DNA of 64,000 bases. It comes from Patescibacteria group bacterium (GTDB lineage Bacteria > Patescibacteriota > Microgenomatia > UBA8517). The stretch spans positions 78,047 to 142,046 of the forward strand of contig JAOAEL010000003.1 of assembly GCA_026416845.1 (NCBI GenBank). The letters are read 5' to 3'. The translations under genes and the position numbers were made by a program. Under the pieces are notes generated by a model. The model worked only from the letters and a program-made list of their open reading frames with translations, was not told where the DNA came from and made no database searches. Positions within the stretch are counted from its first letter, which is position 1, and the number at the start of each line of letters is the position of its first letter. This document shows positions 1-64,000 of the stretch, piece after piece.

Positions 1-1974
1 TTTCGAGTTAAATGACGTATCTTTATTTAACATCCGTTCTTCAAAAATTTTATTTAACTGACTATTAATTCCTGTTGTTCCATCATGTGTTTCATAAGCT
101 AAATACCAACTTCTAGCATATTTCGCCAAAGCAAATACAGATCCTAAAACTGGATGATCAGCATAAATCAAATTTAGATCTGGCCTTGAGGTTAAAATTG
201 GCAATTTTCCTTGAGAATGAAGAATTTGATTTAGCTTTTTCAAAGAATCTTCACTTGCCATAAATTTAAGAAGCTTCCACGAAATATCAACACTAGCACT
301 TCTTTCGTAAACACTATATACCCAATATGTTGCATAGGAATAAACTGGATCTGTTGGCCTTTCAGGTTGAACTTGCGGCAAGGGAACTGTTTTAAACTTT
401 AAATTTGGATTCGATTGCACAATTTCTTGAGCCTTTCTTGTTGGTCCAAAGTACATAGCTAGTTGGTTTTTCGAAAAAGCAATTGTAGAGTTTGGCATAC
501 TTGAGTTCCACACACCTCTATTTTCATGAAAGTATTTGTAAAAATTAAATACATCAATCATTGATTGAGAATCTAAATTGGAAAAATCAACTCTATTTTG
601 GTACATCATTAAACCAATAATCTCAGGCCAATAGTCAACATTGCTGGTTATTCCAAAAGCAACAGGAGACTGCAGTATTTTTTTGCTTTGGGGATCAACT
701 TGAAACAATATACCACTATCAACTAATGATTGGAAATCGCTCCAATATTTAGGCGGCTCAAGAGACGCGGCTGTAAAAACATCGGTGTTAATGTACAAAG
801 TCAATGCGTCATAAACAAGCGGTATGGCAATCACGCCTTTTTTCGTAACTAAATCTGAAGTCATTATAGGATAAAAAGATGAGTTAAATTGGCTCTTTGT
901 CATTATCGATTCGGGCAATGAAGATAAATACGGAGTAAACATCACTGGCCATGTGTTGTGAATTTCAAAAATATCAGGACCTTTTCCTGATGCAAGTGCA
1001 TTTATCAATCTTTCTCTATAGTCTTTTGGAGATTGTTTAATATAAGTGACATCAACATCAGGATTTTCGCTTTCAAATTGCTCAATTAATGGCAACAAAA
1101 CCGATTCGTCCATTGTTAGCCCCCACCAAACTATCTTTCCAGCATCGCCAACAGTTTTTGTCTGACTAGAGTTTCTGTATAAAACAAAACCAACTACAGC
1201 CACAAATAAAACCAAAACAAAACCTAATAAAATAAATAAAACAAATTTCGGAAATGGTCTGTTTGCAGACTTTTGAGTCATTAAATCAGTAGCTTGGGGC
1301 GTTGGAGGTCCGGATTGAGCTATTTGTTGAATGTTTTCACTTTGCAAACCTTCTTTTAGATTATTCTGGGGAAGATTGGTGTTAAAACCTGACTGTAAAT
1401 CTGCCAAATTTTCTTTTTTGCTATCCTTAATTGGGGCATCAAGACCAACGTCTAAAGAACTAGGTACGTTGACATTCGATGCGCTATCTGCTTGACTGTT
1501 GTTTCGTTTGATCAAATTACTATAATCGTTAGAAAAGCTTGGTAAATTTGAGACACTTTGATCTTGCTGAATTTTTTCTTCTAATATATCAAGCAAATTT
1601 TTGCCTTCCTGATTAACCAAAGAGTCGTCAGAATTATTAGACACATCATTCCCTAAAGCAACTTTCTCTTGACTAACAGGTGGCTCATTATTTGTATAAT
1701 TTGTATCGTTTGAAATATCAACTTGCGTTTTGTCTTCCAAAAAAACTGGCTGATCTGGTTGAACATTTGTACCGACTGATTGATAAACTGTTTGCGAAGA
1801 AGACAATAAATTTTCATTAACATTTTTTACACTTTCAACCTCTAAAGGCGAACTTGCTCCCGTGTCAACATTTGTCACAATAGGATCGCTAGCGAAATTG
1901 GCTCCAACATTGACAGGAGGATCGTCGCTGGGGAAAAAATTATTCTGCACATTTTGTTTGTTTTGATCATCCAT
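1..1974 (-). CDS. ABC transporter substrate-binding protein (family 1, sugar-type). Partial: the 3' end runs off the window start. Long Q/N/S-rich N-terminal extension, then a TM anchor.
   Basis: Hand translation of the minus strand from ATG (complement of 1972-1974) stays open to position 1 (the frame checks at both ends). After a low-complexity N-terminus there is a hydrophobic segment (PKFVLFILLGFVLVLFVAVVGFVL). Then an SBP_bac_1-like region: KIVWWGLTMDE..FESENPDVDVTYIKQSPKDYRERL..ASGKGPDIFEIHNTW. It is absent from the ORF track because it is edge-truncated. Confidence 0.55.
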   Translation of the reverse strand, partial: MDDQNKQNVQNNFFPSDDPPVNVGANFASDPIVTNVDTGASSPLEVESVKNVNENLLSSSQTVYQSVGTNVQPDQPVFLEDKTQVDISNDTNYTNNEPPVSQEKVALGNDVSNNSDDSLVNQEGKNLLDILEEKIQQDQSVSNLPSFSNDYSNLIKRNNSQADSASNVNVPSSLDVGLDAPIKDSKKENLADLQSGFNTNLPQNNLKEGLQSENIQQIAQSGPPTPQATDLMTQKSANRPFPKFVLFILLGFVLVLFVAVVGFVLYRNSSQTKTVGDAGKIVWWGLTMDESVLLPLIEQFESENPDVDVTYIKQSPKDYRERLINALASGKGPDIFEIHNTWPVMFTPYLSSLPESIMTKSQFNSSFYPIMTSDLVTKKGVIAIPLVYDALTLYINTDVFTAASLEPPKYWSDFQSLVDSGILFQVDPQSKKILQSPVAFGITSNVDYWPEIIGLMMYQNRVDFSNLDSQSMIDVFNFYKYFHENRGVWNSSMPNSTIAFSKNQLAMYFGPTRKAQEIVQSNPNLKFKTVPLPQVQPERPTDPVYSYATYWVYSVYERSASVDISWKLLKFMASEDSLKKLNQILHSQGKLPILTSRPDLNLIYADHPVLGSVFALAKYARSWYLAYETHDGTTGINSQLNKIFEERMLNKDTSFNSK

Positions 1975-2083
1975 ATAATTTAGTTAAAAACTATAAAAAT
2001 AAAAAATCTAAACAAATAAGTCTATGCAATAGTAATCTTACCATATTCATTATGTCCAAGTATTCAGATAAAATAGCTACAAT

Positions 2084-3856
2084 TTGAGCATGAAAAAATC
2101 AAGATTAATATTAACCAAAAACACAATCTTTGCGCCAATTTTGTTTTTCTTGTGTCTCTCTATTGTTTTTATGACAACGGCAGTCTTTTATGTTAACTTA
2201 TACATCTCTTCTTACTTTTTGCCAAATTCTTACATAGGAACCGTAAATGTCAGCAGTTTAAATTATGAAGAAGCAGTAAAAAAAATTGAAGAATATTATC
2301 AAAATAAACAATACTTAACTATTTTGGTTAATGAGCAAAAATACACAATCTCAAAAGAAGAAATAAATCTCAACATAAATTACGACTCATCTGTTAAAAA
2401 TGCCTTAAATTCACAAAAAAATAAAGGCTTTTGGAATGCGATAAAAACAAACCTAAGCTCTTTGAAAAATTACCAAAATTACAATATTTTCTATTACCTA
2501 GATGAAAATTACTTAAACACGTTTATAGATATTGTTTACAACCAGTCAACAGTTGAGCCAATTAGTCCCATTCTTTATTTGGAGAATAATGTTATAACAA
2601 TCAAAGACGGGAAAATAGGAAAAACTTTTAACAAACAAGAAGTTTATGAAAATCTTGTAAACAACATTAAATCGGGCAGTTTGCTACCAGTGCAAGTGAA
2701 ACCAATAACAATTGATCCTAGAATTGGCGAAAACAAAAAGCAAGAAATCATTGCAACTGGACAAAAACTAATAGGAAAAAGTGTTATATTATTAAACGAA
2801 AACACAAAAATTGTTATAAAAGATAGTGAACTTGTCAGTTTTTTGGGATTTGATAAAAAATATGACTTAAAGAAAATAGAAAATTATATACGAGAAAATG
2901 TCGTGCCAGTTTTAAACAAAAATCCGCAAAACGCAACACTTGAAATAGAAAATGGAAAAGTGGTGAAATTTACACCTTCACAAGATGGTTATATAGTTAT
3001 AGAAAAGTTGCTTGCAGAAGATATCATAAGACTAATTTCGCAATTAGAATTTTCAGAAGAAAAATCCCTAACCACATCAATTCCGTTGCAAAAAAAACAA
3101 GCTGACATTAAAACAGAAAACACAAACAGTCTTGGGATAAAAGAACTTATTGGCAGAGGAAAATCCTCATTTAAGGGATCAATACCCGGAAGAATCCACA
3201 ATATAGAACTTGCATCTTCAAAACTTCACGGAATACTTATAGCGCCAGAGGAAACATTGTCTTTTAACAGTATCTTGGGTGATGTTTCAAAATATAGCGG
3301 ATATAAGCAAGCATATATTATTCGCAATGGCAAAACAATTTTGGGAGACGGAGGAGGAGTATGCCAAGTCTCCACTACATTATTTAGAGCAGTATTAAAC
3401 GCTGGACTACCAGTAATTGAAAGGTCTCATCACTCCTACCGAGTTGGTTATTACGAACAAGATTCCCCTCCTGGACTTGACGCAACTGTCTTTGCGCCAA
3501 CTACAGACTTTAAATTTAAAAACGACACAAAACATTATATCCTTGTGCAGGTTTTGTTTGACGCAAAATCAAAAACTTTGACATTTGATCTTTATGGAAC
3601 CAAAGATGGCAGGGTTGTTGAACTAACAAAACCTGTTATTAAAAGTTCTTCTCCTCCACCTGAAGATTTATACATAGATGATCCAAATTTGCCAATAGGA
3701 GAAATAAAACAAATTGAACATAAAGCATGGGGCGCAAAAGTCGTATTTGATTACACGGTAACCAAACCAAACGAAGAGCCGGTAAAAACTACTTTTGTAT
3801 CTAATTATCGCCCATGGGGAGCTGTTTTTATGAAAGGCACAAAACAGTTAAACTAG
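2084..3856 (+). CDS. VanW family protein (N-terminal TM anchor plus C-terminal VanW domain)
   Basis: 590-aa ORF. N-terminal hydrophobic helix. C-terminal region contains the VanW-like motif KTILGDGGGVCQVSTTLFRAVLNAGLPVIERSHHSYRVGYY. Confidence 0.7.
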   Translation: MSMKKSRLILTKNTIFAPILFFLCLSIVFMTTAVFYVNLYISSYFLPNSYIGTVNVSSLNYEEAVKKIEEYYQNKQYLTILVNEQKYTISKEEINLNINYDSSVKNALNSQKNKGFWNAIKTNLSSLKNYQNYNIFYYLDENYLNTFIDIVYNQSTVEPISPILYLENNVITIKDGKIGKTFNKQEVYENLVNNIKSGSLLPVQVKPITIDPRIGENKKQEIIATGQKLIGKSVILLNENTKIVIKDSELVSFLGFDKKYDLKKIENYIRENVVPVLNKNPQNATLEIENGKVVKFTPSQDGYIVIEKLLAEDIIRLISQLEFSEEKSLTTSIPLQKKQADIKTENTNSLGIKELIGRGKSSFKGSIPGRIHNIELASSKLHGILIAPEETLSFNSILGDVSKYSGYKQAYIIRNGKTILGDGGGVCQVSTTLFRAVLNAGLPVIERSHHSYRVGYYEQDSPPGLDATVFAPTTDFKFKNDTKHYILVQVLFDAKSKTLTFDLYGTKDGRVVELTKPVIKSSSPPPEDLYIDDPNLPIGEIKQIEHKAWGAKVVFDYTVTKPNEEPVKTTFVSNYRPWGAVFMKGTKQLN

Positions 3857-3917
3857 AAACTTAAAATCAATATTTCCAATACCAAATTCACAAACCTTTT
3901 TTTGTTTCATTTAGCTT

Positions 3918-5051
3918 ATGAGAATTTTAGGAATAGAAACAACATGCGACGAAACAAGTGTTTCGGTGGTCGAAAACGGCACTTTGGTTATTAGTAATAT
4001 AGTTGCCACATCCTCTGATTTACATGCCAAAAGCGGAGGTATAATTCCCGAACAAGCCGCAAGAAAACAAATAGAATACATCATTCCTGTACTTGAGCAG
4101 TGCTTAGAACAAACATCTAAAGCCTTAAAATTGAAATTCAATCAAACAAAAAAAAGGCAAATTTCTGAAATTTTAAATTCCACAATCGATGCCATAGCTG
4201 TTGCTGTAGGGCCCGGATTAATTGGGTCTTTATTAGTTGGTGTTGAAACTGCAAAAACAATTGCCTTTGTAACAGGCAAACCAATTATTCCTATAAACCA
4301 CTTAGTGGCACACATATATGCAAACTGGATAACCGAAAGCACAACATCACCGTACAAAACAACAAATTCACACATACACAAACCTAAAGGACATAGCGTG
4401 CCTGAATTGCCGGCAATAGCTCTTGTTGTTAGCGGCGGACACACTGATTTGGTTTATATGAAAAATCACGGAAAAATTGAATGGATTGGAGGAACAAAAG
4501 ACGATGCGGCCGGTGAAGCATTTGATAAAACAGCACGATTGTTAGGATTACCTTATCCTGGAGGAGTGTATTTATCCAGATTAGCAGATGAATATTTGTC
4601 AATACCTCAAAATAAACACAACAAACTTAATCTCTTCCCACGTCCTATGATCGAAAGTAAAAATTTTGATTTTAGTTTTTCCGGATTAAAGACTGCTGTG
4701 TTAAGAAAAATACAAGACAAAGACAATAAAATGACAAAATCTGAACTGGCGGCACAAATACAAGAGGCAATAGTTGAATCTCTTGTCTACAAAACACTTA
4801 AAACAATTGAAAAATACAAACCAAAATCATTAATCATAGGAGGCGGCGTATCGGCGAATAAACGCCTAAGAGAAATGTTTGTAAATCAAATTTCCACAAG
4901 TTATCCACATGTAAAATTTTTTGCTCCGATACCTAAATATTCAACCGACAACGCCGCATCAATTGCGGCCTGCGCATACTTTAACTATAAACCAACGCAA
5001 TGGAAACTTATAAATGCAAATTCAAGCCTGACAATTGCTGGAGAAAAGTAA
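3918..5051 (+). CDS. tsaD: tRNA N6-adenosine threonylcarbamoyltransferase TsaD (Kae1/YgjD family)
   Basis: MRILGIETTCDETSVSVV.. N-terminus. VVSGGHTDL and GxPYPGG motifs are typical of the Kae1/TsaD/ASKHA fold. Carries a ~25-aa insertion relative to E. coli TsaD. Confidence 0.9.
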   Translation: MRILGIETTCDETSVSVVENGTLVISNIVATSSDLHAKSGGIIPEQAARKQIEYIIPVLEQCLEQTSKALKLKFNQTKKRQISEILNSTIDAIAVAVGPGLIGSLLVGVETAKTIAFVTGKPIIPINHLVAHIYANWITESTTSPYKTTNSHIHKPKGHSVPELPAIALVVSGGHTDLVYMKNHGKIEWIGGTKDDAAGEAFDKTARLLGLPYPGGVYLSRLADEYLSIPQNKHNKLNLFPRPMIESKNFDFSFSGLKTAVLRKIQDKDNKMTKSELAAQIQEAIVESLVYKTLKTIEKYKPKSLIIGGGVSANKRLREMFVNQISTSYPHVKFFAPIPKYSTDNAASIAACAYFNYKPTQWKLINANSSLTIAGEK

Positions 5052-5062
5052 TTAAATTAAAA

Positions 5063-5699
5063 ATGCAAATTATTAAAGTTAATATAAAAAATCCCGATCC
5101 ACAAATTATCCACAAAGCCACCTGTGTCTTAGAAAACAAAGGAGTGGTAGTTTACCCAACCGACACCGCTTACGGAATTGGAGTTAACGCGTTTGAAGAA
5201 GAGGCAATAAAAAAACTATATAAGTTAAAGGGAAGAGATTTTAGCAAACCAACACACGTTGTAGTAAAAAAACTGGAAAATGATTAAAAAAATAGCATAT
5301 ACAAATGGATTGGCAAGAAAATTTTACGACAAATTTCTACCGGGACCACTAACTATTATTTTAACTAAGAAAAACTTAATTCCGGATATTTTAACAGCCA
5401 AAACAAAAACAATTGGTATACGTATACCAAAGTGCAATGTTACCAAAATGTTAAGTTCACACTTAAAACTTCCATATACTACTCCGTCGGCAAACAGGTC
5501 AGGAGAGAAAACACCCTATTCTATCGAGGAAGTTGCCAGTGTTCTTGATTTATCGCAAGTTGATTTAGTTTTAGATGGTGGTAAATTACCCAATGTGCCA
5601 CCATCAACCATTGTTGATTTAACCTCAAATGAAATAAAAATTATAAGAGAAGGTGCCTTAAGTTTAGAAATACAAAAATTTATAAAGGATGAATTGTAA
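5063..5699 (+). CDS. tsaC: L-threonylcarbamoyladenylate synthase TsaC/YrdC. Reading frame is interrupted (+1 shift) at an A-homopolymer around 5268-5292. Annotated as two ORFs in the track (5000-5287 and 5280-5699).
   Basis: ORF1 carries the YrdC N-terminal motifs (KGVVVYPTDTAYGIGVNAFEEEAIKKLYKLKGR..KPTHVVV). ORF2 continues with the YrdC middle and C-terminal motifs (KIAYTNGLARKFYDKFLPGPLTIIL..IGIRIP..TPSANRSGEKTP). Deleting one A in the A7 run merges the frames. The first ATG that fits YrdC is at 5063. Confidence 0.6.
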
Positions 5700-6043
5700 A
5701 AAATATCAATAGATTTAATTAAAATACTTTTCCTACATATTAAAAAAACAACTAATCAAAAAAATTTAAATCTTGAAATTTTATTTTTTGTGTTAAAATA
5801 GCCCTAAATGCATTCGTCTTTCAAGGCGAGTGGTTTAGTTAGTCCCTAAACCATTAAACATTTAAGTTTAATAAGCTTAAATGTTTTTTGCTCTGCGCTG
5901 AATTGAAACTTAAGCACAGCGGGTTTGCCCGTTATAGCATAAAAAATTGAGTACAAGCCTTTGGTGGTACCTCCGTCTCTTCAAGATGGCCAATGGTGGG
6001 TTTTGCTAAAATTCAATAAATCTTTCACCTAAGTAGAAATTAT

Positions 6044-8176
6044 TTGAAAATGGAAAAAGCATACGACCATACAAAGTACGAGTCAAAAATTTATCAATTG
6101 TGGGAGCTATCTAACGCATTTTCGCCAATAGTTCCAAAATCCAAAAACGAACGTTTGCTTGCTAAACCGTTTTGTATAATAATGCCACCTCCAAATGCAA
6201 ATGATCCGCTTCATATAGGACACGCAAGATTTGTTGCTATAGAGGACATACTTATCCGTTATCACAGAATGAAAGGCGAAGTCACACTTTGGTTGCCAGG
6301 ATCTGATCATGCAGGCATTGAAACTCAATTTGTCTTTGAAAAAAAACTAAAAGAACAGGGAAAATCACGATTCGACTTTGACAGAGACACTCTTTATAAA
6401 ATGATCATGGAATATGTGCAGACAAACACAAAAACTATGCATAATCAATTACGACAACTTGGCGCATCATGCGACTGGAGCAGGCACAAATTTACATTAG
6501 ATCCAGATATCGTCCAATTTGTGCTAAACACTTTCAAAAAACTTTACGATGAAGGATATATCTACAGAGGCAAACGAATTGTAAATTATTGCCCATATTG
6601 TGGAACAAATTTTTCCGAGCTGGAAGTTGATTACAAAGAAACAGAAGATGAAATTTATTATCTAAATTACGGGATAATTAACATCGCGACAACTCGTCCT
6701 GAAACAATATTTGCCGATGTCGCCGTTGCCGTCAACCCAAATGACAAAAAATACTCTTCTTTAATTGGAAAAATAGCAGTTATCCCAATCATAAAAAGAG
6801 AGGTGCCAATTATCGCAGATGTATTAGTAGATCCTAATTTTGGAACAGGAGCGCTTAAAATTACACCAGCTCACAGCGCAACCGATTTTGACATTGGTAT
6901 CAAGCACAAACTGCCAATAATTTCTGTTTTGGATGATCAAGGCAATATGACCAATTGCCCGGTTGAATATTTAGGCTTAAAAGCAAATCAAGCTCGCAAG
7001 AAAGTGGTAGAAGACCTTGAAACTCAAGGATATTTAATCAAAAAAGAATTGATAAATCACACTGTTGGACATTGCTACAGGTGCAAAGGAACTATTGAAC
7101 CTAAAGTTTCAGAGCAGTGGTTTGTTAAAATAAAAGAATTGTCTCAAAAAGCAATCAAATTAATTAAAGACAAAGAAATAGTTTTCCCAAGTCGCAAGTA
7201 TGAAAAGTTTGCTAAAAATTGGCTTAAAAATTTGCGTGACTGGAATATAAGTCGTCAAATAGTTTGGGGCATTCAAATACCTGCCTTTAGATGCCAAAAA
7301 TGCCTTGAGTGGACTATCACAAACGGAGGAACACCACAAAATTGCCATTTTTGCAAACACGACAAATTCATCCAAGACCAAGACACATTTGACACATGGT
7401 TTTCTTCTGGACAATGGCCTTATGCAACATTAAAAACAACAAATCCAGGTGATTTTGATTTTTTCTACCCAACCACAATTATGAATAGTTCATATGACAT
7501 TATTCCTTTTTGGATAATCAGAATGATAATGCTTGGCTTTTATGAAACTCAAAAACCGCCATTTAAAGTTGTCCTTGTCCATGGCTTGGTAAGAGACAAA
7601 CACGGAATAAAAATAAGCAAGAGCAAAGGCAACGTGATTGATCCTATTGAAATGGTTGAAAAATATGGATCAGATGCTTTAAGGATGGGGCTTGTTTGGG
7701 GCGCAAATTTGGACAATGACATATCTTTGTCTGAAGAAAATATTAAAGGGCAAAGAAACTTTTGTAATAAATTATGGAACATAAGCCGTTTTGTTCTGGC
7801 AACCATACCAAGTAAATCAATATACAAGTTTCAAAGTTCAAAACCAAAAACAAAAAACAACAGTGACAAAGAAATATTGAAAAAACTTGCAAATACTGTG
7901 AAAAAAGTTACAAAACTGCTAGATAAGTATCGTCTAAATGAAGCTGCAGAGACAATTTATAGCTTTATCTGGAAAGACTTTGCAAACGACTATTTAGAAA
8001 AGTCAAAATTAAGAAAAGTTGAAGCGCAACCTGTGCTAGAATATGTTCTTAGCATATCGCTTAAACTAGCTCATCCATTTATGCCGTTTGTGACTGAAAC
8101 CATTTGGCAAGAAATGCACAAGCACAGTTTAGAAAAAAACAACCTCCTCATTAACTCTTCTTGGCCAAAAGATTAA
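6044..8176 (+). CDS. valS: Valyl-tRNA synthetase, reduced form (710 aa; lacks the C-terminal coiled-coil extension)
   Basis: Class I aaRS HIGH motif PLHIGHA. KMSKS variant in HGLVRDKHGIKISKSKGNVIDP. ValRS-type blocks LWLPGSDHAGIETQ and VDPNFGTGALKITPAHSATDFDIG, plus GSDALRMGL after KMSKS. Confidence 0.85.
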   Translation: MKMEKAYDHTKYESKIYQLWELSNAFSPIVPKSKNERLLAKPFCIIMPPPNANDPLHIGHARFVAIEDILIRYHRMKGEVTLWLPGSDHAGIETQFVFEKKLKEQGKSRFDFDRDTLYKMIMEYVQTNTKTMHNQLRQLGASCDWSRHKFTLDPDIVQFVLNTFKKLYDEGYIYRGKRIVNYCPYCGTNFSELEVDYKETEDEIYYLNYGIINIATTRPETIFADVAVAVNPNDKKYSSLIGKIAVIPIIKREVPIIADVLVDPNFGTGALKITPAHSATDFDIGIKHKLPIISVLDDQGNMTNCPVEYLGLKANQARKKVVEDLETQGYLIKKELINHTVGHCYRCKGTIEPKVSEQWFVKIKELSQKAIKLIKDKEIVFPSRKYEKFAKNWLKNLRDWNISRQIVWGIQIPAFRCQKCLEWTITNGGTPQNCHFCKHDKFIQDQDTFDTWFSSGQWPYATLKTTNPGDFDFFYPTTIMNSSYDIIPFWIIRMIMLGFYETQKPPFKVVLVHGLVRDKHGIKISKSKGNVIDPIEMVEKYGSDALRMGLVWGANLDNDISLSEENIKGQRNFCNKLWNISRFVLATIPSKSIYKFQSSKPKTKNNSDKEILKKLANTVKKVTKLLDKYRLNEAAETIYSFIWKDFANDYLEKSKLRKVEAQPVLEYVLSISLKLAHPFMPFVTETIWQEMHKHSLEKNNLLINSSWPKD

Positions 8177-8179
8177 CAA

Positions 8180-8201
8180 AAAAGCAATTTTTGTGCTTTT
8201 T
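8180..8201. terminator. Candidate bidirectional intrinsic terminator between convergent valS and rplY
   Basis: aaaagca-atttttg-tgctttt hairpin followed by a T. Lies in the AT-rich convergent spacer. Confidence 0.3.
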
Positions 8202-8392
8202 CAATTTATTCTGAATTTTAAATTGTTGAAACAACAAAATATTTTTCAAAAGATATAAAAACAACTGAATTTTGTTGATTAAAAAGTACTTTTATCCAAT
8301 TTATTTAAAAAAACTTATCTTTATAAAAAAATATTAATACGATATACAAATTCAAATAAACTAAACTTAATAAATAATAAATATTTTTTCAT

Positions 8393-9040
8393 TTATTGTA
8401 TACTTTGTTCTTGTGGAAATTGAACATTTGACTCAGTATCAACAACCAAAGGCTTTTGTTCTTCGTTTTCTTCAATCTTAACTATCACCAATTCTGGATT
8501 TGAAATAACTTTAAATTTTTCATCTTGAAGCTTAATATCTTTAACACAAATTGATTGATTAATTTCAATTAAACTCGATATATCAATAATAAACTTTTCT
8601 GGCAAATCTGAAGGCAATGCCTCAACTTCAATTTCATTCAAACAAGAAACAACTATACCTAAACCTTGCTTTTCTGCTGGAGATTCACCTGTTAACTCAA
8701 TTGGCACTTTAGCTATTAATTTTTCTTTCAAATTTACTTGACGAAAATCAACATGAATAATCATCCCAGACACAGGATCATAAGAAACATTACTAATTAA
8801 AACAGGAATTATAAGATCTTCTACCTTCAAATCAACTAATCCTGTTTCACCAACCTGATTGTAAACATTTTTAAAATCCCTTAGATTAACAGAAACAGGG
8901 AAAGAGGACAAATCATTGCCAAAAATATTAGCCGGAATAATAGACCTTTCTCTTAATTTTTTAACTTTCCTTCCTAAAATATTTCTTTTTTGTACACTTA
9001 AAATTGGTCTAACTGTACTACTTATGGTATCGCTATTCAT
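8393..9040 (-). CDS. rplY: 50S ribosomal protein L25 / general stress protein Ctc
   Basis: L25/Ctc family pattern: RNILGRKVKKLRERSIIPANIFG..VNLRDFKNVY..GLVDLKVED..HVDFRQVNLKEKLIAKVPIELTGESPA. Confidence 0.85.
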   Translation of the reverse strand: MNSDTISSTVRPILSVQKRNILGRKVKKLRERSIIPANIFGNDLSSFPVSVNLRDFKNVYNQVGETGLVDLKVEDLIIPVLISNVSYDPVSGMIIHVDFRQVNLKEKLIAKVPIELTGESPAEKQGLGIVVSCLNEIEVEALPSDLPEKFIIDISSLIEINQSICVKDIKLQDEKFKVISNPELVIVKIEENEEQKPLVVDTESNVQFPQEQSIQ

Positions 9041-11427
9041 TATTTATTTAAATTTAATTTGAGTAAAACATCTGATAAAAGCAATGTATTATACTTATAA
9101 ATTCCATTTTCAGTCAACACAAAATCGTCAGTAAAAACTGAAAGACCCAAAGGCGGGAATAAATCAATTTCATAATTTATTAAACTTCCGATCTGATTCT
9201 TCAAAATAAGCTGGTATTCACTTGCTAAAGGATATTCTTTAGAATTCCATTTAGAATCCCAAGTAAATATTACCTCTTCAATTCCTCTTTCAATTTGATG
9301 TTGAAACAAAACAATGCTCTTACCAAAATTATTTACTTCAACAACAGGCAAAACTTCTTTAACGATATTGTCATTATCTTTAACTAAATAAACAACTCCA
9401 ACTCCAGCATTATTGGGAATCAAAACTCTCAAAACTTTAGGAAATTCGTTATAAACAGGATAAATAAGCTTGTGTTTTATTGTTCCTTCTTCAAAAGATA
9501 TCTTAACTTTTACATTTCTAAAAGGCTGATCAGACAAGCTTGCATCAGATTCAAAAATACCAACTAAATCTTTATAGCAAATAGAGCATTGATATTCATC
9601 AATTATAGAAAATGTTTTCTTGTTTTTTGCTCTTAAATATAAATCTTCTCCCCAATACAAAATCTGCTTATTTTTCAATCCTTGAATAAAAAATTTTTCA
9701 ATTCTGTCAGTATTAATTAACGAAACAATCTGCGAATAAATTTCATCTTTATCTGTTTTATCTGTATTAAAACCTATAGAATTCAAAAAATTGATATCAA
9801 TATAAAATATGTGATCTATTAGATCAAAATTTATTTTCTGTTTTTCAGCTATAAGTTTTCTCAAAAATTCAAAAGAATGACTGTAATCTAAATCCCACAT
9901 TGCATTTTTTAAATACCAAGAATTACTTTGACTAAACTGCAATAAAGAATAAGGCTGATCAACTTTAAACTCTATTAAATTTTCACCTGTTAATTCAGTA
10001 TCTTTCAAAACAGTTATAGATTCAGTTGAATAGTATGGAAGATCAATAATTATTATTTTTTCAATTTCTGCTCCAAAACCTAATCTTTTTTTGTTGTTAG
10101 CAAAAACTAATACAACTTGAGAATTTTTATCTCCGCTCACAGATTTTAAAAATTCTGTTGACCAGCTTCTTAAAAATGAAAGCACAAAAAAATCTTTAAG
10201 TCTTGAATCAATAAACCAATTCAATATAAATTTTTCATAACGAGATAAATTTTGATAATCAGCCAAAATGAATTTAAGACTGCGTTCATACAAAATCAAA
10301 TCATTCAAATAATTTTCAAAAACAAAAGGATCAATCCCGAATTCTGCAAAAACTCTTCTTAGACCCAATTTCATTCTATTTTCTAAATCATTTAAAAAAA
10401 TGTATTTATAAAAAAAATAATAATAAACATCAATTTTTTTATAAAAATGATTAAAATATGGCAAATTTGAATATTTATTATTTAAAAAACCACCCAAAAT
10501 AACCATGTTTTTGCAATAGTTATTTACACTAATTATTCCCGTTTTTTCATTTAAAAAAATAGAAAAATAGCTTAAAAAGAAAAAAAAGTAAGGCAAAAGA
10601 AAAAAAACAAAAATTGAAAAAACAAACCAGCATGCAGATCTTTTAAAATTTTTGCTTAAATTAAAAAATTTATAAAAAACTAAATTTTTTGCACTATCAA
10701 ATTCTATTCTTCCTTTATCTTTTTGCTGAACTTTTTTAAACTTTAAAAAACAAAAAAAATTATTAAAAAATAAATTCTTCAAATCTTGATAGGAATAAAA
10801 ATGATCTGGAATAAAAACTACAGATTCACCTAAAAACGAATCTGTTCTAACTAAAAATTCTTTTGAATTAAGATCCAAAAAACCTTCAATCAAAATTTCA
10901 TTACCAATTTCAAAAATTTTACCTCTGCTAGAGTTCGAAAAAAAACTTTTTTCAATAAATGAAAGAAAAAATTTATAAGAAACAACCTTATTTATATTCA
11001 ATAAATTATCAACCAAAACTTCACAACCTTCTTTTACACTTTCTCGTAAAAAATCTTCAACCAATATTCCAATTATAATCAAACAAAATCTATTTTTAAT
11101 TGCAAAAGCAGCAACATTTTTAAACCAGCTAATATCTTCTAAAGAACAATATTCAGGAAAAATAATTATTGTTTTAATATTATTATTTATTAATTGCTTA
11201 AAATTAAATTTTTCTAAATTAAATCTTAAATCAATTAGAAAGTAGCGAACCCCTTCCAATTCGCAATTTAAATAATATCTAAAAACTAAAAGATCAAATT
11301 TTTCAAAATATTTTTTTGTCAAAGCAAACAATTTTTCGTCTTTTGTAACAACACACAACTTCGGGAAACAATAATCATTATGCATATTATTTTTATTCAT
11401 GCTATGAAAGATTAAATATTTAAGCAA
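9040..11427 (-). CDS. Hypothetical large membrane-associated protein (795 aa, very AT-rich, F/K/N-rich). Start overlaps the rplY stop.
   Basis: An uninterrupted 2.4 kb ORF in ~25% GC DNA is unlikely by chance. Internal hydrophobic segment ACWFVFSIFVFFLLPYFFFFLSYFSIFL. No recognisable catalytic motif. Confidence 0.4.
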   Translation of the reverse strand: MLKYLIFHSMNKNNMHNDYCFPKLCVVTKDEKLFALTKKYFEKFDLLVFRYYLNCELEGVRYFLIDLRFNLEKFNFKQLINNNIKTIIIFPEYCSLEDISWFKNVAAFAIKNRFCLIIIGILVEDFLRESVKEGCEVLVDNLLNINKVVSYKFFLSFIEKSFFSNSSRGKIFEIGNEILIEGFLDLNSKEFLVRTDSFLGESVVFIPDHFYSYQDLKNLFFNNFFCFLKFKKVQQKDKGRIEFDSAKNLVFYKFFNLSKNFKRSACWFVFSIFVFFLLPYFFFFLSYFSIFLNEKTGIISVNNYCKNMVILGGFLNNKYSNLPYFNHFYKKIDVYYYFFYKYIFLNDLENRMKLGLRRVFAEFGIDPFVFENYLNDLILYERSLKFILADYQNLSRYEKFILNWFIDSRLKDFFVLSFLRSWSTEFLKSVSGDKNSQVVLVFANNKKRLGFGAEIEKIIIIDLPYYSTESITVLKDTELTGENLIEFKVDQPYSLLQFSQSNSWYLKNAMWDLDYSHSFEFLRKLIAEKQKINFDLIDHIFYIDINFLNSIGFNTDKTDKDEIYSQIVSLINTDRIEKFFIQGLKNKQILYWGEDLYLRAKNKKTFSIIDEYQCSICYKDLVGIFESDASLSDQPFRNVKVKISFEEGTIKHKLIYPVYNEFPKVLRVLIPNNAGVGVVYLVKDNDNIVKEVLPVVEVNNFGKSIVLFQHQIERGIEEVIFTWDSKWNSKEYPLASEYQLILKNQIGSLINYEIDLFPPLGLSVFTDDFVLTENGIYKYNTLLLSDVLLKLNLNK

Positions 11428-11515
11428 GATGCATAAAAAAATTAAAATAAAACTAGATAATTTTCCTGTATCTTTAACTTATAGGAGAGATAAATCTTTA
11501 TTTACTAAAATGACC

Positions 11516-11941
11516 TTAATTTGCACTATCAAGTCTTTCGTTTACTAATTTATCAGCTACAAAATTTTCACTCCTTGGCACACATAAAATACTAATTTTT
11601 AAACCTAATTTTTTAATCATATTTAATGTTTTATCATACAAAATTTTTAATCTTTGATTTTTAACTTTATATTCACCTTTAACTTGTTTTACAACTAATT
11701 CTGAATCCATGTTTAAATTTATTCTTGAAAAATTAGACAAGTTCAACTTTTCAAGATAGCCCAAAGCCATCAGCAAACCTTGATATTCAGCTTCATTATT
11801 GGTAGCAACACCAAGATACTTTGATTCTTGATAAAACTGTAAATTGTTCACATATACTACAAATGCGCATGCAGCCATACCTGGATTGCCACGTGAACCA
11901 CCATCTATAAAAACATCTATAACATTGTCGTCAAGATTCAT
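11516..11941 (-). CDS. rnhA: Ribonuclease HI
   Basis: From internal Met: MNLDDNVIDVFIDGGSRGNPGMAACAFVV...ATNNEAEYQGLLMALGYL...VPRSENFVADKLVN, matching RNase H type 1 catalytic motifs. The ORF-track upstream extension (to 12208) is low-complexity and overlaps jag. Confidence 0.8.
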   Translation of the reverse strand: MNLDDNVIDVFIDGGSRGNPGMAACAFVVYVNNLQFYQESKYLGVATNNEAEYQGLLMALGYLEKLNLSNFSRINLNMDSELVVKQVKGEYKVKNQRLKILYDKTLNMIKKLGLKISILCVPRSENFVADKLVNERLDSAN

Positions 11942-12032
11942 AAAAAAACACTCGAATGAAATTATTATAACAACAAAGTCTTTAAAATAAATTACAAAGT
12001 CAAATTGAAAAGTATAATTTAAAAAATGAAGA

Positions 12033-12512
12033 TTACTTTTTCTTAACAACAAGATAACGACTATTTTCCTCTCCTTCAGAAAAAGTTTCAACATCATCTC
12101 TTTGAGAAAGAAAAATATGAATAATCCTTCTTTGAGCTGGAGTGAGATTATACAAAGCTTGAGGCTGATTTGTCTCAATTGCACGCAAAGCAGCTTGAGA
12201 AGCAACATCCATTAAACGTTTTTTTTCTTTCTCTTTCCAATTAGCTATATCAACTATTATTCTTCTAAATTCAGAAGATTTATTTTTATAAATTAAATTA
12301 ATTATCGTCTGTATTGAATGCAAAGTTTTACCTTTTTTACCAATCAAAAGACCAACAACATCATCAAAGGGCTCTAAATTTAAAAAAAATAAATCGTCCT
12401 GAAAAACAACATTAACATTAACTTTAATCCCTAAATTTAAAAACAATTGATGAGAAATTTCTGTAATTATTTTTTTTTCTTTTTCTATTTTTTCTTGTTT
12501 TTCGTCTAACAT
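12033..12512 (-). CDS. khpB: RNA-binding protein Jag/KhpB (KH plus R3H domains)
   Basis: KH signature LLIGKKGKTLHSIQ and R3H signature LTPAQRRIIHIFL. Canonical position downstream of yidC. Confidence 0.8.
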   Translation of the reverse strand: MLDEKQEKIEKEKKIITEISHQLFLNLGIKVNVNVVFQDDLFFLNLEPFDDVVGLLIGKKGKTLHSIQTIINLIYKNKSSEFRRIIVDIANWKEKEKKRLMDVASQAALRAIETNQPQALYNLTPAQRRIIHIFLSQRDDVETFSEGEENSRYLVVKKK

Positions 12513-12573
12513 TTTAGATTATTTTATATTTTTTAAAACATATTTGCAAAGGTTTTTCATTGCAAAATATGTG

Positions 12574-13395
12574 TTATATCCTAAAGTTTAAAAGCTTTCT
12601 GACTTTATTTACAAAAGGCAAAAGTCCACCCCAACCACTTATAAAATATTGATTAACTATTTGATAAATCGAAAAAGTAATCCAGTAAAGAGCAAGCCCA
12701 GCGGGAAGTGTTAAACCCGCTAATAAAGTCATTATTGGAAATATATAGACAAAAGACTTTTGTATTGCAAACTGCATATCATCCGTTTCATTTTTGGTAC
12801 TTTTTGCAACACTTTCAAAACTTTCTGTTAAAGGCATCATCATTTTCGAAGAAACAAACTGAACAATTGCAGCAAGAATAAGAAGAATCCCAGGCAATTC
12901 AAATGGTATGCCTTCAATTTTATAATAATCTGGTTTAGACAAATCTATGTGTAAAAACTTAGTGGAAACAACATCAGATTCAGAAAAAACAAGCGGTGGA
13001 TACATAAGAGCATTCAAATTATCTTTAATATTATTGTTCGAAGAAAAAACATGTATAAAAAAATTAAAAAAAGCAATTAAAATGACTATTTGTAAAAAAT
13101 ATGGCAAGCAACCAGCAGAAGGATTAACACCTTTTTTTCTGTAAAGTTCAGTTTGAGCTTGAATAAATTTTATATTATTTCCTTTATGCTTTTTTTTAAG
13201 CTTAGCTACTTCTGGAGCTAAATCTTGCATCTTTTTTAATGATTCAATATATGGTTTAGTTAATGGACGGGTAACTAAAAGCAAGATAGTAGTAAATAAT
13301 ATAATTGCTAAACCAAGATTGGATCCAGTCAATTTGTAAATAGCAACAAGCCCATTGGCAATTGGTTGAGTAAATATTAAAGTAAATATATCCAT
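12574..13395 (-). CDS. yidC: Membrane protein insertase YidC (short, Gram-positive-like form)
   Basis: Multi-TM, with the YidC/Oxa1 core motif NPSAGCLPYFLQIVILIAFF. Synteny with yidD-rnpA-rpmH. Confidence 0.85.
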   Translation of the reverse strand: MDIFTLIFTQPIANGLVAIYKLTGSNLGLAIILFTTILLLVTRPLTKPYIESLKKMQDLAPEVAKLKKKHKGNNIKFIQAQTELYRKKGVNPSAGCLPYFLQIVILIAFFNFFIHVFSSNNNIKDNLNALMYPPLVFSESDVVSTKFLHIDLSKPDYYKIEGIPFELPGILLILAAIVQFVSSKMMMPLTESFESVAKSTKNETDDMQFAIQKSFVYIFPIMTLLAGLTLPAGLALYWITFSIYQIVNQYFISGWGGLLPFVNKVRKLLNFRI

Positions 13396-13476
13396 TATAA
13401 ATTTAAAATAAAAAATTAGATAAGTAAAAACAACACTTTATATTAAAAATTAAAAATTAAAAAAACTTAAACCTAA

Positions 13477-13710
13477 TTAGGGAACAGGGTCAAATCCAAA
13501 ACGATTTGTTAAAATACTGCATCTTAAGATTCTCATTATAGACAAAAATAACCCGTATAAAAAACCATGCTTTAGCATGGCTAAATAAGCATACTCGCTA
13601 CAAGTAGGTGAAAATTTACATGAACCGCCAAAAACCAACCTAAACATAGGGGATACAAACATTTTATAAAAACGAAACAAGAAAAATAAAATGTATTTCA
13701 TAAAAATCAA
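13477..13710 (-). CDS. yidD: Membrane protein insertion efficiency factor YidD
   Basis: SCKFSPTCSEYA...RILRCS...GFDPVP matches the YidD signature. Start may be the second Met (13701). Confidence 0.8.
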   Translation of the reverse strand: MIFMKYILFFLFRFYKMFVSPMFRLVFGGSCKFSPTCSEYAYLAMLKHGFLYGLFLSIMRILRCSILTNRFGFDPVP

Positions 13711-14168
13711 ATATTACTTGAATTTTTATATTTTGTTTTTTTTAAAGCAAGGACCAAAGGTGAATACAATCTTTTACGATAATTTGGTTTAGTTTCAAAT
13801 GAAGGATTAATTGGTAATTTAATTTTATGAAACAAAATTTGCACCTTTTTAAGAATCATCTCACACTCCGCAACTATTTCTTCATATTTTTTTTTATTAA
13901 TTGAATTTAAAACAAAAAAAACAATATCTGCACCAAATTGACAATGCAAAAGACTTCTCCTAGACCCTTCCATTATTGCTCTTCTAACGTAATTTCTATA
14001 AACTGAGATTTTACATACCTTAGTAGAAACAACAACCGCAAACCTTTGATAATTCAAACCGTTAGGCAAAAATGAAACCTTCAAAAATGGAGAATAAACT
14101 TTTTTACCAAAATTTTTTACAATTTCAACCCTAGAAGAATTTGAAATTCTATATTTCTTAGAAATCAT
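13707..14168 (-). CDS. rnpA: Ribonuclease P protein component
   Basis: Basic ~150-aa protein between rpmH and yidD with an RnpA-like core (RISNSSRVEIVKNFGKKVYSPFLKVSF..RFAVVVSTKV..RNYVRRAIME). The ORF-track start at 14189 is TTG; the first ATG is at 14168. Confidence 0.8.
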   Translation of the reverse strand: MISKKYRISNSSRVEIVKNFGKKVYSPFLKVSFLPNGLNYQRFAVVVSTKVCKISVYRNYVRRAIMEGSRRSLLHCQFGADIVFFVLNSINKKKYEEIVAECEMILKKVQILFHKIKLPINPSFETKPNYRKRLYSPLVLALKKTKYKNSSNI

Positions 14169-14189
14169 TAACCAATATTTTAAAAACAA

Positions 14190-14327
14190 CTAAAAAGAAA
14201 TACGATAACGACCTTTGATTAGTCTTCTTTTCATGACAAGCTTGCCTTTTTTACTAGAATTTCTTGAACGGAAACCATGTTTTCTTATCTTTTTAATTAG
14301 ACTTGGATTGAGAGTGCGCTTAGACAT
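14190..14327 (-). CDS. rpmH: 50S ribosomal protein L34
   Basis: Hand translation of the minus strand: MSKRTLNPSLIKKIRKHGFRSRNSSKKGKLVMKRRLIKGRYRISF (45 aa), a typical L34. Not in the ORF track because it is <60 aa. Confidence 0.85.
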   Translation of the reverse strand: MSKRTLNPSLIKKIRKHGFRSRNSSKKGKLVMKRRLIKGRYRISF

Positions 14328-14587
14328 AATTTTTAATTATCATCGTTAAGTATAGCAGATAATTATAAAATAAAAATACAAAAAATTTTAATAATAAATT
14401 AAAATTTTAAAAATTCAAAATCAATAAATTCCAAAAACAAAAAAATAAATTATTTTTTTATTCAATCAATTTACAAATTTACAACAATTGACAAATTTAC
14501 AAGCTGTGGATATGCTATTTAAAGAATACAAATTAAATAATTTACTCTGCCTCCAAATGTGCCTCGCCTTAGTCAAAAATTTTTATT
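14328..14587. promoter_or_regulatory. rpmH-dnaA spacer: candidate oriC/DUE segment with a DnaA-box-like site and the dnaA promoter region
   Basis: Extremely AT-rich 260-bp spacer. TGTGGATAT at 14506-14514 is one mismatch from the DnaA box TGTGGATAA. Direct repeats acaaatttaca x2 at ~14472 and ~14493. Classic rpmH / dnaA origin context. Confidence 0.5.
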
Positions 14588-15976
14588 ATGAATACAATTA
14601 ATGATATTGATAAAGACATTTTGTGGAAAGAAACATTAGAAAGAATAAAATTAAGTGTAACCCTACCTAATTACAACGCTTGGTTCTTGCCAACGCACAT
14701 TGTTTCTATATCACAAACTACCTCTGGATACTTAATAAACATAGGGTGCTCATCAAGTTTTGTTAAAAATACTTTAGAAACAAGATACTTGGGTTTTTTA
14801 CAAGAAATACTAAAAAATTCATTACAAAAACACTGTGAATTAGAATTCTCAGTAAACACAAATCCAAATAAAATAACAGAATCACAATCAGACTCTCCAC
14901 TTTTTGAAAGTTTAATAAACAAAACAGAAAACATTGATAATAAAGTAATTTCTTGCGGTTTGAGAAAAGGTTACACATTTACAAACTTCGCAGTTTCCTC
15001 TTCAAACCAAATGGCTTGGGCAGCGGCGGAAGCAGTTGCAAACAATCCAGGAAATGCATACAATCCGCTTTTTATATGGGGTGGTGTAGGTGTTGGAAAA
15101 ACACACCTAATGAACGCAATAGGATACACAATTTTGGAATCCCAAATTGATGCAAACATATTCCTTTGCACAGGAGAACAATTTACAAATGATATTGTAG
15201 AAGGAATAAGAAATAAAACTACACAATCCGTACGTAATAAATACAGGAAATTGAAAGCTTTGTTCGTTGACGATATACAATTCATTGCAGGCAAAGACGC
15301 TGTTCAAGAAGAATTTTTCCATACATTCAATGCTTTAATTAACTCAGGTGGTCAAGTTGTACTAACATCTGACCGACCACCATCTGAAATCGCAAAATTG
15401 GAAGAAAGATTAAAAAGCCGGTTTGAAGCTGGATTAATTGTAGATATAGCTCAACCAGACTTCGAACTTAGATGTGCAATATTACAAATCAAATCAAAAG
15501 AAAAAGGAGTTGATCTAGATATGGAAACAATACAAATAATTGCAGCAAACATTAACTCCGCAAGACAAATAGAAGGATTTTTAACAAGGTTAATTACAGA
15601 AATAAAAGTGAAAGACATAGAAATAAGCCCTTCTTACGTACTTGAAATGTTAGGCAAACCCGAAAAAGAAGAAGTTAAAAGTAAAAATTCAAAATTAACA
15701 CCGGAAGAAATCATATCAAAAGTAGCTAAATACTTCACAATAAGCAAAAAATGTCTTTTAGGCAATTCAAGACAAAAAAATTTCGTTGTCCCACGTCAAA
15801 TATTGATGTATATACTTCGTGTGGAATTTGGCTTGTCTTTACAAGAAATAGGGAAAGTAATTGGAGGAAGGGATCATACCACTGTAATCCATGCTGTGAA
15901 TAAAATTAAAAAATTAATCTCGAGCGATGTGAATATCCGTGGGGATATTGAGGGGATAAAAAAAACATTCTTGTGA
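14588..15976 (+). CDS. dnaA: Chromosomal replication initiator protein DnaA
   Basis: AAA+ Walker A GGVGVGKTHLMNAIG, LFVDDIQFIAGK and the sensor region. C-terminal DNA-binding domain RQILMYILRVEFGLSLQEIGKVIGGRDHTTVIHAVNKI. Confidence 0.95.
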   Translation: MNTINDIDKDILWKETLERIKLSVTLPNYNAWFLPTHIVSISQTTSGYLINIGCSSSFVKNTLETRYLGFLQEILKNSLQKHCELEFSVNTNPNKITESQSDSPLFESLINKTENIDNKVISCGLRKGYTFTNFAVSSSNQMAWAAAEAVANNPGNAYNPLFIWGGVGVGKTHLMNAIGYTILESQIDANIFLCTGEQFTNDIVEGIRNKTTQSVRNKYRKLKALFVDDIQFIAGKDAVQEEFFHTFNALINSGGQVVLTSDRPPSEIAKLEERLKSRFEAGLIVDIAQPDFELRCAILQIKSKEKGVDLDMETIQIIAANINSARQIEGFLTRLITEIKVKDIEISPSYVLEMLGKPEKEEVKSKNSKLTPEEIISKVAKYFTISKKCLLGNSRQKNFVVPRQILMYILRVEFGLSLQEIGKVIGGRDHTTVIHAVNKIKKLISSDVNIRGDIEGIKKTFL

Positions 15977-16194
15977 ATTAACTGAAAATTGTCTACTTAT
16001 CAACAAATCTTGATATTTTATCCACAATTTTACTAACAATTAAATTAAATTTAATATAAACATAAAGTATAGAATTCAAACAAATCTGTTAATCCACTTT
16101 TCCACATATTACTATTACTACTACTTCTTTTAAATATACTAATTAAGTAAAAAATTCAATTGAAAATAAGAGACAAAAAATTTATACTGGTTTT
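15977..16194. promoter_or_regulatory. dnaA-dnaN spacer with consensus DnaA boxes (second oriC candidate segment)
   Basis: Perfect TTATCCACA at 16017-16025. Related ttaatccac at 16089-16097 and tttccacat at 16099-16107. AT-rich. Confidence 0.55.
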
Positions 16195-17322
16195 ATGAAA
16201 GTTGAAGTTAATCAAGAAGATCTGGTTCAAAAATTAGCAATATGTTCTAGATTTACAACTTCAAAAGTACAATTGCCCATATTAGCAAATGTCCTGATTA
16301 CAGCAACTTCTAACAAAATTACATTAAAAGCTACAAATCTAGAGAGCTCCATCAGTTTTAGTATGGGTTCAAAAGTGATTGAAGAGGGAAGTATAACAAT
16401 ACCATCAAAAACTTTTTACGAAATTGTCTCTAATTTATCCAAAGGAGTTTTAACTTTAGTTGCTGAAAAAGAACAGTTACATATTTTTCAGGAAGGATAT
16501 AATGCTTTGCTTGTAGGAATAAACAGTTTGGACTTTCCGGATGTGATTTCAACACCTCCAAAAGAAGGTATGTCATTCCAAGGGAAAGAAGCAATAGAAA
16601 TTTTTCAAAATGTTCTTTTTAGTGTGTCTTCTGACGAAGCAAGACCTGTTTTGAATGGTGTTTTGTTTATTTTTGATGATCAAGAAAACATTGTTTTTGT
16701 ATCAACTGATGGCTTTAGACTCACCAAATTTGTCAAAAATATCAAAAAAGAAAATAAAAATGTAAATAAATTATCTGGTAGAATAATTATACCCAAAAGC
16801 ACTCTTGTTGAAGTATCAAAGATTTTTCAAGAAAATACTTTTACACTTAGCTTGATTGAAAAGGATAAGCAAGTTGTTTTTTCAGACGGTCTTTCTTGTG
16901 TTTTATCTTCAAGGATAATAGAAGGAGAATTCCCAAATTTTGAAAAAATATTGCCTAAAGAATCAAAATTGACTTTAAACGTCTCTAGAGATGATTTTTA
17001 TCAAGCGATTAGATTAGCTTCTGTTTTTGCCAAAGATTCTTCTAATGTAGTTACCTTTGATATAAAAAAAGATGATATGTTTGTAAAATCAGAAAATTCA
17101 ACAACTGGCAAACAATCAAAAAGAATTTTCTTTAAAAGGGTAGAGGGAACTGAAGAAGAAATGAAAATTTCCTTTAATTTTCATTTCTTAGATGACTTGT
17201 TAAAAGTAATTAAAGGTGAAAGCTTGGAAATAAGAATTTCATCCCCATTTTCTCCAGTTTTGTTTTTAGATCCTATTTGCAAAGAATTTATACATGTCAT
17301 AATGCCAATTAAAACTCTTTGA
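16195..17322 (+). CDS. dnaN: DNA polymerase III beta sliding clamp
   Basis: 375 aa, directly downstream of dnaA. Three-domain clamp length. Motifs such as RPVLNGVLF and STDGFRL. Confidence 0.9.
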   Translation: MKVEVNQEDLVQKLAICSRFTTSKVQLPILANVLITATSNKITLKATNLESSISFSMGSKVIEEGSITIPSKTFYEIVSNLSKGVLTLVAEKEQLHIFQEGYNALLVGINSLDFPDVISTPPKEGMSFQGKEAIEIFQNVLFSVSSDEARPVLNGVLFIFDDQENIVFVSTDGFRLTKFVKNIKKENKNVNKLSGRIIIPKSTLVEVSKIFQENTFTLSLIEKDKQVVFSDGLSCVLSSRIIEGEFPNFEKILPKESKLTLNVSRDDFYQAIRLASVFAKDSSNVVTFDIKKDDMFVKSENSTTGKQSKRIFFKRVEGTEEEMKISFNFHFLDDLLKVIKGESLEIRISSPFSPVLFLDPICKEFIHVIMPIKTL

Positions 17323-17338
17323 TTTTTCTTATCTCTTA

Positions 17339-18640
17339 TTATTGGATTTTTACCTTTTTTGTTTTGCCTTCGAAATCGATTATATAAATATTATTTTCAA
17401 CTATTCCTTGAATATATGTGACTCCGCTATTTTCCGTACCAGAAATTTTTATTCTTGGCGAAGTTTGTCCTGATCTAGTATCTAAGTAAAAGTATTCCGT
17501 TCCTGTTGTTGTATTTTCCATAAATATAATTATATTATTATCTTTCCATATGCCAATTAAACCTGTTTTTGGGAATTTAATTTGTTGAGATTTATTTGTT
17601 TCAATATCATAAATTGTAATGCCATTTGATGAAATTGAACAAACCTTTTTTCTATCTGGAGAGACTGAAAAACTATTTTGTTTAGATTCAAATAAAATTT
17701 GATTTTTATCAAGATCTATTACTTGGACTTCTCCACTATCTAGGGCTTCTCCTATTTCAACTAAAGCAACTATTGAATCTTTTAAAGCAAATACTTGGTT
17801 TGCTTCAGTCATCAAAATCTGAGAAGGTTTAAAATCATCCAAATTTGATTTGTATAATATCGACATTTTTGTTTGAGGCGTATAACTGCCAATTACATAC
17901 AAATTTTCATTATCTTCTGATATAGAGATAGATGAAATAGGAGTCAGCAGTTCGCTTCCTTTTAGTTTTTTTACTGCTCCAGTATTTATATTTATTAAAA
18001 CAATTTGATCATTTTGTTCAATTTTTCTTTCTAAAACTGCAATATAATTTTTGCCCTTTTGGTATGAAAAAACACTTTTAGGGTACAGAACTGTGACAAA
18101 TTTTTCGTCTGTAACTTTTACTAAACTTTGTTCTCTTGGATCGATGGCAAGAAAAGAACTTTCTGATATTGGTGTTATTTTTATATATTGACTTTCGTTT
18201 ATTGATACTGGCACTGATGAAACTTCTTTTGCAACTTCTTGTATTTTTTCAAGAGATATTTCTATTTCAGTGTCTTTATATAGATCGATAATTTCTTTTT
18301 TGTCTATGTAGTTTTGTTCTGAAATTAATATTTCGTATTTTCCTTTTGGAAGGTACAATTTAACTTTTCCTGATCCTTTTTCTTCGTTATTTAAGTATAT
18401 TTTTGCTGTAGAAGGGTCTGTTTTTACACTTAGGTAGAATTGTTTAATTTCACTTTTTTTTAAATTATTTGTTTTTTCTTGATTTAGATAAATTCCATAA
18501 ACTGCTAGGAGAAAAATTGTTACAAAAAAAACAATAAACAATATTTTATGTTTAAAAATAAAATTTGTAGCTTTTGATAAAAAATCCTGATTTTGGTACA
18601 TTGCTTTTTTATTATATATACAATTATTATATATATACAA
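17339..18640 (-). CDS. Hypothetical membrane-anchored protein with a PEGA-like domain and a beta-propeller-like (TolB/WD40-like) C-terminal region
   Basis: N-terminal TM (ILFIVFFVTIFLLAVYGIYL). PEGA-like KIYLNNEEKGSGKVKLYLPKGKYEILISEQNYIDKKEIIDL. Repeated beta-strand-rich segments. Last gene of the minus-strand VirB4 operon. Confidence 0.45.
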   Translation of the reverse strand: MYIYNNCIYNKKAMYQNQDFLSKATNFIFKHKILFIVFFVTIFLLAVYGIYLNQEKTNNLKKSEIKQFYLSVKTDPSTAKIYLNNEEKGSGKVKLYLPKGKYEILISEQNYIDKKEIIDLYKDTEIEISLEKIQEVAKEVSSVPVSINESQYIKITPISESSFLAIDPREQSLVKVTDEKFVTVLYPKSVFSYQKGKNYIAVLERKIEQNDQIVLININTGAVKKLKGSELLTPISSISISEDNENLYVIGSYTPQTKMSILYKSNLDDFKPSQILMTEANQVFALKDSIVALVEIGEALDSGEVQVIDLDKNQILFESKQNSFSVSPDRKKVCSISSNGITIYDIETNKSQQIKFPKTGLIGIWKDNNIIIFMENTTTGTEYFYLDTRSGQTSPRIKISGTENSGVTYIQGIVENNIYIIDFEGKTKKVKIQ

Positions 18641-18671
18641 TTTTAATTTTAAGTTATTATAACTTTAACTA

Positions 18672-21638
18672 CTACCTACATTCTGCATATGCAATTCTAG
18701 ATCCTGGACATTGATTTTCTCTTCCTTCACACCTGTTGTATCTTTCTATATTATTATTGAAATCTGTGGATGGGCAAGTATCCCCGTCTCCACCCACAAA
18801 ACATGCTCCTCTTGCCGGATTTCTATTTATGGCAAAATGTAAATGCTCTGGAGAACCGGGTCTGCTAGCAGACCCGGTTCTATCGGTTGTTCCTAATATT
18901 TGACCTGCTTCTACTCTTTCATTTTCTGAAACAAATATCTCACAAAAGTGAGCATAATAATGGTAAAATCTTCTTCCACTTTGATCTATACTTTCAATTG
19001 CTAGGTTTTTGCCACCTATTGGGTCTATTCTACGATTTCGATTATTTCCAACAACCCAGATTACTCTTCCAGATGCATAAGCAACAACTGCAGCTCTAGC
19101 TGGAGGACTTCTATCTGATGAAACCCCGCTTGGAAATATATCAGTTGATCTGAATCCATCCCAATGAACACACGCATTTCCACTCATTCCTTCTGTTGTT
19201 CCTGAAAATGGGGCTACAGGAAAAGCGTATCTTTGATTATTTGACATCAATACCCCTGTAGGAGTTGGGATTGGGTTAGGAATTGGTCTTATTTCATTAC
19301 AATTATCGACTTGTGGAGCGTTGCCTACAGAAATACAATGGGTATCTGAAACGACTTGTGTCTGATTTGTATTTTCTATTGTTGCTGAAAGCCTTATTGT
19401 GTCACAGACTAAAGAATTAGAATGACTTCTATTAATTCGTATTGAATAATTTGTGACATATTGTCCTATTCCTATTTCACTTGGAATATTTGGAGATCCA
19501 AGAATTTGAGCAGGTTGGTTTTGCGATACGGGTCCAGAATTAGATTGTCTATTAGGTAGTATGGTATAAGTATTAACAAAAGAAACGTTCGTTAAGTTTT
19601 GATTAGTAATTATTGTTATTGTATAGATTACTTCTACTTCTTCTGTTGGATTTTGTATTCTGCTTACTGGTGAACTTTTATCAATTATTATGTTTTCGGA
19701 TTGATTTATTCCTTGCCTTCTTAAAATTAGATCATTTGCTTTGGGAACAACCAATCCACTTGTGTTTATTACAAGCAAAACAAATGCTACAAAAATTATT
19801 ATACCTGCTAATGTTATAGAAAAGAGTATAAGAATTTGTGTAATTAAAATTATGGATAAAGAAGTAAATATTCCTATTAAAATGGAGATTGTTTTGCCTA
19901 GAATTTTGCCTATACCCTTAATATATTTGACAGGATCTTTTAAGAAGTTTATTATTTCGGGCAATATTGTTGCTATTAAACCTAAACCGCCTGTTGCTAA
20001 AGCTGAACCTGCTTTTACCAATAAGCTGGCTAATCCTTTGGCAATTGTGGACTTTGCTAGTTGAAATGTTGTATTTCTTGCCAAAGCGGCAGCTCCTCTT
20101 TTGATTATGTTTCCTCCTATTTTTTGGGTTGCGCTTGGTAGAAGTCCCTTTATTTTTCTTGCTTTTTCGTAAAAATTTCTTAATTGAGGGATTGTATTTA
20201 GTATTTCTTGATTCTTTTCAAATAGTTCTATTATATCTGATGCTCTTACTGATAAAACAGATTGTGTTAGTTGACTGTCTGTAGGTATTTGATAGTTTTT
20301 ACTTTCGCCAAATTTTTCTAAAGCTTTTCTTGTTATTTCATAGCTTCCCGTGTAGGCGTCGATAGAGGGGTCGAGAGGCAAATTATTTTTTGAATCAAAG
20401 AGACCTGATTTTTGTAATTCTTGGTTTATCAAATCTCTTCGCCGAATGGCTTCCTTAATTTTTGGATTTTCTTTTGCTATTTTTTCAGCGGCGCCTGGAT
20501 ATATGCTTGCAAAATATAAAAACTGTTGTGATTCAACGAACTTTTTTATTTTATCATATGTTTCAGTTGGATTTAAATTTAATTGATTTTGTAGTTCTTC
20601 CCCTTGTTCTCCGGTTGAAATTGATTGAACTAAATAATCTGTAGCTTTGTTTATCCTAATTTTTCTATCTTCCAAAAGGAGTTCTGGGGTTATATTTTCT
20701 ATTTTCGTTTTTAAAATGTATGTTGTTGGGGGAATATATTCCGTGTTTGTTGATCCTTTTGATAAGTTTACTTTTCCTGGAAGGTTGTTATCTATCCATC
20801 CTGGGTTATTTATGACAATTTCTGAGTCTTGTTCATTAAATCCGCTTAGTAGTGAGACACGAATTTTGCTATCTTTTTGTTTTTCTTTGTAAACATTTTG
20901 ATTTTTTGATGAAATTTGTTTGACTTCTTTTTCTTTTTCTTCATAATCTTGGGATTCCGAAGCTATTTCTGCCAAGATTTCTATTGCTGTTCTATATTTT
21001 TCTTGCAAAATTTGATCGTATTTACGAAGATCTTTTTCATATTCAGCATCGAGTTGCATTTGTATAGATTCATTTCCTGATGGATCTATTTTTCTAACCG
21101 GTTTTTTAGCTTTTTGAAAAATGATGCTGTATCTTTCATCAGTTGTGTTTGTTAATAACATCGCTTCTGTAATGACTTGATTTGGGTCTAAAAATTGAAG
21201 ATTTTTAATAATATTTGCGGCTATTAAGGCTCTTGAACTCGGAAACTTTGCTATTTTTACCGGTTTAATGTCTTTGCTTAATTTTTGATTTTCATTTTTG
21301 TATTGATAAAAATTTTCTTCTTTTGGAATTTTCTCGCTTTGCTTTTTTTGGATTTGTGTAATTGTTTCCTGTTTTCTAGGAAAATTGTTTCCGTGTATCA
21401 AAATTGTTTGATCGTATATTTTTCTTTTTTCAGGGTTTCTTAATGTATTGTAAGCTTCGGTTATATATTGAGCTGCTTGTAAAGCTTTTTGCTGATTTTC
21501 TGAATCGCTATTAACATGAAGGTCAGGATGGTATTTTTGTATCGCATTTCTGTATGCTTGTTTTATTTCTTCAAAAGTTGCATTTTCTGTAACTCCAAGT
21601 CTTTGATAATAGTTCATTTCCGGAAAGTTGTTGTTCAT
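18672..21638 (-). CDS. J-domain (DnaJ-like) - coiled/low-complexity linker - TM - M23 (LytM) metallopeptidase fusion protein
   Basis: N-terminal J domain with HPD (YYQRLGV..EEIKQAYRNAIQKYHPDLH). Long TM stretch (~aa 580-640). C-terminal M23 motifs (YHYYAHF..., GTTDRTGSASRPGSPEHLHFAI). The C-terminal third is visibly more GC-rich. Confidence 0.7.
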   Translation of the reverse strand: MNNNFPEMNYYQRLGVTENATFEEIKQAYRNAIQKYHPDLHVNSDSENQQKALQAAQYITEAYNTLRNPEKRKIYDQTILIHGNNFPRKQETITQIQKKQSEKIPKEENFYQYKNENQKLSKDIKPVKIAKFPSSRALIAANIIKNLQFLDPNQVITEAMLLTNTTDERYSIIFQKAKKPVRKIDPSGNESIQMQLDAEYEKDLRKYDQILQEKYRTAIEILAEIASESQDYEEKEKEVKQISSKNQNVYKEKQKDSKIRVSLLSGFNEQDSEIVINNPGWIDNNLPGKVNLSKGSTNTEYIPPTTYILKTKIENITPELLLEDRKIRINKATDYLVQSISTGEQGEELQNQLNLNPTETYDKIKKFVESQQFLYFASIYPGAAEKIAKENPKIKEAIRRRDLINQELQKSGLFDSKNNLPLDPSIDAYTGSYEITRKALEKFGESKNYQIPTDSQLTQSVLSVRASDIIELFEKNQEILNTIPQLRNFYEKARKIKGLLPSATQKIGGNIIKRGAAALARNTTFQLAKSTIAKGLASLLVKAGSALATGGLGLIATILPEIINFLKDPVKYIKGIGKILGKTISILIGIFTSLSIILITQILILFSITLAGIIIFVAFVLLVINTSGLVVPKANDLILRRQGINQSENIIIDKSSPVSRIQNPTEEVEVIYTITIITNQNLTNVSFVNTYTILPNRQSNSGPVSQNQPAQILGSPNIPSEIGIGQYVTNYSIRINRSHSNSLVCDTIRLSATIENTNQTQVVSDTHCISVGNAPQVDNCNEIRPIPNPIPTPTGVLMSNNQRYAFPVAPFSGTTEGMSGNACVHWDGFRSTDIFPSGVSSDRSPPARAAVVAYASGRVIWVVGNNRNRRIDPIGGKNLAIESIDQSGRRFYHYYAHFCEIFVSENERVEAGQILGTTDRTGSASRPGSPEHLHFAINRNPARGACFVGGDGDTCPSTDFNNNIERYNRCEGRENQCPGSRIAYAECR

Positions 21639-21787
21639 ATATTTTTGGTTTTTATTTGTACATTATATTGTTTTATTACCGTAATTTAACTTAATTATTT
21701 GCAAAATTTTCATTAGACTGATAATTAAATTATTATTAGATTAATTAAATTATTTGCAAGTGTTAATAAGTAAAAAATTTTTGTTAC

Positions 21788-23674
21788 TCATGTTTTTCTT
21801 TGTAGTAACTCTTGAGGTTTTGTTGTTATTAGTTTATGTTCTTCAGGTGATGCGATTACAGAAATTGGTACATGATTATTGCCTGCAAAAAATATGCCTT
21901 GTCCAATATTACTTCCTAGAAGTAATTGTTTTTCTCCTTGAGACAAATAAAAAACTTGTGTTATTTTATCGATTGCAGCTGGAGATTGTTTAAAAAGTAC
22001 TCTAAGAGCTGCGTTTGTAACTACTGCTTTTCCTATATCTTGGCTTAAAAAATCTTCAACATCTTGTGTAATTGTTGTAATTCCCAAGTAATATTTTCTT
22101 GCTCGTTTTACAATTGACCAGAGAAATTGTGCGCTATCTGAATAACGCATCATATGCCATGCTTCATCTACTATTAGAATACGAGGCTTTAGTTCTTTTT
22201 TTACTCTAGTCCATATATAATCAAGAATTATAAACATTGCTATGGGTCTTAATTGATCTTGTAACTCTCGAACTGAAAAAACGGTAAATGGGTTTGTAAT
22301 ATCAAATGTTGTTTGTTGATCGAATATTCCTACATAACTGCCTTTTACAAATTTTTCTATTCTAGCTGCCAAATCTAGTGCTTCAGTAGTTTCCATACCT
22401 ATTAAAATTTTATATAGATCTTCAATTAAAGGTGGTTCTTTAGTTTGTGTTTTTGGATCTTGAGTAATTCCTTTAGATTTATAGGTGGCTACTAAGGCTC
22501 GATCTAAAATAGCTTCTTGATATGGACTTATTTCTCCCATAATTATTTTAAATAATGAATGTAGTGAAAGTATTTTTAAACCTAGTTGATTTTCTCCTTC
22601 TTCGTTTATGTAAGATAAATCAAATGGATTTATTTTTACAGCTGAATTAAATGAGAAAGAAAGGTACTGTCCGCCAACTGCATCGCAAAGTGTTTTGTAT
22701 TCGTTTTCTGGATCAATTATTATTATGTTTGTTCCTAACATTAAACTTCTTAGTGCTTCGAGTTTGACAAAATAACTTTTACCGCCACCTGAGCTTCCAA
22801 ATATGACCATGTTTGAATTTTCTAATGAAAATCTATCAAAGACTATAAAAGATCCATTTTGAGAATTGATGCCATACAAAACACCTTTGTCGTGTGAAAG
22901 CTCGGCTGAGGTTAAAGGAAACATTGTTGCGAGTGAAGTAGTATCCATATTTCTTGTTATAGATAATCGATCCATTCCAAATGGCATTGTTGATAAAAAT
23001 CCATTTTCCATATCTAAAGTTGCGTGTTTTGCTGTTACCAAAACTGAACCGAGTGTTGATTCTATTTGTTTTGTTATTTGATTTAATTGTTCAAGACTTG
23101 CTGCTCTAACTGTTACATAAAATGAAAACTCATAAAAATGTTCTATTCCTTTAACCAATTCTTGTTGAAGCCTTCTTGCGTCTTCCAATTTAGCTTCAGT
23201 TGATGGATTTAATATCTTGCCTCTTTCCAAATCTGTTGCGATTTCTGCTTCCATTTCAGCTATTTTGCGCATTAAATCATTTAAAACATCTTTTCCTTTT
23301 ACAGGATAAATAAAAAATGAAATATCTAAAGAGCTATTAAAGTTAACTAATTGTTCTAACCAGCCCGGAGAAACAAATCTAGGATATCCAGATATAAACA
23401 AGGATCTTAAATATACATCGCCTATTTTTATGTGGTCTAAATCTATTTCTATTTCATTTGTTGCAATTACATTTACAAGTGGAACTCTTTCTTCAAACAC
23501 CGCTTTAGCAATATTGGGGTATTGTGGTTTTTCTCCATGTATTAAAATTTCTTCTTGATTTTCATGATTTTCATTTTTTGATTCCTTTTTTTTTATTACA
23601 GTTTCTGTTATGGGATCAATTGTAAAGTTTATTTCTTCTTTTTTTTGAAAAGGTAAAAAACTTATATTTTTCAT
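21788..23674 (-). CDS. VirB4/TrbE/TraC-like type IV secretion ATPase (central and C-terminal ATPase portion)
   Basis: Walker A FGSSGGGKSYFVK, Walker B ILIVDEAWHMM, and the conserved VirB4 block YLGITTITQDVEDF. Confidence 0.8.
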   Translation of the reverse strand: MKNISFLPFQKKEEINFTIDPITETVIKKKESKNENHENQEEILIHGEKPQYPNIAKAVFEERVPLVNVIATNEIEIDLDHIKIGDVYLRSLFISGYPRFVSPGWLEQLVNFNSSLDISFFIYPVKGKDVLNDLMRKIAEMEAEIATDLERGKILNPSTEAKLEDARRLQQELVKGIEHFYEFSFYVTVRAASLEQLNQITKQIESTLGSVLVTAKHATLDMENGFLSTMPFGMDRLSITRNMDTTSLATMFPLTSAELSHDKGVLYGINSQNGSFIVFDRFSLENSNMVIFGSSGGGKSYFVKLEALRSLMLGTNIIIIDPENEYKTLCDAVGGQYLSFSFNSAVKINPFDLSYINEEGENQLGLKILSLHSLFKIIMGEISPYQEAILDRALVATYKSKGITQDPKTQTKEPPLIEDLYKILIGMETTEALDLAARIEKFVKGSYVGIFDQQTTFDITNPFTVFSVRELQDQLRPIAMFIILDYIWTRVKKELKPRILIVDEAWHMMRYSDSAQFLWSIVKRARKYYLGITTITQDVEDFLSQDIGKAVVTNAALRVLFKQSPAAIDKITQVFYLSQGEKQLLLGSNIGQGIFFAGNNHVPISVIASPEEHKLITTKPQELLQRKT

Positions 23675-23676
23675 AA

Positions 23677-24357
23677 TTAGAAATCATCTTCCGCGGTTTT
23701 AACTGGCACTTCTGGATTGTATACATTATAAAAAAGTTTCAGTAATTCTTCATCGTTAAGTTGTTTTAGTTTGATTGACAACCTGTTTGCCTGTCTTATT
23801 AGGTGATCTCTTTTGGGGTGGAGTGAAATCTTTGCTTTTCTAACAACATAAGATTTAGGATACGGAATTAAGGCTACACCTTTTTTTTGATTAGGGGAAA
23901 ACATGCTTAGTGCAAAAGAATTTTTTGCAAGACCAAGTTCGTATGGATAAAATGGAATGGTGATATAAAATTTTTTGCTCAATATGTTTCGTTTTTTTAT
24001 TGCTTCGTTTATGAAGTTTTTGTAGTCCATCATAATTTGTGCCAATTTTTCGTTTTTGATTTCTTTTTGTTTTTCTTCCAAATATTTCATGTAGCTAGAA
24101 ATATCTTTTTTTTGAGAACTTACTGTAATTTGTATTGGAAATGAAAGCGAGTTTAAAAGTCCAGCATAGGATACTATTACAGCTTCTTGTTCGTTTTCTG
24201 ATAGTAGTCCAAAATTAAGGGAAGTGGACTCCATTACTATTGCAGCTCCTCCATTTTTGTAAAATGCTATTCCATCTGTTATGTCTATAACAGGTACAAG
24301 TTCTTGAGAAGCGACTTTTAACGGTTTGTCAGGTGTAAATATAAAAGGAATTTTCAT
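23677..24357 (-). CDS. VirB4 N-terminal domain-like protein (separate ORF; stop-2 nt-ATG junction with the ATPase ORF)
   Basis: LVPVIDITDGIAFYKNGGAAIVMESTSLNFGLLSENEQEAVIVSYAGLLNSL resembles the N-terminal membrane-proximal domain of VirB4/TrbE. 226 + 628 aa together make a full-size VirB4. Confidence 0.5.
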   Translation of the reverse strand: MKIPFIFTPDKPLKVASQELVPVIDITDGIAFYKNGGAAIVMESTSLNFGLLSENEQEAVIVSYAGLLNSLSFPIQITVSSQKKDISSYMKYLEEKQKEIKNEKLAQIMMDYKNFINEAIKKRNILSKKFYITIPFYPYELGLAKNSFALSMFSPNQKKGVALIPYPKSYVVRKAKISLHPKRDHLIRQANRLSIKLKQLNDEELLKLFYNVYNPEVPVKTAEDDF

Positions 24358-24373
24358 TATTATTTTTTTTTAA

Positions 24374-25387
24374 TTAAATAGGGCTTATGATTAATGGTTT
24401 TAGAATCTCGCCTTTCAAAATAATTGTTATTGGTTCGAATTTATAATTTTCTTTTTCTGTCAAGATTTGATACTGACCATTTGCAAGAGGTGTTATAATT
24501 GCGAAGTGTCCTAAACTATTGCTTTTTAAAGCTCTAACTGGCAACCCATTTTCATCTCTAATTTCTATAATTGCGTTTTCGATTATTTTTCCGTCTTTTG
24601 TTATAACTTGACCTACAACAGTATTGGGTTGTGTCGGAAAAGCAGGGTGTGTTTCTGTTGAAAATTTTGCCGTTTGAGTTTGTTGGAAAATTATTTCTCC
24701 TAATATTGGTTTAATTTCTGAGTTTTGCGTGAATCTATCTATTTGTTTTGGTTCATAAACATAAGAGTTTTGATCTTTTACTTGATTTATTATACGTACA
24801 TTTTGTGTTTGTGGAATAGAAATTTCAGTTTTATTTACACCAGATAAATCTTTTTGAATTGCTTCTAAAGGATTTTCGTTTATGTGCTTGTCAACTTTAT
24901 TTAAAAATGCTGCCTCTTTTTTTTCTAGCACAGCTTGCCAAGAATAGCTTGTTTTTTGTTTGATTTCTTGATTGTTTGTTTGAATTTCTAAATCATTACT
25001 TGAAGTGTTTTGAGTAATTTCTTGTTCTTTGTTTTGGAATTGTTGTAATTCTGCTTGATAGGATGGAAGTTCGTCTTGAAAATAATACGGTTTTTGGTAA
25101 TTAGCTTGCCATTCGTAGAGAGTTGGTGAATAAATTGATTTAAAAAAAAGAATTATCCAACGTGAAAGTGGTCTGTCTTCAACAGGGAAAAAAGCTAAAG
25201 CAATACCTAATAAAAAGGCAAACAGCATTAATGGCCATTTGATATAGGATGGAAGTCCCGATGAATACAAAATCAATGCAACCAACGTGCCACCAGCAAC
25301 TTGGAAGAATTGTTTTATTGTCATATCTCCTACCAATTTGAATTGGTATGAAGATATTTGTTGGGGAATTGCATGTTCTTGGTCCAT
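24374..25387 (-). CDS. Membrane protein. N-terminal two-TM VirB3-like segment plus C-terminal carboxypeptidase-regulatory/Cna-B-like beta-sandwich.
   Basis: Two hydrophobic helices (GGTLVALILYSSGLP; PLMLFAFLLGIALAFFPV) placed directly upstream of VirB4, as for VirB3/TrbD. C-terminal GQVITKDGKIIENAIIEIRDENGLPV..GHFAIITPLANGQYQILTEKENYKFEP fold motif. Confidence 0.4.
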   Translation of the reverse strand: MDQEHAIPQQISSYQFKLVGDMTIKQFFQVAGGTLVALILYSSGLPSYIKWPLMLFAFLLGIALAFFPVEDRPLSRWIILFFKSIYSPTLYEWQANYQKPYYFQDELPSYQAELQQFQNKEQEITQNTSSNDLEIQTNNQEIKQKTSYSWQAVLEKKEAAFLNKVDKHINENPLEAIQKDLSGVNKTEISIPQTQNVRIINQVKDQNSYVYEPKQIDRFTQNSEIKPILGEIIFQQTQTAKFSTETHPAFPTQPNTVVGQVITKDGKIIENAIIEIRDENGLPVRALKSNSLGHFAIITPLANGQYQILTEKENYKFEPITIILKGEILKPLIISPI

Positions 25388-25608
25388 AGTAATTAGTTTG
25401 TTTAAGTTAAGTTATAAGTTAATAGAATTTTTTACATTTATTTTGAATTTTTTAATTTAAAAGTTATAATTGTACAAGAAAAATTTAATTTAGGCTAATT
25501 TGTGATAGAGTCTTAATCTAGATTTATATATAGTATTTTATATAATATAATTTTTAAAGTGGTTTAATAATTTTAAATAATTTAATAACTCTAGTTTAAA
25601 TAGTGTTT

Positions 25609-27993
25609 ATGGATAATGAAAGTAACAAAAATTTACCGCAATATGATCGTTGGTCCTTTGATGAACTTTTGGGTATGGTAGAGAACAATCCGTATAACGA
25701 AGAGTGCAAGCGGGAATTTGAAAAAAGAAAAGAAATTTTAAGCAATGACAATCGTTTAGTTCAAAAAATTTTAGAAGAATTTTATTCTCTAATAAGAAGT
25801 GGTGAACTTTTTCCAAACTTTAAGGAAATAGAGGGTCGAATACTTTCAGAGTTTCCGAAGTTTGATTCTGATAAGTATAAAGGAATGATTGCTGACACAG
25901 TTAAATCTGTTTTTGAAGAATTTAATTTTAGAAGAAAAATAGGAACTAGTTTTCAAAAATTTGAAAGAGATAAGCTAAATGAAAAACAGAGAAAAACTTT
26001 TGAAAATATTTTATCTCATCGATATGTAAATGTAACTATAGATTGGACTATTGTAGATTTAGATTTAATAGTTTATGGTAGTGATCGAGAAAATATAGCT
26101 AGAGAAGGGTATCAGCAAGTAATAAATTTGCTTTTGCAAATTATTCAAGACAAGAAACGAAAAGATGACGATAGAATTAAAGCCGGTGATGCAATTCGAT
26201 CAATTTTCAAAGAATTGGGTAGAGAATTAGGGCTAGAATGGGTTGGCAGTTTTTTAGATACACTAGAAAGCATAATTAATGATCCAAATTTCAAATCTAA
26301 GAATGATTTAATCAAAAGCTTAAAAGCATTTATTGACATTATGGAATATAGTGTTTATCCGCATAATGGCTGTTTAAAAATTGAAACAGTTGAAAAATTG
26401 CTACACAAATATCTCAGTGTTAGACAAAAATATGGAGGAATTATAAATGCTTTGTTATCAGGTTTAATTCGGTACGCTGAAGTTATGACAAAAGAAGAAA
26501 AAGATAAAAATGAAGAACTTGATGACATTAAAAAGTTTGAGATTTTGGTTAATCCAAAGTACTTGGAATTTTTTGACAGAATTGAATCTGATGATCAAAA
26601 AAGAGCGGAACAAATAATTAGTTTTGCCGGAAAAGAAAAGGAAAAGCAAGTTGACAAAGAAAAACCACAAGTTGAGGAATCTTTGCATATAGAAATTTTT
26701 AGTTTGTTGTCAAAAATTTTAGATTCAGATATCCCTATAGTCCCAAGGCAAAGTTTTGAATTACCAGGTTTAAATTCTGGTTGGGTTCAAAAAACTTTAT
26801 TTCAGGAAATTATTAGTTTAAATGAAAAAAATAAAGATGAAAATTTCAGAAAATTTGTAGAATCCGTTTTGTCAATTGTTGATTCTTACTCTGTGTTAAA
26901 AATGTGTTTAGAATCTTCTGGTAATGATTTAACAATTTTTGGACAGCGTGTCAGAATGTGTTACCTAACTGAAGAATTAAAGGAATATCTTGTTACTCCA
27001 GATAAAATACTTTGTGCTTATTCTGATCATAGATTAGTTGTGCCTTTCGCTTTGGAATTGCTAAAGCGTGCTAGCACTGACAATGGTTTAGATGGGTTAG
27101 GAAGATTGAACGCAAGACAACCAGGAGAGAGCAATGCTCAGTTTGAAGCCAGAATAAAAAATATAAAAGATAGAATTCTTTTGGAGCTAAAGAATGAGTG
27201 TGAAAATAAATTAATTGCTGGTTTAAGTTTAAAAATTGCGGAGAAAATTGCTAAGATTACATTTTTAGAATTTTTTTGGGATAATCAGTTTTTACTTGGA
27301 AAAATATCGAAAATGATGAATTTTAAAGAATATAGAGAGAGATTAAAGGATAGCGGTGATGTTGGTCCGAAGGATACTATTGAGATAATTCCAACTTTAT
27401 TGTCTCCTTTTAATAAGTATGAGAGAATTGAAAATGGGGGAGAAGATTTTGATATAAAAACTGTTCAAGACATTGAACGTTTATATTTTGGTAGTAAGAA
27501 AGAATCTTTGGATTTATCCGAAGATTTTAAAAATTCTGGTAGATACTCTTGGCTCGATTATTGTTGTGTTGTTATTCCAAAATCTGCCAAAGCTTTTGAT
27601 CGACTTTTAAATACTAATCCGCCACAAACGCTAGAAGAGGCTGAAGCTATAGCAACTGAATTAAATAGCGCTGATCCTAAAGGACGTTTCCGTTTGCTTG
27701 TTATATATATGTTGGGAATAATTCGCACAAATGATGCAAATGAAAAATTTGATCCTCGTAAGTTTCGATCTTTTTTTTATCAATACAGTTTAAAAAAAAC
27801 AATTTTAGGACGATTTTTGCCAAAATGGTTAATTAATATTTTTGACACTAGAGGTAAAAGAACTGTGGAGTACATAACCGAAGAACAAGAAGAATGGCTT
27901 TATTATAAAACCAGTGGAATTGGAAATTTTTTTGAAAAATTTGAAAAATCTGTCAATTTACCTCCGATAAAAAACAAGAACAAAGAAAATTGA
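25609..27993 (+). CDS. Hypothetical K/E-rich soluble protein (796 aa by the track from GTG 25603; first ATG at 25609)
   Basis: Long uninterrupted ORF on the opposite strand, embedded in the T4SS-like locus. No recognisable motif. Confidence 0.4.
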   Translation: MDNESNKNLPQYDRWSFDELLGMVENNPYNEECKREFEKRKEILSNDNRLVQKILEEFYSLIRSGELFPNFKEIEGRILSEFPKFDSDKYKGMIADTVKSVFEEFNFRRKIGTSFQKFERDKLNEKQRKTFENILSHRYVNVTIDWTIVDLDLIVYGSDRENIAREGYQQVINLLLQIIQDKKRKDDDRIKAGDAIRSIFKELGRELGLEWVGSFLDTLESIINDPNFKSKNDLIKSLKAFIDIMEYSVYPHNGCLKIETVEKLLHKYLSVRQKYGGIINALLSGLIRYAEVMTKEEKDKNEELDDIKKFEILVNPKYLEFFDRIESDDQKRAEQIISFAGKEKEKQVDKEKPQVEESLHIEIFSLLSKILDSDIPIVPRQSFELPGLNSGWVQKTLFQEIISLNEKNKDENFRKFVESVLSIVDSYSVLKMCLESSGNDLTIFGQRVRMCYLTEELKEYLVTPDKILCAYSDHRLVVPFALELLKRASTDNGLDGLGRLNARQPGESNAQFEARIKNIKDRILLELKNECENKLIAGLSLKIAEKIAKITFLEFFWDNQFLLGKISKMMNFKEYRERLKDSGDVGPKDTIEIIPTLLSPFNKYERIENGGEDFDIKTVQDIERLYFGSKKESLDLSEDFKNSGRYSWLDYCCVVIPKSAKAFDRLLNTNPPQTLEEAEAIATELNSADPKGRFRLLVIYMLGIIRTNDANEKFDPRKFRSFFYQYSLKKTILGRFLPKWLINIFDTRGKRTVEYITEEQEEWLYYKTSGIGNFFEKFEKSVNLPPIKNKNKEN

Positions 27994-28003
27994 AAATTGA
28001 ATT

Positions 28004-29728
28004 TTAATTGTTTACCACCAATCTGCTTTTAAGCATTTTTTTGCCTGTTGAATGAGCCGCTTTGATAGCTTCAGCAAATCTGAATTTACTTCTGTCTTTA
28101 ATTGATTCAACGCCATAACTTACAAGCCCTCTTCCAAAACCAGTACCATATTGTCCTATAGCATCAGATGCCATACCATAACCAGCAATAGATTGTCCTA
28201 TTGCACTTCCATAAGCAAAAGGTTGACTAGATATTAAAGACTGAATAAATTCTACTACTTTTGGTGTCATTGCAACGCATGCATAGCTAGCAAAAAGCCA
28301 TAAAAGCGAGATTTGTTCTGATCCAAAAGTCATTGGAGGAGCCCACCCTGAAATTGCGCCTTCATTTCTAAACAGACTACCATTAACACCAAATCCAAAA
28401 AATCCTATCATAAGTGCATTGGGATTTGAGTTATTGAAAACTGGATTTAGGAAATTAAGAAGATCTCGCGAAAATGAATTATCTACAAAAAATGCTCCTG
28501 ATAAAAATATATAAGACATCATAAACAAAACTCCTACAGTAGGATAAACAGCCAAGTTTTGAATGATACTTGAAATCCATTTTCTGAATCCACCAAAACC
28601 TGGATAAACTGAGCCTATAAGTATTTGAAATGGCCCTAAAATAACAAGAAGCAATAAATTTGCGAAAGATTTTATTAATATCCATGATACTTTGAAAAAT
28701 ATAAAGAGCAGTGAAATGCTCAAAACTATTACTAGCACAACAAGTATTGGCTTAAAAAGACCAATAGATACAGATGTTGATAATATTGAAACAAGGTTTG
28801 CTTCTGGTGTGAACAAAACAAAAGAGTAAGCTGCTACAAAACTTTGGAAATAACCAAGCAAGAAACCAATCAAACCTAAACCTCCTGGACCATTAACAAG
28901 TACTTGATATATAGTTAAAGCTGGATTTTGGTTGTTAGACACAAATATGCCTGTTTGCGTAAATGTAATACTAATAAGGCCAATAATTATATACATTAAA
29001 TCTACCGCAAAACCTGCTATTGCATATGAAAAAGTTATCAAAATAAGAGTCTTAAAAACTGTCCATAAAGAAGATTGGACGGTAACAACTGCTTGCGGAG
29101 ATATTTGCATTCGAAACATTATCATAAAGGATAAAAATATAATGACTAAAACAATCAAAACATAAGTTACATCTCTTGCTGCTTGCCATAGACCTCGAAC
29201 TGGAGATAGCCCTCTAAAACCAGTCCCTTGAGAATCTGCTGCAGATTGCGCATAGACATTTGACAAACCAAATTTTTCAATAGAGTTTCTGATATAACCA
29301 ATACCTGAAACTGGACGATCTTGTGTTGTAGAAAATGCAATTACTTCAGCAGAACTTTTTACTCTTTCGGCTATTGACTTTTCGTTTAATGGAGTAGCAT
29401 CTGATATGGGGGTAAACATTCTAGCATACTCAGTTGCACAACCTGTTACATCAAAAGTTATATTGCAAGCTATTATTCTTTTAGGCAGTGGTATTAATTG
29501 AACTAAGGAATAAAAAATCCATTGGACCTGAGCAGCAGTGTACCTTTCTCCAAATATTTCTTGAGGGTTACTATCTTCATAAACTTTTATAAACCACTGA
29601 GGAAATGTTTGATCATACCAAGGACCCACTAACTGAGCATGAACTACCTTTGCGGATGGCAAAATATACAAAAAAGCAAATAAAATTAGCGGGAAAAAAA
29701 GTGATAAAAAAAACTTTTTGTTAAGCAT
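28004..29728 (-). CDS. Polytopic membrane protein, VirB6/TrbL-like candidate
   Basis: Signal peptide/TM (FFLSLFFPLILFAFLYILP), ~170-aa extracytoplasmic domain, then >=6 TM helices. Location in the VirB4 locus. No catalytic motif. Confidence 0.45.
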   Translation of the reverse strand: MLNKKFFLSLFFPLILFAFLYILPSAKVVHAQLVGPWYDQTFPQWFIKVYEDSNPQEIFGERYTAAQVQWIFYSLVQLIPLPKRIIACNITFDVTGCATEYARMFTPISDATPLNEKSIAERVKSSAEVIAFSTTQDRPVSGIGYIRNSIEKFGLSNVYAQSAADSQGTGFRGLSPVRGLWQAARDVTYVLIVLVIIFLSFMIMFRMQISPQAVVTVQSSLWTVFKTLILITFSYAIAGFAVDLMYIIIGLISITFTQTGIFVSNNQNPALTIYQVLVNGPGGLGLIGFLLGYFQSFVAAYSFVLFTPEANLVSILSTSVSIGLFKPILVVLVIVLSISLLFIFFKVSWILIKSFANLLLLVILGPFQILIGSVYPGFGGFRKWISSIIQNLAVYPTVGVLFMMSYIFLSGAFFVDNSFSRDLLNFLNPVFNNSNPNALMIGFFGFGVNGSLFRNEGAISGWAPPMTFGSEQISLLWLFASYACVAMTPKVVEFIQSLISSQPFAYGSAIGQSIAGYGMASDAIGQYGTGFGRGLVSYGVESIKDRSKFRFAEAIKAAHSTGKKMLKSRLVVNN

Positions 29729-29816
29729 AATAAGTAAAAAATTTAAATGTTACCTATTTTGCACTTAGTTTAAATTAAATGATAATTGAATATCATTAAT
29801 TTGTGCAAGAGCCAAA

Positions 29817-32800
29817 CTATCTTTTAATTTTTATTTGATAATATCGTAGTAAATTTTGACCTACAAATTGATCTGGTTCGGACGGAGGGAATTCTTCGAC
29901 TACTCCGTGAATTATTATTTCTTGATTTCTTACACTCGCATCATTATCTGCATTTGCCACAAAGTAATCTGATCTAATACTGTAAATTCTACTCCAATTG
30001 CCAGAAGGATATTTGTATGTGTAATAAATCATTTTATAATCGCCACCGGCCCAAAAAACGTGAATTCCTCCAAGACTGTCCACGCTTATTGATGGATCGC
30101 CCCATACATCTGTTGAATCTGATATTGTTTCTATGTTCCATTCGTTTTGTGAAGATCTAATATCTTTGGATGCTACATACACTCTGGAAAACCTTCTTTC
30201 TTGGCCAATATATCCAATATCTCTAAATGCTACGAAAACTTTTCCTGAAGAATAGGCATGATTTGGATTTGCGTAATCAAACGCTCCTCCTTTGCCTTCC
30301 ACTACCAAAGACTCAAGGTCAAATTGCTTGGTCCTTTCATTAAAATTCAAGAAAAATATGTCGCCTATACTTTTATTTGCTGCTCTTGCCCCTCCATATA
30401 CCAAAGATATTATTCCGTCATTGGAAACAGCTAAATCTGGTTTTTCTCTGCCGTATATTTTGTAAGGGGATGCTCTTCTTGGATCAGACCAACTATTGCC
30501 GTCGTCTGTGGAGTATGAGTACATTACAAAATTTGCGTTTTCATTTGTTGCTTCGTTCCAAACAACAACTGCCAAATCTCCAATTGCTGCCACTCTTGGA
30601 TGATTAATGCTTGGCCTGTTTGTTGCAACAACAATAGGATTTGTTTGTTCTGATATGGAATCAATGTTTGTCAGAGGAGCTTTTTTGAAAAGTATTGTTT
30701 TTGATTCATGAGTCCAAACATAGTAAAGTTTTGAATTTGCGATGTAATTATGTGTAGTTCTATAATCTGCTTGTACTCCATCTCCTTGTCCAACATTTAT
30801 TTGTGATTGTGGAAATCTTTGATCTGAAGATGGTTTGGTTCTCAAAATAGCATTTTTATCATAATTGTATGATAAGTAAGTATGTGTATCATTGGCAGAG
30901 ATTATTGGATTTTTTATGCCTGAAACTATGTTGGTTGATTCTTCTAAGCAAACATTTTCAGATTGTCTAGGTAAATTTGGCAAAATTTCAAACGTAATAT
31001 CTTCAGAAACTTCTTCGGGCATTGTTTGTTCAAACATCCACAAAGCATATATCATATTTGAAAGTAGTTGCTTGGCTGCGGGGCTTGTAACTATGCTTCC
31101 ATCTGTTACACCTCCGCCGTAGTTGGCTCCTTCTGTATTCAGATATATTGCCATTTTTGGATCTTTGCCTAACATAAAGGTAAAAAATTGCATTCTTTTT
31201 GTTGTTGTATTTTCTGAATCCGATTGTCTCCACTCTCTACCACCTTCAAGAATATCCTCCATACTTGCATTTTGTAATTGTCCAAGAAAATCCCTTACTA
31301 AACCTCTGTTTTGGTTAGGATGGGTATAGCTCCAATACCTTGCTCTACTTGATCTGGAGCTATTTTCTACGACTCTTTTTAAAACTTCTTGCAAAGTTTC
31401 ATCTGAACTGCCATAAATTTTTTGAAAGGTTAATTTATACTTTTTTCCTGTTTCTGTTGCCTGAAATCCAGCTACTTGAATAAGAAAATCTTCAGTTCTT
31501 CGGTTTTGATTGTCTACTGGACCTGTATAATAACAGAAATTGCTTATGCTCCATGCACTGTCTGTTCCACCCAAGTTAGATATAGAATTAGAATTTTCGC
31601 CATCGTCGCAATTGTAAAGGTAAGGATCGGGCCAATATGAGTTTCCTGTTTCGTACCAAATCCATGCAGTTGTCAAATACCTTCTGATCCTATCATAGTT
31701 TCTGGATAGCAATTCTCGCTCTGCATTTAACAATTCTGCTGTAGACCTTTTTGCATTTTCATTATTTACAATTTGATTATACAATTGCTGGTATCCTCTT
31801 ATAGTTTGGTTGTAGGTTGCTTCTCTTACCGGATCTGGCAATTTGTAATTTCTTATAATTTGAAGTATTTGCTCCCTTGTTATTTGATTTCCCGGAGGAG
31901 ATGGTTGTCTTGGGCTTGGATTTGGATTTGTGTTATTTTGATCAAGATCTGAACAAGACAAAATTTCTCTTGGTGCTCTTCTGTTTGAAGTTGACGCTGG
32001 GGGTATAAATCTTCCGCCAAATCCTTTTGGTCTCAAGCTGGTTTGTAAACCTTCCAAGAAGTAATGGTATATTCCACCTAAATGAGGGAAATATACATGG
32101 GCACTTGATGGGTCTATTCCACTTCTGAAGTCGCTTAGTCTTATTGTTGTATTTGAAGAGTAAGATGCATAACTTGCCCCCGGCATGTCCCAAAATTGAG
32201 TTATAAAACTGTCTTCGCCTAATTTTGGTAAAATTCTACGTAAAATACTTGTTGGTCCAGCAACTGTTCTTGACCATATAGAGTCTAAAAGAGGGACACG
32301 AGTGTTTACATCGATTGTATTTGGAATAGTATACGAACATGTTGTGCTTATTTCTTCTGGAGGTTCACATCCCCATCCACAAATATAATTCTCTCTACAT
32401 AAATTAAGAGAATTATCAAAACTTCCTTGACAGCTATAATTTGAAGGGGCACATGCTAAAGATCCTGAATTACTACATATTTCTAGAGATTGACAGTTTT
32501 GTTCAAAATGATTTCTGCAAGCATCTGTGGCATTTTCCAGTGGCAAAGGGAATGTACAACTTATTTGAGCTTTGTATGACAATGTTGCTTGAAATCCATC
32601 GGCAAATATTGTGTCTCCAAGTGGTCCATCTCTGTATTCCAAAGCTTGGCAAGCCCCAAAAAAATTGTTTGATATATCGGTATTCCCGCTTAAAAAGACA
32701 TCTCTGAACACATCTTTTTCTAATGCTGGAGCATTTTTGGGTAAGTCGTATGGAACATACATTGATTGCATTATTTCGCTTAATTCTTCGGATTGTTGCA

Positions 32801-34244
32801 AGTGTGGAATGTAAAGATTTGAGGAGAGCCTGTCTCCGGTTAAACTTCTTTCTGTGACTGTCACATTTTCTGGTTGTTCTTGTTCTTGATCAGTTGCTAT
32901 TTGCAAACTATATTCTCCTAATCTGTCTTCTGTTGATGCCATTGGAATATGTTGGAAAAACTCGTCATCTATTGATCTATTTGAAGGATTTTGAATTACG
33001 CTTTGTACTCCTGTTGTAGGATTATCGAAACAAAGAAAAACACCTACTCCTTGCAACCAAGTTGGCACAAGATTGCTTAAAGGTTCTCCTGCCTTAGGAA
33101 ACCTTATTTCACGACAACTTTGACCGCGCCACTCATTTAGATCTCGTACATATTCTGCCCATTCTCTTGTTCCATATTCTTCTTCTTTTGGTGGTATTGC
33201 ATTCCTTCTGGCCCAAAATCCAATTCTTAAGCCAGTTAATTGTGTTATTCCAAAGGTTTGGATTAACGTGTCAAAAATCCGATTACCTGTTGTTATATAA
33301 TTGCAAGGAACTGGAACATTGCCAATTATCATGTTATTAATTCTCATACTTATTATGCATATTATTACTTGGTTATGTCTGGGGGTTGGGTTGTTAAAAG
33401 ATGTTTGATTTTGAGAATTTCTCCCTTGCCCAACTAAGCCTGTTGCTTGTATTTGCCTTTCTCTTGCCAAATGCTGAATTCTTTGTGGAAGCATTTTGTT
33501 TAAAGGTCCAGAATAATCTATGACTTTTCTGAAAGAATCTGGATTTTCGGTAAAAAGTCCTGTTAATGCATTTATTATTCCCATGAAAGGATAGAAATAC
33601 TCAGCGCGATAGGTTACTCCGCCTAAGTACCATGTTAGGTAGTTGTTCATTTTTTGAGCATGATCGATTTCTTCGAAAAGACTGAAAAGATTTGTGTTTC
33701 TTGCGTTTCTTACATTTTGTGTGTTTCCCAAAACTGGCAAATCCAAAGCATCGAGATCGATAGAGATTTGTCTTTCTCTGTTAATATCAAAATTGCAGTT
33801 TTGAGCCAAATTTTCCTCTGTGCATCTTGTTGGGCTTATTTGAGTTGCACCTTGATTGTTTGGTGATAAGATCTGAAATCTTCCTGTTTCAAATTGAAAA
33901 TTTATTTGCACGGTATCTTCCAAAATTATGTCGTTTCCGCAAAAAAGAGCTATTTGCGATTGAGGTGTGTTGTTTGGTAAACAAGGACTTGCCTGATAAG
34001 GTCTCATAGAGTGGAATTCTTCTAACGGGTGACTTGAAAAGAATAGATTTATTGTCGAATTTAAAGGTCTAACTTGGTTGCATGGTACGTTGGGTGTTGG
34101 CATGGCGTTTTGAATTGCGTTTTGGGTTGGTGTGATTGCCGGACTTTGTGCCAAAGTTAGTTTGGTTGATAAAAATAAAAACAAAAAACCATAAAACAAA
34201 TTTGTGAAAAATAAGAAAAAAGCCAAGAATTTTCGAGTGTGCAT
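29817..34244 (-). CDS. Giant secreted Cys-rich surface protein (1475 aa) with a C-terminal BNR/Asp-box repeat
   Basis: N-terminal signal peptide (FLAFFLFFTNLFYGFLFLFLSTKLTLAQSP). Many Cys pairs (CGWGCEPPEE, CSNSGSLACAPSNYSCQGS). One Asp-box match S-x-D-x-G-x-(S/T)-W (TDDGNSWSDP) near the C-terminus. GC above local background. Confidence 0.55.
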   Translation of the reverse strand: MHTRKFLAFFLFFTNLFYGFLFLFLSTKLTLAQSPAITPTQNAIQNAMPTPNVPCNQVRPLNSTINLFFSSHPLEEFHSMRPYQASPCLPNNTPQSQIALFCGNDIILEDTVQINFQFETGRFQILSPNNQGATQISPTRCTEENLAQNCNFDINRERQISIDLDALDLPVLGNTQNVRNARNTNLFSLFEEIDHAQKMNNYLTWYLGGVTYRAEYFYPFMGIINALTGLFTENPDSFRKVIDYSGPLNKMLPQRIQHLARERQIQATGLVGQGRNSQNQTSFNNPTPRHNQVIICIISMRINNMIIGNVPVPCNYITTGNRIFDTLIQTFGITQLTGLRIGFWARRNAIPPKEEEYGTREWAEYVRDLNEWRGQSCREIRFPKAGEPLSNLVPTWLQGVGVFLCFDNPTTGVQSVIQNPSNRSIDDEFFQHIPMASTEDRLGEYSLQIATDQEQEQPENVTVTERSLTGDRLSSNLYIPHLQQSEELSEIMQSMYVPYDLPKNAPALEKDVFRDVFLSGNTDISNNFFGACQALEYRDGPLGDTIFADGFQATLSYKAQISCTFPLPLENATDACRNHFEQNCQSLEICSNSGSLACAPSNYSCQGSFDNSLNLCRENYICGWGCEPPEEISTTCSYTIPNTIDVNTRVPLLDSIWSRTVAGPTSILRRILPKLGEDSFITQFWDMPGASYASYSSNTTIRLSDFRSGIDPSSAHVYFPHLGGIYHYFLEGLQTSLRPKGFGGRFIPPASTSNRRAPREILSCSDLDQNNTNPNPSPRQPSPPGNQITREQILQIIRNYKLPDPVREATYNQTIRGYQQLYNQIVNNENAKRSTAELLNAERELLSRNYDRIRRYLTTAWIWYETGNSYWPDPYLYNCDDGENSNSISNLGGTDSAWSISNFCYYTGPVDNQNRRTEDFLIQVAGFQATETGKKYKLTFQKIYGSSDETLQEVLKRVVENSSRSSRARYWSYTHPNQNRGLVRDFLGQLQNASMEDILEGGREWRQSDSENTTTKRMQFFTFMLGKDPKMAIYLNTEGANYGGGVTDGSIVTSPAAKQLLSNMIYALWMFEQTMPEEVSEDITFEILPNLPRQSENVCLEESTNIVSGIKNPIISANDTHTYLSYNYDKNAILRTKPSSDQRFPQSQINVGQGDGVQADYRTTHNYIANSKLYYVWTHESKTILFKKAPLTNIDSISEQTNPIVVATNRPSINHPRVAAIGDLAVVVWNEATNENANFVMYSYSTDDGNSWSDPRRASPYKIYGREKPDLAVSNDGIISLVYGGARAANKSIGDIFFLNFNERTKQFDLESLVVEGKGGAFDYANPNHAYSSGKVFVAFRDIGYIGQERRFSRVYVASKDIRSSQNEWNIETISDSTDVWGDPSISVDSLGGIHVFWAGGDYKMIYYTYKYPSGNWSRIYSIRSDYFVANADNDASVRNQEIIIHGVVEEFPPSEPDQFVGQNLLRYYQIKIKR

Positions 34245-34268
34245 ATACTAAAAACTTAAATTATCATT

Positions 34269-34655
34269 TTATCTGCTTGGTCCTCCTGGTCTGGTATCTC
34301 TTCTTTGAGTTTCCCATTCAGGGCAAGGATTTATTCCATTATATATTCTAAAGCTTGTGATTGTATTTCCTGCTCCTGTGAATGTTGCGATTAAATTTAT
34401 TATAAAAAACGAAAGCACAATAACTACAAGTCCTCCAATAGCATAAGTTAGAGTGCTTTTTGCCTGCTCGACTTTTTGAGAGTTTCCTTCAGATGTTATG
34501 TATTTAAAGCCTCCTATTATTAGATATATAAAAAGTACAATTCCTGCGAATCCCAAAACGTAGCTTAAAATAGTTCCAAATATGTATTCAAGTTGACAGA
34601 GTTGAGCTGCTTCTCTTGTTTGTGTTTGTGCTTTTACTAAACCTGAAAAAAACAT
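34269..34655 (-). CDS. Small two-helix membrane protein, VirB2/TrbC-type pilin-like candidate
   Basis: 128 aa with two long hydrophobic helices (FGTILSYVLGFAGIVLFIYLIIGGF; IGGLVVIVLSFFIINLIATFTG) separated by a short polar loop. First gene of the operon with the 1475-aa protein and the VirB6-like protein. Confidence 0.4.
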   Translation of the reverse strand: MFFSGLVKAQTQTREAAQLCQLEYIFGTILSYVLGFAGIVLFIYLIIGGFKYITSEGNSQKVEQAKSTLTYAIGGLVVIVLSFFIINLIATFTGAGNTITSFRIYNGINPCPEWETQRRDTRPGGPSR

Positions 34656-34760
34656 ATCATTTTTAATTTATTCTAAAACATGTTTCATTTATTATACACA
34701 TTCGTATGAATTATTTTTTTATTAAATTTAAAATATGATACAATTAATTGCCTGAAATTT

Positions 34761-35363
34761 ATGATTGACAAAACCGTTTATTTTTTAGCGGTTATATTTT
34801 TACTTTTTGTTTTTTTGGCACGCGGTGTTTTTGCTTCGGAAGGCGTGATTGAACTTAATAGTGTTACAGACGATAATCATAAATGTTTTGTTTCTTCTAT
34901 TTTAATGCAAGACTTAAATTTTTTACTTGCTGTGACATGCCGGAATTTATTATATCCCGGAGACAATAGCGTATCTAAGTATTCATTGTGGTCAGTGCCT
35001 CTTGACAACAATGCTTCTCCAGTCAAGCTTGCCGATCTTGGTTGGGGAAGGGTAGAGGTTCGTACTAATGTGCCTTTTAAAGAGCTTTATGTGGTTTCTG
35101 AAAAACAATTTCCAGGTCAGAAATCTGATCAAAAAATTGTTATGAGAGGGGTGGTAAAACCTTTGTCTTTTCTTCTAAACCCCGGAACTCCCACTCCGAC
35201 TCCTTTAGGTTTTTCTGATGTTAATTTTGCCAGTCAAAATAACACAATTGAAAGTTTGAGGGATAAAGTAATAAAATCTTTTCAAAATGCAGGTGTTGCC
35301 ATTTTTTTGATTGTTTTAATTTTTTTGGTTCTGATTTTTGTTGTTTTTAAATCAAAAGGCTAA
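34761..35363 (+). CDS. Hypothetical secreted protein with a C-terminal membrane anchor
   Basis: N-terminal signal (VYFLAVIFLLFVFLARGVFASEG) and C-terminal TM (VAIFLIVLIFLVLIFVVF) followed by KSKG. Confidence 0.45.
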   Translation: MIDKTVYFLAVIFLLFVFLARGVFASEGVIELNSVTDDNHKCFVSSILMQDLNFLLAVTCRNLLYPGDNSVSKYSLWSVPLDNNASPVKLADLGWGRVEVRTNVPFKELYVVSEKQFPGQKSDQKIVMRGVVKPLSFLLNPGTPTPTPLGFSDVNFASQNNTIESLRDKVIKSFQNAGVAIFLIVLIFLVLIFVVFKSKG

Positions 35364-35410
35364 TTTTTGATTTTAAACCACACATTGTTTTAGTTTTTGT
35401 TTTTTTGCTT

Positions 35411-35438
35411 TTGAAAGACGCGCGACATGTGTTATATT
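35411..35438 (+). promoter_or_regulatory. Candidate sigma70 promoter upstream of cassette copy 1
   Basis: TTGAAA (35411-35416), 16-nt spacer, TATATT (35433-35438), about 40 nt upstream of the 35478 ORF. Confidence 0.3.
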
Positions 35439-35477
35439 ATTAATTAGTTAATAATTCAATCTGTACAAAAAATATTT

Positions 35478-35924
35478 TTGTTTTTTAAAAGTGACTTTTT
35501 ATTTATGGAGGAGGATCTTTTTGGCCCAGATTACCAAAATTTGAACAAAAAGCTTCAAAAAATGATGCCAGATCCTGTAGCTCATAAAAGAACGGAAAAA
35601 CAGGTAAGAGAAGTTTTACGTTTTTTTCAATCTTCGGAAGGTCAAAAAATGCTTTCAAAATTGAAACCTTTAGAACATGAAACTTTGTTTGTTCGCTATA
35701 CTGGTTGCCAAGATATACAGGGAGAAGTTGAAAAATGGAGAGAAACTTTGGGTGAGGATTTTGAATCTTTAGCACTAAAATATCCAGAAAACTTTAGAGA
35801 ATTTTTAAGAGTTACAGGTGTAGGGACAATTTATGGTTATGAAGCTTATTCTCCTGTTCCTATTCCAAAGAGTGTTTATGCGGAACTTGGTTTAACTTTT
35901 GAAGAAAAAAGTGGTAGAGGTTAA
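35478..35924 (+). CDS. Small conserved protein, copy 1 (paralog of 37938-38219). Shared motif TGC(Q/R)xIQ ... G(T/E)IYG(Y/F)EA.
   Basis: 148 aa. The segment YTGCQDIQGEVEKWRETLGEDFESLALKYPENFREFLRVTGVGTIYGYEA aligns to the paralog segment STGCRHIQEVIARIEKAGFSLEEFKGTNAYEELLRTVQTGEIYGFEA. Confidence 0.4.
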   Translation: MFFKSDFLFMEEDLFGPDYQNLNKKLQKMMPDPVAHKRTEKQVREVLRFFQSSEGQKMLSKLKPLEHETLFVRYTGCQDIQGEVEKWRETLGEDFESLALKYPENFREFLRVTGVGTIYGYEAYSPVPIPKSVYAELGLTFEEKSGRG

Positions 35925-35935
35925 TTTGTCATCAA

Positions 35936-36784
35936 ATGCAAATAAAAAACGATGTTGCCAAATTTATGCAAGAATCAAATTTAAGCTTGTTTCAGCTTTT
36001 GCTAGTTGTTTCTTGTGAAGAAAAGCAAAAAATTTCACCTTTCTTCCCCATAAATAGTTTGGGAACAATTTGTTATTTGATAATCTATACAATTTATGGC
36101 CAAGATTTGGCTTCTCATGCTTTGAGTCAACTTAGAACTGCGTTTGACTTTGTGAATGATTGTGATTGTGCAATAGAAAAAGGCAATTTTGATATTTCAA
36201 AATTTAGAAATCATGAAGCTTTAGAAAAATTGCGAAAAAGTTTACCTACAACCTTTTTTTCTTCTGTTGTCGAAAGGTTGGCAACACAATCTTTGCCAAT
36301 GTTTGTGAATAACAATAAGTATTATAGTTTTAAAATTGCTAACAACATGCCTTTTGTTTTTGAAGATATTTTAAATTACTTGCAAATAAAATCTGCTGAT
36401 GCTTTTTTATATAGCGCTATAATAGAAGGCATTGCTCCAGATTATATTTCGTATATTCAGCCGTTTTTGTACAGTGTTTGGCAGATGAATGATTTTGTTG
36501 ATGATTGCATAGATTACAATGATGATATTAAAAATAAACAGCCAAATGCTTTTAAAATGATTGAAAATTTGTACCCAAAAGAAGGAGATATATTTGAGTA
36601 TGCCAAAAATTTTTTATCTAAGCTAGAAAGTGAAATTTTGAAAAATAAATTGCCGGAAGAGTTGAGTTATTTGTTAGGCATATCAGAAATTTTTAAAAAG
36701 GCAGGCTTTTCAGTAATTGAAGAATTGAAAAATCAATTTCAAAATAAAAATCAAAATTTTGCGGCTTGTGTTAATCTTGCTTAA
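35936..36784 (+). CDS. ~280-aa all-helical protein with an acidic DDxIDYxDD motif, copy 1 (paralog of 38278-39084). Possibly of the isoprenoid-synthase-like fold.
   Basis: Aligns along its length with the 268-aa paralog, e.g. FRNHEALEKL/FRNHEAKLKL, YSFKIANNMPF/YQYKIANNLPF, IKSADAFLYSAIIEGIAPDYIS/IKSADSYIYGAILEGMIPDYIS and WQMNDFVDDCIDYNDDIKNKQPNAFKMIENL/WQINDLVDDFIDYDDDKKDNQPNALSMIENL. Confidence 0.5.
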   Translation: MQIKNDVAKFMQESNLSLFQLLLVVSCEEKQKISPFFPINSLGTICYLIIYTIYGQDLASHALSQLRTAFDFVNDCDCAIEKGNFDISKFRNHEALEKLRKSLPTTFFSSVVERLATQSLPMFVNNNKYYSFKIANNMPFVFEDILNYLQIKSADAFLYSAIIEGIAPDYISYIQPFLYSVWQMNDFVDDCIDYNDDIKNKQPNAFKMIENLYPKEGDIFEYAKNFLSKLESEILKNKLPEELSYLLGISEIFKKAGFSVIEELKNQFQNKNQNFAACVNLA

Positions 36785-36798
36785 GTTTAAGCAAGATT
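36773..36798 (+). terminator. Perfect 12-bp inverted repeat (aatcttgcttaa-gt-ttaagcaagatt) overlapping the stop codon of the 35936-36784 gene. Possible terminator or processing hairpin.
   Basis: Seen directly in the sequence. Not followed by a clean T-tract. Confidence 0.35.
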
Positions 36799-37205
36799 AC
36801 AGAAATTTATATTTATTGAACTGATTTTGATAAACTTTGAAAGTAAATTTTCAATAAAGTAAAAATATTGCGTTATTTTTATGCAGGTTTTTAATTATTT
36901 AGTAATTAAAATAAAAAAGGTATAAATTAAACAAAAAAATAACAAAGTAAAAACTCTAAACATCCTCAAGAAACCAATTTTAGTTTTACAAAAAAACTTA
37001 AAAGCTTTTAATTTAAAACTAAATATTTGGTTTGTTTTTTGCAAATAGTTTTAGATTAAGAAAATCTGGTTTTTATTCGCAATAGTAAAATAATGTATGT
37101 AAATTTTCTTATTTGGTTTGTATAGCTTAAAATTTTGATAAAGATAAAAATTTAGGTAGTTTTGTAAATTTTTGGTTTTAAAAGTGTTTTGATATAAAAA
37201 ATTAA

Positions 37206-37727
37206 ATGAGAATATCTAAAAAATTTTTTACACGAGATGTTTTAGAAGTTGCTCCAGATCTGCTTGGCAAGTTTATTTGCAGAAAATTTAAAGATGGTTC
37301 TATCCAGAGAAATTTTATTGTTGAGGTTGAGGCCTACAGAGGAGAGGAAGATATGGCTTGTCATGCTAGGTTTGGAAAAACCAGACGTAATCAGGTGATG
37401 TATGAGGAGGGAGGTAAAATCTATGTCTACCTGATTTATGGCATGTATTGGATGCTTAATATAGTTACAGGCGGTAAGGCAGATCCTCAAGCCGTTTTGA
37501 TAAGGGGAGTTGAAGATTTAACTGGTCCCGGTAGAGTTGGGAAGTGGCTTTTGCTGGATAAGAGTTTTTATGGCGAAGATGTTACGACAAGTAAGCGTTT
37601 ATGGATTGAGCAAGGGAGTATTTTTGGCAAATTTTTTGTAAAACAAACTTCCAGAATTGGGGTAGATTATGCAGGAGAGTGGGCTAAAAAACCGTGGCGT
37701 TTTGTGCTGGTGGAAAGAAGAAAGTGA
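37206..37727 (+). CDS. mpg: DNA-3-methyladenine glycosylase (Mpg/AAG family)
   Basis: FFTRDVLEVAPDLLGK..VEVEAYRGEEDMACHARFGKTRRNQVMYEEGGKIYVYLIYGMYWMLNIV..AVLIRGVE..GPGRV matches Pfam 3-MeA glycosylase (AAG) motifs. GC content is clearly higher than in flanking DNA. Confidence 0.8.
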   Translation: MRISKKFFTRDVLEVAPDLLGKFICRKFKDGSIQRNFIVEVEAYRGEEDMACHARFGKTRRNQVMYEEGGKIYVYLIYGMYWMLNIVTGGKADPQAVLIRGVEDLTGPGRVGKWLLLDKSFYGEDVTTSKRLWIEQGSIFGKFFVKQTSRIGVDYAGEWAKKPWRFVLVERRK

Positions 37728-37937
37728 ACTTGCTTGTAAACAGAAAAAGCTAGCCTATACTAGTTTTACAGATTGACTTACCAATTGCTTGTCCTAGATT
37801 TAAGAGCATGAATTTTTGAAAGCGTTTTATTTTTTATCTTTTTTTGCTCTAGTGCTAGAAGGTTCACACGAGCTTTCACTTGTAGTGTGGTTTCTTGTGT
37901 ATGTATAATTTGAAAAAGACACTTGACTTAGAATTTT

Positions 37938-38219
37938 TTGATTACTACACTTAATCCCAGATGGTATTTAGTTAATATGGGAAGAGGAGATAGTGAAAGT
38001 CCCGAAACAGAATATATCAAGAGCACTGGCTGTAGGCACATTCAAGAAGTTATTGCTCGGATAGAAAAAGCTGGATTTAGTTTAGAAGAATTTAAAGGAA
38101 CCAATGCTTATGAGGAGTTGTTAAGAACTGTACAAACTGGAGAAATTTATGGGTTTGAAGCAGCACCGCGTAGAAACGAAGATAAAAATAACAGTCCGAG
38201 ACGTGGTAGTAGGAGTTGA
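37938..38219 (+). CDS. Small conserved protein, copy 2 (paralog of 35478-35924). Start may be the internal Met at 37977.
   Basis: See copy 1. Shares TGCRHIQ...GEIYGFEA. Basic, Arg-rich C-terminus. Confidence 0.35.
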   Translation: MITTLNPRWYLVNMGRGDSESPETEYIKSTGCRHIQEVIARIEKAGFSLEEFKGTNAYEELLRTVQTGEIYGFEAAPRRNEDKNNSPRRGSRS

Positions 38220-38277
38220 AGATGTGCCTGAATGCTACTAAAATCACTCTTTTCGCCGTAATTTTTATTTTATTTGT

Positions 38278-39084
38278 ATGTTGTCTATCCAAAATAATGT
38301 TGGGGTCTTCTTAAAAGAAAACAATCTTGACTTGTTTAAGTTGCTTGTTGTTTTGGCCAAAAAGCATGGGCAACGAATTGATGAGTTTTTTCCTGTTAAT
38401 CGTTTAAGTTCAGTTTACTATGCGATAATTTATACCGTTTTAGATGAAGATCTTGCCTTAATGGCTTTGGGTCAAATTAAAACGGCTTTTAATTGGATAG
38501 ATGGTATAGATGTTGCGATAGAAGGTGGCAATTTTGATGAAAATACTTTTCGTAACCATGAAGCAAAATTAAAATTAGAAAAAGAGGTTCCTACATCATT
38601 TTTAAAGTCGGTTTTGGAGAGAGTAGTTAGCCAATCAGTCCCAATGCTTATTTCTCAGACAAAGTTGTACCAGTATAAGATTGCAAACAACTTGCCATTT
38701 ACAGAAGAGGAAATTGTAAACTATCTTCGTATAAAATCTGCCGATTCTTATATCTATGGCGCCATCTTAGAGGGAATGATACCTGATTATATTTCTATTT
38801 TGCAGTCTCCTTTGTCGAAGTTATGGCAAATCAACGATTTAGTTGATGATTTTATTGATTATGACGATGATAAAAAAGACAACCAGCCCAATGCGTTGTC
38901 TATGATAGAAAATCTTCATGGCAGACAAGAATCTGTTTTTGATTACGCAAAAGCTTTTTTGGCAAGACAAAAAGAAGAGCTTGTAAAATTTGATTTACCA
39001 AAGGAAATTATTTATCTTGCTGATATGCCCAACATTATTGAAAGGGTAGGCATTAAGGTTTTAAGTAGCAGGTTTGGAAACTAG
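38278..39084 (+). CDS. ~270-aa all-helical protein with an acidic DDxIDYxDD motif, copy 2
   Basis: See 35936-36784. Collinear paralog (roughly 40-50% identity by eye). Confidence 0.5.
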   Translation: MLSIQNNVGVFLKENNLDLFKLLVVLAKKHGQRIDEFFPVNRLSSVYYAIIYTVLDEDLALMALGQIKTAFNWIDGIDVAIEGGNFDENTFRNHEAKLKLEKEVPTSFLKSVLERVVSQSVPMLISQTKLYQYKIANNLPFTEEEIVNYLRIKSADSYIYGAILEGMIPDYISILQSPLSKLWQINDLVDDFIDYDDDKKDNQPNALSMIENLHGRQESVFDYAKAFLARQKEELVKFDLPKEIIYLADMPNIIERVGIKVLSSRFGN

Positions 39085-39239
39085 AAATTAGATTTTGTGC
39101 TTGTTTTTTAATCTAGGAAATTTTTGTCTTTTGTTGTTTTGAGTATTGTCCTTCCTGAATTTGTATCTATTTTCTCTTGATTTGTTGATATGTTTTTGTA
39201 AAAATCTTTTGTGAACAGTTTTTAAAACTTTAAGTAAAC

Positions 39240-39638
39240 ATGAAAGGTTTTCATTCTGATATTGAAACTGAGACAAAAAGCAACACTTGCTTTAGGAAAG
39301 TGTTGTACACGGGTAGGTATAGCCAGCTGGTTTTAATGAGTTTAAAACCGGGAGAAGATATAGGTGAAGAGGTTCATCCTGAAAATGATCAGTTTTTCAG
39401 GATAGACGAAGGCGAAGGAAAATGTGTTATAGATGGCAATGAGTACGAGATTAAAGATGGCGATGCCATAGTTGTGCCTGCGGGGGCAAAACACAATGTT
39501 ATAAACACCTCAAAGACAAAATATCTTAAACTCTACACAATTTATTCGCCACCTCACCATAAAGATGGTATTATTCGCCAAACCAAAGAAGATGCTCTTC
39601 AAAACGAAACCCATTTTGATGGCGAAACCACAGAGTAA
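39240..39638 (+). CDS. Cupin domain protein
   Basis: QLVLMSLKPGEDIGEEVHPENDQFFRIDEGEGKCVIDGNEYEIKDGDAIVVPAGAKHNVINT is a typical cupin beta-barrel (metal-binding His spacing). Confidence 0.7.
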   Translation: MKGFHSDIETETKSNTCFRKVLYTGRYSQLVLMSLKPGEDIGEEVHPENDQFFRIDEGEGKCVIDGNEYEIKDGDAIVVPAGAKHNVINTSKTKYLKLYTIYSPPHHKDGIIRQTKEDALQNETHFDGETTE

Positions 39639-39759
39639 AGTTTTGCGCTTTTTAAATTAAATTAGATTTCTTTTAAATTATTTTATCCTTTCAGTAAATT
39701 ATCTTTATTTTCCTAATTAGTTTTGTATTTTGTTTGATGCAAAATTTGCCACTTGCAAT

Positions 39760-39779
39760 TATAGAACAATCGTTCTATA
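39760..39779. promoter_or_regulatory. Perfect 20-bp palindrome TATAGAAC-AATC-GTTCTATA, a candidate operator about 30 nt upstream of the DUF4397-like gene
   Basis: Seen directly. Length and symmetry are typical of helix-turn-helix dimer operators. A TetR-family regulator lies immediately downstream at 40549. Confidence 0.4.
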
Positions 39780-39810
39780 AATATTTCGTTTCAGAAAGGA
39801 GGTGAAGAAA

Positions 39811-40485
39811 GTGAGAAAAGCAATAACGTTTTTCTTTTTAGCGTTTTTGGCAATTGTTTTTGCCCCCAATAGCGCCTTCGCGTCTAGTGGAAACACGGTT
39901 GGTTATGTCAGAGTTTTGCATGCGTCTCCAGACGCTCCGTCTGTTGATGTGTATGTAAACGACAAAAAAGTGCTTTCAAATGTTGCCTTTGGAGCTAATT
40001 CTGAATATTTGGCTCTTAATAAAGGAACTTACAATGTGAAAGTTACTCCAGCCGGAACAAAAGTTCCTGTGGTGATAAATCAGGATATTCATGTGCAACG
40101 TGGCAAGTACTATACTGTGGCCGCGACGGGAAACTTGTCAAGCATATCGGCAACTGTATTGCGCGATAAAAATAAGCTTACCAAAAAGGACGATTTTGCT
40201 CGTGTCAGATTTGTGCATTTTTCTCCTGATGCGCCCAGAGTGGATATTGCCACTGCCGATGGCAAGGTAATTTTCTCTGATGTTGGCTTTGGGGAGAGAA
40301 ATAAGTACAAATCTTTGCCATCTGGAACCTATAATTTACAGGTAAGATTGGCGGGGACTAATACTGTTGTTCTTAATGTTCCCGGTGTAACAATATCTGA
40401 GGGCAAGTCTTATTCTATATTTGCGCTTGGGAGAGCGACAGGAAGCCCAAATCTTTTTGCAAAAGTTGTGCTTGATAGAGAATAA
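39811..40485 (+). CDS. Secreted protein with two DUF4397-like repeats
   Basis: GTG start 10 nt after an AGGAGG RBS. Signal peptide ITFFFLAFLAIVFAPNSAFASSG. Two homologous halves (VRVLHASPDAPSVDVYVNDKKV..GTYNVKV / VRFVHFSPDAPRVDIATADGKV..GTYNLQV). Confidence 0.5.
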   Translation: MRKAITFFFLAFLAIVFAPNSAFASSGNTVGYVRVLHASPDAPSVDVYVNDKKVLSNVAFGANSEYLALNKGTYNVKVTPAGTKVPVVINQDIHVQRGKYYTVAATGNLSSISATVLRDKNKLTKKDDFARVRFVHFSPDAPRVDIATADGKVIFSDVGFGERNKYKSLPSGTYNLQVRLAGTNTVVLNVPGVTISEGKSYSIFALGRATGSPNLFAKVVLDRE

Positions 40486-40499
40486 CTTTTGCAATTATT

Positions 40500-40545
40500 A
40501 TACGCCCGATGTGTTTTTATTTAATGCATTCGGGCGTATTTTATT
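40500..40545 (+). terminator. GC-rich 10-bp inverted repeat (atacgcccga...tcgggcgtat) followed by a T-rich run. Intrinsic terminator of the DUF4397 gene and/or operator of the adjacent TetR gene.
   Basis: Perfect 10-bp stem with a 20-nt loop, then tttattattatg leading straight into the ATG of the TetR gene at 40549. Confidence 0.45.
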
Positions 40546-40548
40546 ATT

Positions 40549-41115
40549 ATGAAAAATCTTGAAAACAAAAATAAAATTTTGGAGAAACTGGAAGAAGTAT
40601 ATGCGAGAAACGGCGCTGATGGAGCCACAATGCGGTCATTGGCTAAAAAAATAGGCATTTCTCAATCTGTTTTGTACTATTATTTTGAAAATAAAGAGCA
40701 AATGCTTAGAGAAATGTTTGATTATTCAAGAAAAAAACTAAGTATAAAACGCAAGAAATTAAGATTGAACTTGCCTTTTGATCAGTCGTTGTTGGAAAGG
40801 ATTATTTTTCAGCTTGAGAATTCATGCTCTGTTGTGGCAATTTTAAAATATTTTCTAGAGCATAAATCAGTTTTTAACAAAAACGATTTTGGTTATATTC
40901 CTAAAACAGCATATCTTCACATAAAAGAGATATTGGAAATTGGCATAGAAAGGAAAGAGATAAAAAATGTAAGCGATATCGACGCTGACGCAAAAGTTAT
41001 AACCCATGCAATCAATGGCTTTGTGCTTGAATATTATCCTTCAAATTTGACTAAATCCGAAGCAAGAAGCATTGCTGTCAGAATTAGAGATTTTGTAATG
41101 AGGGCCGTTTTGTGA
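40549..41115 (+). CDS. TetR/AcrR family transcriptional regulator
   Basis: N-terminal HTH: GADGATMRSLAKKIGISQSVLYYYFENKEQML (TetR_N signature). Confidence 0.75.
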   Translation: MKNLENKNKILEKLEEVYARNGADGATMRSLAKKIGISQSVLYYYFENKEQMLREMFDYSRKKLSIKRKKLRLNLPFDQSLLERIIFQLENSCSVVAILKYFLEHKSVFNKNDFGYIPKTAYLHIKEILEIGIERKEIKNVSDIDADAKVITHAINGFVLEYYPSNLTKSEARSIAVRIRDFVMRAVL

Positions 41116-41231
41116 TAATGGTGTTTTATATCAAAACTGATCTTTAATCGTGTTGTTATCTAGTTTTTAAATAAGCAAAAATGATTTCCTCTGTGCAAAA
41201 GAAAAAACTTCTAGATAACTATCTGGCAATT

Positions 41232-42056
41232 TTATTCAGACTTTTTGACAACTATCGTGTAATCTTGATTGCTGAAGTTTGGTTCTTTGATTACAACTAC
41301 ATTCGTATTCCTTCTTAGACTATTCAGGCCAGCATTTTCTATTAATGGATTCACGCAATAGTCTATTGCTAAATGTCCATTTTCATTTAAAACATCGATT
41401 GTTCTTTTTATAAAAGCTTGGAGTTTTTTTACATCTTCTTCAAATGCATCAATCATTCCTCCGCCTGCATCACAGATTACAAAGTCTGCTTTACGTCCAG
41501 AGAGAATTATTTCCATCTTTTCCCATGTTGTTTGGTCATTTATATCTCCATGTATATAATAAATTCCGTTTCCAGCATCTTCTTCTATTTCTTCTTGGCT
41601 TCTTAAATCTTCTCCTAGTCCAACTGCTATGTAAATCCCCGTAGGGGCGCCTCTTTTTTTAAGACTTTTGATCATTTCAGGTCCTGATAAAAGATCTATA
41701 ACTACAACAGGTCGTCCCTCTTTTTTGTGAAGTTGTTCTAGCGCTGACTTAAGCGGTTCAAGTTCGTTTGTAGGTAGTCTAAGTGCGTCTGCCAGCGCCG
41801 ATTCAGTGTTTGCGTATAACGCTCGGCCATATGTTGGATATGCTATGCGGTTCGGGTTTAATTCTGAGGACTGATGTACAGGTTTTAGCAGGCCATTCAG
41901 AATAAGCATACCGGTATGTCTGGTCATCTTGCCGCTATCTATTTGTTCCATCATAATTTGCTTGATTGTTTCTATGACTGGGCGATTATTTTCTTGATTA
42001 TTTGTCTCTCCCTCTTTGCCTGTTTGAAGATCTGCAAAAGAATGACTTTCTGACAT
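41232..42056 (-). CDS. Putative SAM-dependent methyltransferase (FtsJ/RrmJ-like Rossmann fold)
   Basis: Weak resemblance to FtsJ motifs: GRPVVVIDLLSGPE (SAM-binding G-loop region) and ADFVICDAGGGM (FtsJ DVVLSDMAPN-like block). No stronger evidence. Confidence 0.35.
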   Translation of the reverse strand: MSESHSFADLQTGKEGETNNQENNRPVIETIKQIMMEQIDSGKMTRHTGMLILNGLLKPVHQSSELNPNRIAYPTYGRALYANTESALADALRLPTNELEPLKSALEQLHKKEGRPVVVIDLLSGPEMIKSLKKRGAPTGIYIAVGLGEDLRSQEEIEEDAGNGIYYIHGDINDQTTWEKMEIILSGRKADFVICDAGGGMIDAFEEDVKKLQAFIKRTIDVLNENGHLAIDYCVNPLIENAGLNSLRRNTNVVVIKEPNFSNQDYTIVVKKSE

Positions 42057-42478
42057 ATTAGTTGTTTTGTTTTATTTTGAATGGCAAATGATAGATAAAT
42101 TATAGCTTTATATCATAATAGCCTAATATGGAAATTGGTGATTGTCCAACCAATTCAGATTTAAATCATGGCAAGTTTACAAAAGATGCAGGAAAGGGAA
42201 AAATTCGAGTTTAAAATAATTTTATGTGAAAGATTAAGTTATCAAGAGAAAACTTGTTATTTGAGACAAAGTTTTTGTGAAAAACATTTTTAGGTACAGG
42301 AACTATCCTGTAGATAAAATTTAGATCATTATAGTTATTCTTTAACTAAGATTTTTGATTTTGGTGGTAAGTGGTAAATAAACTCTAATAAGTTACAATT
42401 GTTTAAAATGGCACTTAATAATGATCAAGACAGTTCAAATCTAAAGAATTACACTTTTTAAATGAGACAAGGAAGAAA

Positions 42479-43093
42479 GTGCAACCTTCAAGCTTTCTCG
42501 ACAGCGAACCTGGATTAAGCGAAACCTTGTTACCTAGAAACGAAGTTTTGCAGAAAAACATTTTTGCACGCAGTAGAAAAACAAAATCCTTGACTCTATT
42601 AACTTTGGTTGCAGTTCCTGTTGTAGCTTTGTTAAATTATCTTTTATTTACTAATCAAACTAGCCAATTTGAATTGCCTTTGAATAATCTGGAAACTATT
42701 GATCAAGCTGTTAAAGATGATTACATTACACCGATAAACAATAATAGTACTTTCTACCAAATTGATGGTACCAAAGACTTGAAAGTCAAGGACACTAAAA
42801 AGCTTTTCGTTAAATTTGGCAGTAAAAAGTTTATTTACCCTCCGCTTTATTTTGATCGCGATATTGATGATAAAGCTTATCATCAACTTAATGATAAAAG
42901 TTTGCAATCTTTTGAATTTTATAAAGTTGGAGAAGTTTTTGGGATTGCGGAATCTGATAACAAAATTGGAGATTTGATTCTGGTAGAGTTTAAACCTGAT
43001 TGGCATTGTAAGGGATTAATTGTGAAGATAAATTTTATTTGCGGTATATTAAAAGCAAAAAAAGGTAAATTTTTTGCCCAAAATATCATTTGA
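42479..43093 (+). CDS. Hypothetical membrane-anchored protein (GTG start)
   Basis: TM near the N-terminus (LTLLTLVAVPVVALLNYLLF). Otherwise no motifs. Confidence 0.3.
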   Translation: MQPSSFLDSEPGLSETLLPRNEVLQKNIFARSRKTKSLTLLTLVAVPVVALLNYLLFTNQTSQFELPLNNLETIDQAVKDDYITPINNNSTFYQIDGTKDLKVKDTKKLFVKFGSKKFIYPPLYFDRDIDDKAYHQLNDKSLQSFEFYKVGEVFGIAESDNKIGDLILVEFKPDWHCKGLIVKINFICGILKAKKGKFFAQNII

Positions 43094-43424
43094 TGATTCA
43101 GACTTTGAGGATTATTTCTCCAAAATCAACCCTTTCAAAACAAAAGGTCTTAAGTTAAATGTTGACAGTTTTAGCACAATTCCTGTTTTGGAATATCATC
43201 GAGAAATTATGGTTGGTGATGATGCTCAAATTTTAAAGTTTGACAAAGAACATGAGGGATTATTAGATAAAAGCAAATTAGTTAAATTTTTTAACCACTC
43301 GGTGTTTGGCGATGTATACATGATAAAGCCCGGTTTTGGTTTGAGAGTTGGTTTTATTTATGATGAAGAAAACGCAAAAATTATTTACAATTTACCAGCT
43401 GTAAGGGTCCTGAATGTTTTTTGA
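43074..43424 (+). CDS. Hypothetical protein
   Basis: 116-aa ORF overlapping the previous gene's end. Operon-like packing. Confidence 0.3.
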   Translation: MPKISFDDSDFEDYFSKINPFKTKGLKLNVDSFSTIPVLEYHREIMVGDDAQILKFDKEHEGLLDKSKLVKFFNHSVFGDVYMIKPGFGLRVGFIYDEENAKIIYNLPAVRVLNVF

Positions 43425-43461
43425 AAAATTACTTTTTTATATTTAGATCAGATGGCATTTT

Positions 43462-43908
43462 TTGACTTTTGTATATAGGCCTGATTTTCTTGTCAAAGAC
43501 ATAGTTTGGAACGATAATAGCAAAGTTGAATTTGATTATTATTCCTTCACTGCTTGCGGTTGTAAGCACCTTGCTCTTAATGATATTAAAGATTTGATAA
43601 AAATTGACAGGGTGCTGGGTAAAGGTTATTTAATGTACGGTTTGAAAGAAAGAAATCATCAGATACTTCGTAGTTTTTACATTTCTTATAGCAAGCATTT
43701 TAAAGATATTGCCATTTTCCCGAATGAATCAGAAAGAGATATAAAATCTTTTGATGATTTTGTCAATTCTAAGCCAATGTTTTTCTGGAGAGATAATTTT
43801 GGGAGATTAATTCAGTTCAGTAGTCATGAATTCATACTCCCGCTTTTTTGTGAACCCATAATATATCTTTATTCCGAGAAAGAAACTAAGCATTGGCAGG
43901 AAAGTTAA
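43462..43908 (+). CDS. Hypothetical protein
   Basis: 148-aa ORF, same strand and operon context. Confidence 0.3.
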   Translation: MTFVYRPDFLVKDIVWNDNSKVEFDYYSFTACGCKHLALNDIKDLIKIDRVLGKGYLMYGLKERNHQILRSFYISYSKHFKDIAIFPNESERDIKSFDDFVNSKPMFFWRDNFGRLIQFSSHEFILPLFCEPIIYLYSEKETKHWQES

Positions 43909-43948
43909 GGTAACTGACTCGCATCCTTACTAAGATGGTGGATGGAAT

Positions 43949-44233
43949 TTGGTGGTTTCTCCTTCAGGAAGTATTAAAGACAAAAAAAGCGAGAGAGTTT
44001 ACCCTTATCTCTTTTGGGAAGGTTGTTCTTTTGTGTTTCGGCAAAAGAGGGGAGGCTTTGTTGTCGAGAGGGAAGATGTTGAAGACTTTTTATCAAGCGC
44101 TTTGATTAAACTTGGTTTAAACGAAAAAGAGAAAGATGATTTTCTTTTGGCTTGGTTGCCAAAATTTCAAGACTCTCCTTATTACTTTATTACCTTTTTA
44201 GAAAAAGACTATGTTGACAGACTTTTCCTGTAA
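43949..44233 (+). CDS. Hypothetical protein
   Basis: 94-aa ORF, same strand and operon context. Confidence 0.25.
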   Translation: MVVSPSGSIKDKKSERVYPYLFWEGCSFVFRQKRGGFVVEREDVEDFLSSALIKLGLNEKEKDDFLLAWLPKFQDSPYYFITFLEKDYVDRLFL

Positions 44234-44636
44234 ATGTTTTACCCCAAGCCTGATACTTTCATCAGGGTATTTATGGATTTTATCCTTATCTGTGCCGGTT
44301 GCAGTAAAAGATCCCTTACTGAAAGACTCGCCTACTAGAAAAGGCTTTACTGTGGTTGAGTGGGGAGTAGCAAGGAGGTAAGCCAATCTGTTGACCTTGG
44401 TAGATTATTTATTTCTGTTCTAAACGGACCATTGGTTAATTGTTGATGTTTGTTGTGCATTTACTCAAACTGCTAGTTTTTTCCGAGAATCATAATTGGG
44501 TGAAGACAGCAACTCTGTTAGCAGTTCGTCATTGCTTTTGGATTGTATTTCTGCACCCGGTCTACTGCCTTTGGGTTGGAAGATTTGGGGTGGCGAAATT
44601 GTTTTTTAACCTTCGTCATTGTTAAAGTTATTATTG

Positions 44637-44888
44637 TCATATTTTTTTATCTTTTCTTTCGAATATAGGAGTTGATTGGTTTTTTTCTGGTCCAAGTTCT
44701 TTATATGCTATAGATCCTTCAGATTTATATTTCAAATATTGTAGTATTTTTAGGTATTTGGGTTGTACGAAAGTAGATATTCTTTTTACTCCTCTTTCTT
44801 TTGCTATTGTTTCTGTTAATTCTGTTAAAAGTATTCCGTAGACCTTATTTTGATGTTCTAAAGGTACGCCTATGTCTTCTATTATCAT
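44637..44888 (-). pseudogene. GNAT-family N-acetyltransferase remnant (C-terminal ~80 aa only)
   Basis: HQNKVYGILLTELTETIAKERGVKRISTFVQPKYLKILQYLKYK resembles the GNAT acetyl-CoA-binding motif A (Q/RxxGxG/A) and the following helix. No N-terminal half is present. Confidence 0.35.
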
Positions 44889-45000
44889 GGAATTACCGTC
44901 TTTTGTGGAAAACTTAATTCTTCAAACTTTTCTGTGTTTATATCTAAATCTTGATTTTTGTCTTGTTTTTGGTTTTTTGTTAGTTGTTTTGCTGAGTTGA

Positions 45001-45765
45001 TTATTCTCGAGGTTTGCCTCTAATTTCTTCTAGAAATTTTCTGAATTTTTTTAACATTTCTCTCTCTTGATATCTTTTTGCTACTTCATAACCCATCTCT
45101 TGCAAATGCTTTATTATGATCTCAATTTCTTTCTCCCTCGCTTCCTCCTCTGTTATTTTGCCTTCCTCTCTTTGTTTTTTTACACTTTCTATTTTTCCTA
45201 GTAGCTCATCCAGAAAACGAACACTTGAACCAACACCTTCTTCTTTACACTGTTTGTAAGCTTCTAGAGCCTGAAGTTTGGCACGAATCTCACTTTCAAG
45301 GTGTTCTTCTTCGTTCATGCTTCTTGGTTTACCTTCTTTATTAGCTATTTCTTGTAAGTCTCGGAAGTGTGACCATTCTTCAGCTAGCACAGCATAAATA
45401 TATGCTGGGTTGTGTCTTTTCAGAATAAAACTTGAATCTATCCTGATTTGTATTAAACCTTCTTCGGAGATGTAAACTTCCGCGTTATTGGAGGGGGTTT
45501 TTGATTGTTTTGGTATTTCTCCAACTACTACTTGGTCGGCAAAGTTTTCACCTTTCCTTATAGATTCATAACCTTTTGCTATCTCTGCCAATTTGCCTCC
45601 TCTGGTTTTCATGTCTTGGATATAGCTTAATAATTTTAGGGCTGCTTCTCTTATTTCTTGTTGTTTGTTTGCATCTTCAGCTTTCTGCCCTTGAGCGGGA
45701 GCGTTTTCGTTTTCTGCGTTTTGGTTTGGAAATGGTTCGCTATCAGGATCCATAGCATTTTGCAT
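45001..45765 (-). CDS. Hypothetical E/K-rich protein, higher GC than the genome background
   Basis: 254-aa ORF with likely coiled-coil-rich composition. No motif recognised. Confidence 0.4.
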   Translation of the reverse strand: MQNAMDPDSEPFPNQNAENENAPAQGQKAEDANKQQEIREAALKLLSYIQDMKTRGGKLAEIAKGYESIRKGENFADQVVVGEIPKQSKTPSNNAEVYISEEGLIQIRIDSSFILKRHNPAYIYAVLAEEWSHFRDLQEIANKEGKPRSMNEEEHLESEIRAKLQALEAYKQCKEEGVGSSVRFLDELLGKIESVKKQREEGKITEEEAREKEIEIIIKHLQEMGYEVAKRYQEREMLKKFRKFLEEIRGKPRE

Positions 45766-45954
45766 TTTATGATATTGTGTTTAGCGCTTTTTTGCAATAA
45801 TATTGTTTTTAAGTTTACTTGTATATATAATGATTGTACTTGGGTTTTAGTTTTGTCTGCTCTATCTTGACTTGTAGTGCGAAGAATTAAAGTTATTAAA
45901 TCTTTTACTAATAACTAAAAATATATTTTTTTATATTATTTATATTAATGTTTT

Positions 45955-46809
45955 ATGTTTAAAACAACTCTTTATCTTTCGGTTTTAACCGGGCTTTTAA
46001 TATTTGTGGGATACCTTCTTGGTGGAAAGGGAGGCATGTTTGTGGCATTTTTGATTTCTTTAACCATGAACATTGGTAGCTACTGGTTCTCGGACAAAAT
46101 CGTTTTGGCAATGCATGGAGCTAAACAAATTACAGAGAAGAAAAACAAAGAAATTTTTGAAATGACTAGAACACTTTGTAAGTCTGCGGGTATTCCTATG
46201 CCCAAGCTTTATATTTATGAAAGCGCCACTCCAAATGCTTTTGCAACAGGAAGAGATTATAATCATTCAGCTGTTGCGTTAAGTACTGGTTTGTTGTCTC
46301 TTTTGGACAAAAGAGAGCTTCGTGGGGTGATTGCCCATGAACTTGCGCATATTAAAAACAGAGATATTTTGATTTCATCTGTGGCAGCAACAATTGGTGG
46401 GGCCTTGTCTGTTATTGTTGAGATGTCTTACGGTTTGGGAGCTATGCTTTTTCCTTCAAATAATGATGAGGAAAATTCAAATCCTATTGCCGGTCTTGTG
46501 GTTGCTATTATTGCGCCAATTGTAGCGATGCTTATCCAGTTTGCCATATCAAGGTCTAGAGAGTTTGAAGCGGATGCAACAGGAGCGAAAATTGCCAATG
46601 ATACGCAAGGATTGTCTTTAGCTCTTGCTAAATTGCATTCAACGCAAGCAAAGCAACTTTTCATGCGTGATCAACACCACGCGGCTCATATAGCTAGCGC
46701 TCATATGTATATTGCAAATCCTTTATCTTCTATTGGCAATTTATTTTCTACTCACCCTCCTGTTAAAGAAAGGATAGAAAAACTTAAAAAATTAGTTTTA
46801 ATTAATTAA
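45955..46809 (+). CDS. htpX: Zinc metalloprotease HtpX (M48 family)
   Basis: HEXXH in GVIAHELAHIKNRD. Two N-terminal TM helices. C-terminal FSTHPPVKERIEKL typical of HtpX. Confidence 0.85.
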   Translation: MFKTTLYLSVLTGLLIFVGYLLGGKGGMFVAFLISLTMNIGSYWFSDKIVLAMHGAKQITEKKNKEIFEMTRTLCKSAGIPMPKLYIYESATPNAFATGRDYNHSAVALSTGLLSLLDKRELRGVIAHELAHIKNRDILISSVAATIGGALSVIVEMSYGLGAMLFPSNNDEENSNPIAGLVVAIIAPIVAMLIQFAISRSREFEADATGAKIANDTQGLSLALAKLHSTQAKQLFMRDQHHAAHIASAHMYIANPLSSIGNLFSTHPPVKERIEKLKKLVLIN

Positions 46810-46850
46810 CATTTTGTGTTATTTATAGGTTTATTTTAGGTATTTTGTAA

Positions 46851-48815
46851 CTAGTTTTTATTTACAAAGGAATGTGCAATTGTTTTTTGATATTGTAAAT
46901 ATGCGTTTGGATTTTCTTTTATTATTTCTTCCAAAGAACTTTCATTTTTGGATATAAGTTTTAGTTGTTGATGAATTATTCTTTTTATTTCTTTTTTTAC
47001 TATTTTGTTTTGTTTTAGCAAATGTAGCAATTTTTTGAAGTAATTAATTACTTCCTTACTTGTTATAATTCTGGCTTTTAAGAGAGATATTCTTTCTTTT
47101 ATAATTTTTTCTTCGGATTTTTTAAATATAGATTTGGCAAATGGTATTTTTACCATTAATAACTTTAATGTTTCAATTTGTTCTTTGAATGATGATTTAG
47201 AAGAAATTAAACCTCCTTTTTGGTAAGATCTGCCTTTGTAAACTTCTGGATATTCCAAAGCGTCTTCTTGCATGTCAAGTTCGACATCAAAATCATAATA
47301 GACATTTTCACTTATATATCCTTCTTCAAAAAGCTTATCAAGGCAGTTTTTTTCTATTTCTAGTGATTGTATTTTTAGGCATTTTGATATTGTTTTTCCT
47401 TTTGAAAGTTGAAAAAGCCTTTTTTTATGCATTTCTTGTTCTTTAGATAAGTTTTGAGTGATTTCTCTTAGTATTGATTCTTCTACCTCATCTTTATAAA
47501 TATTTTTGATAATTCCTTTTGCTTCTTCTAAATCATATATTCTTTTTTCTTCAAGAAGCACTTCTTCTTCTTTTTTAGGTAAATGAAGTTTTAAATTTAA
47601 GAGAAGAGATCTTATTGTTAAACCATTCACAAAAAGAGTAAACAAAAAAACACCCAAAGTAAAAGCAAACATTGTGTCGTAAAAGGCATAATTTTTGGGT
47701 AATGAATAAACAAGGACTAATGGAATTACGCCCCTAAGACCACCCCAATTTAAAACATGTTGCCATGATAGAGGTATATTGGGTTCATCTGCAAAAAAAC
47801 GGAGATTGTTTGTTATCAAACAACTTAGATAAACAGATATAGATCTGGCTATAAGCACTGCTATTATTGCCACTATTATTTGGTTAAAGCTTTCTTTAAA
47901 AATAGACAAATCTATAGTAAAAGTTGCGAAAAAGAAGACTATAGAGACCGAGACAAAGGCAAAAAATTCCCATAGTTCTTCTTCAAATTTTTTGACTTCC
48001 GATGCAATTTTTGTTCTACCCAAATTTCCTAAGATAATTGCTGACATTACTGAACTTATAACACCCGAAAGACCAAAAAAAGTTTCTGCAACAGAGAAAG
48101 ATCCTAAGGCGACTGCGACTGTTAGCGATGTTACGATTAATTGTTCATTTTTAAAACTTTGTATAACTTTTGCAGTTATGTATCCTATGAAAGCTCCAAA
48201 TAATATACTTCCAAAAAAAACGTATAAAAATGTCCCCAAACTTATAATTGCCTGATTTGCGTTAAAAGAATAATTACCTGAAATTACAAGTGCCGATATT
48301 AACCTAAATGTTATTACCGCAGTTGCATCATTTAACATGCTTTCACCATCTGCGATTAATGCAAGTCTTCTGGGTGCCCCTAAAGATTTGAACATTGAAA
48401 TTACAGCAATTGGATCTGTTGAAGAAATAATTGCGCCAAACAAAAGAGCATCAGCCCATGGCATGTTTAAAAAAATTGCCAAAATAAAGCTGATTGTAAA
48501 TATTGAAAGCAAAAGCCCAAATGTTGCGAGAAAGGATATGGTTTTAAATTGTAGTTTAAACTGATGCAAATTAATGTGAAAAGCAGATTCAAATAATAAA
48601 ATTGGGAGAAGAACATAATAAATAAATTCTGAAGATATGTTTAAATGTAAATTTAATCCTGAATATTTCGAAATGAATTGAGCTACAAGTCCTATGCTGA
48701 GTAATAAAACTGTATATGGTAAAAATTGCAGCTTTTTTGTTAAACGATAAGAGAGAGATATTAGGACTAAGAAAAAAGCAGCAAATAAACTGGTTACGAT
48801 TATAGCATGTTCCAT
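46851..48815 (-). CDS. Na+/H+ (cation:proton) antiporter, CPA1/NhaP-type, with a C-terminal cytoplasmic regulatory extension
   Basis: ~400-aa polytopic N-terminal domain with the Na_H_Exchanger-like helix pattern (PRRLALIADGESMLNDATAVITF). ~250-aa hydrophilic C-terminus. Confidence 0.7.
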   Translation of the reverse strand: MEHAIIVTSLFAAFFLVLISLSYRLTKKLQFLPYTVLLLSIGLVAQFISKYSGLNLHLNISSEFIYYVLLPILLFESAFHINLHQFKLQFKTISFLATFGLLLSIFTISFILAIFLNMPWADALLFGAIISSTDPIAVISMFKSLGAPRRLALIADGESMLNDATAVITFRLISALVISGNYSFNANQAIISLGTFLYVFFGSILFGAFIGYITAKVIQSFKNEQLIVTSLTVAVALGSFSVAETFFGLSGVISSVMSAIILGNLGRTKIASEVKKFEEELWEFFAFVSVSIVFFFATFTIDLSIFKESFNQIIVAIIAVLIARSISVYLSCLITNNLRFFADEPNIPLSWQHVLNWGGLRGVIPLVLVYSLPKNYAFYDTMFAFTLGVFLFTLFVNGLTIRSLLLNLKLHLPKKEEEVLLEEKRIYDLEEAKGIIKNIYKDEVEESILREITQNLSKEQEMHKKRLFQLSKGKTISKCLKIQSLEIEKNCLDKLFEEGYISENVYYDFDVELDMQEDALEYPEVYKGRSYQKGGLISSKSSFKEQIETLKLLMVKIPFAKSIFKKSEEKIIKERISLLKARIITSKEVINYFKKLLHLLKQNKIVKKEIKRIIHQQLKLISKNESSLEEIIKENPNAYLQYQKTIAHSFVNKN

Positions 48816-48995
48816 GTCTTTATGGTTTTTTGCCTGTTTTAGGAATACTTAACACTTATTTGTTTAAAATGTTTTAATTATTAAGCATATATAAGGTATA
48901 GTGAAAAAATATTTTTAGCAACATTTTTTAACATATATAATTGTTATCAATTTTAATTACTAATTAATATTTAACATAAATTTATAAAAACAAAA

Positions 48996-50789
48996 ATGGA
49001 AGAAATTGAAATAATAAAACAAAAAACCGATATTGTTTCTTTAATAGGCGATTATTTGAATCTTAAAAAAGCGGGAAGGAATTATAAAAGTTTGTGCCCC
49101 TTTCATAATGAAAAAACTCCTTCTTTCGTTGTTTCTCCTGAATTGCAAATTTTTAAGTGTTTTGGCTGTGGAGAAAGTGGAGATGTATTTTCTTTTTTAC
49201 AAAAATATGAAGGAATGGATTTTTATGAGGCTTTAGTTTTTTTAGCTAAAAGGTGTGGTGTTAGTTTGAGGGATTATAAAGCTAAAGACAAAAATTTTTT
49301 GTTTGAGATAAATAATTTGGTTGCCAAGTTTTATAACTATATTCTTACAAGACATCCTGTGGGCAAATATGCTCTTAACTATTTAATTAAAGAAAGATGT
49401 TTAAGTATTTCTACAATTCAAGAGTTCAACCTTGGATATTCTCCAGAACAACCAAATTTTTTTAGAAATTTTTTTATCTCTAAGAAAAAACTTAAAATTT
49501 CTGATTTAGAAAGAGCAGGTATTTTGTATGTAAAAGACAATTTATTTTTTGATAGATTCAGAGGGAGAGTTACATTCCCTTTAGCTGATTTTCGTGGTAA
49601 TATTCGTGGTTTTTCAGGCAGAATTCTTCCCAGAGATGCCAACAAGGGATTAGCGAAATATATTAACACTCCTGAGACTGAAATTTATCATAAATCTGAA
49701 CTTTTGTATGGAATACACATCTCAAAAGAACATATAAGAAATCAAAAAAGTGCAATAGTTGTTGAAGGAGAACTAGATATGATCTCTTCTTATCAGGCGG
49801 GTTTAAGGAATGTTGTGGCAATTAAAGGATCTGCTATTACAGAGGATCAATCTAGGATTCTTTCACGTCTTTGTTCAAAAGCAATTTTGGCTCTTGATGC
49901 TGATTTGGCTGGTGATAGTGCTGCAAGAAGAGGTGTAAATTTACTTAAAGAACATGGGTTTGAAGTTTTTGTGGCGCAATTTGATAAGTATAAGGATCCG
50001 GATGAAGCTGCAAGGTTTGAAAAAAAAGTTTTGTTTGAAGGTGTTAATAATGCTGTGTCAGTTTGGGATTTTTTACTTAATTCTATTTTTGCGAAGTACC
50101 AGAGTGATTCTAGTTTTTATACAGAAGAAATAAGCAAACAAATTGTTGCAGTTCTTGTTGATATAGAAGATTTGATTGTTAGATCTCACTATGTCGGCTT
50201 GGTTGCAAAAAAGTTGGGTATTTCTCCTGATGTTATTAATGCTCAGATTGAAAATTATGTTAATTTTGATAGACGAAAGGTTTTGAATTCTCGACAAATG
50301 GCACAGTTAAACGTAATTAAAAACTTGTCAAAAAAAGGTGAAAAAAATTTAATTGAGTTTTGGCAGGAAAGACTTTTTTCTCTTGTTGTTTGTTATGATT
50401 TGAGAGATCTTCTTTGGTTTTATGAAAATGGTGTTTTTACTATTCCTGTTTTAGTAAAAATAATTGAGTTTTATAATAGTCAAGGCAATAAAAACATATC
50501 ATATTCTGATTTAGTTAAGATTTTGCCCCCAGAGTTGGCTGACAAAGCTAAAGATTTGGGCTTAGTGGATGTTCCTGAAAATGAAGAAAAATTGAAAAAA
50601 GAAGCTTATCAGTTGGCTTTAAGGATAAAAAGACATAATTTAAATGTTGAAAAAGAGAATATTTTAAAAGAAATTCGAAAAATTGAGGGCAGTGAAAGTG
50701 TTGAAGGTTCAGATTCAAGGCTTTTGGTTCTTCAAAAAAGATTTAATGAAATTATTGATAAGATTAACAACCTTGCGCTCAAAAAATGA
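48996..50789 (+). CDS. dnaG: DNA primase
   Basis: Zinc-binding CPFHNEKTPSFVVSPELQIFKCFGCGESGDVFSF, and the TOPRIM block AIVVEGELDMISSYQAG. Confidence 0.9.
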   Translation: MEEIEIIKQKTDIVSLIGDYLNLKKAGRNYKSLCPFHNEKTPSFVVSPELQIFKCFGCGESGDVFSFLQKYEGMDFYEALVFLAKRCGVSLRDYKAKDKNFLFEINNLVAKFYNYILTRHPVGKYALNYLIKERCLSISTIQEFNLGYSPEQPNFFRNFFISKKKLKISDLERAGILYVKDNLFFDRFRGRVTFPLADFRGNIRGFSGRILPRDANKGLAKYINTPETEIYHKSELLYGIHISKEHIRNQKSAIVVEGELDMISSYQAGLRNVVAIKGSAITEDQSRILSRLCSKAILALDADLAGDSAARRGVNLLKEHGFEVFVAQFDKYKDPDEAARFEKKVLFEGVNNAVSVWDFLLNSIFAKYQSDSSFYTEEISKQIVAVLVDIEDLIVRSHYVGLVAKKLGISPDVINAQIENYVNFDRRKVLNSRQMAQLNVIKNLSKKGEKNLIEFWQERLFSLVVCYDLRDLLWFYENGVFTIPVLVKIIEFYNSQGNKNISYSDLVKILPPELADKAKDLGLVDVPENEEKLKKEAYQLALRIKRHNLNVEKENILKEIRKIEGSESVEGSDSRLLVLQKRFNEIIDKINNLALKK

Positions 50790-50835
50790 AATTGTATAAT
50801 TGACCGTAGATGTCTGATTTTGGTTGTATTTTTTT

Positions 50836-51912
50836 ATGAAAAAAAATGTGACGCTTCTTATTAAAAAGGCCAGAGAACAAGGTTTTTTAACCCAAGACGA
50901 AATTTTGGAAGTTTTTCCAAACGCCGAAGAAAACATATCTCAACTTGATGAACTTTACGACAAACTTTTAGGAGAAGGAATTGATGTTTTCGAGTCAGTT
51001 TCTATTGATCAATTTGACACAGATGAAAAAGCAAAAGAAAAATTGGAACGAGAAATAGAAATATTGTCGAAGTTGTCTGGGGTTGAATCAACTGATCCTG
51101 TTAGACAATATCTTAGAGAAATCGGCAAAGTACCTCTTTTAGATGCTGAAGAAGAAGTAGAATTAGCAAAAAAATTTGAAAAGAAAGACATGAAAGCTAA
51201 AGATAAATTGACGGAGGCGAATCTTAGACTGGTTGTTTCAATTGCTAAAAAATATATTGGGCGTGGTTTATCTTTGTTGGATTTAATACAAGAAGGCAAC
51301 CAGGGTTTGATTCGTGCTGTCGAAAAGTACAATTGGAGAAAAGGTTTTAAGTTTTCAACATACGCAACATGGTGGATAAGACAGGCTATAACTCGTGCAA
51401 TAGCAGATCAAGCAAGAACTATTCGCATCCCTGTTCATATGGTGGAAACAATAAACAAGCTTTATAGAATAAGTAGGAAGCTGATGCAAGAACTTGGCAG
51501 AGAACCGACTCCAGAAGAAATTGCCGAGCAAGTGGAAATGGAACCTAGCAGAGTGCGAGAAATTTTCAAAATTGCTCAAGAAACTACTTCTCTTGAACAG
51601 CCAGTTGGCGAAGATAATGAAAGTTTTCTTGGTGATTTTATACCTGATGAATCTCAATTGTCACCTGTTGATCAAGCATCTAAGCAACTTTTAAAAGATC
51701 ATTTGGATGAGATTTTAGCTGAACTTAGCGACCGTGAGGCCAAAGTTTTAAGATTGAGGTTTGGTTTGGATGGATCTAAACAAATGACGCTTGAGGAAGT
51801 TGGCAAAGTTTTTGGTGTAACAAGAGAGCGTATAAGACAAATAGAAGCTAAAGCTTTGCGCAAGTTAAAACATCCTTCTAGGAGAAAAAAGCTTCAAGAT
51901 TATTTGGAATGA
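50836..51912 (+). CDS. rpoD: RNA polymerase sigma-70 factor RpoD
   Basis: Region 2 ([53 protein letters not shown]), region 3 and region 4 ([42 protein letters not shown]). Immediately follows dnaG, as in the classical operon. Confidence 0.9.
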
Positions 51913-52302
51913 TTTTTTGATTTTGTTTGTTTTTAAGATAATCGTGATTGTTTTTTTGAATTTGTGTAAATAAAAAATTTTTAAAGATTGCGTTTTTTGT
52001 GTATTAATTTAGCTTTTTAGTTAAAGTTATGGATTAAAAATTGTAATTTGATTGTTTTGGGAAAACATAACGAACTTGTCAAGAGCAAAGGCAATAAAAA
52101 ATTAATGCAATTTTCCCCAGATATTTTAGAAACTTATGAAAGGCATGGTATTAATGGTCATATTGTTTGGCAGAGGTAATTAAGAAGTGTTTGTTCTGTT
52201 GTGCGATTTAAAATTTTGTTTAATTTTTTTTAAAAAAACCAACACTTGAAGTTTTTGTTTGATTAGTTTAAATTTTCTTTAAAGGAAAGTTCTGAAAAAA
52301 TT

Positions 52303-52333
52303 GGGCAAGGAAAATTTTTACTTGCCCTTTTTT
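52303..52333 (+). terminator. Intrinsic terminator hairpin (gggcaag-loop-cttgccc plus T6) with no annotated ORF upstream
   Basis: Seen directly: 7-bp GC-rich stem, 11-nt loop, then tttttt. The 390 nt upstream (51913-52302) have no ORF >=60 aa. Confidence 0.45.
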
Positions 52334-52428
52334 GTTTTTGTACCTTGAATATTTGGATTTTTTGCCTTTTAATTAAAATTGCCAAGAAAAAAACGCAATT
52401 TAATTAATAGAAAGGGGGTGGAAAAAGT

Positions 52429-52992
52429 ATGCTTTCTGATTTGGCTAAACAAGTAAGTTCTGCTTTAGTCTCTGCGATTTCTGGAGCAGATGATGTTCTG
52501 ATTGCTTTGAGAACAGCTTTCAAAAACCAAATAACTGGTACGCTGAGAGATGTTGCCGATATTGCAACTAGCAGTCTTGATGCTGTGAGTGATGTTGTTT
52601 CAGGCGCGGTATCTGCCGCCAGTAGCGCTGGCATTTCTTTGGTGGATGCGGCTCGTGATAGTGTTGGCGAAACAGTTGATGCTGTTTCAGAAACAGGAGG
52701 CAATGTCCTGACTGCCGTCTCCAAAGCTGTGAGCGGCGCTGTCAAAGGGGCATCAAGTGTGGGCGGCGATGTTGCCAAAGTTGCTGTCTCTGCCGTTGAA
52801 GGAGCTGTAGAGCACGCCGGCAAAGTTGGAGTAAGCACCACCGAAGCGGCACGCGAAGCGGTTGTCGCTGTTGTAAAAGCCGCCGATGAAGTAGGCGGAG
52901 AAGTTGGCAAGTCCGTGCGTGACGCTTTGCTTTCAGCGGCAAGTTTGCCAAGAGATGTGATAGATTCTGTTCTTAAAGGAAGCGGCAAATAA
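52429..52992 (+). CDS. Ala/Val/Ser-rich repeat protein (amphipathic-helix, LEA/phasin-like composition), GC-rich relative to the genome
   Basis: Strong RBS (agaaagggggtgg) then ATG. 187 aa with reiterated (D/E)AVSxxVSGAVxxAxxxG-type repeats. The mirrored antisense ORF (52404-52988) is an artefact of the GC-rich repeat. Confidence 0.5.
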   Translation: MLSDLAKQVSSALVSAISGADDVLIALRTAFKNQITGTLRDVADIATSSLDAVSDVVSGAVSAASSAGISLVDAARDSVGETVDAVSETGGNVLTAVSKAVSGAVKGASSVGGDVAKVAVSAVEGAVEHAGKVGVSTTEAAREAVVAVVKAADEVGGEVGKSVRDALLSAASLPRDVIDSVLKGSGK

Positions 52993-53053
52993 ATTTGCTT
53001 ATAAAAAGGAACTCTTTTTGTGTGTATATAAATTCAAAATTAGAGTTCCTTTT

Positions 53054-53353
53054 TTATTTTTGTGAAAGACTATTTTTCACCTTTTTATTTGTTTTTTTGT
53101 CAATGCAAAGGTTGCATGAATTTTTGTGATTTGCGATTATATATACGGTTGATATACCGATAAGAGCGTAAGTTGGGTTAATTAGCCAAGGCCAATCAGC
53201 CAGAACATTGGCTATAACATTTGTTTTGAAAATACCAAGCATGCCCAAGTTAATTCCTCCGATCCAGAGAAGCACATGCGCGCCAGTGTGAATTTTTTTC
53301 GCTAAAATTTTAAACATTTTGTCAAATTTGCTTTGCCGTTGGAAATATCGCAA
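53054..53353 (-). CDS. Small membrane protein, DUF378-like
   Basis: Two hydrophobic helices (HVLLWIGGINLGMLGIF; PTYALIGISTVYIIANH) typical of ~80-aa DUF378 proteins. Likely start at internal Met (53317). Confidence 0.4.
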   Translation of the reverse strand: MRYFQRQSKFDKMFKILAKKIHTGAHVLLWIGGINLGMLGIFKTNVIANVLADWPWLINPTYALIGISTVYIIANHKNSCNLCIDKKTNKKVKNSLSQK

Positions 53354-53417
53354 AGATATCTAATATTATATAGACTTAATTGCCTGAATTGATATAATTG
53401 CTTTGTAAATTATTCAA

Positions 53418-53491
53418 TCCCCTGTAGCTCAACGGTAGAGCGGCTCGCTGTTAACGAGAAGGTTCTAGGTTCGAATCCTAGCGGGGGAGCA
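53418..53491 (+). tRNA. tRNA, anticodon GTT (Asn) by hand folding
   Basis: Acceptor tcccctg / cggggga. D-arm gctc-aacggta-gagc. Anticodon stem gctcg/cgaga (one G-A mismatch at 27-43) with loop cTGTTAa. 5-nt variable loop. T-arm ctagg-ttcgaat-cctag. Followed by a T-run. Confidence 0.75.
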
Positions 53492-53888
53492 TTTTTTCTT
53501 CTTTTCAAGATCTATTCTATTAACCAGAACTCAACTCTTTAAAATCTAAAAAACAAGGATTAAAATTAAGGGAGTAGGAAAAATAATGAAATTATCAAAA
53601 GGGAGGGTTGAGTTTTGTGATTTATACAAAACGAAATCCTAGACTCTCCTATTAAATATAGGTCTGGTTTAGAAATAGAGGTAAAAATCATATTTAGGGT
53701 ATTAAGTTATTCTGGTTTTTACTAAAAGAAGGTTAAGGAAGTTTAATGTAATAAAATAAGAGAAGCTCTTATTACATTTAAAAGTCACATTTAAAAGAAT
53801 CACAATTTAGAATTTAGATGGAATAAAAGAAAAACAAATATTTATAAGTTTTTTCTAAAATAATTTAGAAAAAACCTTTTAAAGCGCT

Positions 53889-54365
53889 CTAGACTCTTAG
53901 ATATTTTCTATATTTTCCGAAACAAAGTCGAGGTCCAAAACCAAGAGGATGAAGTTCCTTAATGGAAGTGATAAGAACTTTTTCTTTATCAGAATCAGAA
54001 ATTAAAATTTCAATATCATCTTTTATCAACTCGGCAAATTCCCATATAAGCTGACGACAAATACCACAAGGTCCAGAATGGATTTTTACCTTAAAATATT
54101 CACTTTTGGCAATAATGGCTAATTTTTTTATATGATATTCTCCGTTGGTGACCATCTGACAAATTGCTGATCGTTCTGCGCATATTCCCCCATAAGCGCA
54201 AGTGTTGATGTTAACACCTTTATAAATATTGCCTTTCTTTGTCAATATTACACAGCCAACATAAAATTGAGAATATGGATCATAACCATTAATTAAAACT
54301 TTTTCCGCTTCATTAACCAATTTTCTGTCCTCAGGTTTTAGTTTTGTAAAAGCAACCTTTTTCAT
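53889..54365 (-). CDS. cdd: Cytidine deaminase
   Basis: Zinc-ligand motifs CAERSAI and PCGICRQ in a ~150-aa protein. Confidence 0.75.
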   Translation of the reverse strand: MKKVAFTKLKPEDRKLVNEAEKVLINGYDPYSQFYVGCVILTKKGNIYKGVNINTCAYGGICAERSAICQMVTNGEYHIKKLAIIAKSEYFKVKIHSGPCGICRQLIWEFAELIKDDIEILISDSDKEKVLITSIKELHPLGFGPRLCFGKYRKYLRV

Positions 54366-54376
54366 AATTAAAAAAA

Positions 54377-55777
54377 TCAGAACTCTCTTTTAATTGGACG
54401 CCTTTTTCTTTGGGTTGTTAATGGAAAAGAATCTACAACATTGAAGGTGATATTAATTCCTCCGCTGAACACTGTCTCTAAAAGATGTTTTAAGTGTTGA
54501 AAGGAGTGTTCTCTTCTCTCTGGATCGCTAAAGAATGTTGGTTCTTTCACGGTTATTCTAAATTCGACAGGAGAGGTTTGAGCTAATTCAAATTCCTGAA
54601 TATTTACTCCTATATCAAACATCCATCGATAAGTTATGTCTAACATAGTTCCCGCAGGAACTATTGATCCATCTTGTCTTAAAAAGGCGTCATTTTGTCT
54701 GCCTTCAATTTTATCAATTTGTCTCCAAGTAATATAGCATTCTTTAGGCTCATCTAAAGTAATATAATCACCTTGAATATATTTAATGAAAGGCATAGCA
54801 CGATTTAATAAATTCGTTCCAACTACTAACCCTGTACCTTTCTGAATTGGTAAAAAGCTTTTAGGGTCAACAACGTCAATTCTTACCGTGTCCTCACAAA
54901 TGTGATAATGACCGCAGGGACACTCAAGGGCTATTCGTGTTAACTCTTCAGAGCTGTACTCGTCTAATACAGGAATACCCCCTAATTGATTGCTCATTAT
55001 TCTTCTTTCTTCCTTTGAAGACATTTCCGAATGAGTCACTACTAATTTAATAAGTTCTCTTTTAACACTTTCTCGTAAGTAAGGTACTAAAGATTGAAGA
55101 TTTGAGGGGTATAAAGAAAGAATGTCAGGAGAAACTTCCTCTAAAATTTTTGCAATTTCTTCGGGTTTAATTAAGCTGCTTATGAAAATTGATTGATACT
55201 CACCATTTCCTAAAGAATCTACCCACCAAGGAACGGTGTAAACATGCGCTACTCTCTGGTATTTATTATAAACCCCCCCACTTTGTAGCCAAAACTGACG
55301 AATACCTTGTAAAGTGTCAGCAATAATTGCTTGTGGGTCAACATAAATTCTTAAGGTCTTTCCAGAAGAGCCACTTGATCGAGTTGGAAATAAGTCTTCA
55401 ATCATATAATCAGGATTGACACAAAGATTTGGGAAAGCATCAATTAACTCATCTTTTGTTATTACCGGTAAAAAGTGATAATCTCCCCAATCTTTTAAGT
55501 CTCTTGGTTCAAAGCCTACCTCTTGGTATTTTTTTCTATAGACAGGAATTTTATAATAAGCCAATGTTACTAATTCTCTTATTTTTTCAAATTGTTGTCT
55601 CTCAATTACTTCAGGTGGCAAAAAGGGTTCCTCAAATAACCTCTGTAAAGTTTCAGAATTATAAGAAAGCGCTAAAGCATTTCTAAATTCGAGAGAAGTT
55701 TTATGCATTGAAGGGAGTCTTTCCGTTTCCCAATACTCAACTATTGTCGGAGATTGGGATGATTGCTCTCTGCTCAT
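54377..55777 (-). CDS. Adenylate-forming enzyme of the phenylacetate-CoA ligase / CapK / F390-synthetase family
   Basis: AMP-binding P-loop-like TRSSGSSGKTLRIY near residue 130. Size and layout are typical of PaaK-like ligases. GC is higher than the local background. Confidence 0.55.
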   Translation of the reverse strand: MSREQSSQSPTIVEYWETERLPSMHKTSLEFRNALALSYNSETLQRLFEEPFLPPEVIERQQFEKIRELVTLAYYKIPVYRKKYQEVGFEPRDLKDWGDYHFLPVITKDELIDAFPNLCVNPDYMIEDLFPTRSSGSSGKTLRIYVDPQAIIADTLQGIRQFWLQSGGVYNKYQRVAHVYTVPWWVDSLGNGEYQSIFISSLIKPEEIAKILEEVSPDILSLYPSNLQSLVPYLRESVKRELIKLVVTHSEMSSKEERRIMSNQLGGIPVLDEYSSEELTRIALECPCGHYHICEDTVRIDVVDPKSFLPIQKGTGLVVGTNLLNRAMPFIKYIQGDYITLDEPKECYITWRQIDKIEGRQNDAFLRQDGSIVPAGTMLDITYRWMFDIGVNIQEFELAQTSPVEFRITVKEPTFFSDPERREHSFQHLKHLLETVFSGGINITFNVVDSFPLTTQRKRRPIKREF

Positions 55778-57362
55778 TTTATAGATATTATATCAAAAAT
55801 ACGCTATAAAGCAGGGGTGTGTATAAGTCACATACATATGAGACTTTTTAGGTAAAATTTTTAATAATTAAACAATTTAAATAGTAGTGGAATCAAGAGT
55901 AGGGTGAGACATAAAAAGTTCTGATTTTGTTTATTAGGAGGAGCGAGTTAAGCGGGTCTCTGATAAAACTCTTGCTATCTACAAAGATTTATCTCTTCAG
56001 CCATCTGTGTTTTCTACTCGGAAAACGGGCTAAACAATATCAACAGATTATCAAGCTAAAAGAATGGCAACGAAACTTCATAGCTTTTGGCGAAAATTGC
56101 TTAGACATATCAAAGACGATACTCGAATAAAATAATCAGACTCTGGAGACAATAATTAGGGTCCATTTACTCAGATTTTGGAGAAACGGCGGAATGGACG
56201 AACATAGCAATGCAGAAGTGGCAAAAAGTAGACCATAGATTTTTAGCTGCTTACTTGCAGATGTATTTTTATATGGGGGAAGCAGTAGAATTTAATGGAG
56301 ATAGTTTCGAGAAACACCATGCTCAAGATGTAGCTTCTGTTTTAGATCTGGAAACAATGTGGATGGTTGCCCATAAAAGCCTAACTCAAGAGGTAGCAGA
56401 AATAGTTGGGGCATATTGTCAAGATACGTCAGAATATCCCGGGCTCAAAATTATCCGTTTCGCCTTTTGACTGTCACCTTAATGGGGCTTTCCACAAAAT
56501 GCGGTGTGTTCCTTTTATCCTGAATCATGAAAGCTTAATTGATAAATTAAAGCTGTACATTGGTGTATAAAGACAACTGTGTTGAGGAATTTTTTTTATT
56601 ATTTCAATCAAGCTCGAAATTTTTATCAACTTATTTCAGTACGACGTTGGGAAATGATGATTCCTCAAATCAAAGAAGAAATTATAGGGTTTTAGCTATA
56701 CAGTTGGGAGGCAAGATTGAAGATATGGTAGCTTTGCTGGCTGGTAAAATAAAGTCCATAACTAGCACTCACTTTGGAGAACCAAAAAACATCAAAGCGC
56801 CAGATTTGAATGAGTCTAAGAAACCAGAACGCTTTTCGTTTTCCAATCATACAAAAAGTGGCAGAAAGATATAGGCAAACAGCAAGGCTATGAAAAAAAG
56901 AAAAACCGCCACAGCTATTATTGTTTACGATTTGAAAACAAAACTGTTCCTAATATAAAGGATTTTTTTTGCAAAATTGATTACAGGTTTAGGAAACAAA
57001 AAATATAGATATTTGATGTAGGTCAGGAATAAAAGGTTATTTGTTTTAAAAGATATGCCTAGGTAAGTTAACAATTAAGTTGTAAAAAAATATGATGGTT
57101 GTAATTTTTTTGAAGGGATAAAATTTTGTTTTTAAAAAAGGACAATGTTTTTACTATTCCCAAGCTAGGAAAATTGAGATTTCTGAGAGATAAAATAGAA
57201 TCAATGCGGAAAAATTTAATCTTCGAATTGAGGAGAAAGAGTTGATATTTATTCTCTTATTGGATGGGGTTAATGCTAAACTTAACAACGTAATTGGAAG
57301 ATAGGGGAATTTTTAGAATTGGTGCCAAAGTTTAAATGTAGTTTTTTTAAATATTTGATCAA

Positions 57363-58613
57363 CTATCGGAACGAAGTTGGGTACGCGTTACAAGGTTTGG
57401 AAGTTTGTAAAATATTTAAAATTTTATTAGTAACCTCGTTTGTTGAGATATCAATCATACAAAAACCTTTTATTGGTTGAGAGCAAGAATAGTAACAAGG
57501 TGAGCAAGAAAGCTTAGGGCCGATAATTATACTATGCTCATTAGTCAACTCCAGCTCTTTATCTGGCATTGGACCTACAAGTACCACAGTGGGTTTTTTA
57601 AAGGCTTGGGCGACATGAAAACCGAAAGTGTCGGCGGTAACTACAACTTTACAATTATGAATTATTGCCATAAAGTTCCCTATCTCTATGTTATTTGGCA
57701 ACACCGCCAGGTTTTCCATGGTTTTATCTCTTCCAAGATGTTGGATGACCTCATCTCTAGCATCGGAATCTTCAGGGCCACTCAAAACTAATATGCCTAT
57801 TTCGGGGCGCGATTGAGCAACCTCGATTATTAATTCAGAAAATCTGTATGGCGGCCACCGCCTTAAAACCCCTTTCCGGCTGGTACCTATATTCAGACCT
57901 ATAACATCTGCGTAATTCCTGCCGTTAAAAGCATTGTTAATAATTTCAGCGGCTTTTTGATAATTTGAAGGGTTTAATCTAATGTCGTATTCTGGACCAG
58001 AGTATTCCAAGCCAATGCTTTCCAGCAGGATTCTTTGCATGGTTAGTTGGTTAGCCTTCCTGAAAGCGTCGTCTATTTGCAGTTGTTGCAAGTAGTTGGC
58101 ATAAGGGGGAACACCACAAAATTTACCTTGAGCATTTAAAGCAAAACCAGCTATACAAGTATTTGCCTTAACGATTTCCACAACCCGACCTTGGTTATTG
58201 CTAGACTCGAAATTTACCAAAACATCTACCCTTAAAGCTGATTGATCAAACTTTCCCGCTTCTACATCAATTGGAGTTACATTTGGAACGTATTTTAATA
58301 ATTCGGCCCCACGTGTGTGTGTAAACCAATATATTGGGGTATTGGGATTGATTTTCCTGATCCCCTTGGAAATTGCGGTCGTTCTTAAGATACTACCTAG
58401 ACCACCCATTTCTACTATACCAACGCTAGATGCTGTCCTAAGCTCCTCAGGACTATATGGTTTATTGACAATTTGCAGAATTTTTTGACCTTCTTGGTAA
58501 AAAGCGCAATTGGCACAATTAGCCAAACCTTGTTTTTTTTGTTCTGTACAAGGCTTGTAACCTAACCAATTAGCACATTCTGGTTTAAAGATTTCAGATT
58601 GAAAGTAGCTCAT
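57363..58613 (-). CDS. Glycosyltransferase family 9 (ADP-heptose:LPS heptosyltransferase-like) with a Cys-rich N-terminal extension
   Basis: GT9 blocks GIVEMGGLGSILRTTAISKGIRKINPNTPIYWFTH and GNFMAIIHNCKVVVTADTFGFHVAQAFKKPTVVLVGP. C-terminal C-x-x-C-containing tail typical of GT9. Confidence 0.65.
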   Translation of the reverse strand: MSYFQSEIFKPECANWLGYKPCTEQKKQGLANCANCAFYQEGQKILQIVNKPYSPEELRTASSVGIVEMGGLGSILRTTAISKGIRKINPNTPIYWFTHTRGAELLKYVPNVTPIDVEAGKFDQSALRVDVLVNFESSNNQGRVVEIVKANTCIAGFALNAQGKFCGVPPYANYLQQLQIDDAFRKANQLTMQRILLESIGLEYSGPEYDIRLNPSNYQKAAEIINNAFNGRNYADVIGLNIGTSRKGVLRRWPPYRFSELIIEVAQSRPEIGILVLSGPEDSDARDEVIQHLGRDKTMENLAVLPNNIEIGNFMAIIHNCKVVVTADTFGFHVAQAFKKPTVVLVGPMPDKELELTNEHSIIIGPKLSCSPCYYSCSQPIKGFCMIDISTNEVTNKILNILQTSKPCNAYPTSFR

Positions 58614-59202
58614 TTTTGTATTTATTAATTATGTGACTTACAGGAAAAGTAAGTTCTTTTTGCAAAGCTTGGTCTATGCTTAGCCAAACAGGATTTTTGC
58701 CCTCCGCGCATACTTTTATTTCCATATCGTCAATTTCCTCCAAAAGATATAAATACGCGTGCCACCTGTGAGCGTCAGATCCTCTTCTGCATGAGTCCCC
58801 AACAATATTTTCAGTGCTTATTTTGAGCAAATTTTTGGCTTTGATTCCAACTTCTTCTTCAAGCTCCCGCATTGCGGCTTGCAACGGTTCTTCTCCCGAG
58901 TCAACATGTCCGGAAGGAACGGTGTAAGAAAAAGGATATATAGTCCTTTCAAAAAACAAGAAATTTTTTTGTTTGTTTCTCACAAAAACACCCGCGCTTT
59001 CGTGCCAATATTCACCTTTTTCGTCGACCCACCATTTGATAGCCGGATCAATGATTATTGACCTTTCGCTGATTTTGCCACACTCGCGGCACAAATAATA
59101 AGTTTTTCCATCTTTGCAAATTGCCTCAACCTTTTCGGCATGGCAAAGAAGGCAATATTGGTGATATTGTCCATCGTTTTTCCATTGAAATTTAAGTTTC
59201 AT
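58594..59202 (-). CDS. Nudix hydrolase with an N-terminal C4 zinc ribbon (NudC/NADH pyrophosphatase-like architecture)
   Basis: CLLC-x17-CREC zinc ribbon followed by the Nudix box GHVDSGEEPLQAAMRELEEEVGI. Confidence 0.65.
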   Translation of the reverse strand: MKLKFQWKNDGQYHQYCLLCHAEKVEAICKDGKTYYLCRECGKISERSIIIDPAIKWWVDEKGEYWHESAGVFVRNKQKNFLFFERTIYPFSYTVPSGHVDSGEEPLQAAMRELEEEVGIKAKNLLKISTENIVGDSCRRGSDAHRWHAYLYLLEEIDDMEIKVCAEGKNPVWLSIDQALQKELTFPVSHIINKYKNELLSI

Positions 59203-60604
59203 AAAGGTTTATATATTATACACGAAAAAGTCAATTTTTAGCCTAATTTGAAGCCAGATCTGGTTTTTAATAAAGTTAGGAATTTGAAGAAAGAATAAAA
59301 AGTAGATTTGGGTGACAGTGAGAATGGAACGATAGAAATGAATCTTGCAATCGGAATGGAGAATTATTTGACCCAATACATGCAGGATGTAGAGGAATTT
59401 TTGAAAATTGGCAATGAATGGCAAGAACATAGAAACTAAAGATGGCAGAAAAAAAAGAACTTTTTTATTAGTTTTCAGCTTTTGATGTTTGCTTATTGAC
59501 GAAGACATCTTTTATTGAAAAATTGTTTATCGCGTTTCAGACGACAAGTTTGACGTTGTTTGCTTTTGAGTGGTTGTTTTTGTATATTAATTGAGATATT
59601 TTTCTTTCACACACAACGTTGTATATTTAACAAATCTTTATACCCAAAATACAATCTGAAGGAAAAGATTCACATAGTGTAAAAATTAAAAATCTTTTCA
59701 TAATTTTGACTTTTATATGAGGCAGTTTTATTTCTAGGGATTATTGTTCTTAACTCTGTCTTTCGTTCAGCAGTTTGTTAGCAAAAGTTCAATTTTTTAA
59801 TTCCAAGATTTGGATGAATATAGAGTAAAAGACTATTTGCCGAAATACTTTATATTAACAATCTATAATAAAAGTTAAACATTCAAAGGAATATATATTT
59901 TTGATGATTTTTAAAAATAGCTTATAAAGCAGGACACATTGGTGGTATTTTATAAATAGGATTTAGTGAAATTTAAAATGCTAAAATTATTCAATTAAGT
60001 TATAAAAAACTGATTATTTGATCTTTTGCATAGATTTGAGATAAATTTGTGTTTAGTTTATAAGATTAGAAAGTTGAGAAAGTGTGTCATTTCATATTCC
60101 AGCTCATTGATTAAACCCGTCAACTTTATAGTTTTAATAGTAAGTCCAGTTTTTTATTTTTTTGCTTAACTTAAACTTTGCAATTTCTTCAGTCTTTGAT
60201 TGATACTTCGCTACTGATTTTTTTCAATTTTTTTCAATGGTTTGCGGTTTGGGATCTTTTTCATTTTTTTTGAATTTTATTACTTAAATAATTTTGTTAA
60301 TCTTTTTGCTTAAATTTGTTTTGAAGTTTTTTGGTTATCAGCACTTGATTAGGTGGGCGTATTGTGATTTTGTATGGTGGTTTGTAAGATTATTTCACAT
60401 TTTCCCTCAAGGTTTAATTGTTCATCTTGTGATAAATTTATTGTACATTAGTATAAATATCAGCTCTTTCGTAAATTTTCGAGAATGAAAAATGCGCTTG
60501 ATAGTTTAAGTAAACAAAGCTAAACAGGTAATTTCAAAAACAGATCTCTTTTAGCTAATATATGGAAGATATAAAAAAACTAGATATTTTAAAATTGACA
60601 AACA

Positions 60605-60991
60605 ATGTATTTGTTAGTTCAAAAATGTAAATGTATGGATACTGAAGAATATAGGAAAAAGATTGAGCTAAAGATACTTGAGATTATGGAGCAAAAATTG
60701 AAAGATGGAAAAATGAATGCTCAAAGAGCAAAAGAAATTGCTAAATATGTCCTAAACACTCTTCGTCCTTACATGAACTTAAGTCAAATTCATGCCGTAG
60801 TGCAGGAGTTTGACGATCGTTTTCCAGAATTAGTGCCTGTGGTTTTAGAAGTATCAAGAAACTACGAAGAACAAATAAAGGAAGTGGTGCTTAGGCATGC
60901 AAGCAGACTTTTGAAGCAAGGGAAATTAGATGAAGCAAATTGCATTCTTAAACAAGCTACAAATAAACAAAGCAAACTGAGGATAGTATGA
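60605..60991 (+). CDS. Hypothetical protein. Start overlaps (ATGA) the next gene.
   Basis: 128-aa ORF. The 4-nt overlap with the 756-aa ORF suggests translational coupling. Confidence 0.35.
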   Translation: MYLLVQKCKCMDTEEYRKKIELKILEIMEQKLKDGKMNAQRAKEIAKYVLNTLRPYMNLSQIHAVVQEFDDRFPELVPVVLEVSRNYEEQIKEVVLRHASRLLKQGKLDEANCILKQATNKQSKLRIV

Positions 60992-63258
60992 CAGACAGAT
61001 TGCCAAGTTCTGAGTTATCAGAGGTTGCAACATCCGAAACATATAAACCAGTAGAAGTAGAATTTTCAGAGATCCAAAGCATAGGTCAAACAGAAAAGGC
61101 AATGGTTGCAAGGATTGATCAAGATGGAGACCCTGATTTGGTATTTCAAGATTTAGTAGAAATGGAGACAAAAGTGGTTAACCCAGCGAGTAAAGAATTT
61201 ACTTCGGATGCAATTCCCGCTGGTGAAGAATCAGGGCAATGTCAACAAGGTGGTGCAGAAATTGAAACTAAATGTCCAGTCACTTGGAAAGAGATCTTTC
61301 AAACTAAGACAGGAAAAGAATTTCAAAATGCAATGATGGGAATTGGTCCTGATGGAAAACAGGATGTTATAAAAGGCCGGATAAATAGGGATTATTCGAT
61401 GAGGGAGTTTGTAAGAAGGCACCCACGGGAAGCTTTGCAGTATATGGAAATTTTCCAAAGAGAATATGGGGTACCACACTATGATTTGCAAAAAGCTATA
61501 CAACAAGTGGCAGAGCTTGAACAAAATCCTTTTCAAGTTTCTCAAGAAGACCCAAAATATGCTGAATTACCTGATCAAATGGAACAAGACGCTAGATATA
61601 TTGAATTGCGAAATCAATTATATAATGATCATAAAGTTAAAGTTTTTGGCACAACAGACTTTCGTGACATCCCGCTTGAGAGATTTATTGATTTAGTAAG
61701 TTTAGATTCGAATATTCTTTACTCAGTGGATGCAGAAGCAGAGAAGGTGTTTCGTGAAACTTATCCCGATGTGGCAAGATTATATGATGAAAGAGAAAGT
61801 AAAAGAGTTTATCGTGATCCTGATGGGCTAATAAATATAGACAGAGATCCACTTTTTCTCAAAATGTTGGAACCAAACAGTCATGGTGAGGTTTGGACTC
61901 GTGAAGAAGCAATGAGGCGATTTGCACTAATGTATCCAGATAAAGCTAAATTCTATGCTGAAAGATACACTGAATTGCGACCATACTTAGAGAATCAAAC
62001 TGAGTTTGCTGGAAAAAATTTGGCAGAGACTTTTGTTACGACCCAAAATGTTGTTGGTGATAATCTAGCGCAGGCTGAAAACTTTAACCTTGAGGTAGTT
62101 GCTATTAACACTCTAGCGCAATCTGTGTTAGAAAGATTGCAAGAAGCTGGTGTTGAAGCAAGAATTATACAAATTGTAAATGCGGGTGAATTTACTGAAG
62201 CAGTTATTCTTCCTAAAAAAGAAATTTTTACGGAAAAAATGGTTCGGGTTTATCGTGGAGTAAATCAATTAGACGCTTCTTTGCTAAAACAAGTACCATA
62301 CGCTATGCGTGCTGAAGGTGAAAATGAAACAGGTTCAGTTGTCTTGGACAATTTAAGACAAGAAGTTGCTGTTCTAGCAAATGAACCAACTTATGAAAAT
62401 TTGATAAAGTATGTGAATAAAGCTAAATCTCAGATGAACGAAATTCAAAGAACCAAACTTGATAGAGACTTGGCAGAGATTGAAAGTGGCATACTAAAAG
62501 GAAATAGTGTTAGAACTGAACTTATTTATCATCAGATTGGACACAATGGAGGATTTTTTGATAGTGGAATAAGTCCTTATTTATCAGTGTCTTGGAGTCC
62601 AAGTGAGGCATTAGAATATGCAGGTCTAAATGGTGCAATACTTGTTATTGATGTTCCTATATCCCAAATAGAAGACTTTGGAGATAATTGCACAGAAACG
62701 AATTTGAAGGGTGTATTAGATCCAAATAATATTACAGCCATTATTCCAATAAATGGAGTTAATAAAGGAGATCCGCAAACAACTGAACAAGCAATTAATA
62801 ATGCTTTACGAGCTATTTCTGAGGCAACAAATGTTCCAGTATATGATTCTGAAGAAACTCAAACAGTTCGTACCCAACAACATGTTGCAAATAAAGAAAA
62901 AGATAAAAAGCAATGGGAAATTGATGTCCAGATGGTTCGACTAAAAAGAACAGATAATTTAATGCATCTTTTCCCTGAAGTTGGTTTAGATTTTCAAACC
63001 ATTCAACAGTGGGCTATGGAAGCAGAAATTGATATTTATACTACCGCAAAAATCCACATTTTTGATTTCTACGCAGAAAAATTTAGAAAACTAGGTCGTG
63101 GAGGAATGGATGTCTCGGACTACAATTATTTTTCTGAATCTGAATATGGCGCACAAAAAAATTTTGATAGAAATAAAATAACTGATGAAATGTTAATCAA
63201 ACTTCGAGATATGGTGCAAAGACAAGAACAGAGATTGCAAAAGAAATCACAGAATTAA
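60988..63258 (+). CDS. Hypothetical large soluble protein (756 aa)
   Basis: Uninterrupted 2.3 kb ORF. No confident motif. Contains YRG ... SVSWS...EALEY, which is only weakly reminiscent of R-S-E ADP-ribosyltransferase motifs. Confidence 0.4.
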   Translation: MTDRLPSSELSEVATSETYKPVEVEFSEIQSIGQTEKAMVARIDQDGDPDLVFQDLVEMETKVVNPASKEFTSDAIPAGEESGQCQQGGAEIETKCPVTWKEIFQTKTGKEFQNAMMGIGPDGKQDVIKGRINRDYSMREFVRRHPREALQYMEIFQREYGVPHYDLQKAIQQVAELEQNPFQVSQEDPKYAELPDQMEQDARYIELRNQLYNDHKVKVFGTTDFRDIPLERFIDLVSLDSNILYSVDAEAEKVFRETYPDVARLYDERESKRVYRDPDGLINIDRDPLFLKMLEPNSHGEVWTREEAMRRFALMYPDKAKFYAERYTELRPYLENQTEFAGKNLAETFVTTQNVVGDNLAQAENFNLEVVAINTLAQSVLERLQEAGVEARIIQIVNAGEFTEAVILPKKEIFTEKMVRVYRGVNQLDASLLKQVPYAMRAEGENETGSVVLDNLRQEVAVLANEPTYENLIKYVNKAKSQMNEIQRTKLDRDLAEIESGILKGNSVRTELIYHQIGHNGGFFDSGISPYLSVSWSPSEALEYAGLNGAILVIDVPISQIEDFGDNCTETNLKGVLDPNNITAIIPINGVNKGDPQTTEQAINNALRAISEATNVPVYDSEETQTVRTQQHVANKEKDKKQWEIDVQMVRLKRTDNLMHLFPEVGLDFQTIQQWAMEAEIDIYTTAKIHIFDFYAEKFRKLGRGGMDVSDYNYFSESEYGAQKNFDRNKITDEMLIKLRDMVQRQEQRLQKKSQN

Positions 63259-63425
63259 ATACAGGCTATCCAAATAGTTAAACCCTGTTAATGTACATAG
63301 AAAATAGGTTTGTAATGTTGCATTTAAGTCGCTATTTATGTAATTTTTAAGTTTGCTCTAAAGTCTAGAATGTAAGTTTTCTGATAGAACTTTTAGCAGT
63401 CAAAAAATAAATTAAGCTTTAAAAA

Positions 63426-64000
63426 ATGTCTAGCAATAAAAATATGAAAAAAATTATTTTGGATGTAGGTTCCTCGACTATTAAAGTTTATAAATATTCA
63501 GGGAAGAAATTAAATCTATTGTTGCAACGTTCTATCTTTTTCAAAGAAAATTTTGATCCCGAAGGAGGGATTTCGCCAGAATCTAAAAAAGAACTTTTTG
63601 AGCTTTTAGATTCGATCAAGGATCAAAACAAAAACACTTTTATAAAAATTTATGCCACCGGAATTTTTAGAAAATTGGCACCCTCAACCAAAATTGCCTT
63701 TGTGGACGAAGTCTTTTTAAGAACAGGTTTGTATTTCAACATTATCAGCCAAGATTTAGAAAACTTTTATTTGGAAAAAGCCTTAATAGGAAGGTGTAAC
63801 TTAAAAGAACCAGTTTTACTTATTAACATCGGCGGAGCATCTACTGAGCTTGTTGTAATGTATGGCAATGAAGCAGTTGAAAGAAAAAATTTAGATGTAG
63901 GAGTTGCTAATGTTTTAACCGATTTTCCTCAAATTAATGATAAGGTATCTAAAGTGAGCATAGATGAAATCTTAAAATTTATTAATGCCAAAATACCACA
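63426..64000 (+). CDS. Ppx/GppA family exopolyphosphatase / guanosine pentaphosphate phosphohydrolase (partial, runs off the window end)
   Basis: ILDVGSSTIKVYKY (phosphate-1 motif of the ASKHA fold) and LLINIGGASTELV (phosphate-2) are typical of Ppx/GppA N-terminal domains. Confidence 0.7.
   Translation, partial: MSSNKNMKKIILDVGSSTIKVYKYSGKKLNLLLQRSIFFKENFDPEGGISPESKKELFELLDSIKDQNKNTFIKIYATGIFRKLAPSTKIAFVDEVFLRTGLYFNIISQDLENFYLEKALIGRCNLKEPVLLINIGGASTELVVMYGNEAVERKNLDVGVANVLTDFPQINDKVSKVSIDEILKFINAKIP

What the first reader, a model, noticed from the sequence alone, without database searches (positions are those of the whole stretch)
17339..34655. ~17 kb type IV secretion-like locus next to the origin
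Two minus-strand operons (25387->17339 and 34655->28004) encode a two-TM VirB3-like protein fused to a Cna-B/carboxypeptidase-regulatory-like domain, a VirB4 N-domain ORF, the VirB4 ATPase (Walker A/B), a J-domain-TM-M23 peptidase, a PEGA/beta-propeller protein, a VirB2-like two-helix pilin candidate, a 1475-aa secreted Cys-rich protein with a C-terminal Asp-box repeat, and a VirB6-like polytopic protein. No relaxase, VirD4 coupling protein or integrase is present. The locus therefore does not look like a classical conjugative element. It looks more like a minimal, chromosomally fixed T4SS-like apparatus for DNA uptake or cell-cell/host interaction. A 796-aa gene of unknown function sits convergently in the middle.
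Basis: partly seen in the sequence, partly recalled or inferred. Interest (0 to 1): 0.7.

Follow-up and report, generated by a model that had tools for sequence, protein, structure and literature searches.

The report
Patescibacterial type IV secretion gene cluster
This is the chromosomal type IV secretion system that most ultrasmall Patescibacteria (CPR bacteria) carry beside their replication origin, already described in papers from 2023 to 2025 and thought to serve life on a host cell rather than DNA conjugation; this Woesebacteria-like copy adds some new detail, chiefly an extremely fast-evolving unknown gene inside the locus.

Summary
All ORFs lie at the stated coordinates, directly after dnaA and dnaN.

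Profile searches confirm:
- a VirB4 ATPase of the Gram-positive (MPF-FATA, CD1110) type;
- a TrsD-like VirB4 N-domain protein;
- a PrgI/VirB3-like protein;
- a VirB2-like pilin;
- a J-domain/membrane/M23 peptidase protein;
- a PEGA protein.

No relaxase, coupling protein or integrase is present in the 64-kb window.

It matches the Patescibacteria T4SS of Wang 2023 (essential for epibiotic growth in Southlakia) and Quiñonero-Coronel 2025 (monoderm-derived, relaxase-less, next to dnaA/dnaN).

New details found here:
- a VirB6 candidate family (at least 985 members) for Microgenomatia, where the 2025 survey found VirB6 scarce;
- a modular 1475-aa secreted protein whose conserved core has no PDB fold match;
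- the 796-aa gene sits in a positionally conserved slot and diverges extremely fast: 28% identity where VirB4 is 91%, and three relatives among 1.84 billion representative proteins. It is a candidate effector.

Verdict: new member of a known kind, moderate interest.

The parts
15977..16194 (.). Context: the dnaA-dnaN spacer with clustered DnaA-box-like sites, a likely oriC. dnaA is at 14588-15976 (+) and dnaN at 16195-17322 (+).
   Evidence: Pfam Bac_DnaA and DNA_pol3_beta. DnaA boxes at 15997, 16018 (perfect) and 16098. The cumulative GC-skew minimum lies nearby.
17339..18640 (-). Membrane-anchored PEGA-domain protein of 433 aa, the last gene of the VirB4 string. It is a lineage-specific accessory and its membership of the system is uncertain.
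   Evidence: PEGA 9.1e-9 above the gathering score. One N-terminal hydrophobic segment. No homologue in the 80 related loci at 1e-4.
18672..21638 (-). A 988-aa protein with a cytoplasmic J-domain, a membrane segment and an extracellular M23 peptidase. It is the candidate cell-wall-opening component, a functional analogue of VirB1.
   Evidence: DnaJ 4.7e-17 and Peptidase_M23 5.9e-10. HPD at residue 37, HLH at 932, hydrophobic segments at 579 and 601. Homologues follow VirB4 in L001-L010 and L081; identity to L081 is 44%.
21788..23674 (-). VirB4 ATPase of 628 aa, MPF-FATA (CD1110) type.
   Evidence: NF045971 at 377 bits, above the cut-off of 325; P-loop_TraG 4.8e-30. Walker A and B motifs. The closest loci are all Patescibacteria MAGs, up to 76% identity, and 91% in L081.
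23677..24357 (-). TrsD-like protein of 226 aa, resembling the extreme N-terminus of VirB4.
   Evidence: Matches CD1110 model positions 12-133 at 1.4e-8 and TrsD at 2.2e-3. Adjacent to VirB4 in 74 of 80 loci.
24374..25387 (-). PrgI/VirB3-like membrane protein of 337 aa with a C-terminal Ig-like (carboxypeptidase-regulatory-like) domain.
   Evidence: PrgI 3.6e-5 and CarboxypepD_reg 1.2e-4, both just under the gathering scores. Present upstream of TrsD-VirB4 in 71 of 80 loci.
25603..27993 (+). Fast-evolving soluble protein of 796 aa in a positionally conserved slot. It is head-to-head with the PrgI gene and tail-to-tail with the VirB6-like gene. Function unknown; candidate T4SS substrate or effector.
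   Evidence: No Pfam or NCBIfam hit. Only itself found among 5.8 billion proteins by the word-index search. Three relatives among 1.84 billion representatives, and two of them sit in the same slot. Identity is 28% where VirB4 is 91%. No hydrophobic segment and no Walker A.
28004..29728 (-). VirB6-like polytopic membrane protein of 574 aa.
29817..34244 (-). Secreted or anchored modular protein of 1475 aa. It has a conserved Cys-containing core (about residues 45-745), a helical module (about 785-1075) and a BNR-like C-terminus (about 1111-1472).
34269..34655 (-). VirB2-like T4SS pilin of 128 aa with two hydrophobic helices.
   Evidence: PF18895 at 40.6 bits against 26.6; NF045849 at 43.9 against 40. 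It is the only pilin in the window, whereas relatives carry arrays of 2-5.
34761..35363 (+). Conserved divergent neighbour of 200 aa with hydrophobic segments at both ends. Function unknown.
   Evidence: 52-57% identical orthologues in the same position in L083 and L084. No family hit.

Best explanation
The locus is the Patescibacteria-clade type IV secretion system. This system derives from monoderm (MPF-FATA) conjugation machinery and is fixed in the chromosome beside oriC. The copy here is from a Woesebacteria-like (Microgenomatia) genome.

Shown by the evidence:
- a VirB4 ATPase with intact Walker motifs;
- its TrsD-like and PrgI/VirB3-like partners;
- a VirB2-like pilin;
- a membrane-anchored M23 peptidase;
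- no relaxase, coupling protein or integrase within 64 kb.

Inferred working model:
1. VirB4 is docked at the membrane through PrgI and TrsD. It powers extraction of the pilin from the membrane and its polymerisation on a platform formed by the VirB6-like 574-aa protein. The result is a channel and a short pilus across the monoderm envelope.
2. The J-domain/M23 protein opens peptidoglycan from the outside. Its cytoplasmic J-domain recruits DnaK to the assembly site.
3. The 1475-aa secreted modular protein acts at the cell surface or on the host wall. Its homologues carry lysozyme-like or glycosidase modules.
4. The machine serves the epibiotic host interaction, by exporting proteins to a host cell or exchanging molecules with it, and not conjugation.
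5. The fast-evolving 796-aa cytoplasmic protein, transcribed divergently from the PrgI-VirB4 string, is the best in-locus candidate for a translocated substrate.
For: Component identification: VirB4 above the curated cut-off, pilin above two curated cut-offs, DnaJ, M23, PEGA, PrgI, TrsD; motifs; VirB6-like fold, with TrwI as top hit by two methods and DotA third.

Organism and conservation: the closest VirB4 loci are Patescibacteria MAGs. PrgI-TrsD-VirB4 is conserved in 71-74 of 80 loci. dnaN/dnaA lie within 10 kb in 59 of 80. The full order pilin / large secreted protein / VirB6-like / slot gene / PrgI / TrsD / VirB4 / J-M23 / dnaN / dnaA is seen across the Woesebacteria-like loci.

Not mobile: housekeeping genes flank the locus on both sides and no relaxase, T4CP or integrase is present. 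GC content is the same as the rest of the window.

Literature:
- PMC12102498 describes this system: a monophyletic Patescibacteria VirB4 clade nested in MPF-FATA, TrsD and PrgI near virB4, VirB2 pilins, rare relaxases, and dnaA/dnaN proximity in Microgenomatia.
- PMC10633639 shows that the Southlakia T4SS and its pilins are essential for epibiotic growth, with the same gene order.
- PMC12857230 reviews the system.
Against: - No function has been shown for any Microgenomatia T4SS. All functional evidence comes from one Saccharimonadia species.
- No VirB4 phylogeny was computed here. Clade placement rests on best-scoring profiles and nearest relatives.
- PrgI and the Ig-like domain score just under the Pfam thresholds.
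- The M23 domain lacks a canonical HxxxD motif, so catalytic activity is not assured.
- No VirB8-like component was identified.
- Only 64 kb of a 151-kb contig was visible, so a coupling protein or relaxase elsewhere in the genome is not excluded.
- The effector role of the 796-aa protein is pure inference from position and evolutionary rate.
Confidence: 0.85

Rival explanations
1. The locus is a DNA-uptake machine. It would import host or environmental DNA, as the archaeal Ced system or the Helicobacter ComB T4SS do, to supply a nucleotide-auxotrophic cell.
For: No relaxase or coupling protein is present, so export of DNA is unlikely. VirB4 has a distant match to CedB (NF041017, E 9e-15) and to CedD. 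Patescibacteria generally lack nucleotide synthesis (PMC10633639).
Against: The CedB match scores 54 bits against a cut-off of 700, far below the CD1110 match of 377 bits. In Southlakia, competence depends on ComEC and type IV pili. The comEC deletion is viable while the T4SS is essential, so the essential role is not ComEC-linked DNA uptake (PMC12857230). No CedA or ComB-type partner was detected.
Confidence: 0.08
2. The locus is a degraded or cryptic integrative conjugative element, a remnant of a mobile element that landed near the origin.
For: VirB4, PrgI and TrsD are homologues of Gram-positive conjugation proteins. In some related loci (L045, L046, L050, L074) a VirD4/TrwB-like ATPase sits immediately upstream of the PrgI gene.
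Against: No relaxase, coupling protein or integrase is present in the window. The same locus sits next to dnaN/dnaA in 59 of 80 species-level relatives. GC content is not anomalous and no flanking repeats were found. All ORFs are long and intact. The published VirB4 tree shows vertical, class-specific inheritance (PMC12102498).
Confidence: 0.03
3. The locus is an adhesion-only device. It would build a VirB2-type pilus or surface structure that attaches the cell to its host, without translocating any substrate.
For: The pilin gene is conserved and often amplified into arrays of 2-5 in relatives. A large surface protein with carbohydrate-active or BNR-like modules lies next to it. No coupling protein is present to recruit substrates.
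Against: Patescibacteria already use type IV pili for adhesion (PMC10633639; PMC12857230). The window has a single pilin. Conservation of a full VirB4/VirB3/VirB6 translocon and a wall hydrolase fits a channel. Some effector-secreting T4SSs, such as Ptl and Brucella VirB, also lack coupling proteins (PMC12102498).
Confidence: 0.12

Closest known systems
T4SS of Candidatus Southlakia epibionticum ML1, SEML1_0006-0019 (Saccharimonadia; Wang et al. 2023, PMC10633639)
   Same: Both loci lie at the start of the chromosome near dnaA. The gene order is the same: pilin(s), VirB6-like, PrgI, TrsD-like, VirB4, then wall hydrolases. Both are of Gram-positive type yet carry VirB2-like pilins. Neither has a recognisable relaxase or coupling protein in the cluster.
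   Different: This locus has one pilin instead of six. Its VirB6-like protein is undetectable by sequence profiles. Its hydrolase is a J-domain/M23 fusion. It has a 1475-aa modular secreted protein and a hypervariable 796-aa gene. No NTF2-like (VirB8-like) gene was recognised. There are no functional data for this lineage.
Patescibacteria VirB4 clade and T4SS gene repertoire (Quiñonero-Coronel et al. 2025, PMC12102498)
   Same: Shared features are MPF-FATA-type VirB4, TrsD, PrgI and PF18895 pilins near virB4, absence of a relaxase, and proximity to dnaA, dnaN and rnpA in Microgenomatia.
   Different: That survey found VirB6 homologues 'scarce' in Microgenomatia, and VirB3 mostly not near virB4 in that class. 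Here PrgI-like genes are adjacent in 71 of 80 loci, and a VirB6-like family of at least 985 members is proposed by fold. The terms DnaJ, PEGA and 'hypervariable' do not occur in the paper's main text.
Gram-positive conjugative T4SSs of the MPF-FATA class (CTn2 CD1110, pCF10 PrgI/PrgJ, pGO1 TrsD/TrsE) and Mycoplasma ICEs (Mbov_0395/0397)
   Same: VirB4 passes the CD1110-family cut-off. PrgI-like and TrsD-like partners are present. The pilin passes the cut-off of the Mbov_0395 pilin-like family.
   Different: This locus has no relaxase, coupling protein, oriT or integration functions. It is chromosomal and vertically conserved. The VirB4_plasma model scores 265 bits, below its cut-off of 590.
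TrwI/VirB6 of plasmid R388 (PDB 7o3v, 8rtd, 8rt9) and DotA of Legionella Dot/Icm (9ngy)
   Different: Sequence identity is 7-15%. There is no TrbL profile hit. The protein is twice as long, with an N-terminal extracytoplasmic region carrying the family's invariant motif (EIFGERYTAAQVQW). The statistical margins are thin.

Membership tests
Type IV secretion system (any class) | A VirB4-family ATPase with Walker A and B motifs | tested here: met
   NF045971 scores 377 bits against a cut-off of 325; P-loop_TraG 4.8e-30; CagE_TrbE_VirB 7e-4. GSSGGGKS at 293 and ILIVDE at 499.
Patescibacteria-clade T4SS (nested in MPF-FATA) | VirB4 groups with the Patescibacteria/MPF-FATA VirB4 proteins | tested here: inconclusive
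   The best profiles are CD1110 (Clostridioides CTn2) and then the Mycoplasma ICE VirB4. The 80 nearest loci include many named Patescibacteria MAGs (several carry other or no taxon labels) at 55-76% identity. No phylogenetic tree was computed here.
Patescibacteria-clade T4SS (nested in MPF-FATA) | TrsD-like and PrgI/VirB3-like genes adjacent to virB4 | tested here: met
   TrsD: CD1110 N-terminus at 1.4e-8, TrsD at 2.2e-3. PrgI at 3.6e-5, 24.7 bits against a gathering score of 27. Adjacent in 74 and 71 of 80 loci respectively.
Patescibacteria-clade T4SS (nested in MPF-FATA) | VirB2-like pilin (PF18895) in the cluster | tested here: met
   PF18895 scores 40.6 bits against 26.6; NF045849 scores 43.9 against 40.
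Patescibacteria-clade T4SS (nested in MPF-FATA) | VirB6/TrbL-family polytopic membrane protein | tested here: inconclusive
   [not shown]
Patescibacteria-clade T4SS (nested in MPF-FATA) | Cell-wall hydrolase (VirB1 role) in the cluster | tested here: met
   The M23 peptidase domain scores 39.7 bits against 28.7 and lies on the extracytoplasmic side of the J-domain protein. It is an analogue, not a VirB1/SLT/CHAP homologue. A canonical HxxxD motif was not seen.
Patescibacteria-clade T4SS (nested in MPF-FATA) | VirB8-like (NTF2-fold) bitopic protein | not tested
   No sequence hit in the locus. The component is also rarely found in the published survey.
Conjugative element (ICE or conjugative plasmid) | A relaxase (MOB family) | tested here: not met
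   No relaxase family hit among the window ORFs of at least 150 aa that were scanned with Pfam (most of those listed). The rest of the genome was not visible.
Conjugative element (ICE or conjugative plasmid) | A type IV coupling protein (VirD4 or TcpA) | tested here: not met
   No T4CP Pfam hit in the window. A profile built from the T4CP-like proteins of L045, L046, L050 and L074 hits only VirB4 itself, weakly. The 796-aa protein has no Walker A, and hhalign against that T4CP profile gives probability 0.13%.
Conjugative element (ICE or conjugative plasmid) | An integrase or attachment repeats, or patchy distribution | tested here: not met
   No integrase. No significant flanking repeats around the slot gene (24800-28600, the only stretch scanned); the outer borders of the locus were not scanned. 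The locus is conserved at the same chromosomal site in relatives.
Archaeal Ced DNA-import system | A CedB-type ATPase with CedA/CedA1/CedA2 partners | tested here: not met
   The CedB model scores 54 bits against a cut-off of 700 and CedD 34 against 600. No Ced partner hits.

The most novel reading that the evidence does not exclude
The 796-aa gene belongs to a positionally fixed, ultra-fast-evolving family of soluble, highly charged proteins. The family is encoded between the VirB6-like and PrgI genes of Woesebacteria-type T4SS loci and has a conserved N-terminus of about 110 aa.

In the novel reading, these proteins are the translocated effector or host-specificity determinant of the patescibacterial T4SS, diversifying in an arms race with host bacteria. 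That would give the first candidate substrate for a system whose cargo is unknown.
Probability: 0.2. Interest if true: 0.7.

Novelty: new member of a known kind. Interest (0 to 1): 0.4.

Why it matters
The patescibacterial T4SS is the only T4SS known to be essential for its owner's growth, yet its cargo and mechanism are unknown.

This window adds no new system. It gives a clean Microgenomatia example with three usable leads:
- A large unannotated protein family that fold comparison points to as the 'missing' VirB6 of Microgenomatia.
- A J-domain fused across the membrane to an M23 peptidase. This suggests Hsp70 recruitment to the secretion site.
- A syntenic gene that diverges far faster than every neighbour. 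It is a testable candidate for the long-sought substrate or host-range factor.

Tried and rejected
- **Sequence route to VirB6.** Pfam and NCBIfam on the 574-aa protein and 38 homologues, and a profile search of PDB sequences, found nothing. Polytopic proteins in other Patescibacteria loci turned out to be EamA or ABC transporters, so no bridge alignment to a bona fide TrbL could be built. The afdb50 fold library was unavailable.
- **Lysozyme-like module in the 1475-aa protein.** The hypothesis was that residues 785-1075 form a divergent SLT_3 lysozyme-like domain. hhalign against SLT_3 segments of homologues gave probability 0.15%, with only a short 'YETG...' versus 'RESGG...' resemblance. 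AF2 modelled this module poorly. Not supported.
- **796-aa protein as a degenerate coupling protein.** Rejected: no Walker A, and hhalign probability 0.13% against the T4CP-like proteins that occupy the equivalent position in L045, L046, L050 and L074.
- **One profile linking all slot proteins.** The four-sequence profile recovered only the L013 and L020 slot proteins (E about 4e-5 in a database of 1608 ORFs). It did not expand on iteration. Other slot proteins form small separate pairs. It remains undecided whether this is one family diverging fast or non-orthologous replacement.
- **Pilin resemblance to the first TM hairpin of the VirB6-like protein.** It appeared in jackhmmer round 2 (E 8e-5) but was not reproduced with a pilin-only MAFFT/hmmbuild profile. 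Treated as not robust.
- **Promoter and terminator scan.** Counts equal those in shuffled sequence, so it is uninformative in this AT-rich DNA.
- **Repeats and GC around the slot gene.** No sign of a cassette or a recent insertion.
- **Extending beyond the window.** Exact-protein look-up failed.
Full report
**1. What is in the sequence**

The window has about 30% GC. Every ORF named in the finding exists at the stated coordinates and strand.

Left of the locus lie rnpA, yidC, dnaA (14588-15976) and dnaN (16195-17322). The dnaA-dnaN spacer holds three DnaA-box-like sites, one of them perfect. The cumulative GC-skew minimum falls here. The locus therefore starts 17 nt after dnaN, at the replication origin.

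To the right, and elsewhere in the window, are ordinary chromosomal genes: a DNA glycosylase, a TetR regulator, an M48 peptidase, a Na/H exchanger, dnaG, rpoD and others.

**2. Identification of the parts**

- **VirB4, 21788-23674.** It passes NCBI's curated cut-off for the 'CD1110 family VirB4-like conjugal transfer ATPase' (377 bits against 325). Its next-best families are the Mycoplasma ICE VirB4 and F-type TraC. Pfam gives P-loop_TraG at 4.8e-30. Walker A and B motifs are intact.
- **226-aa ORF upstream of VirB4.** It matches positions 12-133 of the same model and, weakly, TrsD.
- **337-aa ORF.** It has a PrgI (VirB3-like) N-terminus at E 3.6e-5 and a carboxypeptidase-regulatory-like Ig domain at 1.2e-4. 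Both are just under the Pfam thresholds.
- **988-aa ORF.** It has a J-domain with HPD, hydrophobic segments near residues 579-620, and a C-terminal M23 peptidase domain. HLH is present, but no canonical HxxxD.
- **433-aa ORF.** It has a PEGA domain. The beta-propeller is not substantiated.
- **128-aa ORF.** It passes two curated cut-offs as a T4SS pilin, PF18895 and NF045849.
- **574-aa, 1475-aa, 796-aa and 200-aa proteins.** None matches any family.

**3. The VirB6 candidate**

The 574-aa protein has about nine hydrophobic segments. It has at least 985 homologues, all 'hypothetical', in Patescibacteria MAGs and metagenomes. Neither it nor 38 diverse homologues hit TrbL/VirB6 or anything else in Pfam. 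A family profile finds nothing among PDB sequences.

An AlphaFold2 model from a 39-sequence alignment has mean pLDDT 74.5, with a transmembrane core above 90.

- Foldseek against the PDB returns TrwI/VirB6 chains of the R388 T4SS as its five best hits. Probabilities are 0.87-0.98 and E-values 0.1-0.3. From the sixth hit onward the probability stays at or below 0.16, and mostly below 0.1.

Taken with its conserved position between the pilin side and PrgI-TrsD-VirB4, I consider the VirB6 assignment probable, at about 0.7, but not proven. This matters because the 2025 survey reported VirB6 homologues as scarce in Microgenomatia and suspected extreme divergence.

**4. The 1475-aa protein**

It has an N-terminal hydrophobic anchor or signal and 24 cysteines. 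Twenty of these lie in residues 1-760, and many are invariant across 41 homologues.

The 52 detectable homologues share only the core, about residues 45-745. Around that core the modules are shuffled. Some homologues carry SLT_3 lysozyme-like or NAGPA phosphodiester-glycosidase domains. This one carries a helical module (785-1075) and a C-terminal region with one canonical Asp-box and faint BNR hits.

**5. Organism, conservation and synteny**

The best 80 are MAGs many of which are named Woesebacteria, Microgenomates or other Patescibacteria (several carry other or no taxon labels), at 55-76% identity.

- PrgI-TrsD-VirB4 is conserved in 71-74 of the 80 loci.
- dnaN/dnaA lie within 10 kb in 59 of 80.
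- In the Woesebacteria-like loci the whole order is kept: pilin(s), large secreted protein, VirB6-like, opposite-strand gene, PrgI, TrsD, VirB4, J/M23 protein, dnaN, dnaA.
- Relatives often have arrays of 2-5 pilins. This window has one.

**6. Comparison with what is known**

The system is already described.

- Wang et al. 2023 (PMC10633639) found an unusual T4SS of Gram-positive type with essential pilins and no relaxase or coupling protein in Southlakia epibionticum. It is essential for epibiotic growth. Its gene order matches this locus: pilins, VirB6-like SEML1_0013, PrgI 0010, 0009, VirB4 0008, at the start of the chromosome.
- Quiñonero-Coronel et al. 2025 (PMC12102498) surveyed 3,035 genomes. 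Nearly all VirB4 proteins form one clade nested in MPF-FATA. TrsD, PrgI and PF18895 pilins accompany them, relaxases are rare, and in Microgenomatia and Paceibacteria the cluster lies near dnaA, dnaN and rnpA.
- A 2025 review (PMC12857230) notes that comEC deletion abolishes competence but not viability. The essential role is therefore not ComEC-linked DNA uptake. The review speculates that a pilus acts as a conduit for exchange with the host.

The DNA-uptake half of it is the less likely half.

**7. What is new here**

(a) The VirB6-like family described in section 3.

(b) The J-domain/M23 fusion as the wall-opening component in this lineage. It is conserved in L001-L010 and L081. The word DnaJ does not occur in the main text of the 2025 survey.

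(c) The 796-aa gene.

- **Position.** It is head-to-head with the PrgI gene across a 215-nt spacer and tail-to-tail with the VirB6-like gene.
- **Properties.** The protein is soluble, about 33% charged residues, with no hydrophobic segment and no P-loop.
- **Rarity.** A word-indexed search of 5.8 billion proteins returns only itself. An exhaustive HMMER search of 1.84 billion representatives returns three relatives. Two of the three could be placed, and both occupy the same slot.
- **Rate.** Against L081, identities are VirB4 91%, TrsD 89%, PrgI 59%, J/M23 44% and slot protein 28%. Against L083, they are pilin 72%, VirB6-like 55%, the 200-aa neighbour 52%, the large protein 43%, and the slot protein 26% over only a third of its length.
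- **More distant relatives.** In Woesebacteria-like loci with VirB4 at 61-76% identity, the slot is always filled by a 530-920-aa opposite-strand gene of similar composition. These genes have no BLASTP similarity to the window's protein or, mostly, to each other.
- **Possible common origin.** A four-sequence profile faintly recovers two of these slot proteins, so a single family diverging very fast is possible. Non-orthologous replacement is not excluded.
- **Conserved part.** Only the N-terminal 110 residues or so are well conserved among the four relatives.
- **No sign of insertion.** GC content is native and there are no flanking repeats.
- **Other lineages.** In L045, L046, L050 and L074 the gene immediately upstream of PrgI is instead a VirD4/TrwB-like ATPase. 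It is unrelated to the 796-aa protein.

A fixed position, a shared divergent promoter region with the VirB4 string, and extreme divergence are what one expects of a secreted effector or host-range factor. This is inference only.

**8. Mechanism, with the status of each step**

Shown: the component set and the absence of mobility genes in the window.

Established elsewhere, for one Saccharimonadia species: the system is essential for host-dependent growth.

Inferred:
1. VirB4, docked by PrgI and TrsD, drives pilin extraction and polymerisation on a VirB6-like platform.
2. The M23 domain opens peptidoglycan, while the cytoplasmic J-domain recruits DnaK.
3. The 1475-aa protein works at the surface.
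4. The apparatus exchanges proteins or other molecules with a host cell.
5. The 796-aa protein is a candidate substrate.

**9. Verdict**

This is a new member of a known kind. Interest is moderate (0.4), owing to the VirB6 candidate and the hypervariable slot gene and not to the locus as such.

Noticed in passing
window 25603-27993 (+); L081 6027-7911; L083 877-3678; slot genes in L001, L002, L005-L010, L013, L020: There is a positionally conserved opposite-strand gene between the VirB6-like and PrgI genes. It diverges far faster than all its neighbours: 28% identity where VirB4 is 91%. It has only three relatives among 1.84 billion representative proteins. Only its N-terminal 110 aa or so are conserved.
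   Followed up: yes
L045 5521-7713 (-), L046 1036-3237 (-), L050 5713-7899 (-), L074 1476-3830 (-): In these Microgenomates-type loci the gene immediately upstream of PrgI is a soluble VirD4/TrwB-like P-loop ATPase, with hits to TrwB_AAD_bind, TraG-D_C and DUF87. Some lineages therefore keep a coupling-protein-like gene in the cluster, while the window's lineage does not.
   Followed up: partly
window 34269-34655 (-): The pilin passes the curated cut-off of NCBIfam NF045849, 'Mbov_0395 family pilin-like conjugal transfer protein' of Mycoplasma ICEs (43.9 bits against 40). VirB2-like pilins may therefore exist in the Tenericutes branch of MPF-FATA. The 2025 survey had raised co-option from diderm systems as a possible origin.
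   Followed up: no
window 28004-29728 (-), residues 185-254: A jackhmmer profile of the pilins weakly matched the first transmembrane helix-loop-helix of VirB6-like proteins (E 8e-5 in round 2). A pilin-only MAFFT/hmmbuild profile did not reproduce the match. It is possibly only compositional.
   Followed up: partly
[not shown]
   Followed up: partly
window 35478-36784 (+) and 37938-39084 (+): There is a duplicated two-gene cassette, each copy a small ORF followed by a 268-282-aa ORF. Both large ORFs are about 60% identical to one gene of L084. The copies flank a methylpurine-DNA glycosylase gene (37206-37727). No family hits were found.
   Followed up: no
window 8000-12500: This stretch has unusually low GC (23-27%) and strongly negative GC skew. 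It contains a 795-aa ORF (9040-11427, minus strand) with no Pfam hit, next to an RNase H/RVT_3 gene.
   Followed up: no
window 17339-34655: If oriC is the dnaA-dnaN spacer, both T4SS gene strings are transcribed toward the origin, head-on to the rightward replication fork. This orientation is kept in related loci.
   Followed up: no
window 54377-55777 (-) and 60988-63258 (+): Two further large ORFs, of 466 and 756 aa, have no Pfam match.
   Followed up: no

What the first reader, a model, noticed from the sequence alone, without database searches (positions are those of the whole stretch)
18672..21638. Unusual J-domain - transmembrane - M23 peptidase fusion inside the T4SS-like operon
A single 988-aa ORF joins a canonical cytoplasmic DnaJ J-domain (HPD motif) through a ~500-aa low-complexity/coiled linker and a long hydrophobic stretch to an extracytoplasmic M23/LytM metallopeptidase (HxxxD...HLH motifs). 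T4SSs normally carry a dedicated cell-wall hydrolase (VirB1 lytic transglycosylase/CHAP). Here an M23 enzyme would take that role and additionally bring an Hsp70-recruiting J-domain to the cytoplasmic face of the apparatus. The M23 part has noticeably higher GC than the rest of the gene, which suggests domain acquisition.
Basis: partly seen in the sequence, partly recalled or inferred. Interest (0 to 1): 0.7.

Follow-up and report, generated by a model that had tools for sequence, protein, structure and literature searches.

The report
T4SS cell-wall hydrolase carrying a J-domain
This real 988-residue membrane protein of an ultrasmall (Patescibacteria) bacterium has an Hsp70-recruiting J-domain inside the cell and a cell-wall-cutting M23 enzyme outside, and it belongs to a large, unnamed protein family that always sits just after the VirB4 motor gene of these bacteria's secretion machine.

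Summary
ORF 18672-21638(-) is intact, with a canonical J-domain (HPD; Pfam 62 bits) and an M23 domain (39.7 bits; lysostaphin/LytM fold). A single long TM helix separates them. Cysteines are absent from the N-side and abundant, in even numbers, on the C-side, which supports J inside and M23 outside.

- There is no literal HxxxD; motif 1 is H-x7-D.
- The "linker" contains two folded helical domains.
- The GC rise lies in codon positions 1 and 2 only (GC3 flat), so it gives no sign of foreign origin.

The protein belongs to a large Patescibacteria family (454 representatives) defined by a TM helix plus a β-sandwich. The family gene lies just downstream of VirB4 in 43 of 43 testable metagenome loci, with dnaN beside it in 45 of 45. 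The hydrolase module varies (M23 in about half; Amidase_2, M14). The J-domain occurs in about 13-14% of representatives.

Best reading: a PrgK/VirB1-like hydrolase subunit of the oriC-proximal T4SS that also tethers DnaK to the machine. I found no paper reporting this J-domain link. It is a new variant of a known kind.

The parts
18672..21638 (-). Whole ORF, 988 aa: J-domain, cytoplasmic helical domains, TM helix, β-sandwich, M23 peptidase and Cys-rich tail
21384..21629 (-). J-domain (aa 4-85), with HPD at aa 37-39
   Evidence: Pfam DnaJ 62.3 bits; pLDDT about 90; Foldseek hit 2dmx; 41% identity to the E. coli DnaJ J-domain
21237..21383 (-). Disordered, K/E/Q-rich linker 1 (aa 86-134)
   Evidence: pLDDT below 50; not alignable among homologues
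20913..21236 (-). Helical cytoplasmic domain 1 (aa 135-242), including a ~50-residue helix; absent in P0003
20739..20912 (-). Disordered linker 2 (aa 243-300)
20139..20738 (-). Conserved all-helical cytoplasmic core (aa 301-500; motifs LLEDR, GEQGE, DPSIDAY). It is clade-specific and has no detectable relative
19899..20138 (-). Gly/Ala/Lys-rich amphipathic segment (aa 501-580), probably associated with the membrane surface; its last part is net positive
19761..19898 (-). Transmembrane helix (aa 581-626), ending in the family anchor motif (INTSGLVVP here; FIINSGAYVVPP in the consensus)
   Evidence: Modelled as one continuous helix. I624, N625 and P632 are nearly invariant
19314..19691 (-). Extracytoplasmic β-sandwich (aa 650-775), the family-defining module; carries conserved Cys745 and Cys768, with conserved Cys780 just beyond it
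   Evidence: pLDDT 90 or higher. This is the region matched in hundreds of representatives. Weak DUF7507 matches occur in relatives
18816..19166 (-). M23 metallopeptidase domain (aa 825-941); inferred zinc and catalytic residues are H825, D833, H897, H932 and H934
18675..18815 (-). Cys-rich C-terminal tail (aa 942-988; five Cys), modelled with low confidence
21788..23674 (-). VirB4-like ATPase immediately upstream (149-nt gap)
   Evidence: P-loop_TraG, AAA_10 and CagE_TrbE_VirB matches. 91% identical to the VirB4 of L001 and L003
23677..24357 (-). 226-aa TraC-like small protein, a conserved member of the operon
   Evidence: 89% identical in L003; counterparts in L005 and L007 carry precomputed PF26593 TraC-like hits
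24374..25387 (-). PrgI/VirB3-like membrane protein with a C-terminal CarboxypepD_reg-like domain
17339..18640 (-). Downstream 433-aa membrane-anchored protein with a PEGA domain. An ORF of about 330-370 aa occupies this position in the look-up loci L005, L006, L007 and L009, but its sequence is not conserved
14588..17322 (+). dnaA and dnaN, which mark the replication-origin region beside the T4SS locus
   Evidence: dnaN is adjacent in 45 of 45 related loci
34269..34655 (-). VirB2-type T4SS pilin at the far end of the cluster
   Evidence: PF18895, 40.6 bits

Best explanation
The ORF encodes a bitopic membrane protein that is the dedicated cell-wall hydrolase subunit of the oriC-proximal, Gram-positive-type (MPF-FATA-like) T4SS of a Patescibacteria bacterium. 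Its role is analogous to VirB1/PrgK.

The first ~580 residues are cytoplasmic. A single long helix (aa 581-626) crosses the membrane. The β-sandwich, the M23 zinc endopeptidase and the Cys-rich tail lie outside and are disulfide-bonded. The M23 domain cuts peptide cross-links in peptidoglycan locally, so that the channel or pilus can pass the wall.

On the inner face, a class-C (type III) J-domain with an intact HPD recruits DnaK-ATP and triggers its ATPase next to VirB4. This concentrates Hsp70 activity at the base of the machine. DnaK could hold or unfold secretion substrates there, or it could assemble and remodel the cytoplasmic complex.

Shown: the domain identities, the topology signature, the fixed synteny with VirB4, and the recurrence of the architecture. 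Inferred: catalytic activity, DnaK recruitment, and what DnaK does there.
For: - **Domains and folds:**
- **Catalytic set:** The query has all five.
- **Topology:** one continuous TM helix. The flank before the helix carries net charge +4 and the flank after it +1. There are 23 Cys in 71,879 N-side residues against 1,180 in 47,148 C-side residues. C-side counts are even in 148 of 150 members, and all 10 query Cys lie after aa 745.
- **Synteny:** VirB4 is directly upstream in the window, in L001 and L003, and in L005, L006, L007 and L009. It is also upstream in 43 of 43 metagenome loci with enough sequence, 41 of them within 100 nt. dnaN is adjacent in 45 of 45.
- **J-domain recurrence:** Pfam finds DnaJ in 17 of 121 representatives and a local HMM finds it in 20 of 150. 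HPD is intact at the aligned position in 13 of the 20, and P0070 has HPD in a second J-like copy.
- **Literature:** monoderm T4SS hydrolases such as PrgK have the same plan of an intracellular N-terminal domain, a TM segment and extracellular hydrolase modules (PMC11323569, PMC12857230). In Southlakia a long protein next to VirB4 with a C-terminal cell-wall peptidase lies in the essential T4SS cluster (PMC10633639 supplement; PMC12102498). J-domain proteins confer a specific cellular location on Hsp70 (PMC3486835 abstract).
Against: - There is no biochemical evidence for any step.
- Motif 1 is not canonical (H-x7-D), and H825 lies at the edge of a low-confidence segment of the model, so zinc binding is not certain.
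- The LytM domain of PrgK, the closest precedent, is catalytically dead and has a regulatory role (PMC11323569).
- Most family members work without a J-domain: none of the 80 metagenome loci has one.
- HPD has decayed in about 6 of the 20 J-bearing representatives. DnaK recruitment therefore cannot be a core requirement of the machine.
- No dnaK gene lies in the 64-kb window, and I could not inspect the rest of the genome.
- Adjacency to VirB4 does not prove a physical or functional association.
Confidence: 0.6

Rival explanations
1. The hydrolase is aimed at the host. It is presented at the epibiont-host contact site and cuts the host bacterium's peptidoglycan so that the T4SS or pilus can reach the host membrane. 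Its rapid divergence and module swapping would track differences in host wall chemistry. This reading is compatible with the J-domain part of the main explanation.
For: - The protein is only 39-44% identical between genomes whose VirB4 is 91% identical and whose TraC-like protein is 89% identical.
- The enzymatic module differs among relatives: M23, Amidase_2 or M14. A differently folded peptidase sits next to VirB4 in Southlakia.
- Identity in the hydrolase module is incongruent with identity in the core.
- The T4SS is essential for epibiotic growth in Southlakia (PMC10633639).
Against: - The enzyme is tethered to the producer's own membrane by a TM helix, and the linkers and β-sandwich give it limited reach.
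- The cytoplasmic parts diverge quickly as well.
- Nucleotide identity over VirB4 is only about 79%. The contrast therefore largely reflects strong constraint on VirB4, not demonstrated positive selection.
Confidence: 0.2
2. The J-domain works in cis for the protein's own biogenesis. The TM helix emerges only after about 580 residues, so the ~360-residue C-terminal part must be exported post-translationally. A built-in J-domain would load DnaK onto the protein's own disordered or unfolded segments to keep it competent for insertion.
For: - The TM helix comes late, and there are two long disordered stretches.
- The J-domain is an optional accessory in the family. That fits a helper role better than a core mechanical one.
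Against: Family members with equally long cytoplasmic regions (N-side lengths of 550-720 aa) lack a J-domain, so insertion does not generally need one.
Confidence: 0.12
3. The M23 domain is a non-catalytic scaffold or regulator, like the LytM domains of PrgK, SpoIIQ, EnvC and NlpD. It would organise the wall-spanning part of the machine or control another hydrolase.
For: - The PrgK LytM domain is degenerate and regulatory (PMC11323569).
- SpoIIQ (3tuf) and EnvC (4bh5, 8c0j) appear among the structural matches.
- The spacing of motif 1 is not canonical.
Against: - All five zinc and catalytic positions are occupied in the query and conserved across the family, unlike the degenerate LytM factors.
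- No second hydrolase was recognised among the operon genes scanned.
Confidence: 0.12
4. The fusion is an artefact: two genes were joined by a sequencing or assembly error.
For: None found.
Against: The same continuous architecture is present in independent assemblies from different samples and lineages.
Confidence: 0.01

Closest known systems
PrgK of pCF10, and other VirB1-like hydrolases of monoderm (MPF-FATA) T4SSs such as TraG of pIP501 and Orf14 of Tn916
   Same: - It is a bitopic membrane protein encoded inside the T4SS operon.
- It has an intracellular N-terminal region, one TM segment and extracellular cell-wall hydrolase module(s).
- PrgK even includes a LytM/M23 domain (PMC11323569, PMC12857230).
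   Different: - There is no SLT/muramidase or CHAP domain; M23 is the only recognised enzyme, and it keeps its catalytic residues.
- It has a family-specific β-sandwich after the TM helix.
- The cytoplasmic region is far larger (about 580 aa) and carries a J-domain.
- No sequence homology to PrgK was shown.
SEML1_0007 of Ca. Southlakia epibionticum (Wang et al. 2023)
   Same: - It is a long protein (over 1,100 aa) encoded next to the VirB4 homologue SEML1_0008.
- It lies in the essential T4SS cluster SEML1_0006-0019.
- Its only recognised domain is a C-terminal cell-wall peptidase.
   Different: - The peptidase has the Hedgehog/DD-peptidase (M15B-like) fold, not M23.
- No J-domain is annotated.
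- I could not obtain the sequence, so its membership of the TM plus β-sandwich family is untested.
Membrane-tethered class-C J-domain proteins: E. coli DjlA; Sec63 and Pam18/Tim14 in eukaryotes
   Same: A J-domain is fixed to a membrane or a transport machine, so that Hsp70 acts at one defined place (established knowledge; PMC3486835 abstract).
   Different: - DjlA has the opposite order (N-terminal TM, C-terminal J). The NCBIfam DjlA score is 27.9 bits against a cut-off of 162.
- Sec63 and Pam18 act on the trans side of a translocon to pull substrates. Here the J-domain is on the cis (cytoplasmic) side.
- None of them carries an enzyme on the far side of the membrane.
Lysostaphin, LytM, zoocin A and EnpA (M23B endopeptidases)
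   Same: - The fold is the same, with TM-scores normalised to the target of 0.5-0.66.
- There is sequence similarity to zoocin A (E 5e-5).
- The HxH motif and the catalytic His are conserved.
   Different: - The first ligand pair is spaced H-x7-D, not HxxxD, and there is an insertion after the Asp.
- The domain is membrane-tethered, not secreted.

Membership tests
J-domain (Pfam PF00226) | Profile match above the curated threshold | tested here: met
   62.3 bits against 27.8, covering profile positions 1-63 of 63
J-domain (Pfam PF00226) | His-Pro-Asp tripeptide between helices II and III | tested here: met
   HPD at aa 37-39; invariant in P0001-P0005
J-domain (Pfam PF00226) | Compact helical J fold | tested here: met
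   pLDDT about 90 over aa 4-85; Foldseek hit to the DNAJB8 J-domain 2dmx, TMt 0.66
J-domain (Pfam PF00226) | Stimulates the ATPase of the partner Hsp70 | not testable with these tools
   Needs biochemistry. No dnaK was seen in the window
Canonical DnaJ (class A/B Hsp40) | G/F region, zinc-finger domain and C-terminal substrate-binding domains | tested here: not met
   NCBIfam DnaJ equivalogs match only the J-domain, at 59 bits against a cut-off of 377. No DnaJ_C or DnaJ_CXXCXGXG match in Pfam. The protein is therefore a class-C J-domain protein
DjlA and TopJ | Full-length equivalog match | tested here: not met
   DjlA 27.9 bits against 162; TopJ 38.3 against 300 and 33.2 against 512; all matches cover the J-domain only
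Peptidase M23 (PF01551) | Profile match above the curated threshold | tested here: met
   39.7 bits against 28.7, aa 846-940
Peptidase M23 (PF01551) | M23 β-fold | tested here: met
   44 PDB matches at E of 1e-3 or better, all M23/LytM-type proteins except the cyanophage pre-ejectosome chain 9k2v_A
Peptidase M23 (PF01551) | HxxxD zinc-ligand motif | tested here: not met
   No HxxxD is present. The aligned pair is H825...D833 (H-x7-D), and the family consensus is H-x6-D. The residues are present but the spacing is not canonical
Peptidase M23 (PF01551) | HxH motif and the additional catalytic His | tested here: met
   H932-L-H934 and H897. These are conserved in 96-104 of 104 family sequences
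Peptidase M23 (PF01551) | Zinc-dependent peptidoglycan endopeptidase activity | not testable with these tools
   Needs a zymogram or muropeptide analysis
VirB1-like hydrolase of monoderm T4SS (PrgK/TraG type) | [quoted passage not shown] | tested here: met
   Directly downstream of VirB4 in the window and in 43 of 43 testable related loci
VirB1-like hydrolase of monoderm T4SS (PrgK/TraG type) | N-in/C-out bitopic topology with the hydrolase outside | tested here: met
   Prediction only: a single TM helix and the Cys partition
VirB1-like hydrolase of monoderm T4SS (PrgK/TraG type) | SLT/muramidase and/or CHAP domain; homology to the TrsG or CD419 profiles | tested here: not met
   No SLT, CHAP or lysozyme-type Pfam match. 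The TrsG and CD419 profiles themselves were not available. I therefore file it as an analogue, not a homologue
VirB1-like hydrolase of monoderm T4SS (PrgK/TraG type) | Required for T4SS function and interacts with a VirB8-like subunit | not testable with these tools
   Needs genetics or pull-downs
Unnamed Patescibacteria TM plus β-sandwich family (defined here) | Anchor motif (F-I-I-N-S-G-A-Y-V-V-P-P type) followed by a Cys-bearing β-sandwich | tested here: met
   The query has INTSGLVVP and the nearly invariant I624, N625, P632, K654, N663, Y672 ... C780

The most novel reading that the evidence does not exclude
No coupling protein (VirD4) or relaxase was recognised in this T4SS cluster. In such machines, the J-domain on the hydrolase subunit could make DnaK a working part of the secretion apparatus. 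In this reading an Hsp70 docked beside VirB4 selects and unfolds protein substrates and feeds them to the channel, taking over the job of the missing coupling ATPase. This would be the first bacterial secretion machine with a built-in Hsp70-recruiting subunit.
Probability: 0.12. Interest if true: 0.85.

Novelty: new variant of a known kind. Interest (0 to 1): 0.6.

Why it matters
- **An open question in the field:** Patescibacteria T4SSs are essential for epibiotic growth in the one cultivated, genetically tractable case (PMC10633639). What they transport, and how, is unknown. The published survey could not find a VirB1 equivalent consistently associated with VirB4 (PMC12102498).
- **A candidate for that missing component:** this analysis points to a large, unnamed family of membrane-anchored hydrolases fixed immediately downstream of VirB4.
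- **A new mechanistic lead:** a minority of these proteins carry a canonical J-domain on the cytoplasmic side. That links the Hsp70 system to a T4SS and can be tested directly with an HPD point mutant and a DnaK pull-down.
- **Adaptation to wall chemistry:** the interchangeable enzyme modules (M23, Amidase_2, M14) suggest adaptation to wall chemistry, possibly the host's. That bears on host range.

Tried and rejected
- **GC as evidence of acquisition:** rejected. GC3 is flat along the ORF.
- **Two or three TM helices in the 55-residue hydrophobic stretch:** a simple hydropathy scan could not resolve this. The AF2 model gives one helix, and the Cys partition settles which side each part is on.
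- **Word-indexed homology searches:** the core-region query found nothing, not even the protein itself. The family-alignment query returned only one protein. The word index appears to saturate (my inference). The exhaustive profile search was what revealed the family.
- **Genome-collection scan with the whole family alignment:** With the six-member clade it returned only one true locus, so the J-plus-core clade is rare among species representatives.
- **Promoter and terminator scan around the gene:** counts matched the shuffled controls, so it was uninformative.
- **PHROGs:** only generic J-domain and peptidase matches, with no phage link.
- **Diversifying selection:** nucleotide identity over VirB4 is only about 79%, so the contrast between 91% and 40% amino-acid identity cannot be read as positive selection without proper dN/dS analysis.
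- **Literature on a J-domain in a T4SS hydrolase:** three searches found nothing relevant.
Full report
**1. The observation**

The ORF is real and lies exactly where stated: 18672..21638 on the minus strand, 988 aa, starting at ATG. The window has 32% GC, so stop codons are frequent and an open frame of this length is not a chance event.

Pfam places a DnaJ domain at aa 9-76 (62.3 bits against a gathering score of 27.8). It places Peptidase_M23 at aa 846-940 (39.7 bits against 28.7). NCBIfam models of full-length DnaJ, DjlA, TopJ and HscB match only the J-domain and fall far below their cut-offs. The protein is therefore a class-C J-domain protein, not a DnaJ orthologue.

HPD is at aa 37-39. 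The C-terminal 209 aa match zoocin A and the M23 region of a cyanophage ejection protein in PDB sequence space.

**2. Structure and topology**

I built an AlphaFold2 model with a 61-sequence family alignment (mean pLDDT 71). It gives:
- a confident J-domain (aa 4-85);
- a disordered stretch (87-131);
- a helical domain (135-242);
- a second disordered stretch (243-300);
- a confident all-helical domain (301-500);
- a poorly modelled Gly/Ala/Lys-rich amphipathic segment (501-556);
- one continuous 46-residue helix (581-626);
- a confident β-sandwich (650-775);
- a low-confidence linker;
- the M23 domain (about 831-940);
- a low-confidence Cys-rich tail.

Foldseek against the PDB returns M23/LytM proteins (lysostaphin, LytM, EnpA, Csd1-Csd2, ShyA) and a J-domain.

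The hydrophobic stretch is long enough for two helices, and an even number of spans would put M23 in the cytoplasm. I therefore looked for independent evidence on topology.
- Across 150 family representatives there are 23 cysteines in 71,879 residues before the membrane anchor and 1,180 in 47,148 residues after it.
- The count after the anchor is even in 148 of 150.
- All ten cysteines of the query lie after aa 745.
- The flank before the helix has net charge +4 and the flank after it +1.

This is the signature of a cytoplasmic N-terminal part and a disulfide-bonded extracytoplasmic C-terminal part.

**3. The M23 active site**

There is no literal HxxxD. A naive pairwise alignment to zoocin A puts a Gly where the first His should be.

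This shows a family-specific motif: H-x6-D-I in the consensus and H825-x7-D833 in the query. The equivalents of lysostaphin H32, D36, H82, H113 and H115 are conserved in 72, 95, 104, 97 and 96 of 104 sequences. In the query they are H825, D833, H897, H932 and H934.

The catalytic set is therefore present, unlike in degenerate LytM factors. H825 sits at the edge of a low-confidence segment of the model, so zinc binding remains an inference.

**4. GC content**

GC does rise from about 0.30 to about 0.40 over the M23 part. The rise is in codon positions 1 and 2. GC3 there is 0.13-0.19, no higher than in the rest of the gene. This is amino-acid composition and gives no evidence of recent acquisition.

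**5. Relatives**

The word-indexed search found only the protein itself (annotated at NCBI as a DnaJ domain-containing protein of a Patescibacteria MAG) and two relatives at about 40% identity. One of them, P0002, has Amidase_2 in place of M23.

An exhaustive profile search with the core, TM and β-sandwich region found 454 representatives at E ≤ 1e-3 and 256 at E ≤ 1e-10.
- Only about six share the cytoplasmic core.
- The rest share the TM helix and β-sandwich. The anchor motif is of the FIINSGAYVVPP type, and several positions are nearly invariant, including three Cys.

Among 121 representatives scanned with Pfam, 63 have M23, 17 have DnaJ, 4 have Amidase_2 and 1 has M14. No other cytoplasmic domain is recognised.

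A local J-domain HMM finds 20 of 150.
- In distant members the J-domain often lies 100-160 residues from the N-terminus.
- HPD is intact at the aligned position in 13 of the 20.
- It has decayed (PPD, HSD, APD, EKS, TSG, ASK) in about six, and P0070 has HPD in a second J-like copy.
- J-bearing members form several small groups in a tree of the β-sandwich region.
- The cluster of one of them (P0070) also holds a Woesebacteria protein, listed in UniRef as "J domain-containing protein".

The architecture is thus recurrent, patchy and unstudied.

**6. Genomic context**

In the window the operon on the minus strand reads: PrgI-like, a 226-aa TraC-like protein, VirB4, this gene, then a PEGA-domain membrane protein. 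dnaN and dnaA follow on the other strand, and a VirB2-type pilin lies further along. rnpA, yidC and an RNase H gene lie beyond dnaA.

The same order is seen in:
- L001 and L003, the close clade;
- L005 and L007, which are distant and carry a J-domain;
- L006 and L009, which are distant and lack one.

A metagenome scan with the anchor motif gave 80 loci.
- All 43 loci with a complete 5' end and at least 1.5 kb of upstream sequence have a VirB4 homologue upstream on the same strand. In 41 of them the gap is 100 nt or less.
- All 45 loci with at least 2.5 kb of downstream sequence have dnaN on the opposite strand within 2.5 kb.
- None of these 80 loci has a J-domain. The sample is biased towards one consensus-like clade.

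The family is thus a fixed component of the oriC-proximal T4SS locus described for Patescibacteria (PMC12102498).

**7. Rate of change and module exchange**

Between the window and L003, VirB4 is 91% identical, the TraC-like protein 89%, the PrgI-like protein 59% and this protein 44%. Nucleotide identity is about 79% over VirB4. It is detectable in this gene only over the core, at 67-70%. This shows weak constraint relative to VirB4. It does not prove positive selection.

Identity by region is incongruent:

| Relative | Core identity | Hydrolase module |
|---|---|---|
| P0006 | 26% | 58% (M23) |
| P0003 | 52% | 32% (M23) |
| P0002 | 54% | a different enzyme (Amidase_2) |

The hydrolase module has therefore been exchanged among family members.

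**8. The cytoplasmic core**

I modelled aa 296-505 separately (pLDDT 77, pTM 0.73, all helical). It has no meaningful relative:
- BFVD gives nothing at E ≤ 1e-3;
- a PDB sequence-profile search gives nothing better than E = 0.26.

Its function is unknown. A docking surface for VirB4 or the TraC-like protein is a guess.

**9. What is known**

Monoderm T4SS hydrolases have the same general plan. PrgK of pCF10 has an intracellular N-terminal domain, a TM segment and extracellular LytM, SLT (a muramidase) and CHAP domains. Its LytM domain is degenerate and regulatory (PMC11323569; PMC12857230).

The survey of Patescibacteria T4SSs found VirB1 homologues poorly associated with VirB4 in most classes. 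It suggested that other enzymes might fill the role, citing peptidase and lysozyme homologues downstream of virB4 in Southlakia that are essential for epibiotic growth. In the Southlakia supplement, SEML1_0007 lies next to the VirB4 homologue SEML1_0008. It is longer than 1,100 aa, and its only recognised domain is a C-terminal Hedgehog/DD-peptidase fold. I could not test whether it belongs to the family defined here.

Neither paper mentions a J-domain. Three literature searches found no report of a J-domain in a T4SS component.

**10. Mechanism**

Best supported: the protein is the VirB1/PrgK-like wall-opening subunit of this T4SS. It is anchored N-in/C-out, and M23 cuts peptide cross-links outside the membrane. 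The J-domain, held at the inner face next to VirB4, recruits DnaK-ATP and triggers hydrolysis, so Hsp70 acts locally on secretion substrates or on the cytoplasmic complex.

- Shown: domain identities, the topology signature, synteny and recurrence.
- Inferred: enzyme activity, DnaK recruitment and its purpose.

The J-domain is absent from most family members and has decayed in some, so it is an accessory and not a core part of the machine.

The rivals, weighed in the Rival explanations section, are:
- a host-directed hydrolase;
- a cis-acting J-domain that serves the protein's own late membrane insertion;
- a non-catalytic LytM scaffold;
- an assembly artefact, which is excluded.

**11. Verdict**

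Three details were wrong (the HxxxD motif, the nature of the linker, and the GC argument), and the wider picture was missed. This is one variant of a large, VirB4-linked Patescibacteria hydrolase family with interchangeable enzyme modules.

The J-domain link between Hsp70 and a T4SS appears unreported and is directly testable. I rate it a new variant of a known kind, with interest 0.6.

Noticed in passing
L007:3673-7962: In a Woesebacteria-type locus the TraC-like small protein and VirB4 are called as one 1,429-aa gene. It also carries an intein (precomputed Intein_splicing and LAGLIDADG_3 hits) inside the ATPase.
   Followed up: no
window 14588-25387; L006, L007, L009 and L010-L089: The T4SS operon abuts dnaN/dnaA, with rnpA, yidD and yidC beyond, so it sits at the replication origin. 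dnaN is adjacent in 45 of 45 related loci. This agrees with the proximity to dnaA/dnaN reported in PMC12102498.
   Followed up: yes
window 25603-27993 (+), 28004-29728 (-), 29817-34244 (-): Three large ORFs (796, 574 and 1,475 aa) lie between the PrgI-like gene and the pilin gene and have no Pfam match. A ~700-800-aa ORF on the opposite strand occupies the same position in L006 and L009. No VirD4-type coupling protein or relaxase was recognised among the cluster genes scanned.
   Followed up: partly
window 24374-25387 (-) compared with L003:2057-3082: The PrgI-like protein is mosaic. Its N-terminal ~115 aa (membrane part) and its C-terminal CarboxypepD_reg-like domain are well conserved. The middle ~130 aa is almost unalignable between genomes whose VirB4 is 91% identical.
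   Followed up: partly
Family members P0020, P0024, P0026, P0035, P0038, P0053, P0056 (C-terminal domains): A second C-terminal subtype has a Cys-rich lead-in and the motif C-x-Q/Y-Y-G-Y-A-Y-D-V, in which the first zinc-ligand His is replaced by Gln or Tyr. About 45% of family members have a C-terminal domain that Pfam does not recognise at all.
   Followed up: partly
P0006 N-terminus (alignment A6, columns 1-100): The closest relative without a detected J-domain aligns 'KRVPDTITD' against 'YHPDKATD'. It looks like a decayed remnant of a J-domain. Together with the PPD, HSD and APD variants elsewhere, this suggests repeated loss of Hsp70-stimulating ability.
   Followed up: partly
L005:1647-2487: A HepT-like and nucleotidyltransferase (MNT-type) toxin-antitoxin pair lies directly upstream of the T4SS operon in one related contig.
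   Followed up: no
window 2084-3856 (+): A VanW-like protein with a PG_binding_4 domain (590 aa) is another cell-wall-related gene in the window. It is not linked to the T4SS cluster.
   Followed up: no
window 11516-12208 (-) and 12033-12512 (-): An RNase H / RVT_3-type ORF (230 aa) overlaps a second 159-aa ORF on the same strand by about 175 nt. One of the two may be spurious or have a mis-called start.
   Followed up: no

Follow-up and report, generated by a model that had tools for sequence, protein, structure and literature searches.

The open reading frame (ORF) described here, at positions 29817..34244 (-) of a 64,000-nucleotide stretch of DNA (the window), starts with ATG and encodes a protein of 1475 amino acids that is identical to an NCBI entry of a Patescibacteria-group MAG, 'hypothetical protein N2558_02385'. 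The organism is an uncultured, ultra-small bacterium, a Patescibacterium of the Woesebacteria/Microgenomates type. From N- to C-terminus, the protein comprises a predicted signal peptide, a conserved family core, a linker, an all-alpha 'mid' module, and a sialidase-like beta-propeller, and its gene is flanked by T4SS genes (Table 1), the rest of the cluster (17339..27993) adjoining dnaN and dnaA. The GC content of the ORF, described in the original prediction as above the local background, is not an outlier (36.3% vs. a mean ORF value of 33.6%, z=0.58; GC3 z=0.08; rank 11 among the 43 ORFs of the window).

Table 1. Genes of the T4SS cluster and features of the 1475-aa protein (window positions)
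Feature	Position	Strand	Residues or basis
PEGA-domain protein gene	17339..18640	-	
DnaJ-TM-M23 peptidase gene	18672..21638	-	
VirB4 gene	21788..23674	-	
TrsD-like gene	23677..24357	-	
PrgI/VirB3-like gene	24374..25387	-	
796-aa gene, no TM segment, no Pfam match	25603..27993	+	
Polytopic membrane protein, 574 aa, VirB6/PrgH analogue candidate	28004..29728	-	signal peptide + ~7 TM (hydropathy)
Sialidase-like beta-propeller, C-terminal	29820..30953	-	residues ~1098-1475; AF2, Foldseek
Single strict Asp-box, S-T-D-D-G-N-S-W	30489..30512	-	residues 1245-1252; pattern search
All-alpha 'mid' module	31020..31844	-	residues ~801-1075; AF2 secondary structure
Linker, low confidence, Pro/Asn/Ser-rich	31845..32009	-	residues 746-800
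Conserved family core	32010..34112	-	residues ~45-745; compact alpha/beta, 20 Cys
Cys-dense sub-region of core	32325..32657	-	residues 530-640, 11 Cys (~10%)
Sec signal peptide, predicted	34149..34244	-	residues 1-32; hydropathy, family pattern
VirB2-like T4SS pilin gene	34269..34655	-	PF18895 E=2.6e-10, NF045849 E=1.4e-11

The pilin gene lies 24 nt upstream of the ORF on the same strand, and a pilin homologue with the same orientation occupies this position, directly upstream of the core-family gene, in each of 60 related loci, which supports membership of the ORF in a T4SS gene cluster. The gene for the 574-aa polytopic protein begins 88 nt downstream. VirB6-like homologues follow the core gene in 51/60 loci, those without one mostly ending at a contig edge; the two genes abut, without a constant intervening ORF, in 34/49 loci, and the gaps between them are mostly about -43 to +145 nt, with a few of 500-600 nt. 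Further on in the downstream direction, related loci encode homologues of PrgI, TrsD, and VirB4, and the same gene order recurs in loci L001-L003 and L063 and in the locus of family member P0007. The proposed co-operonic neighbours are thus present in the form of a pilin gene (PF18895) and a polytopic gene, the latter being a candidate VirB6-like gene by topology and conserved position only, as its product was recognised by neither Pfam nor NCBIfam. The cluster resembles the Patescibacteria T4SS of Wang et al. 2023 (PMC10633639) and Quinonero-Coronel et al. 2025 (PMC12102498): it is on the chromosome, sits beside dnaA/dnaN, and has in common with them an MPF_FATA-like VirB4, TrsD, PrgI, VirB2-like pilins, and peptidoglycan hydrolases by virB4. 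No relaxase or coupling protein was found within the window, which, together with the dnaA/dnaN adjacency, matches the published systems (PMC12102498), where these genes are likewise absent nearby.

The protein begins with MHTRK, followed by hydrophobic residues 6-26 and the sequence T-L-A↓Q-S (hydropathy), modelled by AF2 as a helix at residues 2-26 and a disordered stretch at 27-42. An equivalent N-terminus, ending in (I/L/V/T)-x-A↓Q, is present in 170/175 family members with a complete start. By this pattern, it is a Sec-type signal peptide, in agreement with the export that had been predicted. VirB1, VirB2, and VirB5 are exported T4SS parts with Sec signal peptides, and such peptides are not known from T4SS substrates. 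Because the whole family resembles the former, and not the latter, in this respect, the suggestion that the protein is delivered by the neighbouring T4SS as translocated cargo was judged unlikely.

The conserved part of the protein, by alignment of its relatives, is the N-terminal 700-aa core, the propeller being a lineage-specific extra. Fifty-two homologues align across residues 45-745, and the core family numbers 763 representatives at E<=1e-3, in Woesebacteria/Microgenomates (Patescibacteria). The core is predicted with confidence by AF2 (pLDDT 80, pTM 0.79), but the model found no Foldseek match, the best E values being 1.1 in the PDB and 0.48 in BFVD, and its sequence found none in Pfam, NCBIfam, or PDB sequences. 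Text searches of PMC10633639 and PMC12102498 did not find the family, which is large and undescribed. Conserved motifs include EFHS(L/M)RPYQASPC, GNT(E/Q), RHNQ, SSTEDR, two FPH, and GLQTxLRPKG. Many polar residues are invariant (H78, R81, Y83, T175, H290, D440, H481, D544, H721, Q734, and R738); instead of a scaffold, the core may be an enzyme in its own right. The linker that follows has a pLDDT of <50 at residues 749-785 (AF2) and the lowest identity to orthologues. Neither the conservation of the core nor the wall-glycan hydrolase modules of its relatives had been noticed in the original prediction. The function of the core, any catalysis, and the location of the protein are inferred in what follows.

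Twenty of the 24 cysteines lie within residues 45-745, where they make up 2.85% of residues (vs. 0.97% across the other ORFs of the window), with two in the mid module and one in the propeller; the description 'Cys-rich' therefore suits the core and not what lies beyond it. Most are kept in 85-100% of the 52 homologues, although the number within residues 530-640, where pLDDT is mostly 87-97 (AF2), differs among homologues. Across this set, the pairs 377/405 (r=1.0), 584/590, 605/616, and 563/622 are gained or lost jointly, as expected for disulfides. Such conserved, co-varying pairs speak for the proposed disulfide-type extracellular modules and, along with the Sec-type N-termini, for export.

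Outside the core, family members have swapped modules that act on envelope glycans, in particular SLT_3 (lysozyme-like), NAGPA, and GDSL, which were found in five, 12, and one of 36 long members, respectively; tail clusters c1-c3 bear SLT-like E-S ... G-L-x-Q motifs. With these wall-glycan hydrolase modules, remodelling of the envelope is indicated no less than adhesion. In the subclade of the 1475-aa protein, their place is taken by the mid module and the propeller. In the mid module, the invariant E865 closes a helix at its C-terminal end, and the beta-hairpin QVAGFQ comes next (AF2 and alignment); E842, Q923, G926, Q928, K1027, D1028, and P1029 are invariant as well. It recurs N-terminal to CHAP in other Patescibacteria proteins (P0064, PF05257; P0058, CHAP E=0.35), one such fusion being encoded beside T4SS pilin genes. 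It matched nothing in Pfam or PDB sequences, and hhalign detected no relation to the SLT-type tails within the family, nor a link to any lysozyme family. We regard it as a candidate lysozyme-like glycosidase.

A conserved N-terminal region with variable, enzymatic C-terminal tails would also be seen in a secreted enzyme that kills bacteria or lyses a host in the manner of polymorphic toxins, in which an N-terminal carrier bears swappable toxic hydrolases and the T4SS is merely nearby. About 10 loci have a small ORF of 140-190 aa just downstream, possibly an immunity protein, and T4SS-linked peptidoglycan-hydrolase effectors are described for Xanthomonas (10.1101/2023.08.28.555164). However, no ORF lies between the core and VirB6-like genes in 34/49 loci, nor in the window, so that an immunity partner is not constant; the invariable pilin synteny is far tighter than a cargo gene would show; the Sec signal peptide speaks against T4SS-dependent translocation; and a 700-aa core, highly conserved and with invariant residues, is far larger than typical toxin trafficking domains. 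We consider this explanation improbable.

The prediction of a C-terminal beta-propeller was confirmed by structure prediction. The AF2 model has 27 predicted strands, which probably form seven blades, and a Foldseek search of the PDB returned 545 matches at E<=1e-3, with a probability of 1.0 to sialidases, lyases, and lectins. The top match was the PL42 lyase 7esn (5.5e-10), others near the top being endosialidases (3gvk/3ju4/4hiz/1v0e), NEU1, pseudaminidases (2w38/3h6j), and NanA, and the best global superpositions were on the PLL lectins PLL3/PLL4 (8q81/8q82; TMt 0.65-0.70). The fold is thus that of GH33 sialidases (NanA, NEU1), 2w38, phage endosialidases (GH58), the rhamnose-glucuronate lyase 7esn, and PLL fucose lectins, with which the propeller shares an Asp-box in a blade loop, at an identity of only 9-15%. 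An Asp-box would be expected by chance about 0.01 times per protein of this composition, and it is kept as DG(N/Q)(S/T)WS in P0002/P0003; a second Asp-box position is genuine in P0006/P0007 and degenerate in the 1475-aa protein. Bacterial sialidases usually carry several, whereas only one strict copy is present here, so that an Asp-box, but not the 'Asp-box repeat' originally described, exists.

Such matches, together with the weak Pfam matches to BNR_2 (E=0.0037) and BNR_4 (E=0.0065), neither of which reaches the gathering threshold, could indicate that the protein is an ordinary secreted glycoside hydrolase, a sialidase or polysaccharide lyase with which nutrients are scavenged, its T4SS adjacency being coincidental; KDNases and Uly1 lyases are also among the Foldseek matches, and Patescibacteria rely on external nutrients (PMC12102498). 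This seems very improbable to us. Unlike in sialidases, neither a conserved Arg triad or FRIP motif nor a nucleophile Tyr/Glu pair, an acid/base Asp, or another invariant catalytic candidate appears in a seven-sequence alignment of the propeller, which leaves hydrolysis unsupported. Moreover, it is limited to seven family members (P0001-P0007), the T4SS-linked core being the conserved part, and the synteny with T4SS genes is strict. Its identity to P0004 is 22%, compared with 42-43% for the core and mid module; as the fastest-evolving part, it fits a role in target recognition.

The explanation that we, on balance, favour is that the protein is a Sec-exported extracellular subunit of a chromosomal, relaxase-less T4SS, equipping the pilus or channel with modules for wall degradation and glycan binding. 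The core would be a machine part, made along with the VirB2-like pilin and the VirB6-like protein, which probably docks, on the outer side of the membrane, to the pilus or channel and would serve as a platform for exchangeable modules acting on cell-envelope glycans. In most relatives, the module is an SLT-type lysozyme-like tail, at times with an N-terminal NAGPA phosphodiester glycosidase as well. In the subclade of the 1475-aa protein, the mid module, with its invariant helix-end Glu, would probably be a muramidase or glucosaminidase, and the propeller would probably bind a surface glycan rather than cleave it. Jointly, the modules may open or recognise the wall, be it the cell's own or that of the host cell on which it lives, where the T4SS pilus or channel has to cross. 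The ORF, the domain boundaries, the propeller fold, the family, the synteny, the signal-peptide pattern, and the conserved Cys pairs are shown by the analysis; docking to the T4SS, catalysis by the mid module, binding by the propeller, and whose wall is targeted are inferred.

A related possibility, which overlaps this explanation and differs from it only in location and target, is a protein of the pilus tip or distal host contact, equivalent to VirB5 or an adhesin, whose core forms a cap or decoration on the VirB2-like pilus and whose propeller and hydrolase modules recognise and pierce the envelope of the host bacterium, letting the epibiont exchange material. In the virB operon of Agrobacterium, virB5 lies just upstream of virB6, and the core gene likewise always comes after the last pilin gene and before the VirB6-like gene. 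This fixed place fits a subunit associated with the pilus or channel, and the 'adhesin or tip component' proposed earlier is possible and partly supported. Besides a Sec signal, inspection of the protein sequence revealed neither a membrane anchor nor a sortase motif, so that its retention must come through protein contacts. Modules exchanged between lineages and a rapidly diverging propeller would be expected if a variable host surface is the target. The propeller superposes best on lectins, and VirB5 homologues are not known from such systems (PMC12857230). Nevertheless, we consider this possibility rather unlikely. The VirB5/TraC/CagL pilus-tip proteins of diderm T4SS, which are thought to mediate target contact, are likewise Sec-exported and encoded between pilin and virB6, but VirB5 is a small (~220 aa), all-alpha protein to which the 1475-aa protein has no detected sequence or fold similarity; the analogy is positional only, and gene order is a weak argument. 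In addition, the pilus is here a predicted structure.

For the T4SS-subunit explanation, the closest comparison is with the VirB1-type hydrolases of monoderm MPF_FATA systems, i.e. PrgK (pCF10), TraG (pIP501), TrsG, CD419, and CwlT (ICEBs1), and, in Patescibacteria, SEML1_0006 of Southlakia epibionticum. These, too, are multi-domain, exported or membrane-anchored products of T4SS-cluster genes, and their lysozyme-like glycosidase module is paralleled by the SLT_3 tails of core-family relatives. The fusions of mid module and CHAP mirror the classic arrangement of VirB1 proteins in monoderms, glycosidase+CHAP (PMC12102498), and also SEML1_0006, annotated as lysozyme-like x2 plus cysteine proteinase (PMC10633639 supplement). 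On the other hand, VirB1-type hydrolases have no counterpart of the 700-aa Cys-rich core, and their genes lie downstream of virB4 rather than next to pilin and VirB6-like genes; the 1475-aa protein has a beta-propeller and no CHAP or M23, and its mid module, unlike their glycosidases, is not recognisable by sequence as SLT, GH73, or another lysozyme family. In S. epibionticum, the one Patescibacterium in which T4SS genetics has been done, no core counterpart is apparent between the pilin genes and VirB6 from gene sizes and annotations (PMC10633639 supplement), so essentiality is not transferable to the core gene. VirB6 and VirB1 homologues are reported to be scarce in Microgenomatia (PMC10633639, PMC12102498). 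If the favoured explanation is true, the protein would provide a VirB1-type function, one that is rarely detected by sequence searches in this phylum.

The minus-strand open reading frame (ORF) at 29817..34244 (4428 nt, ATG start) encodes a protein of 1475 aa that is identical to a GenBank 'hypothetical protein', N2558_02385, of a Patescibacteria-group MAG. BLAST mapping of 60 homologues gave this giant protein a four-part anatomy. Its N-terminus consists of MHTRK, a 21-residue hydrophobic stretch and T-L-A-Q-S, and an equivalent N-terminus, ending in (I/L/V/T)-x-A followed by Q, is present in 170 of the 175 relatives with a complete start. [quoted passage not shown] T4SS substrates are cytoplasmic proteins that a coupling protein or VirB4 picks up, and carry no Sec signal peptide; VirB1, VirB2 and VirB5 are T4SS parts exported without the T4SS channel, whereas translocated effectors are not. 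Delivery by the neighbouring T4SS, which had also been proposed, is thus unlikely in view of the Sec-type N-terminus of the giant and its relatives and the lack of a coupling protein (T4CP) gene in the window, neither of which fits a translocated substrate.

Residue positions of the features of the giant protein
Feature	Residues	Description
Predicted signal peptide	1-32	
Core	~45-745	Shared by every one of the 52 first-round homologues (length 810-1460 aa)
Mid module	~801-1075	All-alpha; follows a disordered Pro/Asn-rich linker
Propeller	~1098-1475	All-beta; 27 strands in the AlphaFold2 model

The core constitutes an undescribed family, outside Pfam and NCBIfam and with no structural neighbour in PDB or BFVD. 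The motifs EFHSxRPYQASPC, GNTE, RHNQ, SSTEDR, FPH (twice) and LRPKG are strongly conserved in it, together with many invariant polar residues (His, Asp, Arg and Gln) which, judged from the alignment, could form an active or metal site. With the homologue alignment as input, AlphaFold2 predicts a compact alpha/beta domain (mean pLDDT 80, pTM 0.79), for which Foldseek finds no match in PDB (best E 1.1) or BFVD (best E 0.48), with TM below 0.1; weak rows for luteovirus readthrough and ssRNA-phage maturation proteins were discarded as noise. Pfam (E<=10), NCBIfam and a PDB-sequence profile search return nothing for the core, Pfam and NCBIfam return no match for the whole giant at E<=0.01, and phmmer and hmmsearch against PDB sequences, using the giant, the core profile and the mid-module profile, return nothing significant. 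Nor was the family found in the text of Patescibacteria T4SS component catalogues or in a further literature search. The family is large: at E<=1e-3 the core profile recovers 763 representatives of 50%-identity clusters, 533 of which also pass E<=1e-30, the best 150 matches all being long proteins, and a one-genome-per-species scan yields 57 core-family loci. Those with informative titles come from Candidatus Woesebacteria, Microgenomates or Patescibacteria group. Many of the loci L005-L060 are third-party MAG records titled 'uncultured Gammaproteobacteria bacterium' with full Patescibacteria-type T4SS synteny; these titles are almost certainly a placeholder or wrong taxonomy. The giant has the hallmarks of the family, namely the motifs, about 10 conserved Cys pairs, the predicted Sec signal and a position flanked by pilin and VirB6-like genes.

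Twenty of the 24 cysteines of the giant lie within residues 45-745 (11 of them within 530-640), where Cys makes up 2.85% of residues versus 0.97% in the remaining ORFs of the window. Among the 52 homologues, most of these cysteines are kept in 85-100%, and the variable ones are gained or lost pairwise (377/405, 584/590, 605/616 and 563/622). Because they come and go in pairs, we read this pattern as a signature of disulfides in an extracellular protein. The disulfide-rich extracellular modules that had been anticipated are therefore supported by conserved, co-varying cysteines, the dense part being the core. The GC content of the ORF is technically above the local background, as had been claimed (36.3% against an ORF mean of 33.6%), but the excess is unimportant (z=0.58, average GC3, rank 11 of 43 ORFs), and horizontal transfer inferred from GC was rejected on this z value.

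A homologue of the window's VirB2-like pilin lies immediately upstream of the core gene, on the same strand, at 60 of 60 loci. Downstream, 51 of the 60 have a homologue of the 574-aa polytopic protein encoded next to the giant, those without it mostly ending at a contig end, and homologues of PrgI, TrsD and VirB4 follow further downstream. The gene tables of five metagenomic contigs, some carrying distant members (24-28% identity), share the order of pilin array, core-family gene, polytopic gene (520-580 aa), large opposite-strand gene, PrgI-like gene, TrsD-like gene, VirB4 and a J-domain/peptidoglycan-hydrolase fusion. In the window, the giant is separated from the pilin gene by 24 nt and from the polytopic gene by 88 nt, with no terminator-like site in either gap in a promoter and terminator scan that performed at chance level (32 found versus 27.4 expected). 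The proposal that giant and pilin are co-operonic fits the 24-nt gap and the pilin's invariable place. The VirB6-like neighbour is likewise real as an adjacent and recurrent gene; its identity as VirB6 is a candidate assignment, taken only from topology and position.

The core gene abuts the polytopic gene at 34 of 49 loci, with gaps of mostly about -43 to +145 nt and a few of 500-600 nt; at these 34 loci, and in the window, no ORF of at least 60 aa lies between the two. This bears on whether the giant is a polymorphic toxin, in which a variable C-terminal toxin domain is followed by a co-varying small immunity gene. The variable tails of the family would suit a toxin, but a constant downstream ORF that could serve as the immunity gene is absent; a toxin with its immunity gene was rejected for that reason, and we consider the toxin reading quite unlikely. 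A plain scavenging hydrolase seems very unlikely, and both readings fit the synteny and residue-conservation data poorly. The core is the conserved unit, and its gene, fixed in position, closely spaced to its pilin and VirB6-like neighbours and lacking a partner immunity gene, behaves like a T4SS structural gene.

The cumulative GC-skew minimum (14000..19000 of the window) falls at rnpA, yidC, dnaA and dnaN and marks the replication origin. The T4SS cluster starts immediately after dnaN, as reported for many Patescibacteria, and, being adjacent to dnaA/dnaN and without a relaxase or coupling protein gene, it matches the published Patescibacteria T4SS (PMC12102498). VirB4 (21788..23674, -) is preceded by a separate 226-aa protein (23677..24357, -) matching models of the VirB4 N-terminal part and of TrsD, an arrangement reported as typical of Patescibacteria (PMC12102498). 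Directly after VirB4, a 988-aa fusion (18672..21638, -) has a J-domain at its N-terminus (DnaJ, E=4.7e-17), an M23 peptidase at its C-terminus and, between them, a transmembrane (TM) segment at 602-620. Since related loci hold the same gene ending in M23 (L002, L063) or Amidase_2 (the locus of P0007), the T4SS cluster seems to include, as a conserved gene, one that couples a cytoplasmic J-domain to a peptidoglycan hydrolase that is extracellular and exchangeable. Mid-cluster, an opposite-strand gene (25603..27993, +) encodes a 796-aa protein without a TM segment or Pfam match; opposite-strand genes of 750-1070 aa occupy the same place at L001-L003, L063 and the P0007 locus, diverged beyond tblastn detection. 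The 796-aa protein may be a cytoplasmic T4SS partner, and its gene has the same cluster position as that of the ARM-repeat protein SEML1_0011 of Southlakia epibionticum.

The pilin ORF (34269..34655, -) begins MFFSGLVKAQ..., with almost no signal peptide before the A-Q boundary seen in other exported proteins of the T4SS cluster; its start may be mis-set or its N-terminus truncated. Upstream of it are a 6-codon ORF and, at about 34690-34700, the extended -10-like element TGTGTATAAT. In the distant relatives L001, L002 and L003, arrays of 5-8 pilin genes are preceded by divergently transcribed genes for a SpoIID-domain protein (560-600 aa) and for a DUF5657 protein. With one pilin gene, and without a SpoIID gene at the corresponding position, the window has a reduced version of this cluster.

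Elsewhere in the window, about 600 nt at 50% GC (52404..52992) stand out within a genome of 32% GC. Both strands of this segment contain ORFs of about 190 aa that overlap, and Pfam and Rfam give no match. It lies about 430 nt upstream of tRNA-Asn (53418..53490) and could represent foreign DNA or an RNA not yet described. Two paralogous genes without a Pfam match (35936..36784, + and 38278..39084, +; 282 and 268 aa, with similar N-termini) flank a methylpurine-DNA glycosylase gene (37206..37727). The most AT-rich stretch (22-26% GC) contains a 795-aa ORF that starts with TTG (9040..11427, -); its product has 11 Cys and two TM-like segments and matches no Pfam family.

The fold of the sialidase/BNR superfamily is a six- or seven-bladed propeller of four-stranded antiparallel sheets, and its Asp-box, S-x-D-x-G-x-T/S-W, is repeated in equivalent blade loops. 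The C-terminus of the giant belongs to this superfamily at the level of predicted fold. An AlphaFold2 model of residues 781-1475 (pLDDT 78), comprising the mid module and the propeller, has 545 Foldseek matches in PDB at E<=1e-3, the best 50 of which are all propellers at probability 1.0; the beta-propeller suspected from the sequence is thereby borne out as a structural prediction. The best matches are sialidase-type propellers (PL42 lyase 7esn, 5.5e-10; phage endosialidases, NEU1, pseudaminidase and NanA), and PLL lectins give the best global superposition (TMt 0.65-0.70). Pfam scores stay below cutoff (BNR_2, 17.1 versus 31.4 bits; BNR_4, 16.3 versus 27.3 bits). The supposed Asp-box repeat proved to be one strict Asp-box, STDDGNSW at residues 1245-1252; a second position is a true Asp-box in the core-family proteins P0006 and P0007 and degenerate in the giant.

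The active site of catalytic exo-sialidases (GH33) needs an arginine triad that takes in the FRIP motif, with Tyr and Glu as the nucleophile pair and Asp as acid/base. Across seven aligned propeller homologues, invariance is confined to P, A, W, G and Y, and the sole invariant Tyr is near the C-terminal end. No Arg, Asp or Glu is invariant, a FRIP-like motif is absent, and 'QRFPQ', at about residue 1150, varies among the homologues. Because neither the triad, FRIP nor the acidic candidates are conserved, the giant is not filed as a sialidase, and a catalytic sialidase was rejected on this alignment; for the propeller, we infer that a binding role is likelier than a hydrolytic one. The closest orthologue of the giant has 57% identity, at which synonymous sites are saturated, so per-domain identity was used as the divergence measure in place of dN/dS. 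Relative to P0004, another propeller-bearing member, identity is 22% in the propeller, 42% in the core and 43% in the mid module.

The mid module has two invariant Glu. One, E865, lies at the C-terminal end of a helix in the model, followed by a short hairpin (QVAGFQ), a topology like that of lysozyme-superfamily active sites, which makes the module a candidate glycosidase. Its motifs presumably resemble those of GH73 glucosaminidases, which we take as a lead only. The module has no Pfam or PDB sequence match, propeller matches dominate the Foldseek search of the two-domain model, and its hhalign comparison with the three clusters of family tails, SLT_3 among them, gives a probability below 1%; for the latter reason it cannot be called an SLT domain. 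Searched against 5.8 billion proteins, its profile finds a small family only. Other Patescibacteria proteins, about 460-770 aa long, also have the module, and one of them is encoded among T4SS pilin genes near the origin. Several end in a Cys...His domain, which is Pfam CHAP in P0064 and a weak CHAP match in P0058; CHAP was seen only in such proteins, and the giant has neither a CHAP nor an NlpC/P60 peptidase domain. Monoderm VirB1-type hydrolases combine a lysozyme-like domain (SLT, GH23 or GH73) and its catalytic Glu, to which E865 may be compared, with CHAP or NlpC/P60 in many but not all members. In monoderm VirB1 proteins, a glycosidase followed by CHAP is the standard layout (PMC12102498), and SEML1_0006, in the essential T4SS cluster of S. 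epibionticum, is annotated with two lysozyme-like domains and a cysteine proteinase (PMC10633639 supplement). The separate mid-module proteins with CHAP would be comparable to both.

Behind the core, nearly all family members have a tail of 170-270 aa. These tails form three clusters, one being Pfam SLT_3 (ESGG...GLFQIN) and two having SLT-like motifs. A set of 36 long members includes 12 with an NAGPA phosphodiester glycosidase at the N-terminus, five with SLT_3 and one with a GDSL esterase. Within the family, mid module and propeller are limited to a small subclade, P0001-P0007, where they occur in either order, and are absent at all 60 other loci. Each accessory module identified acts on envelope glycans or shares its fold with proteins that do.

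On balance, we lean towards a T4SS subunit that is exported and equipped with modules for opening the wall or recognising glycans; the structural-gene behaviour, the Sec signal and the glycan-linked modules make this the most economical reading. Such a subunit would place its modules where a cell wall has to be crossed by the pilus or channel, and would supply the VirB1-type activity that HMM searches seldom find in Microgenomatia. In a more specific variant, drawn by analogy, the giant might be a pilus-tip or host-contact protein, a counterpart of VirB5 or of an adhesin working on the host envelope, which comes close to the surface adhesin or tip component first suggested. Gene position, the absence of any anchor, module swapping, the fast-evolving propeller and the lectin-like superpositions fit this variant, but the VirB5/TraC fold is small and all-alpha, whereas the core is a 700-aa alpha/beta domain with no PDB match, and Pfam and NCBIfam give no VirB5/TraC match; we regard it as possible, though doubtful. 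Whichever role applies, Patescibacteria T4SS and T4SS-associated cell-wall hydrolases are already known; the giant is taken to be a T4SS accessory protein, not considered categorically new, and what is new is its undescribed core.

In the one Patescibacterium that is genetically tractable, epibiotic growth requires the T4SS (PMC10633639); its cargo and route to the host are unknown (PMC12857230), and surveys report scarce VirB1 and VirB6 homologues in Microgenomatia and no adhesin or VirB5 (PMC12102498). A tentative idea is that the core is a new fold and makes up the distal part, outside the cell, that is missing from the known Microgenomatia T4SS, as a platform at the pilus tip or channel mouth for swappable, host-matched enzymes and lectins (lysozyme-like, NAGPA, GDSL and the sialidase-like propeller) that would be fitted to the host envelope of each lineage. 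If so, this platform would be the epibionts' device to breach the host cell wall for T4SS-mediated exchange. The core family is large (about 760 representatives), strictly T4SS-linked and predicted to be Sec-exported, its core is confidently predicted yet unmatched, and its envelope-glycan modules are interchangeable; for these reasons it may concretely be proposed as the component, missing so far in Microgenomatia, that opens the wall or contacts the host. Specific constructs and residues, such as E865 and the propeller face, are offered for testing. Moreover, in uncultured lineages, module swaps could reveal from the genome what type of envelope the host has.
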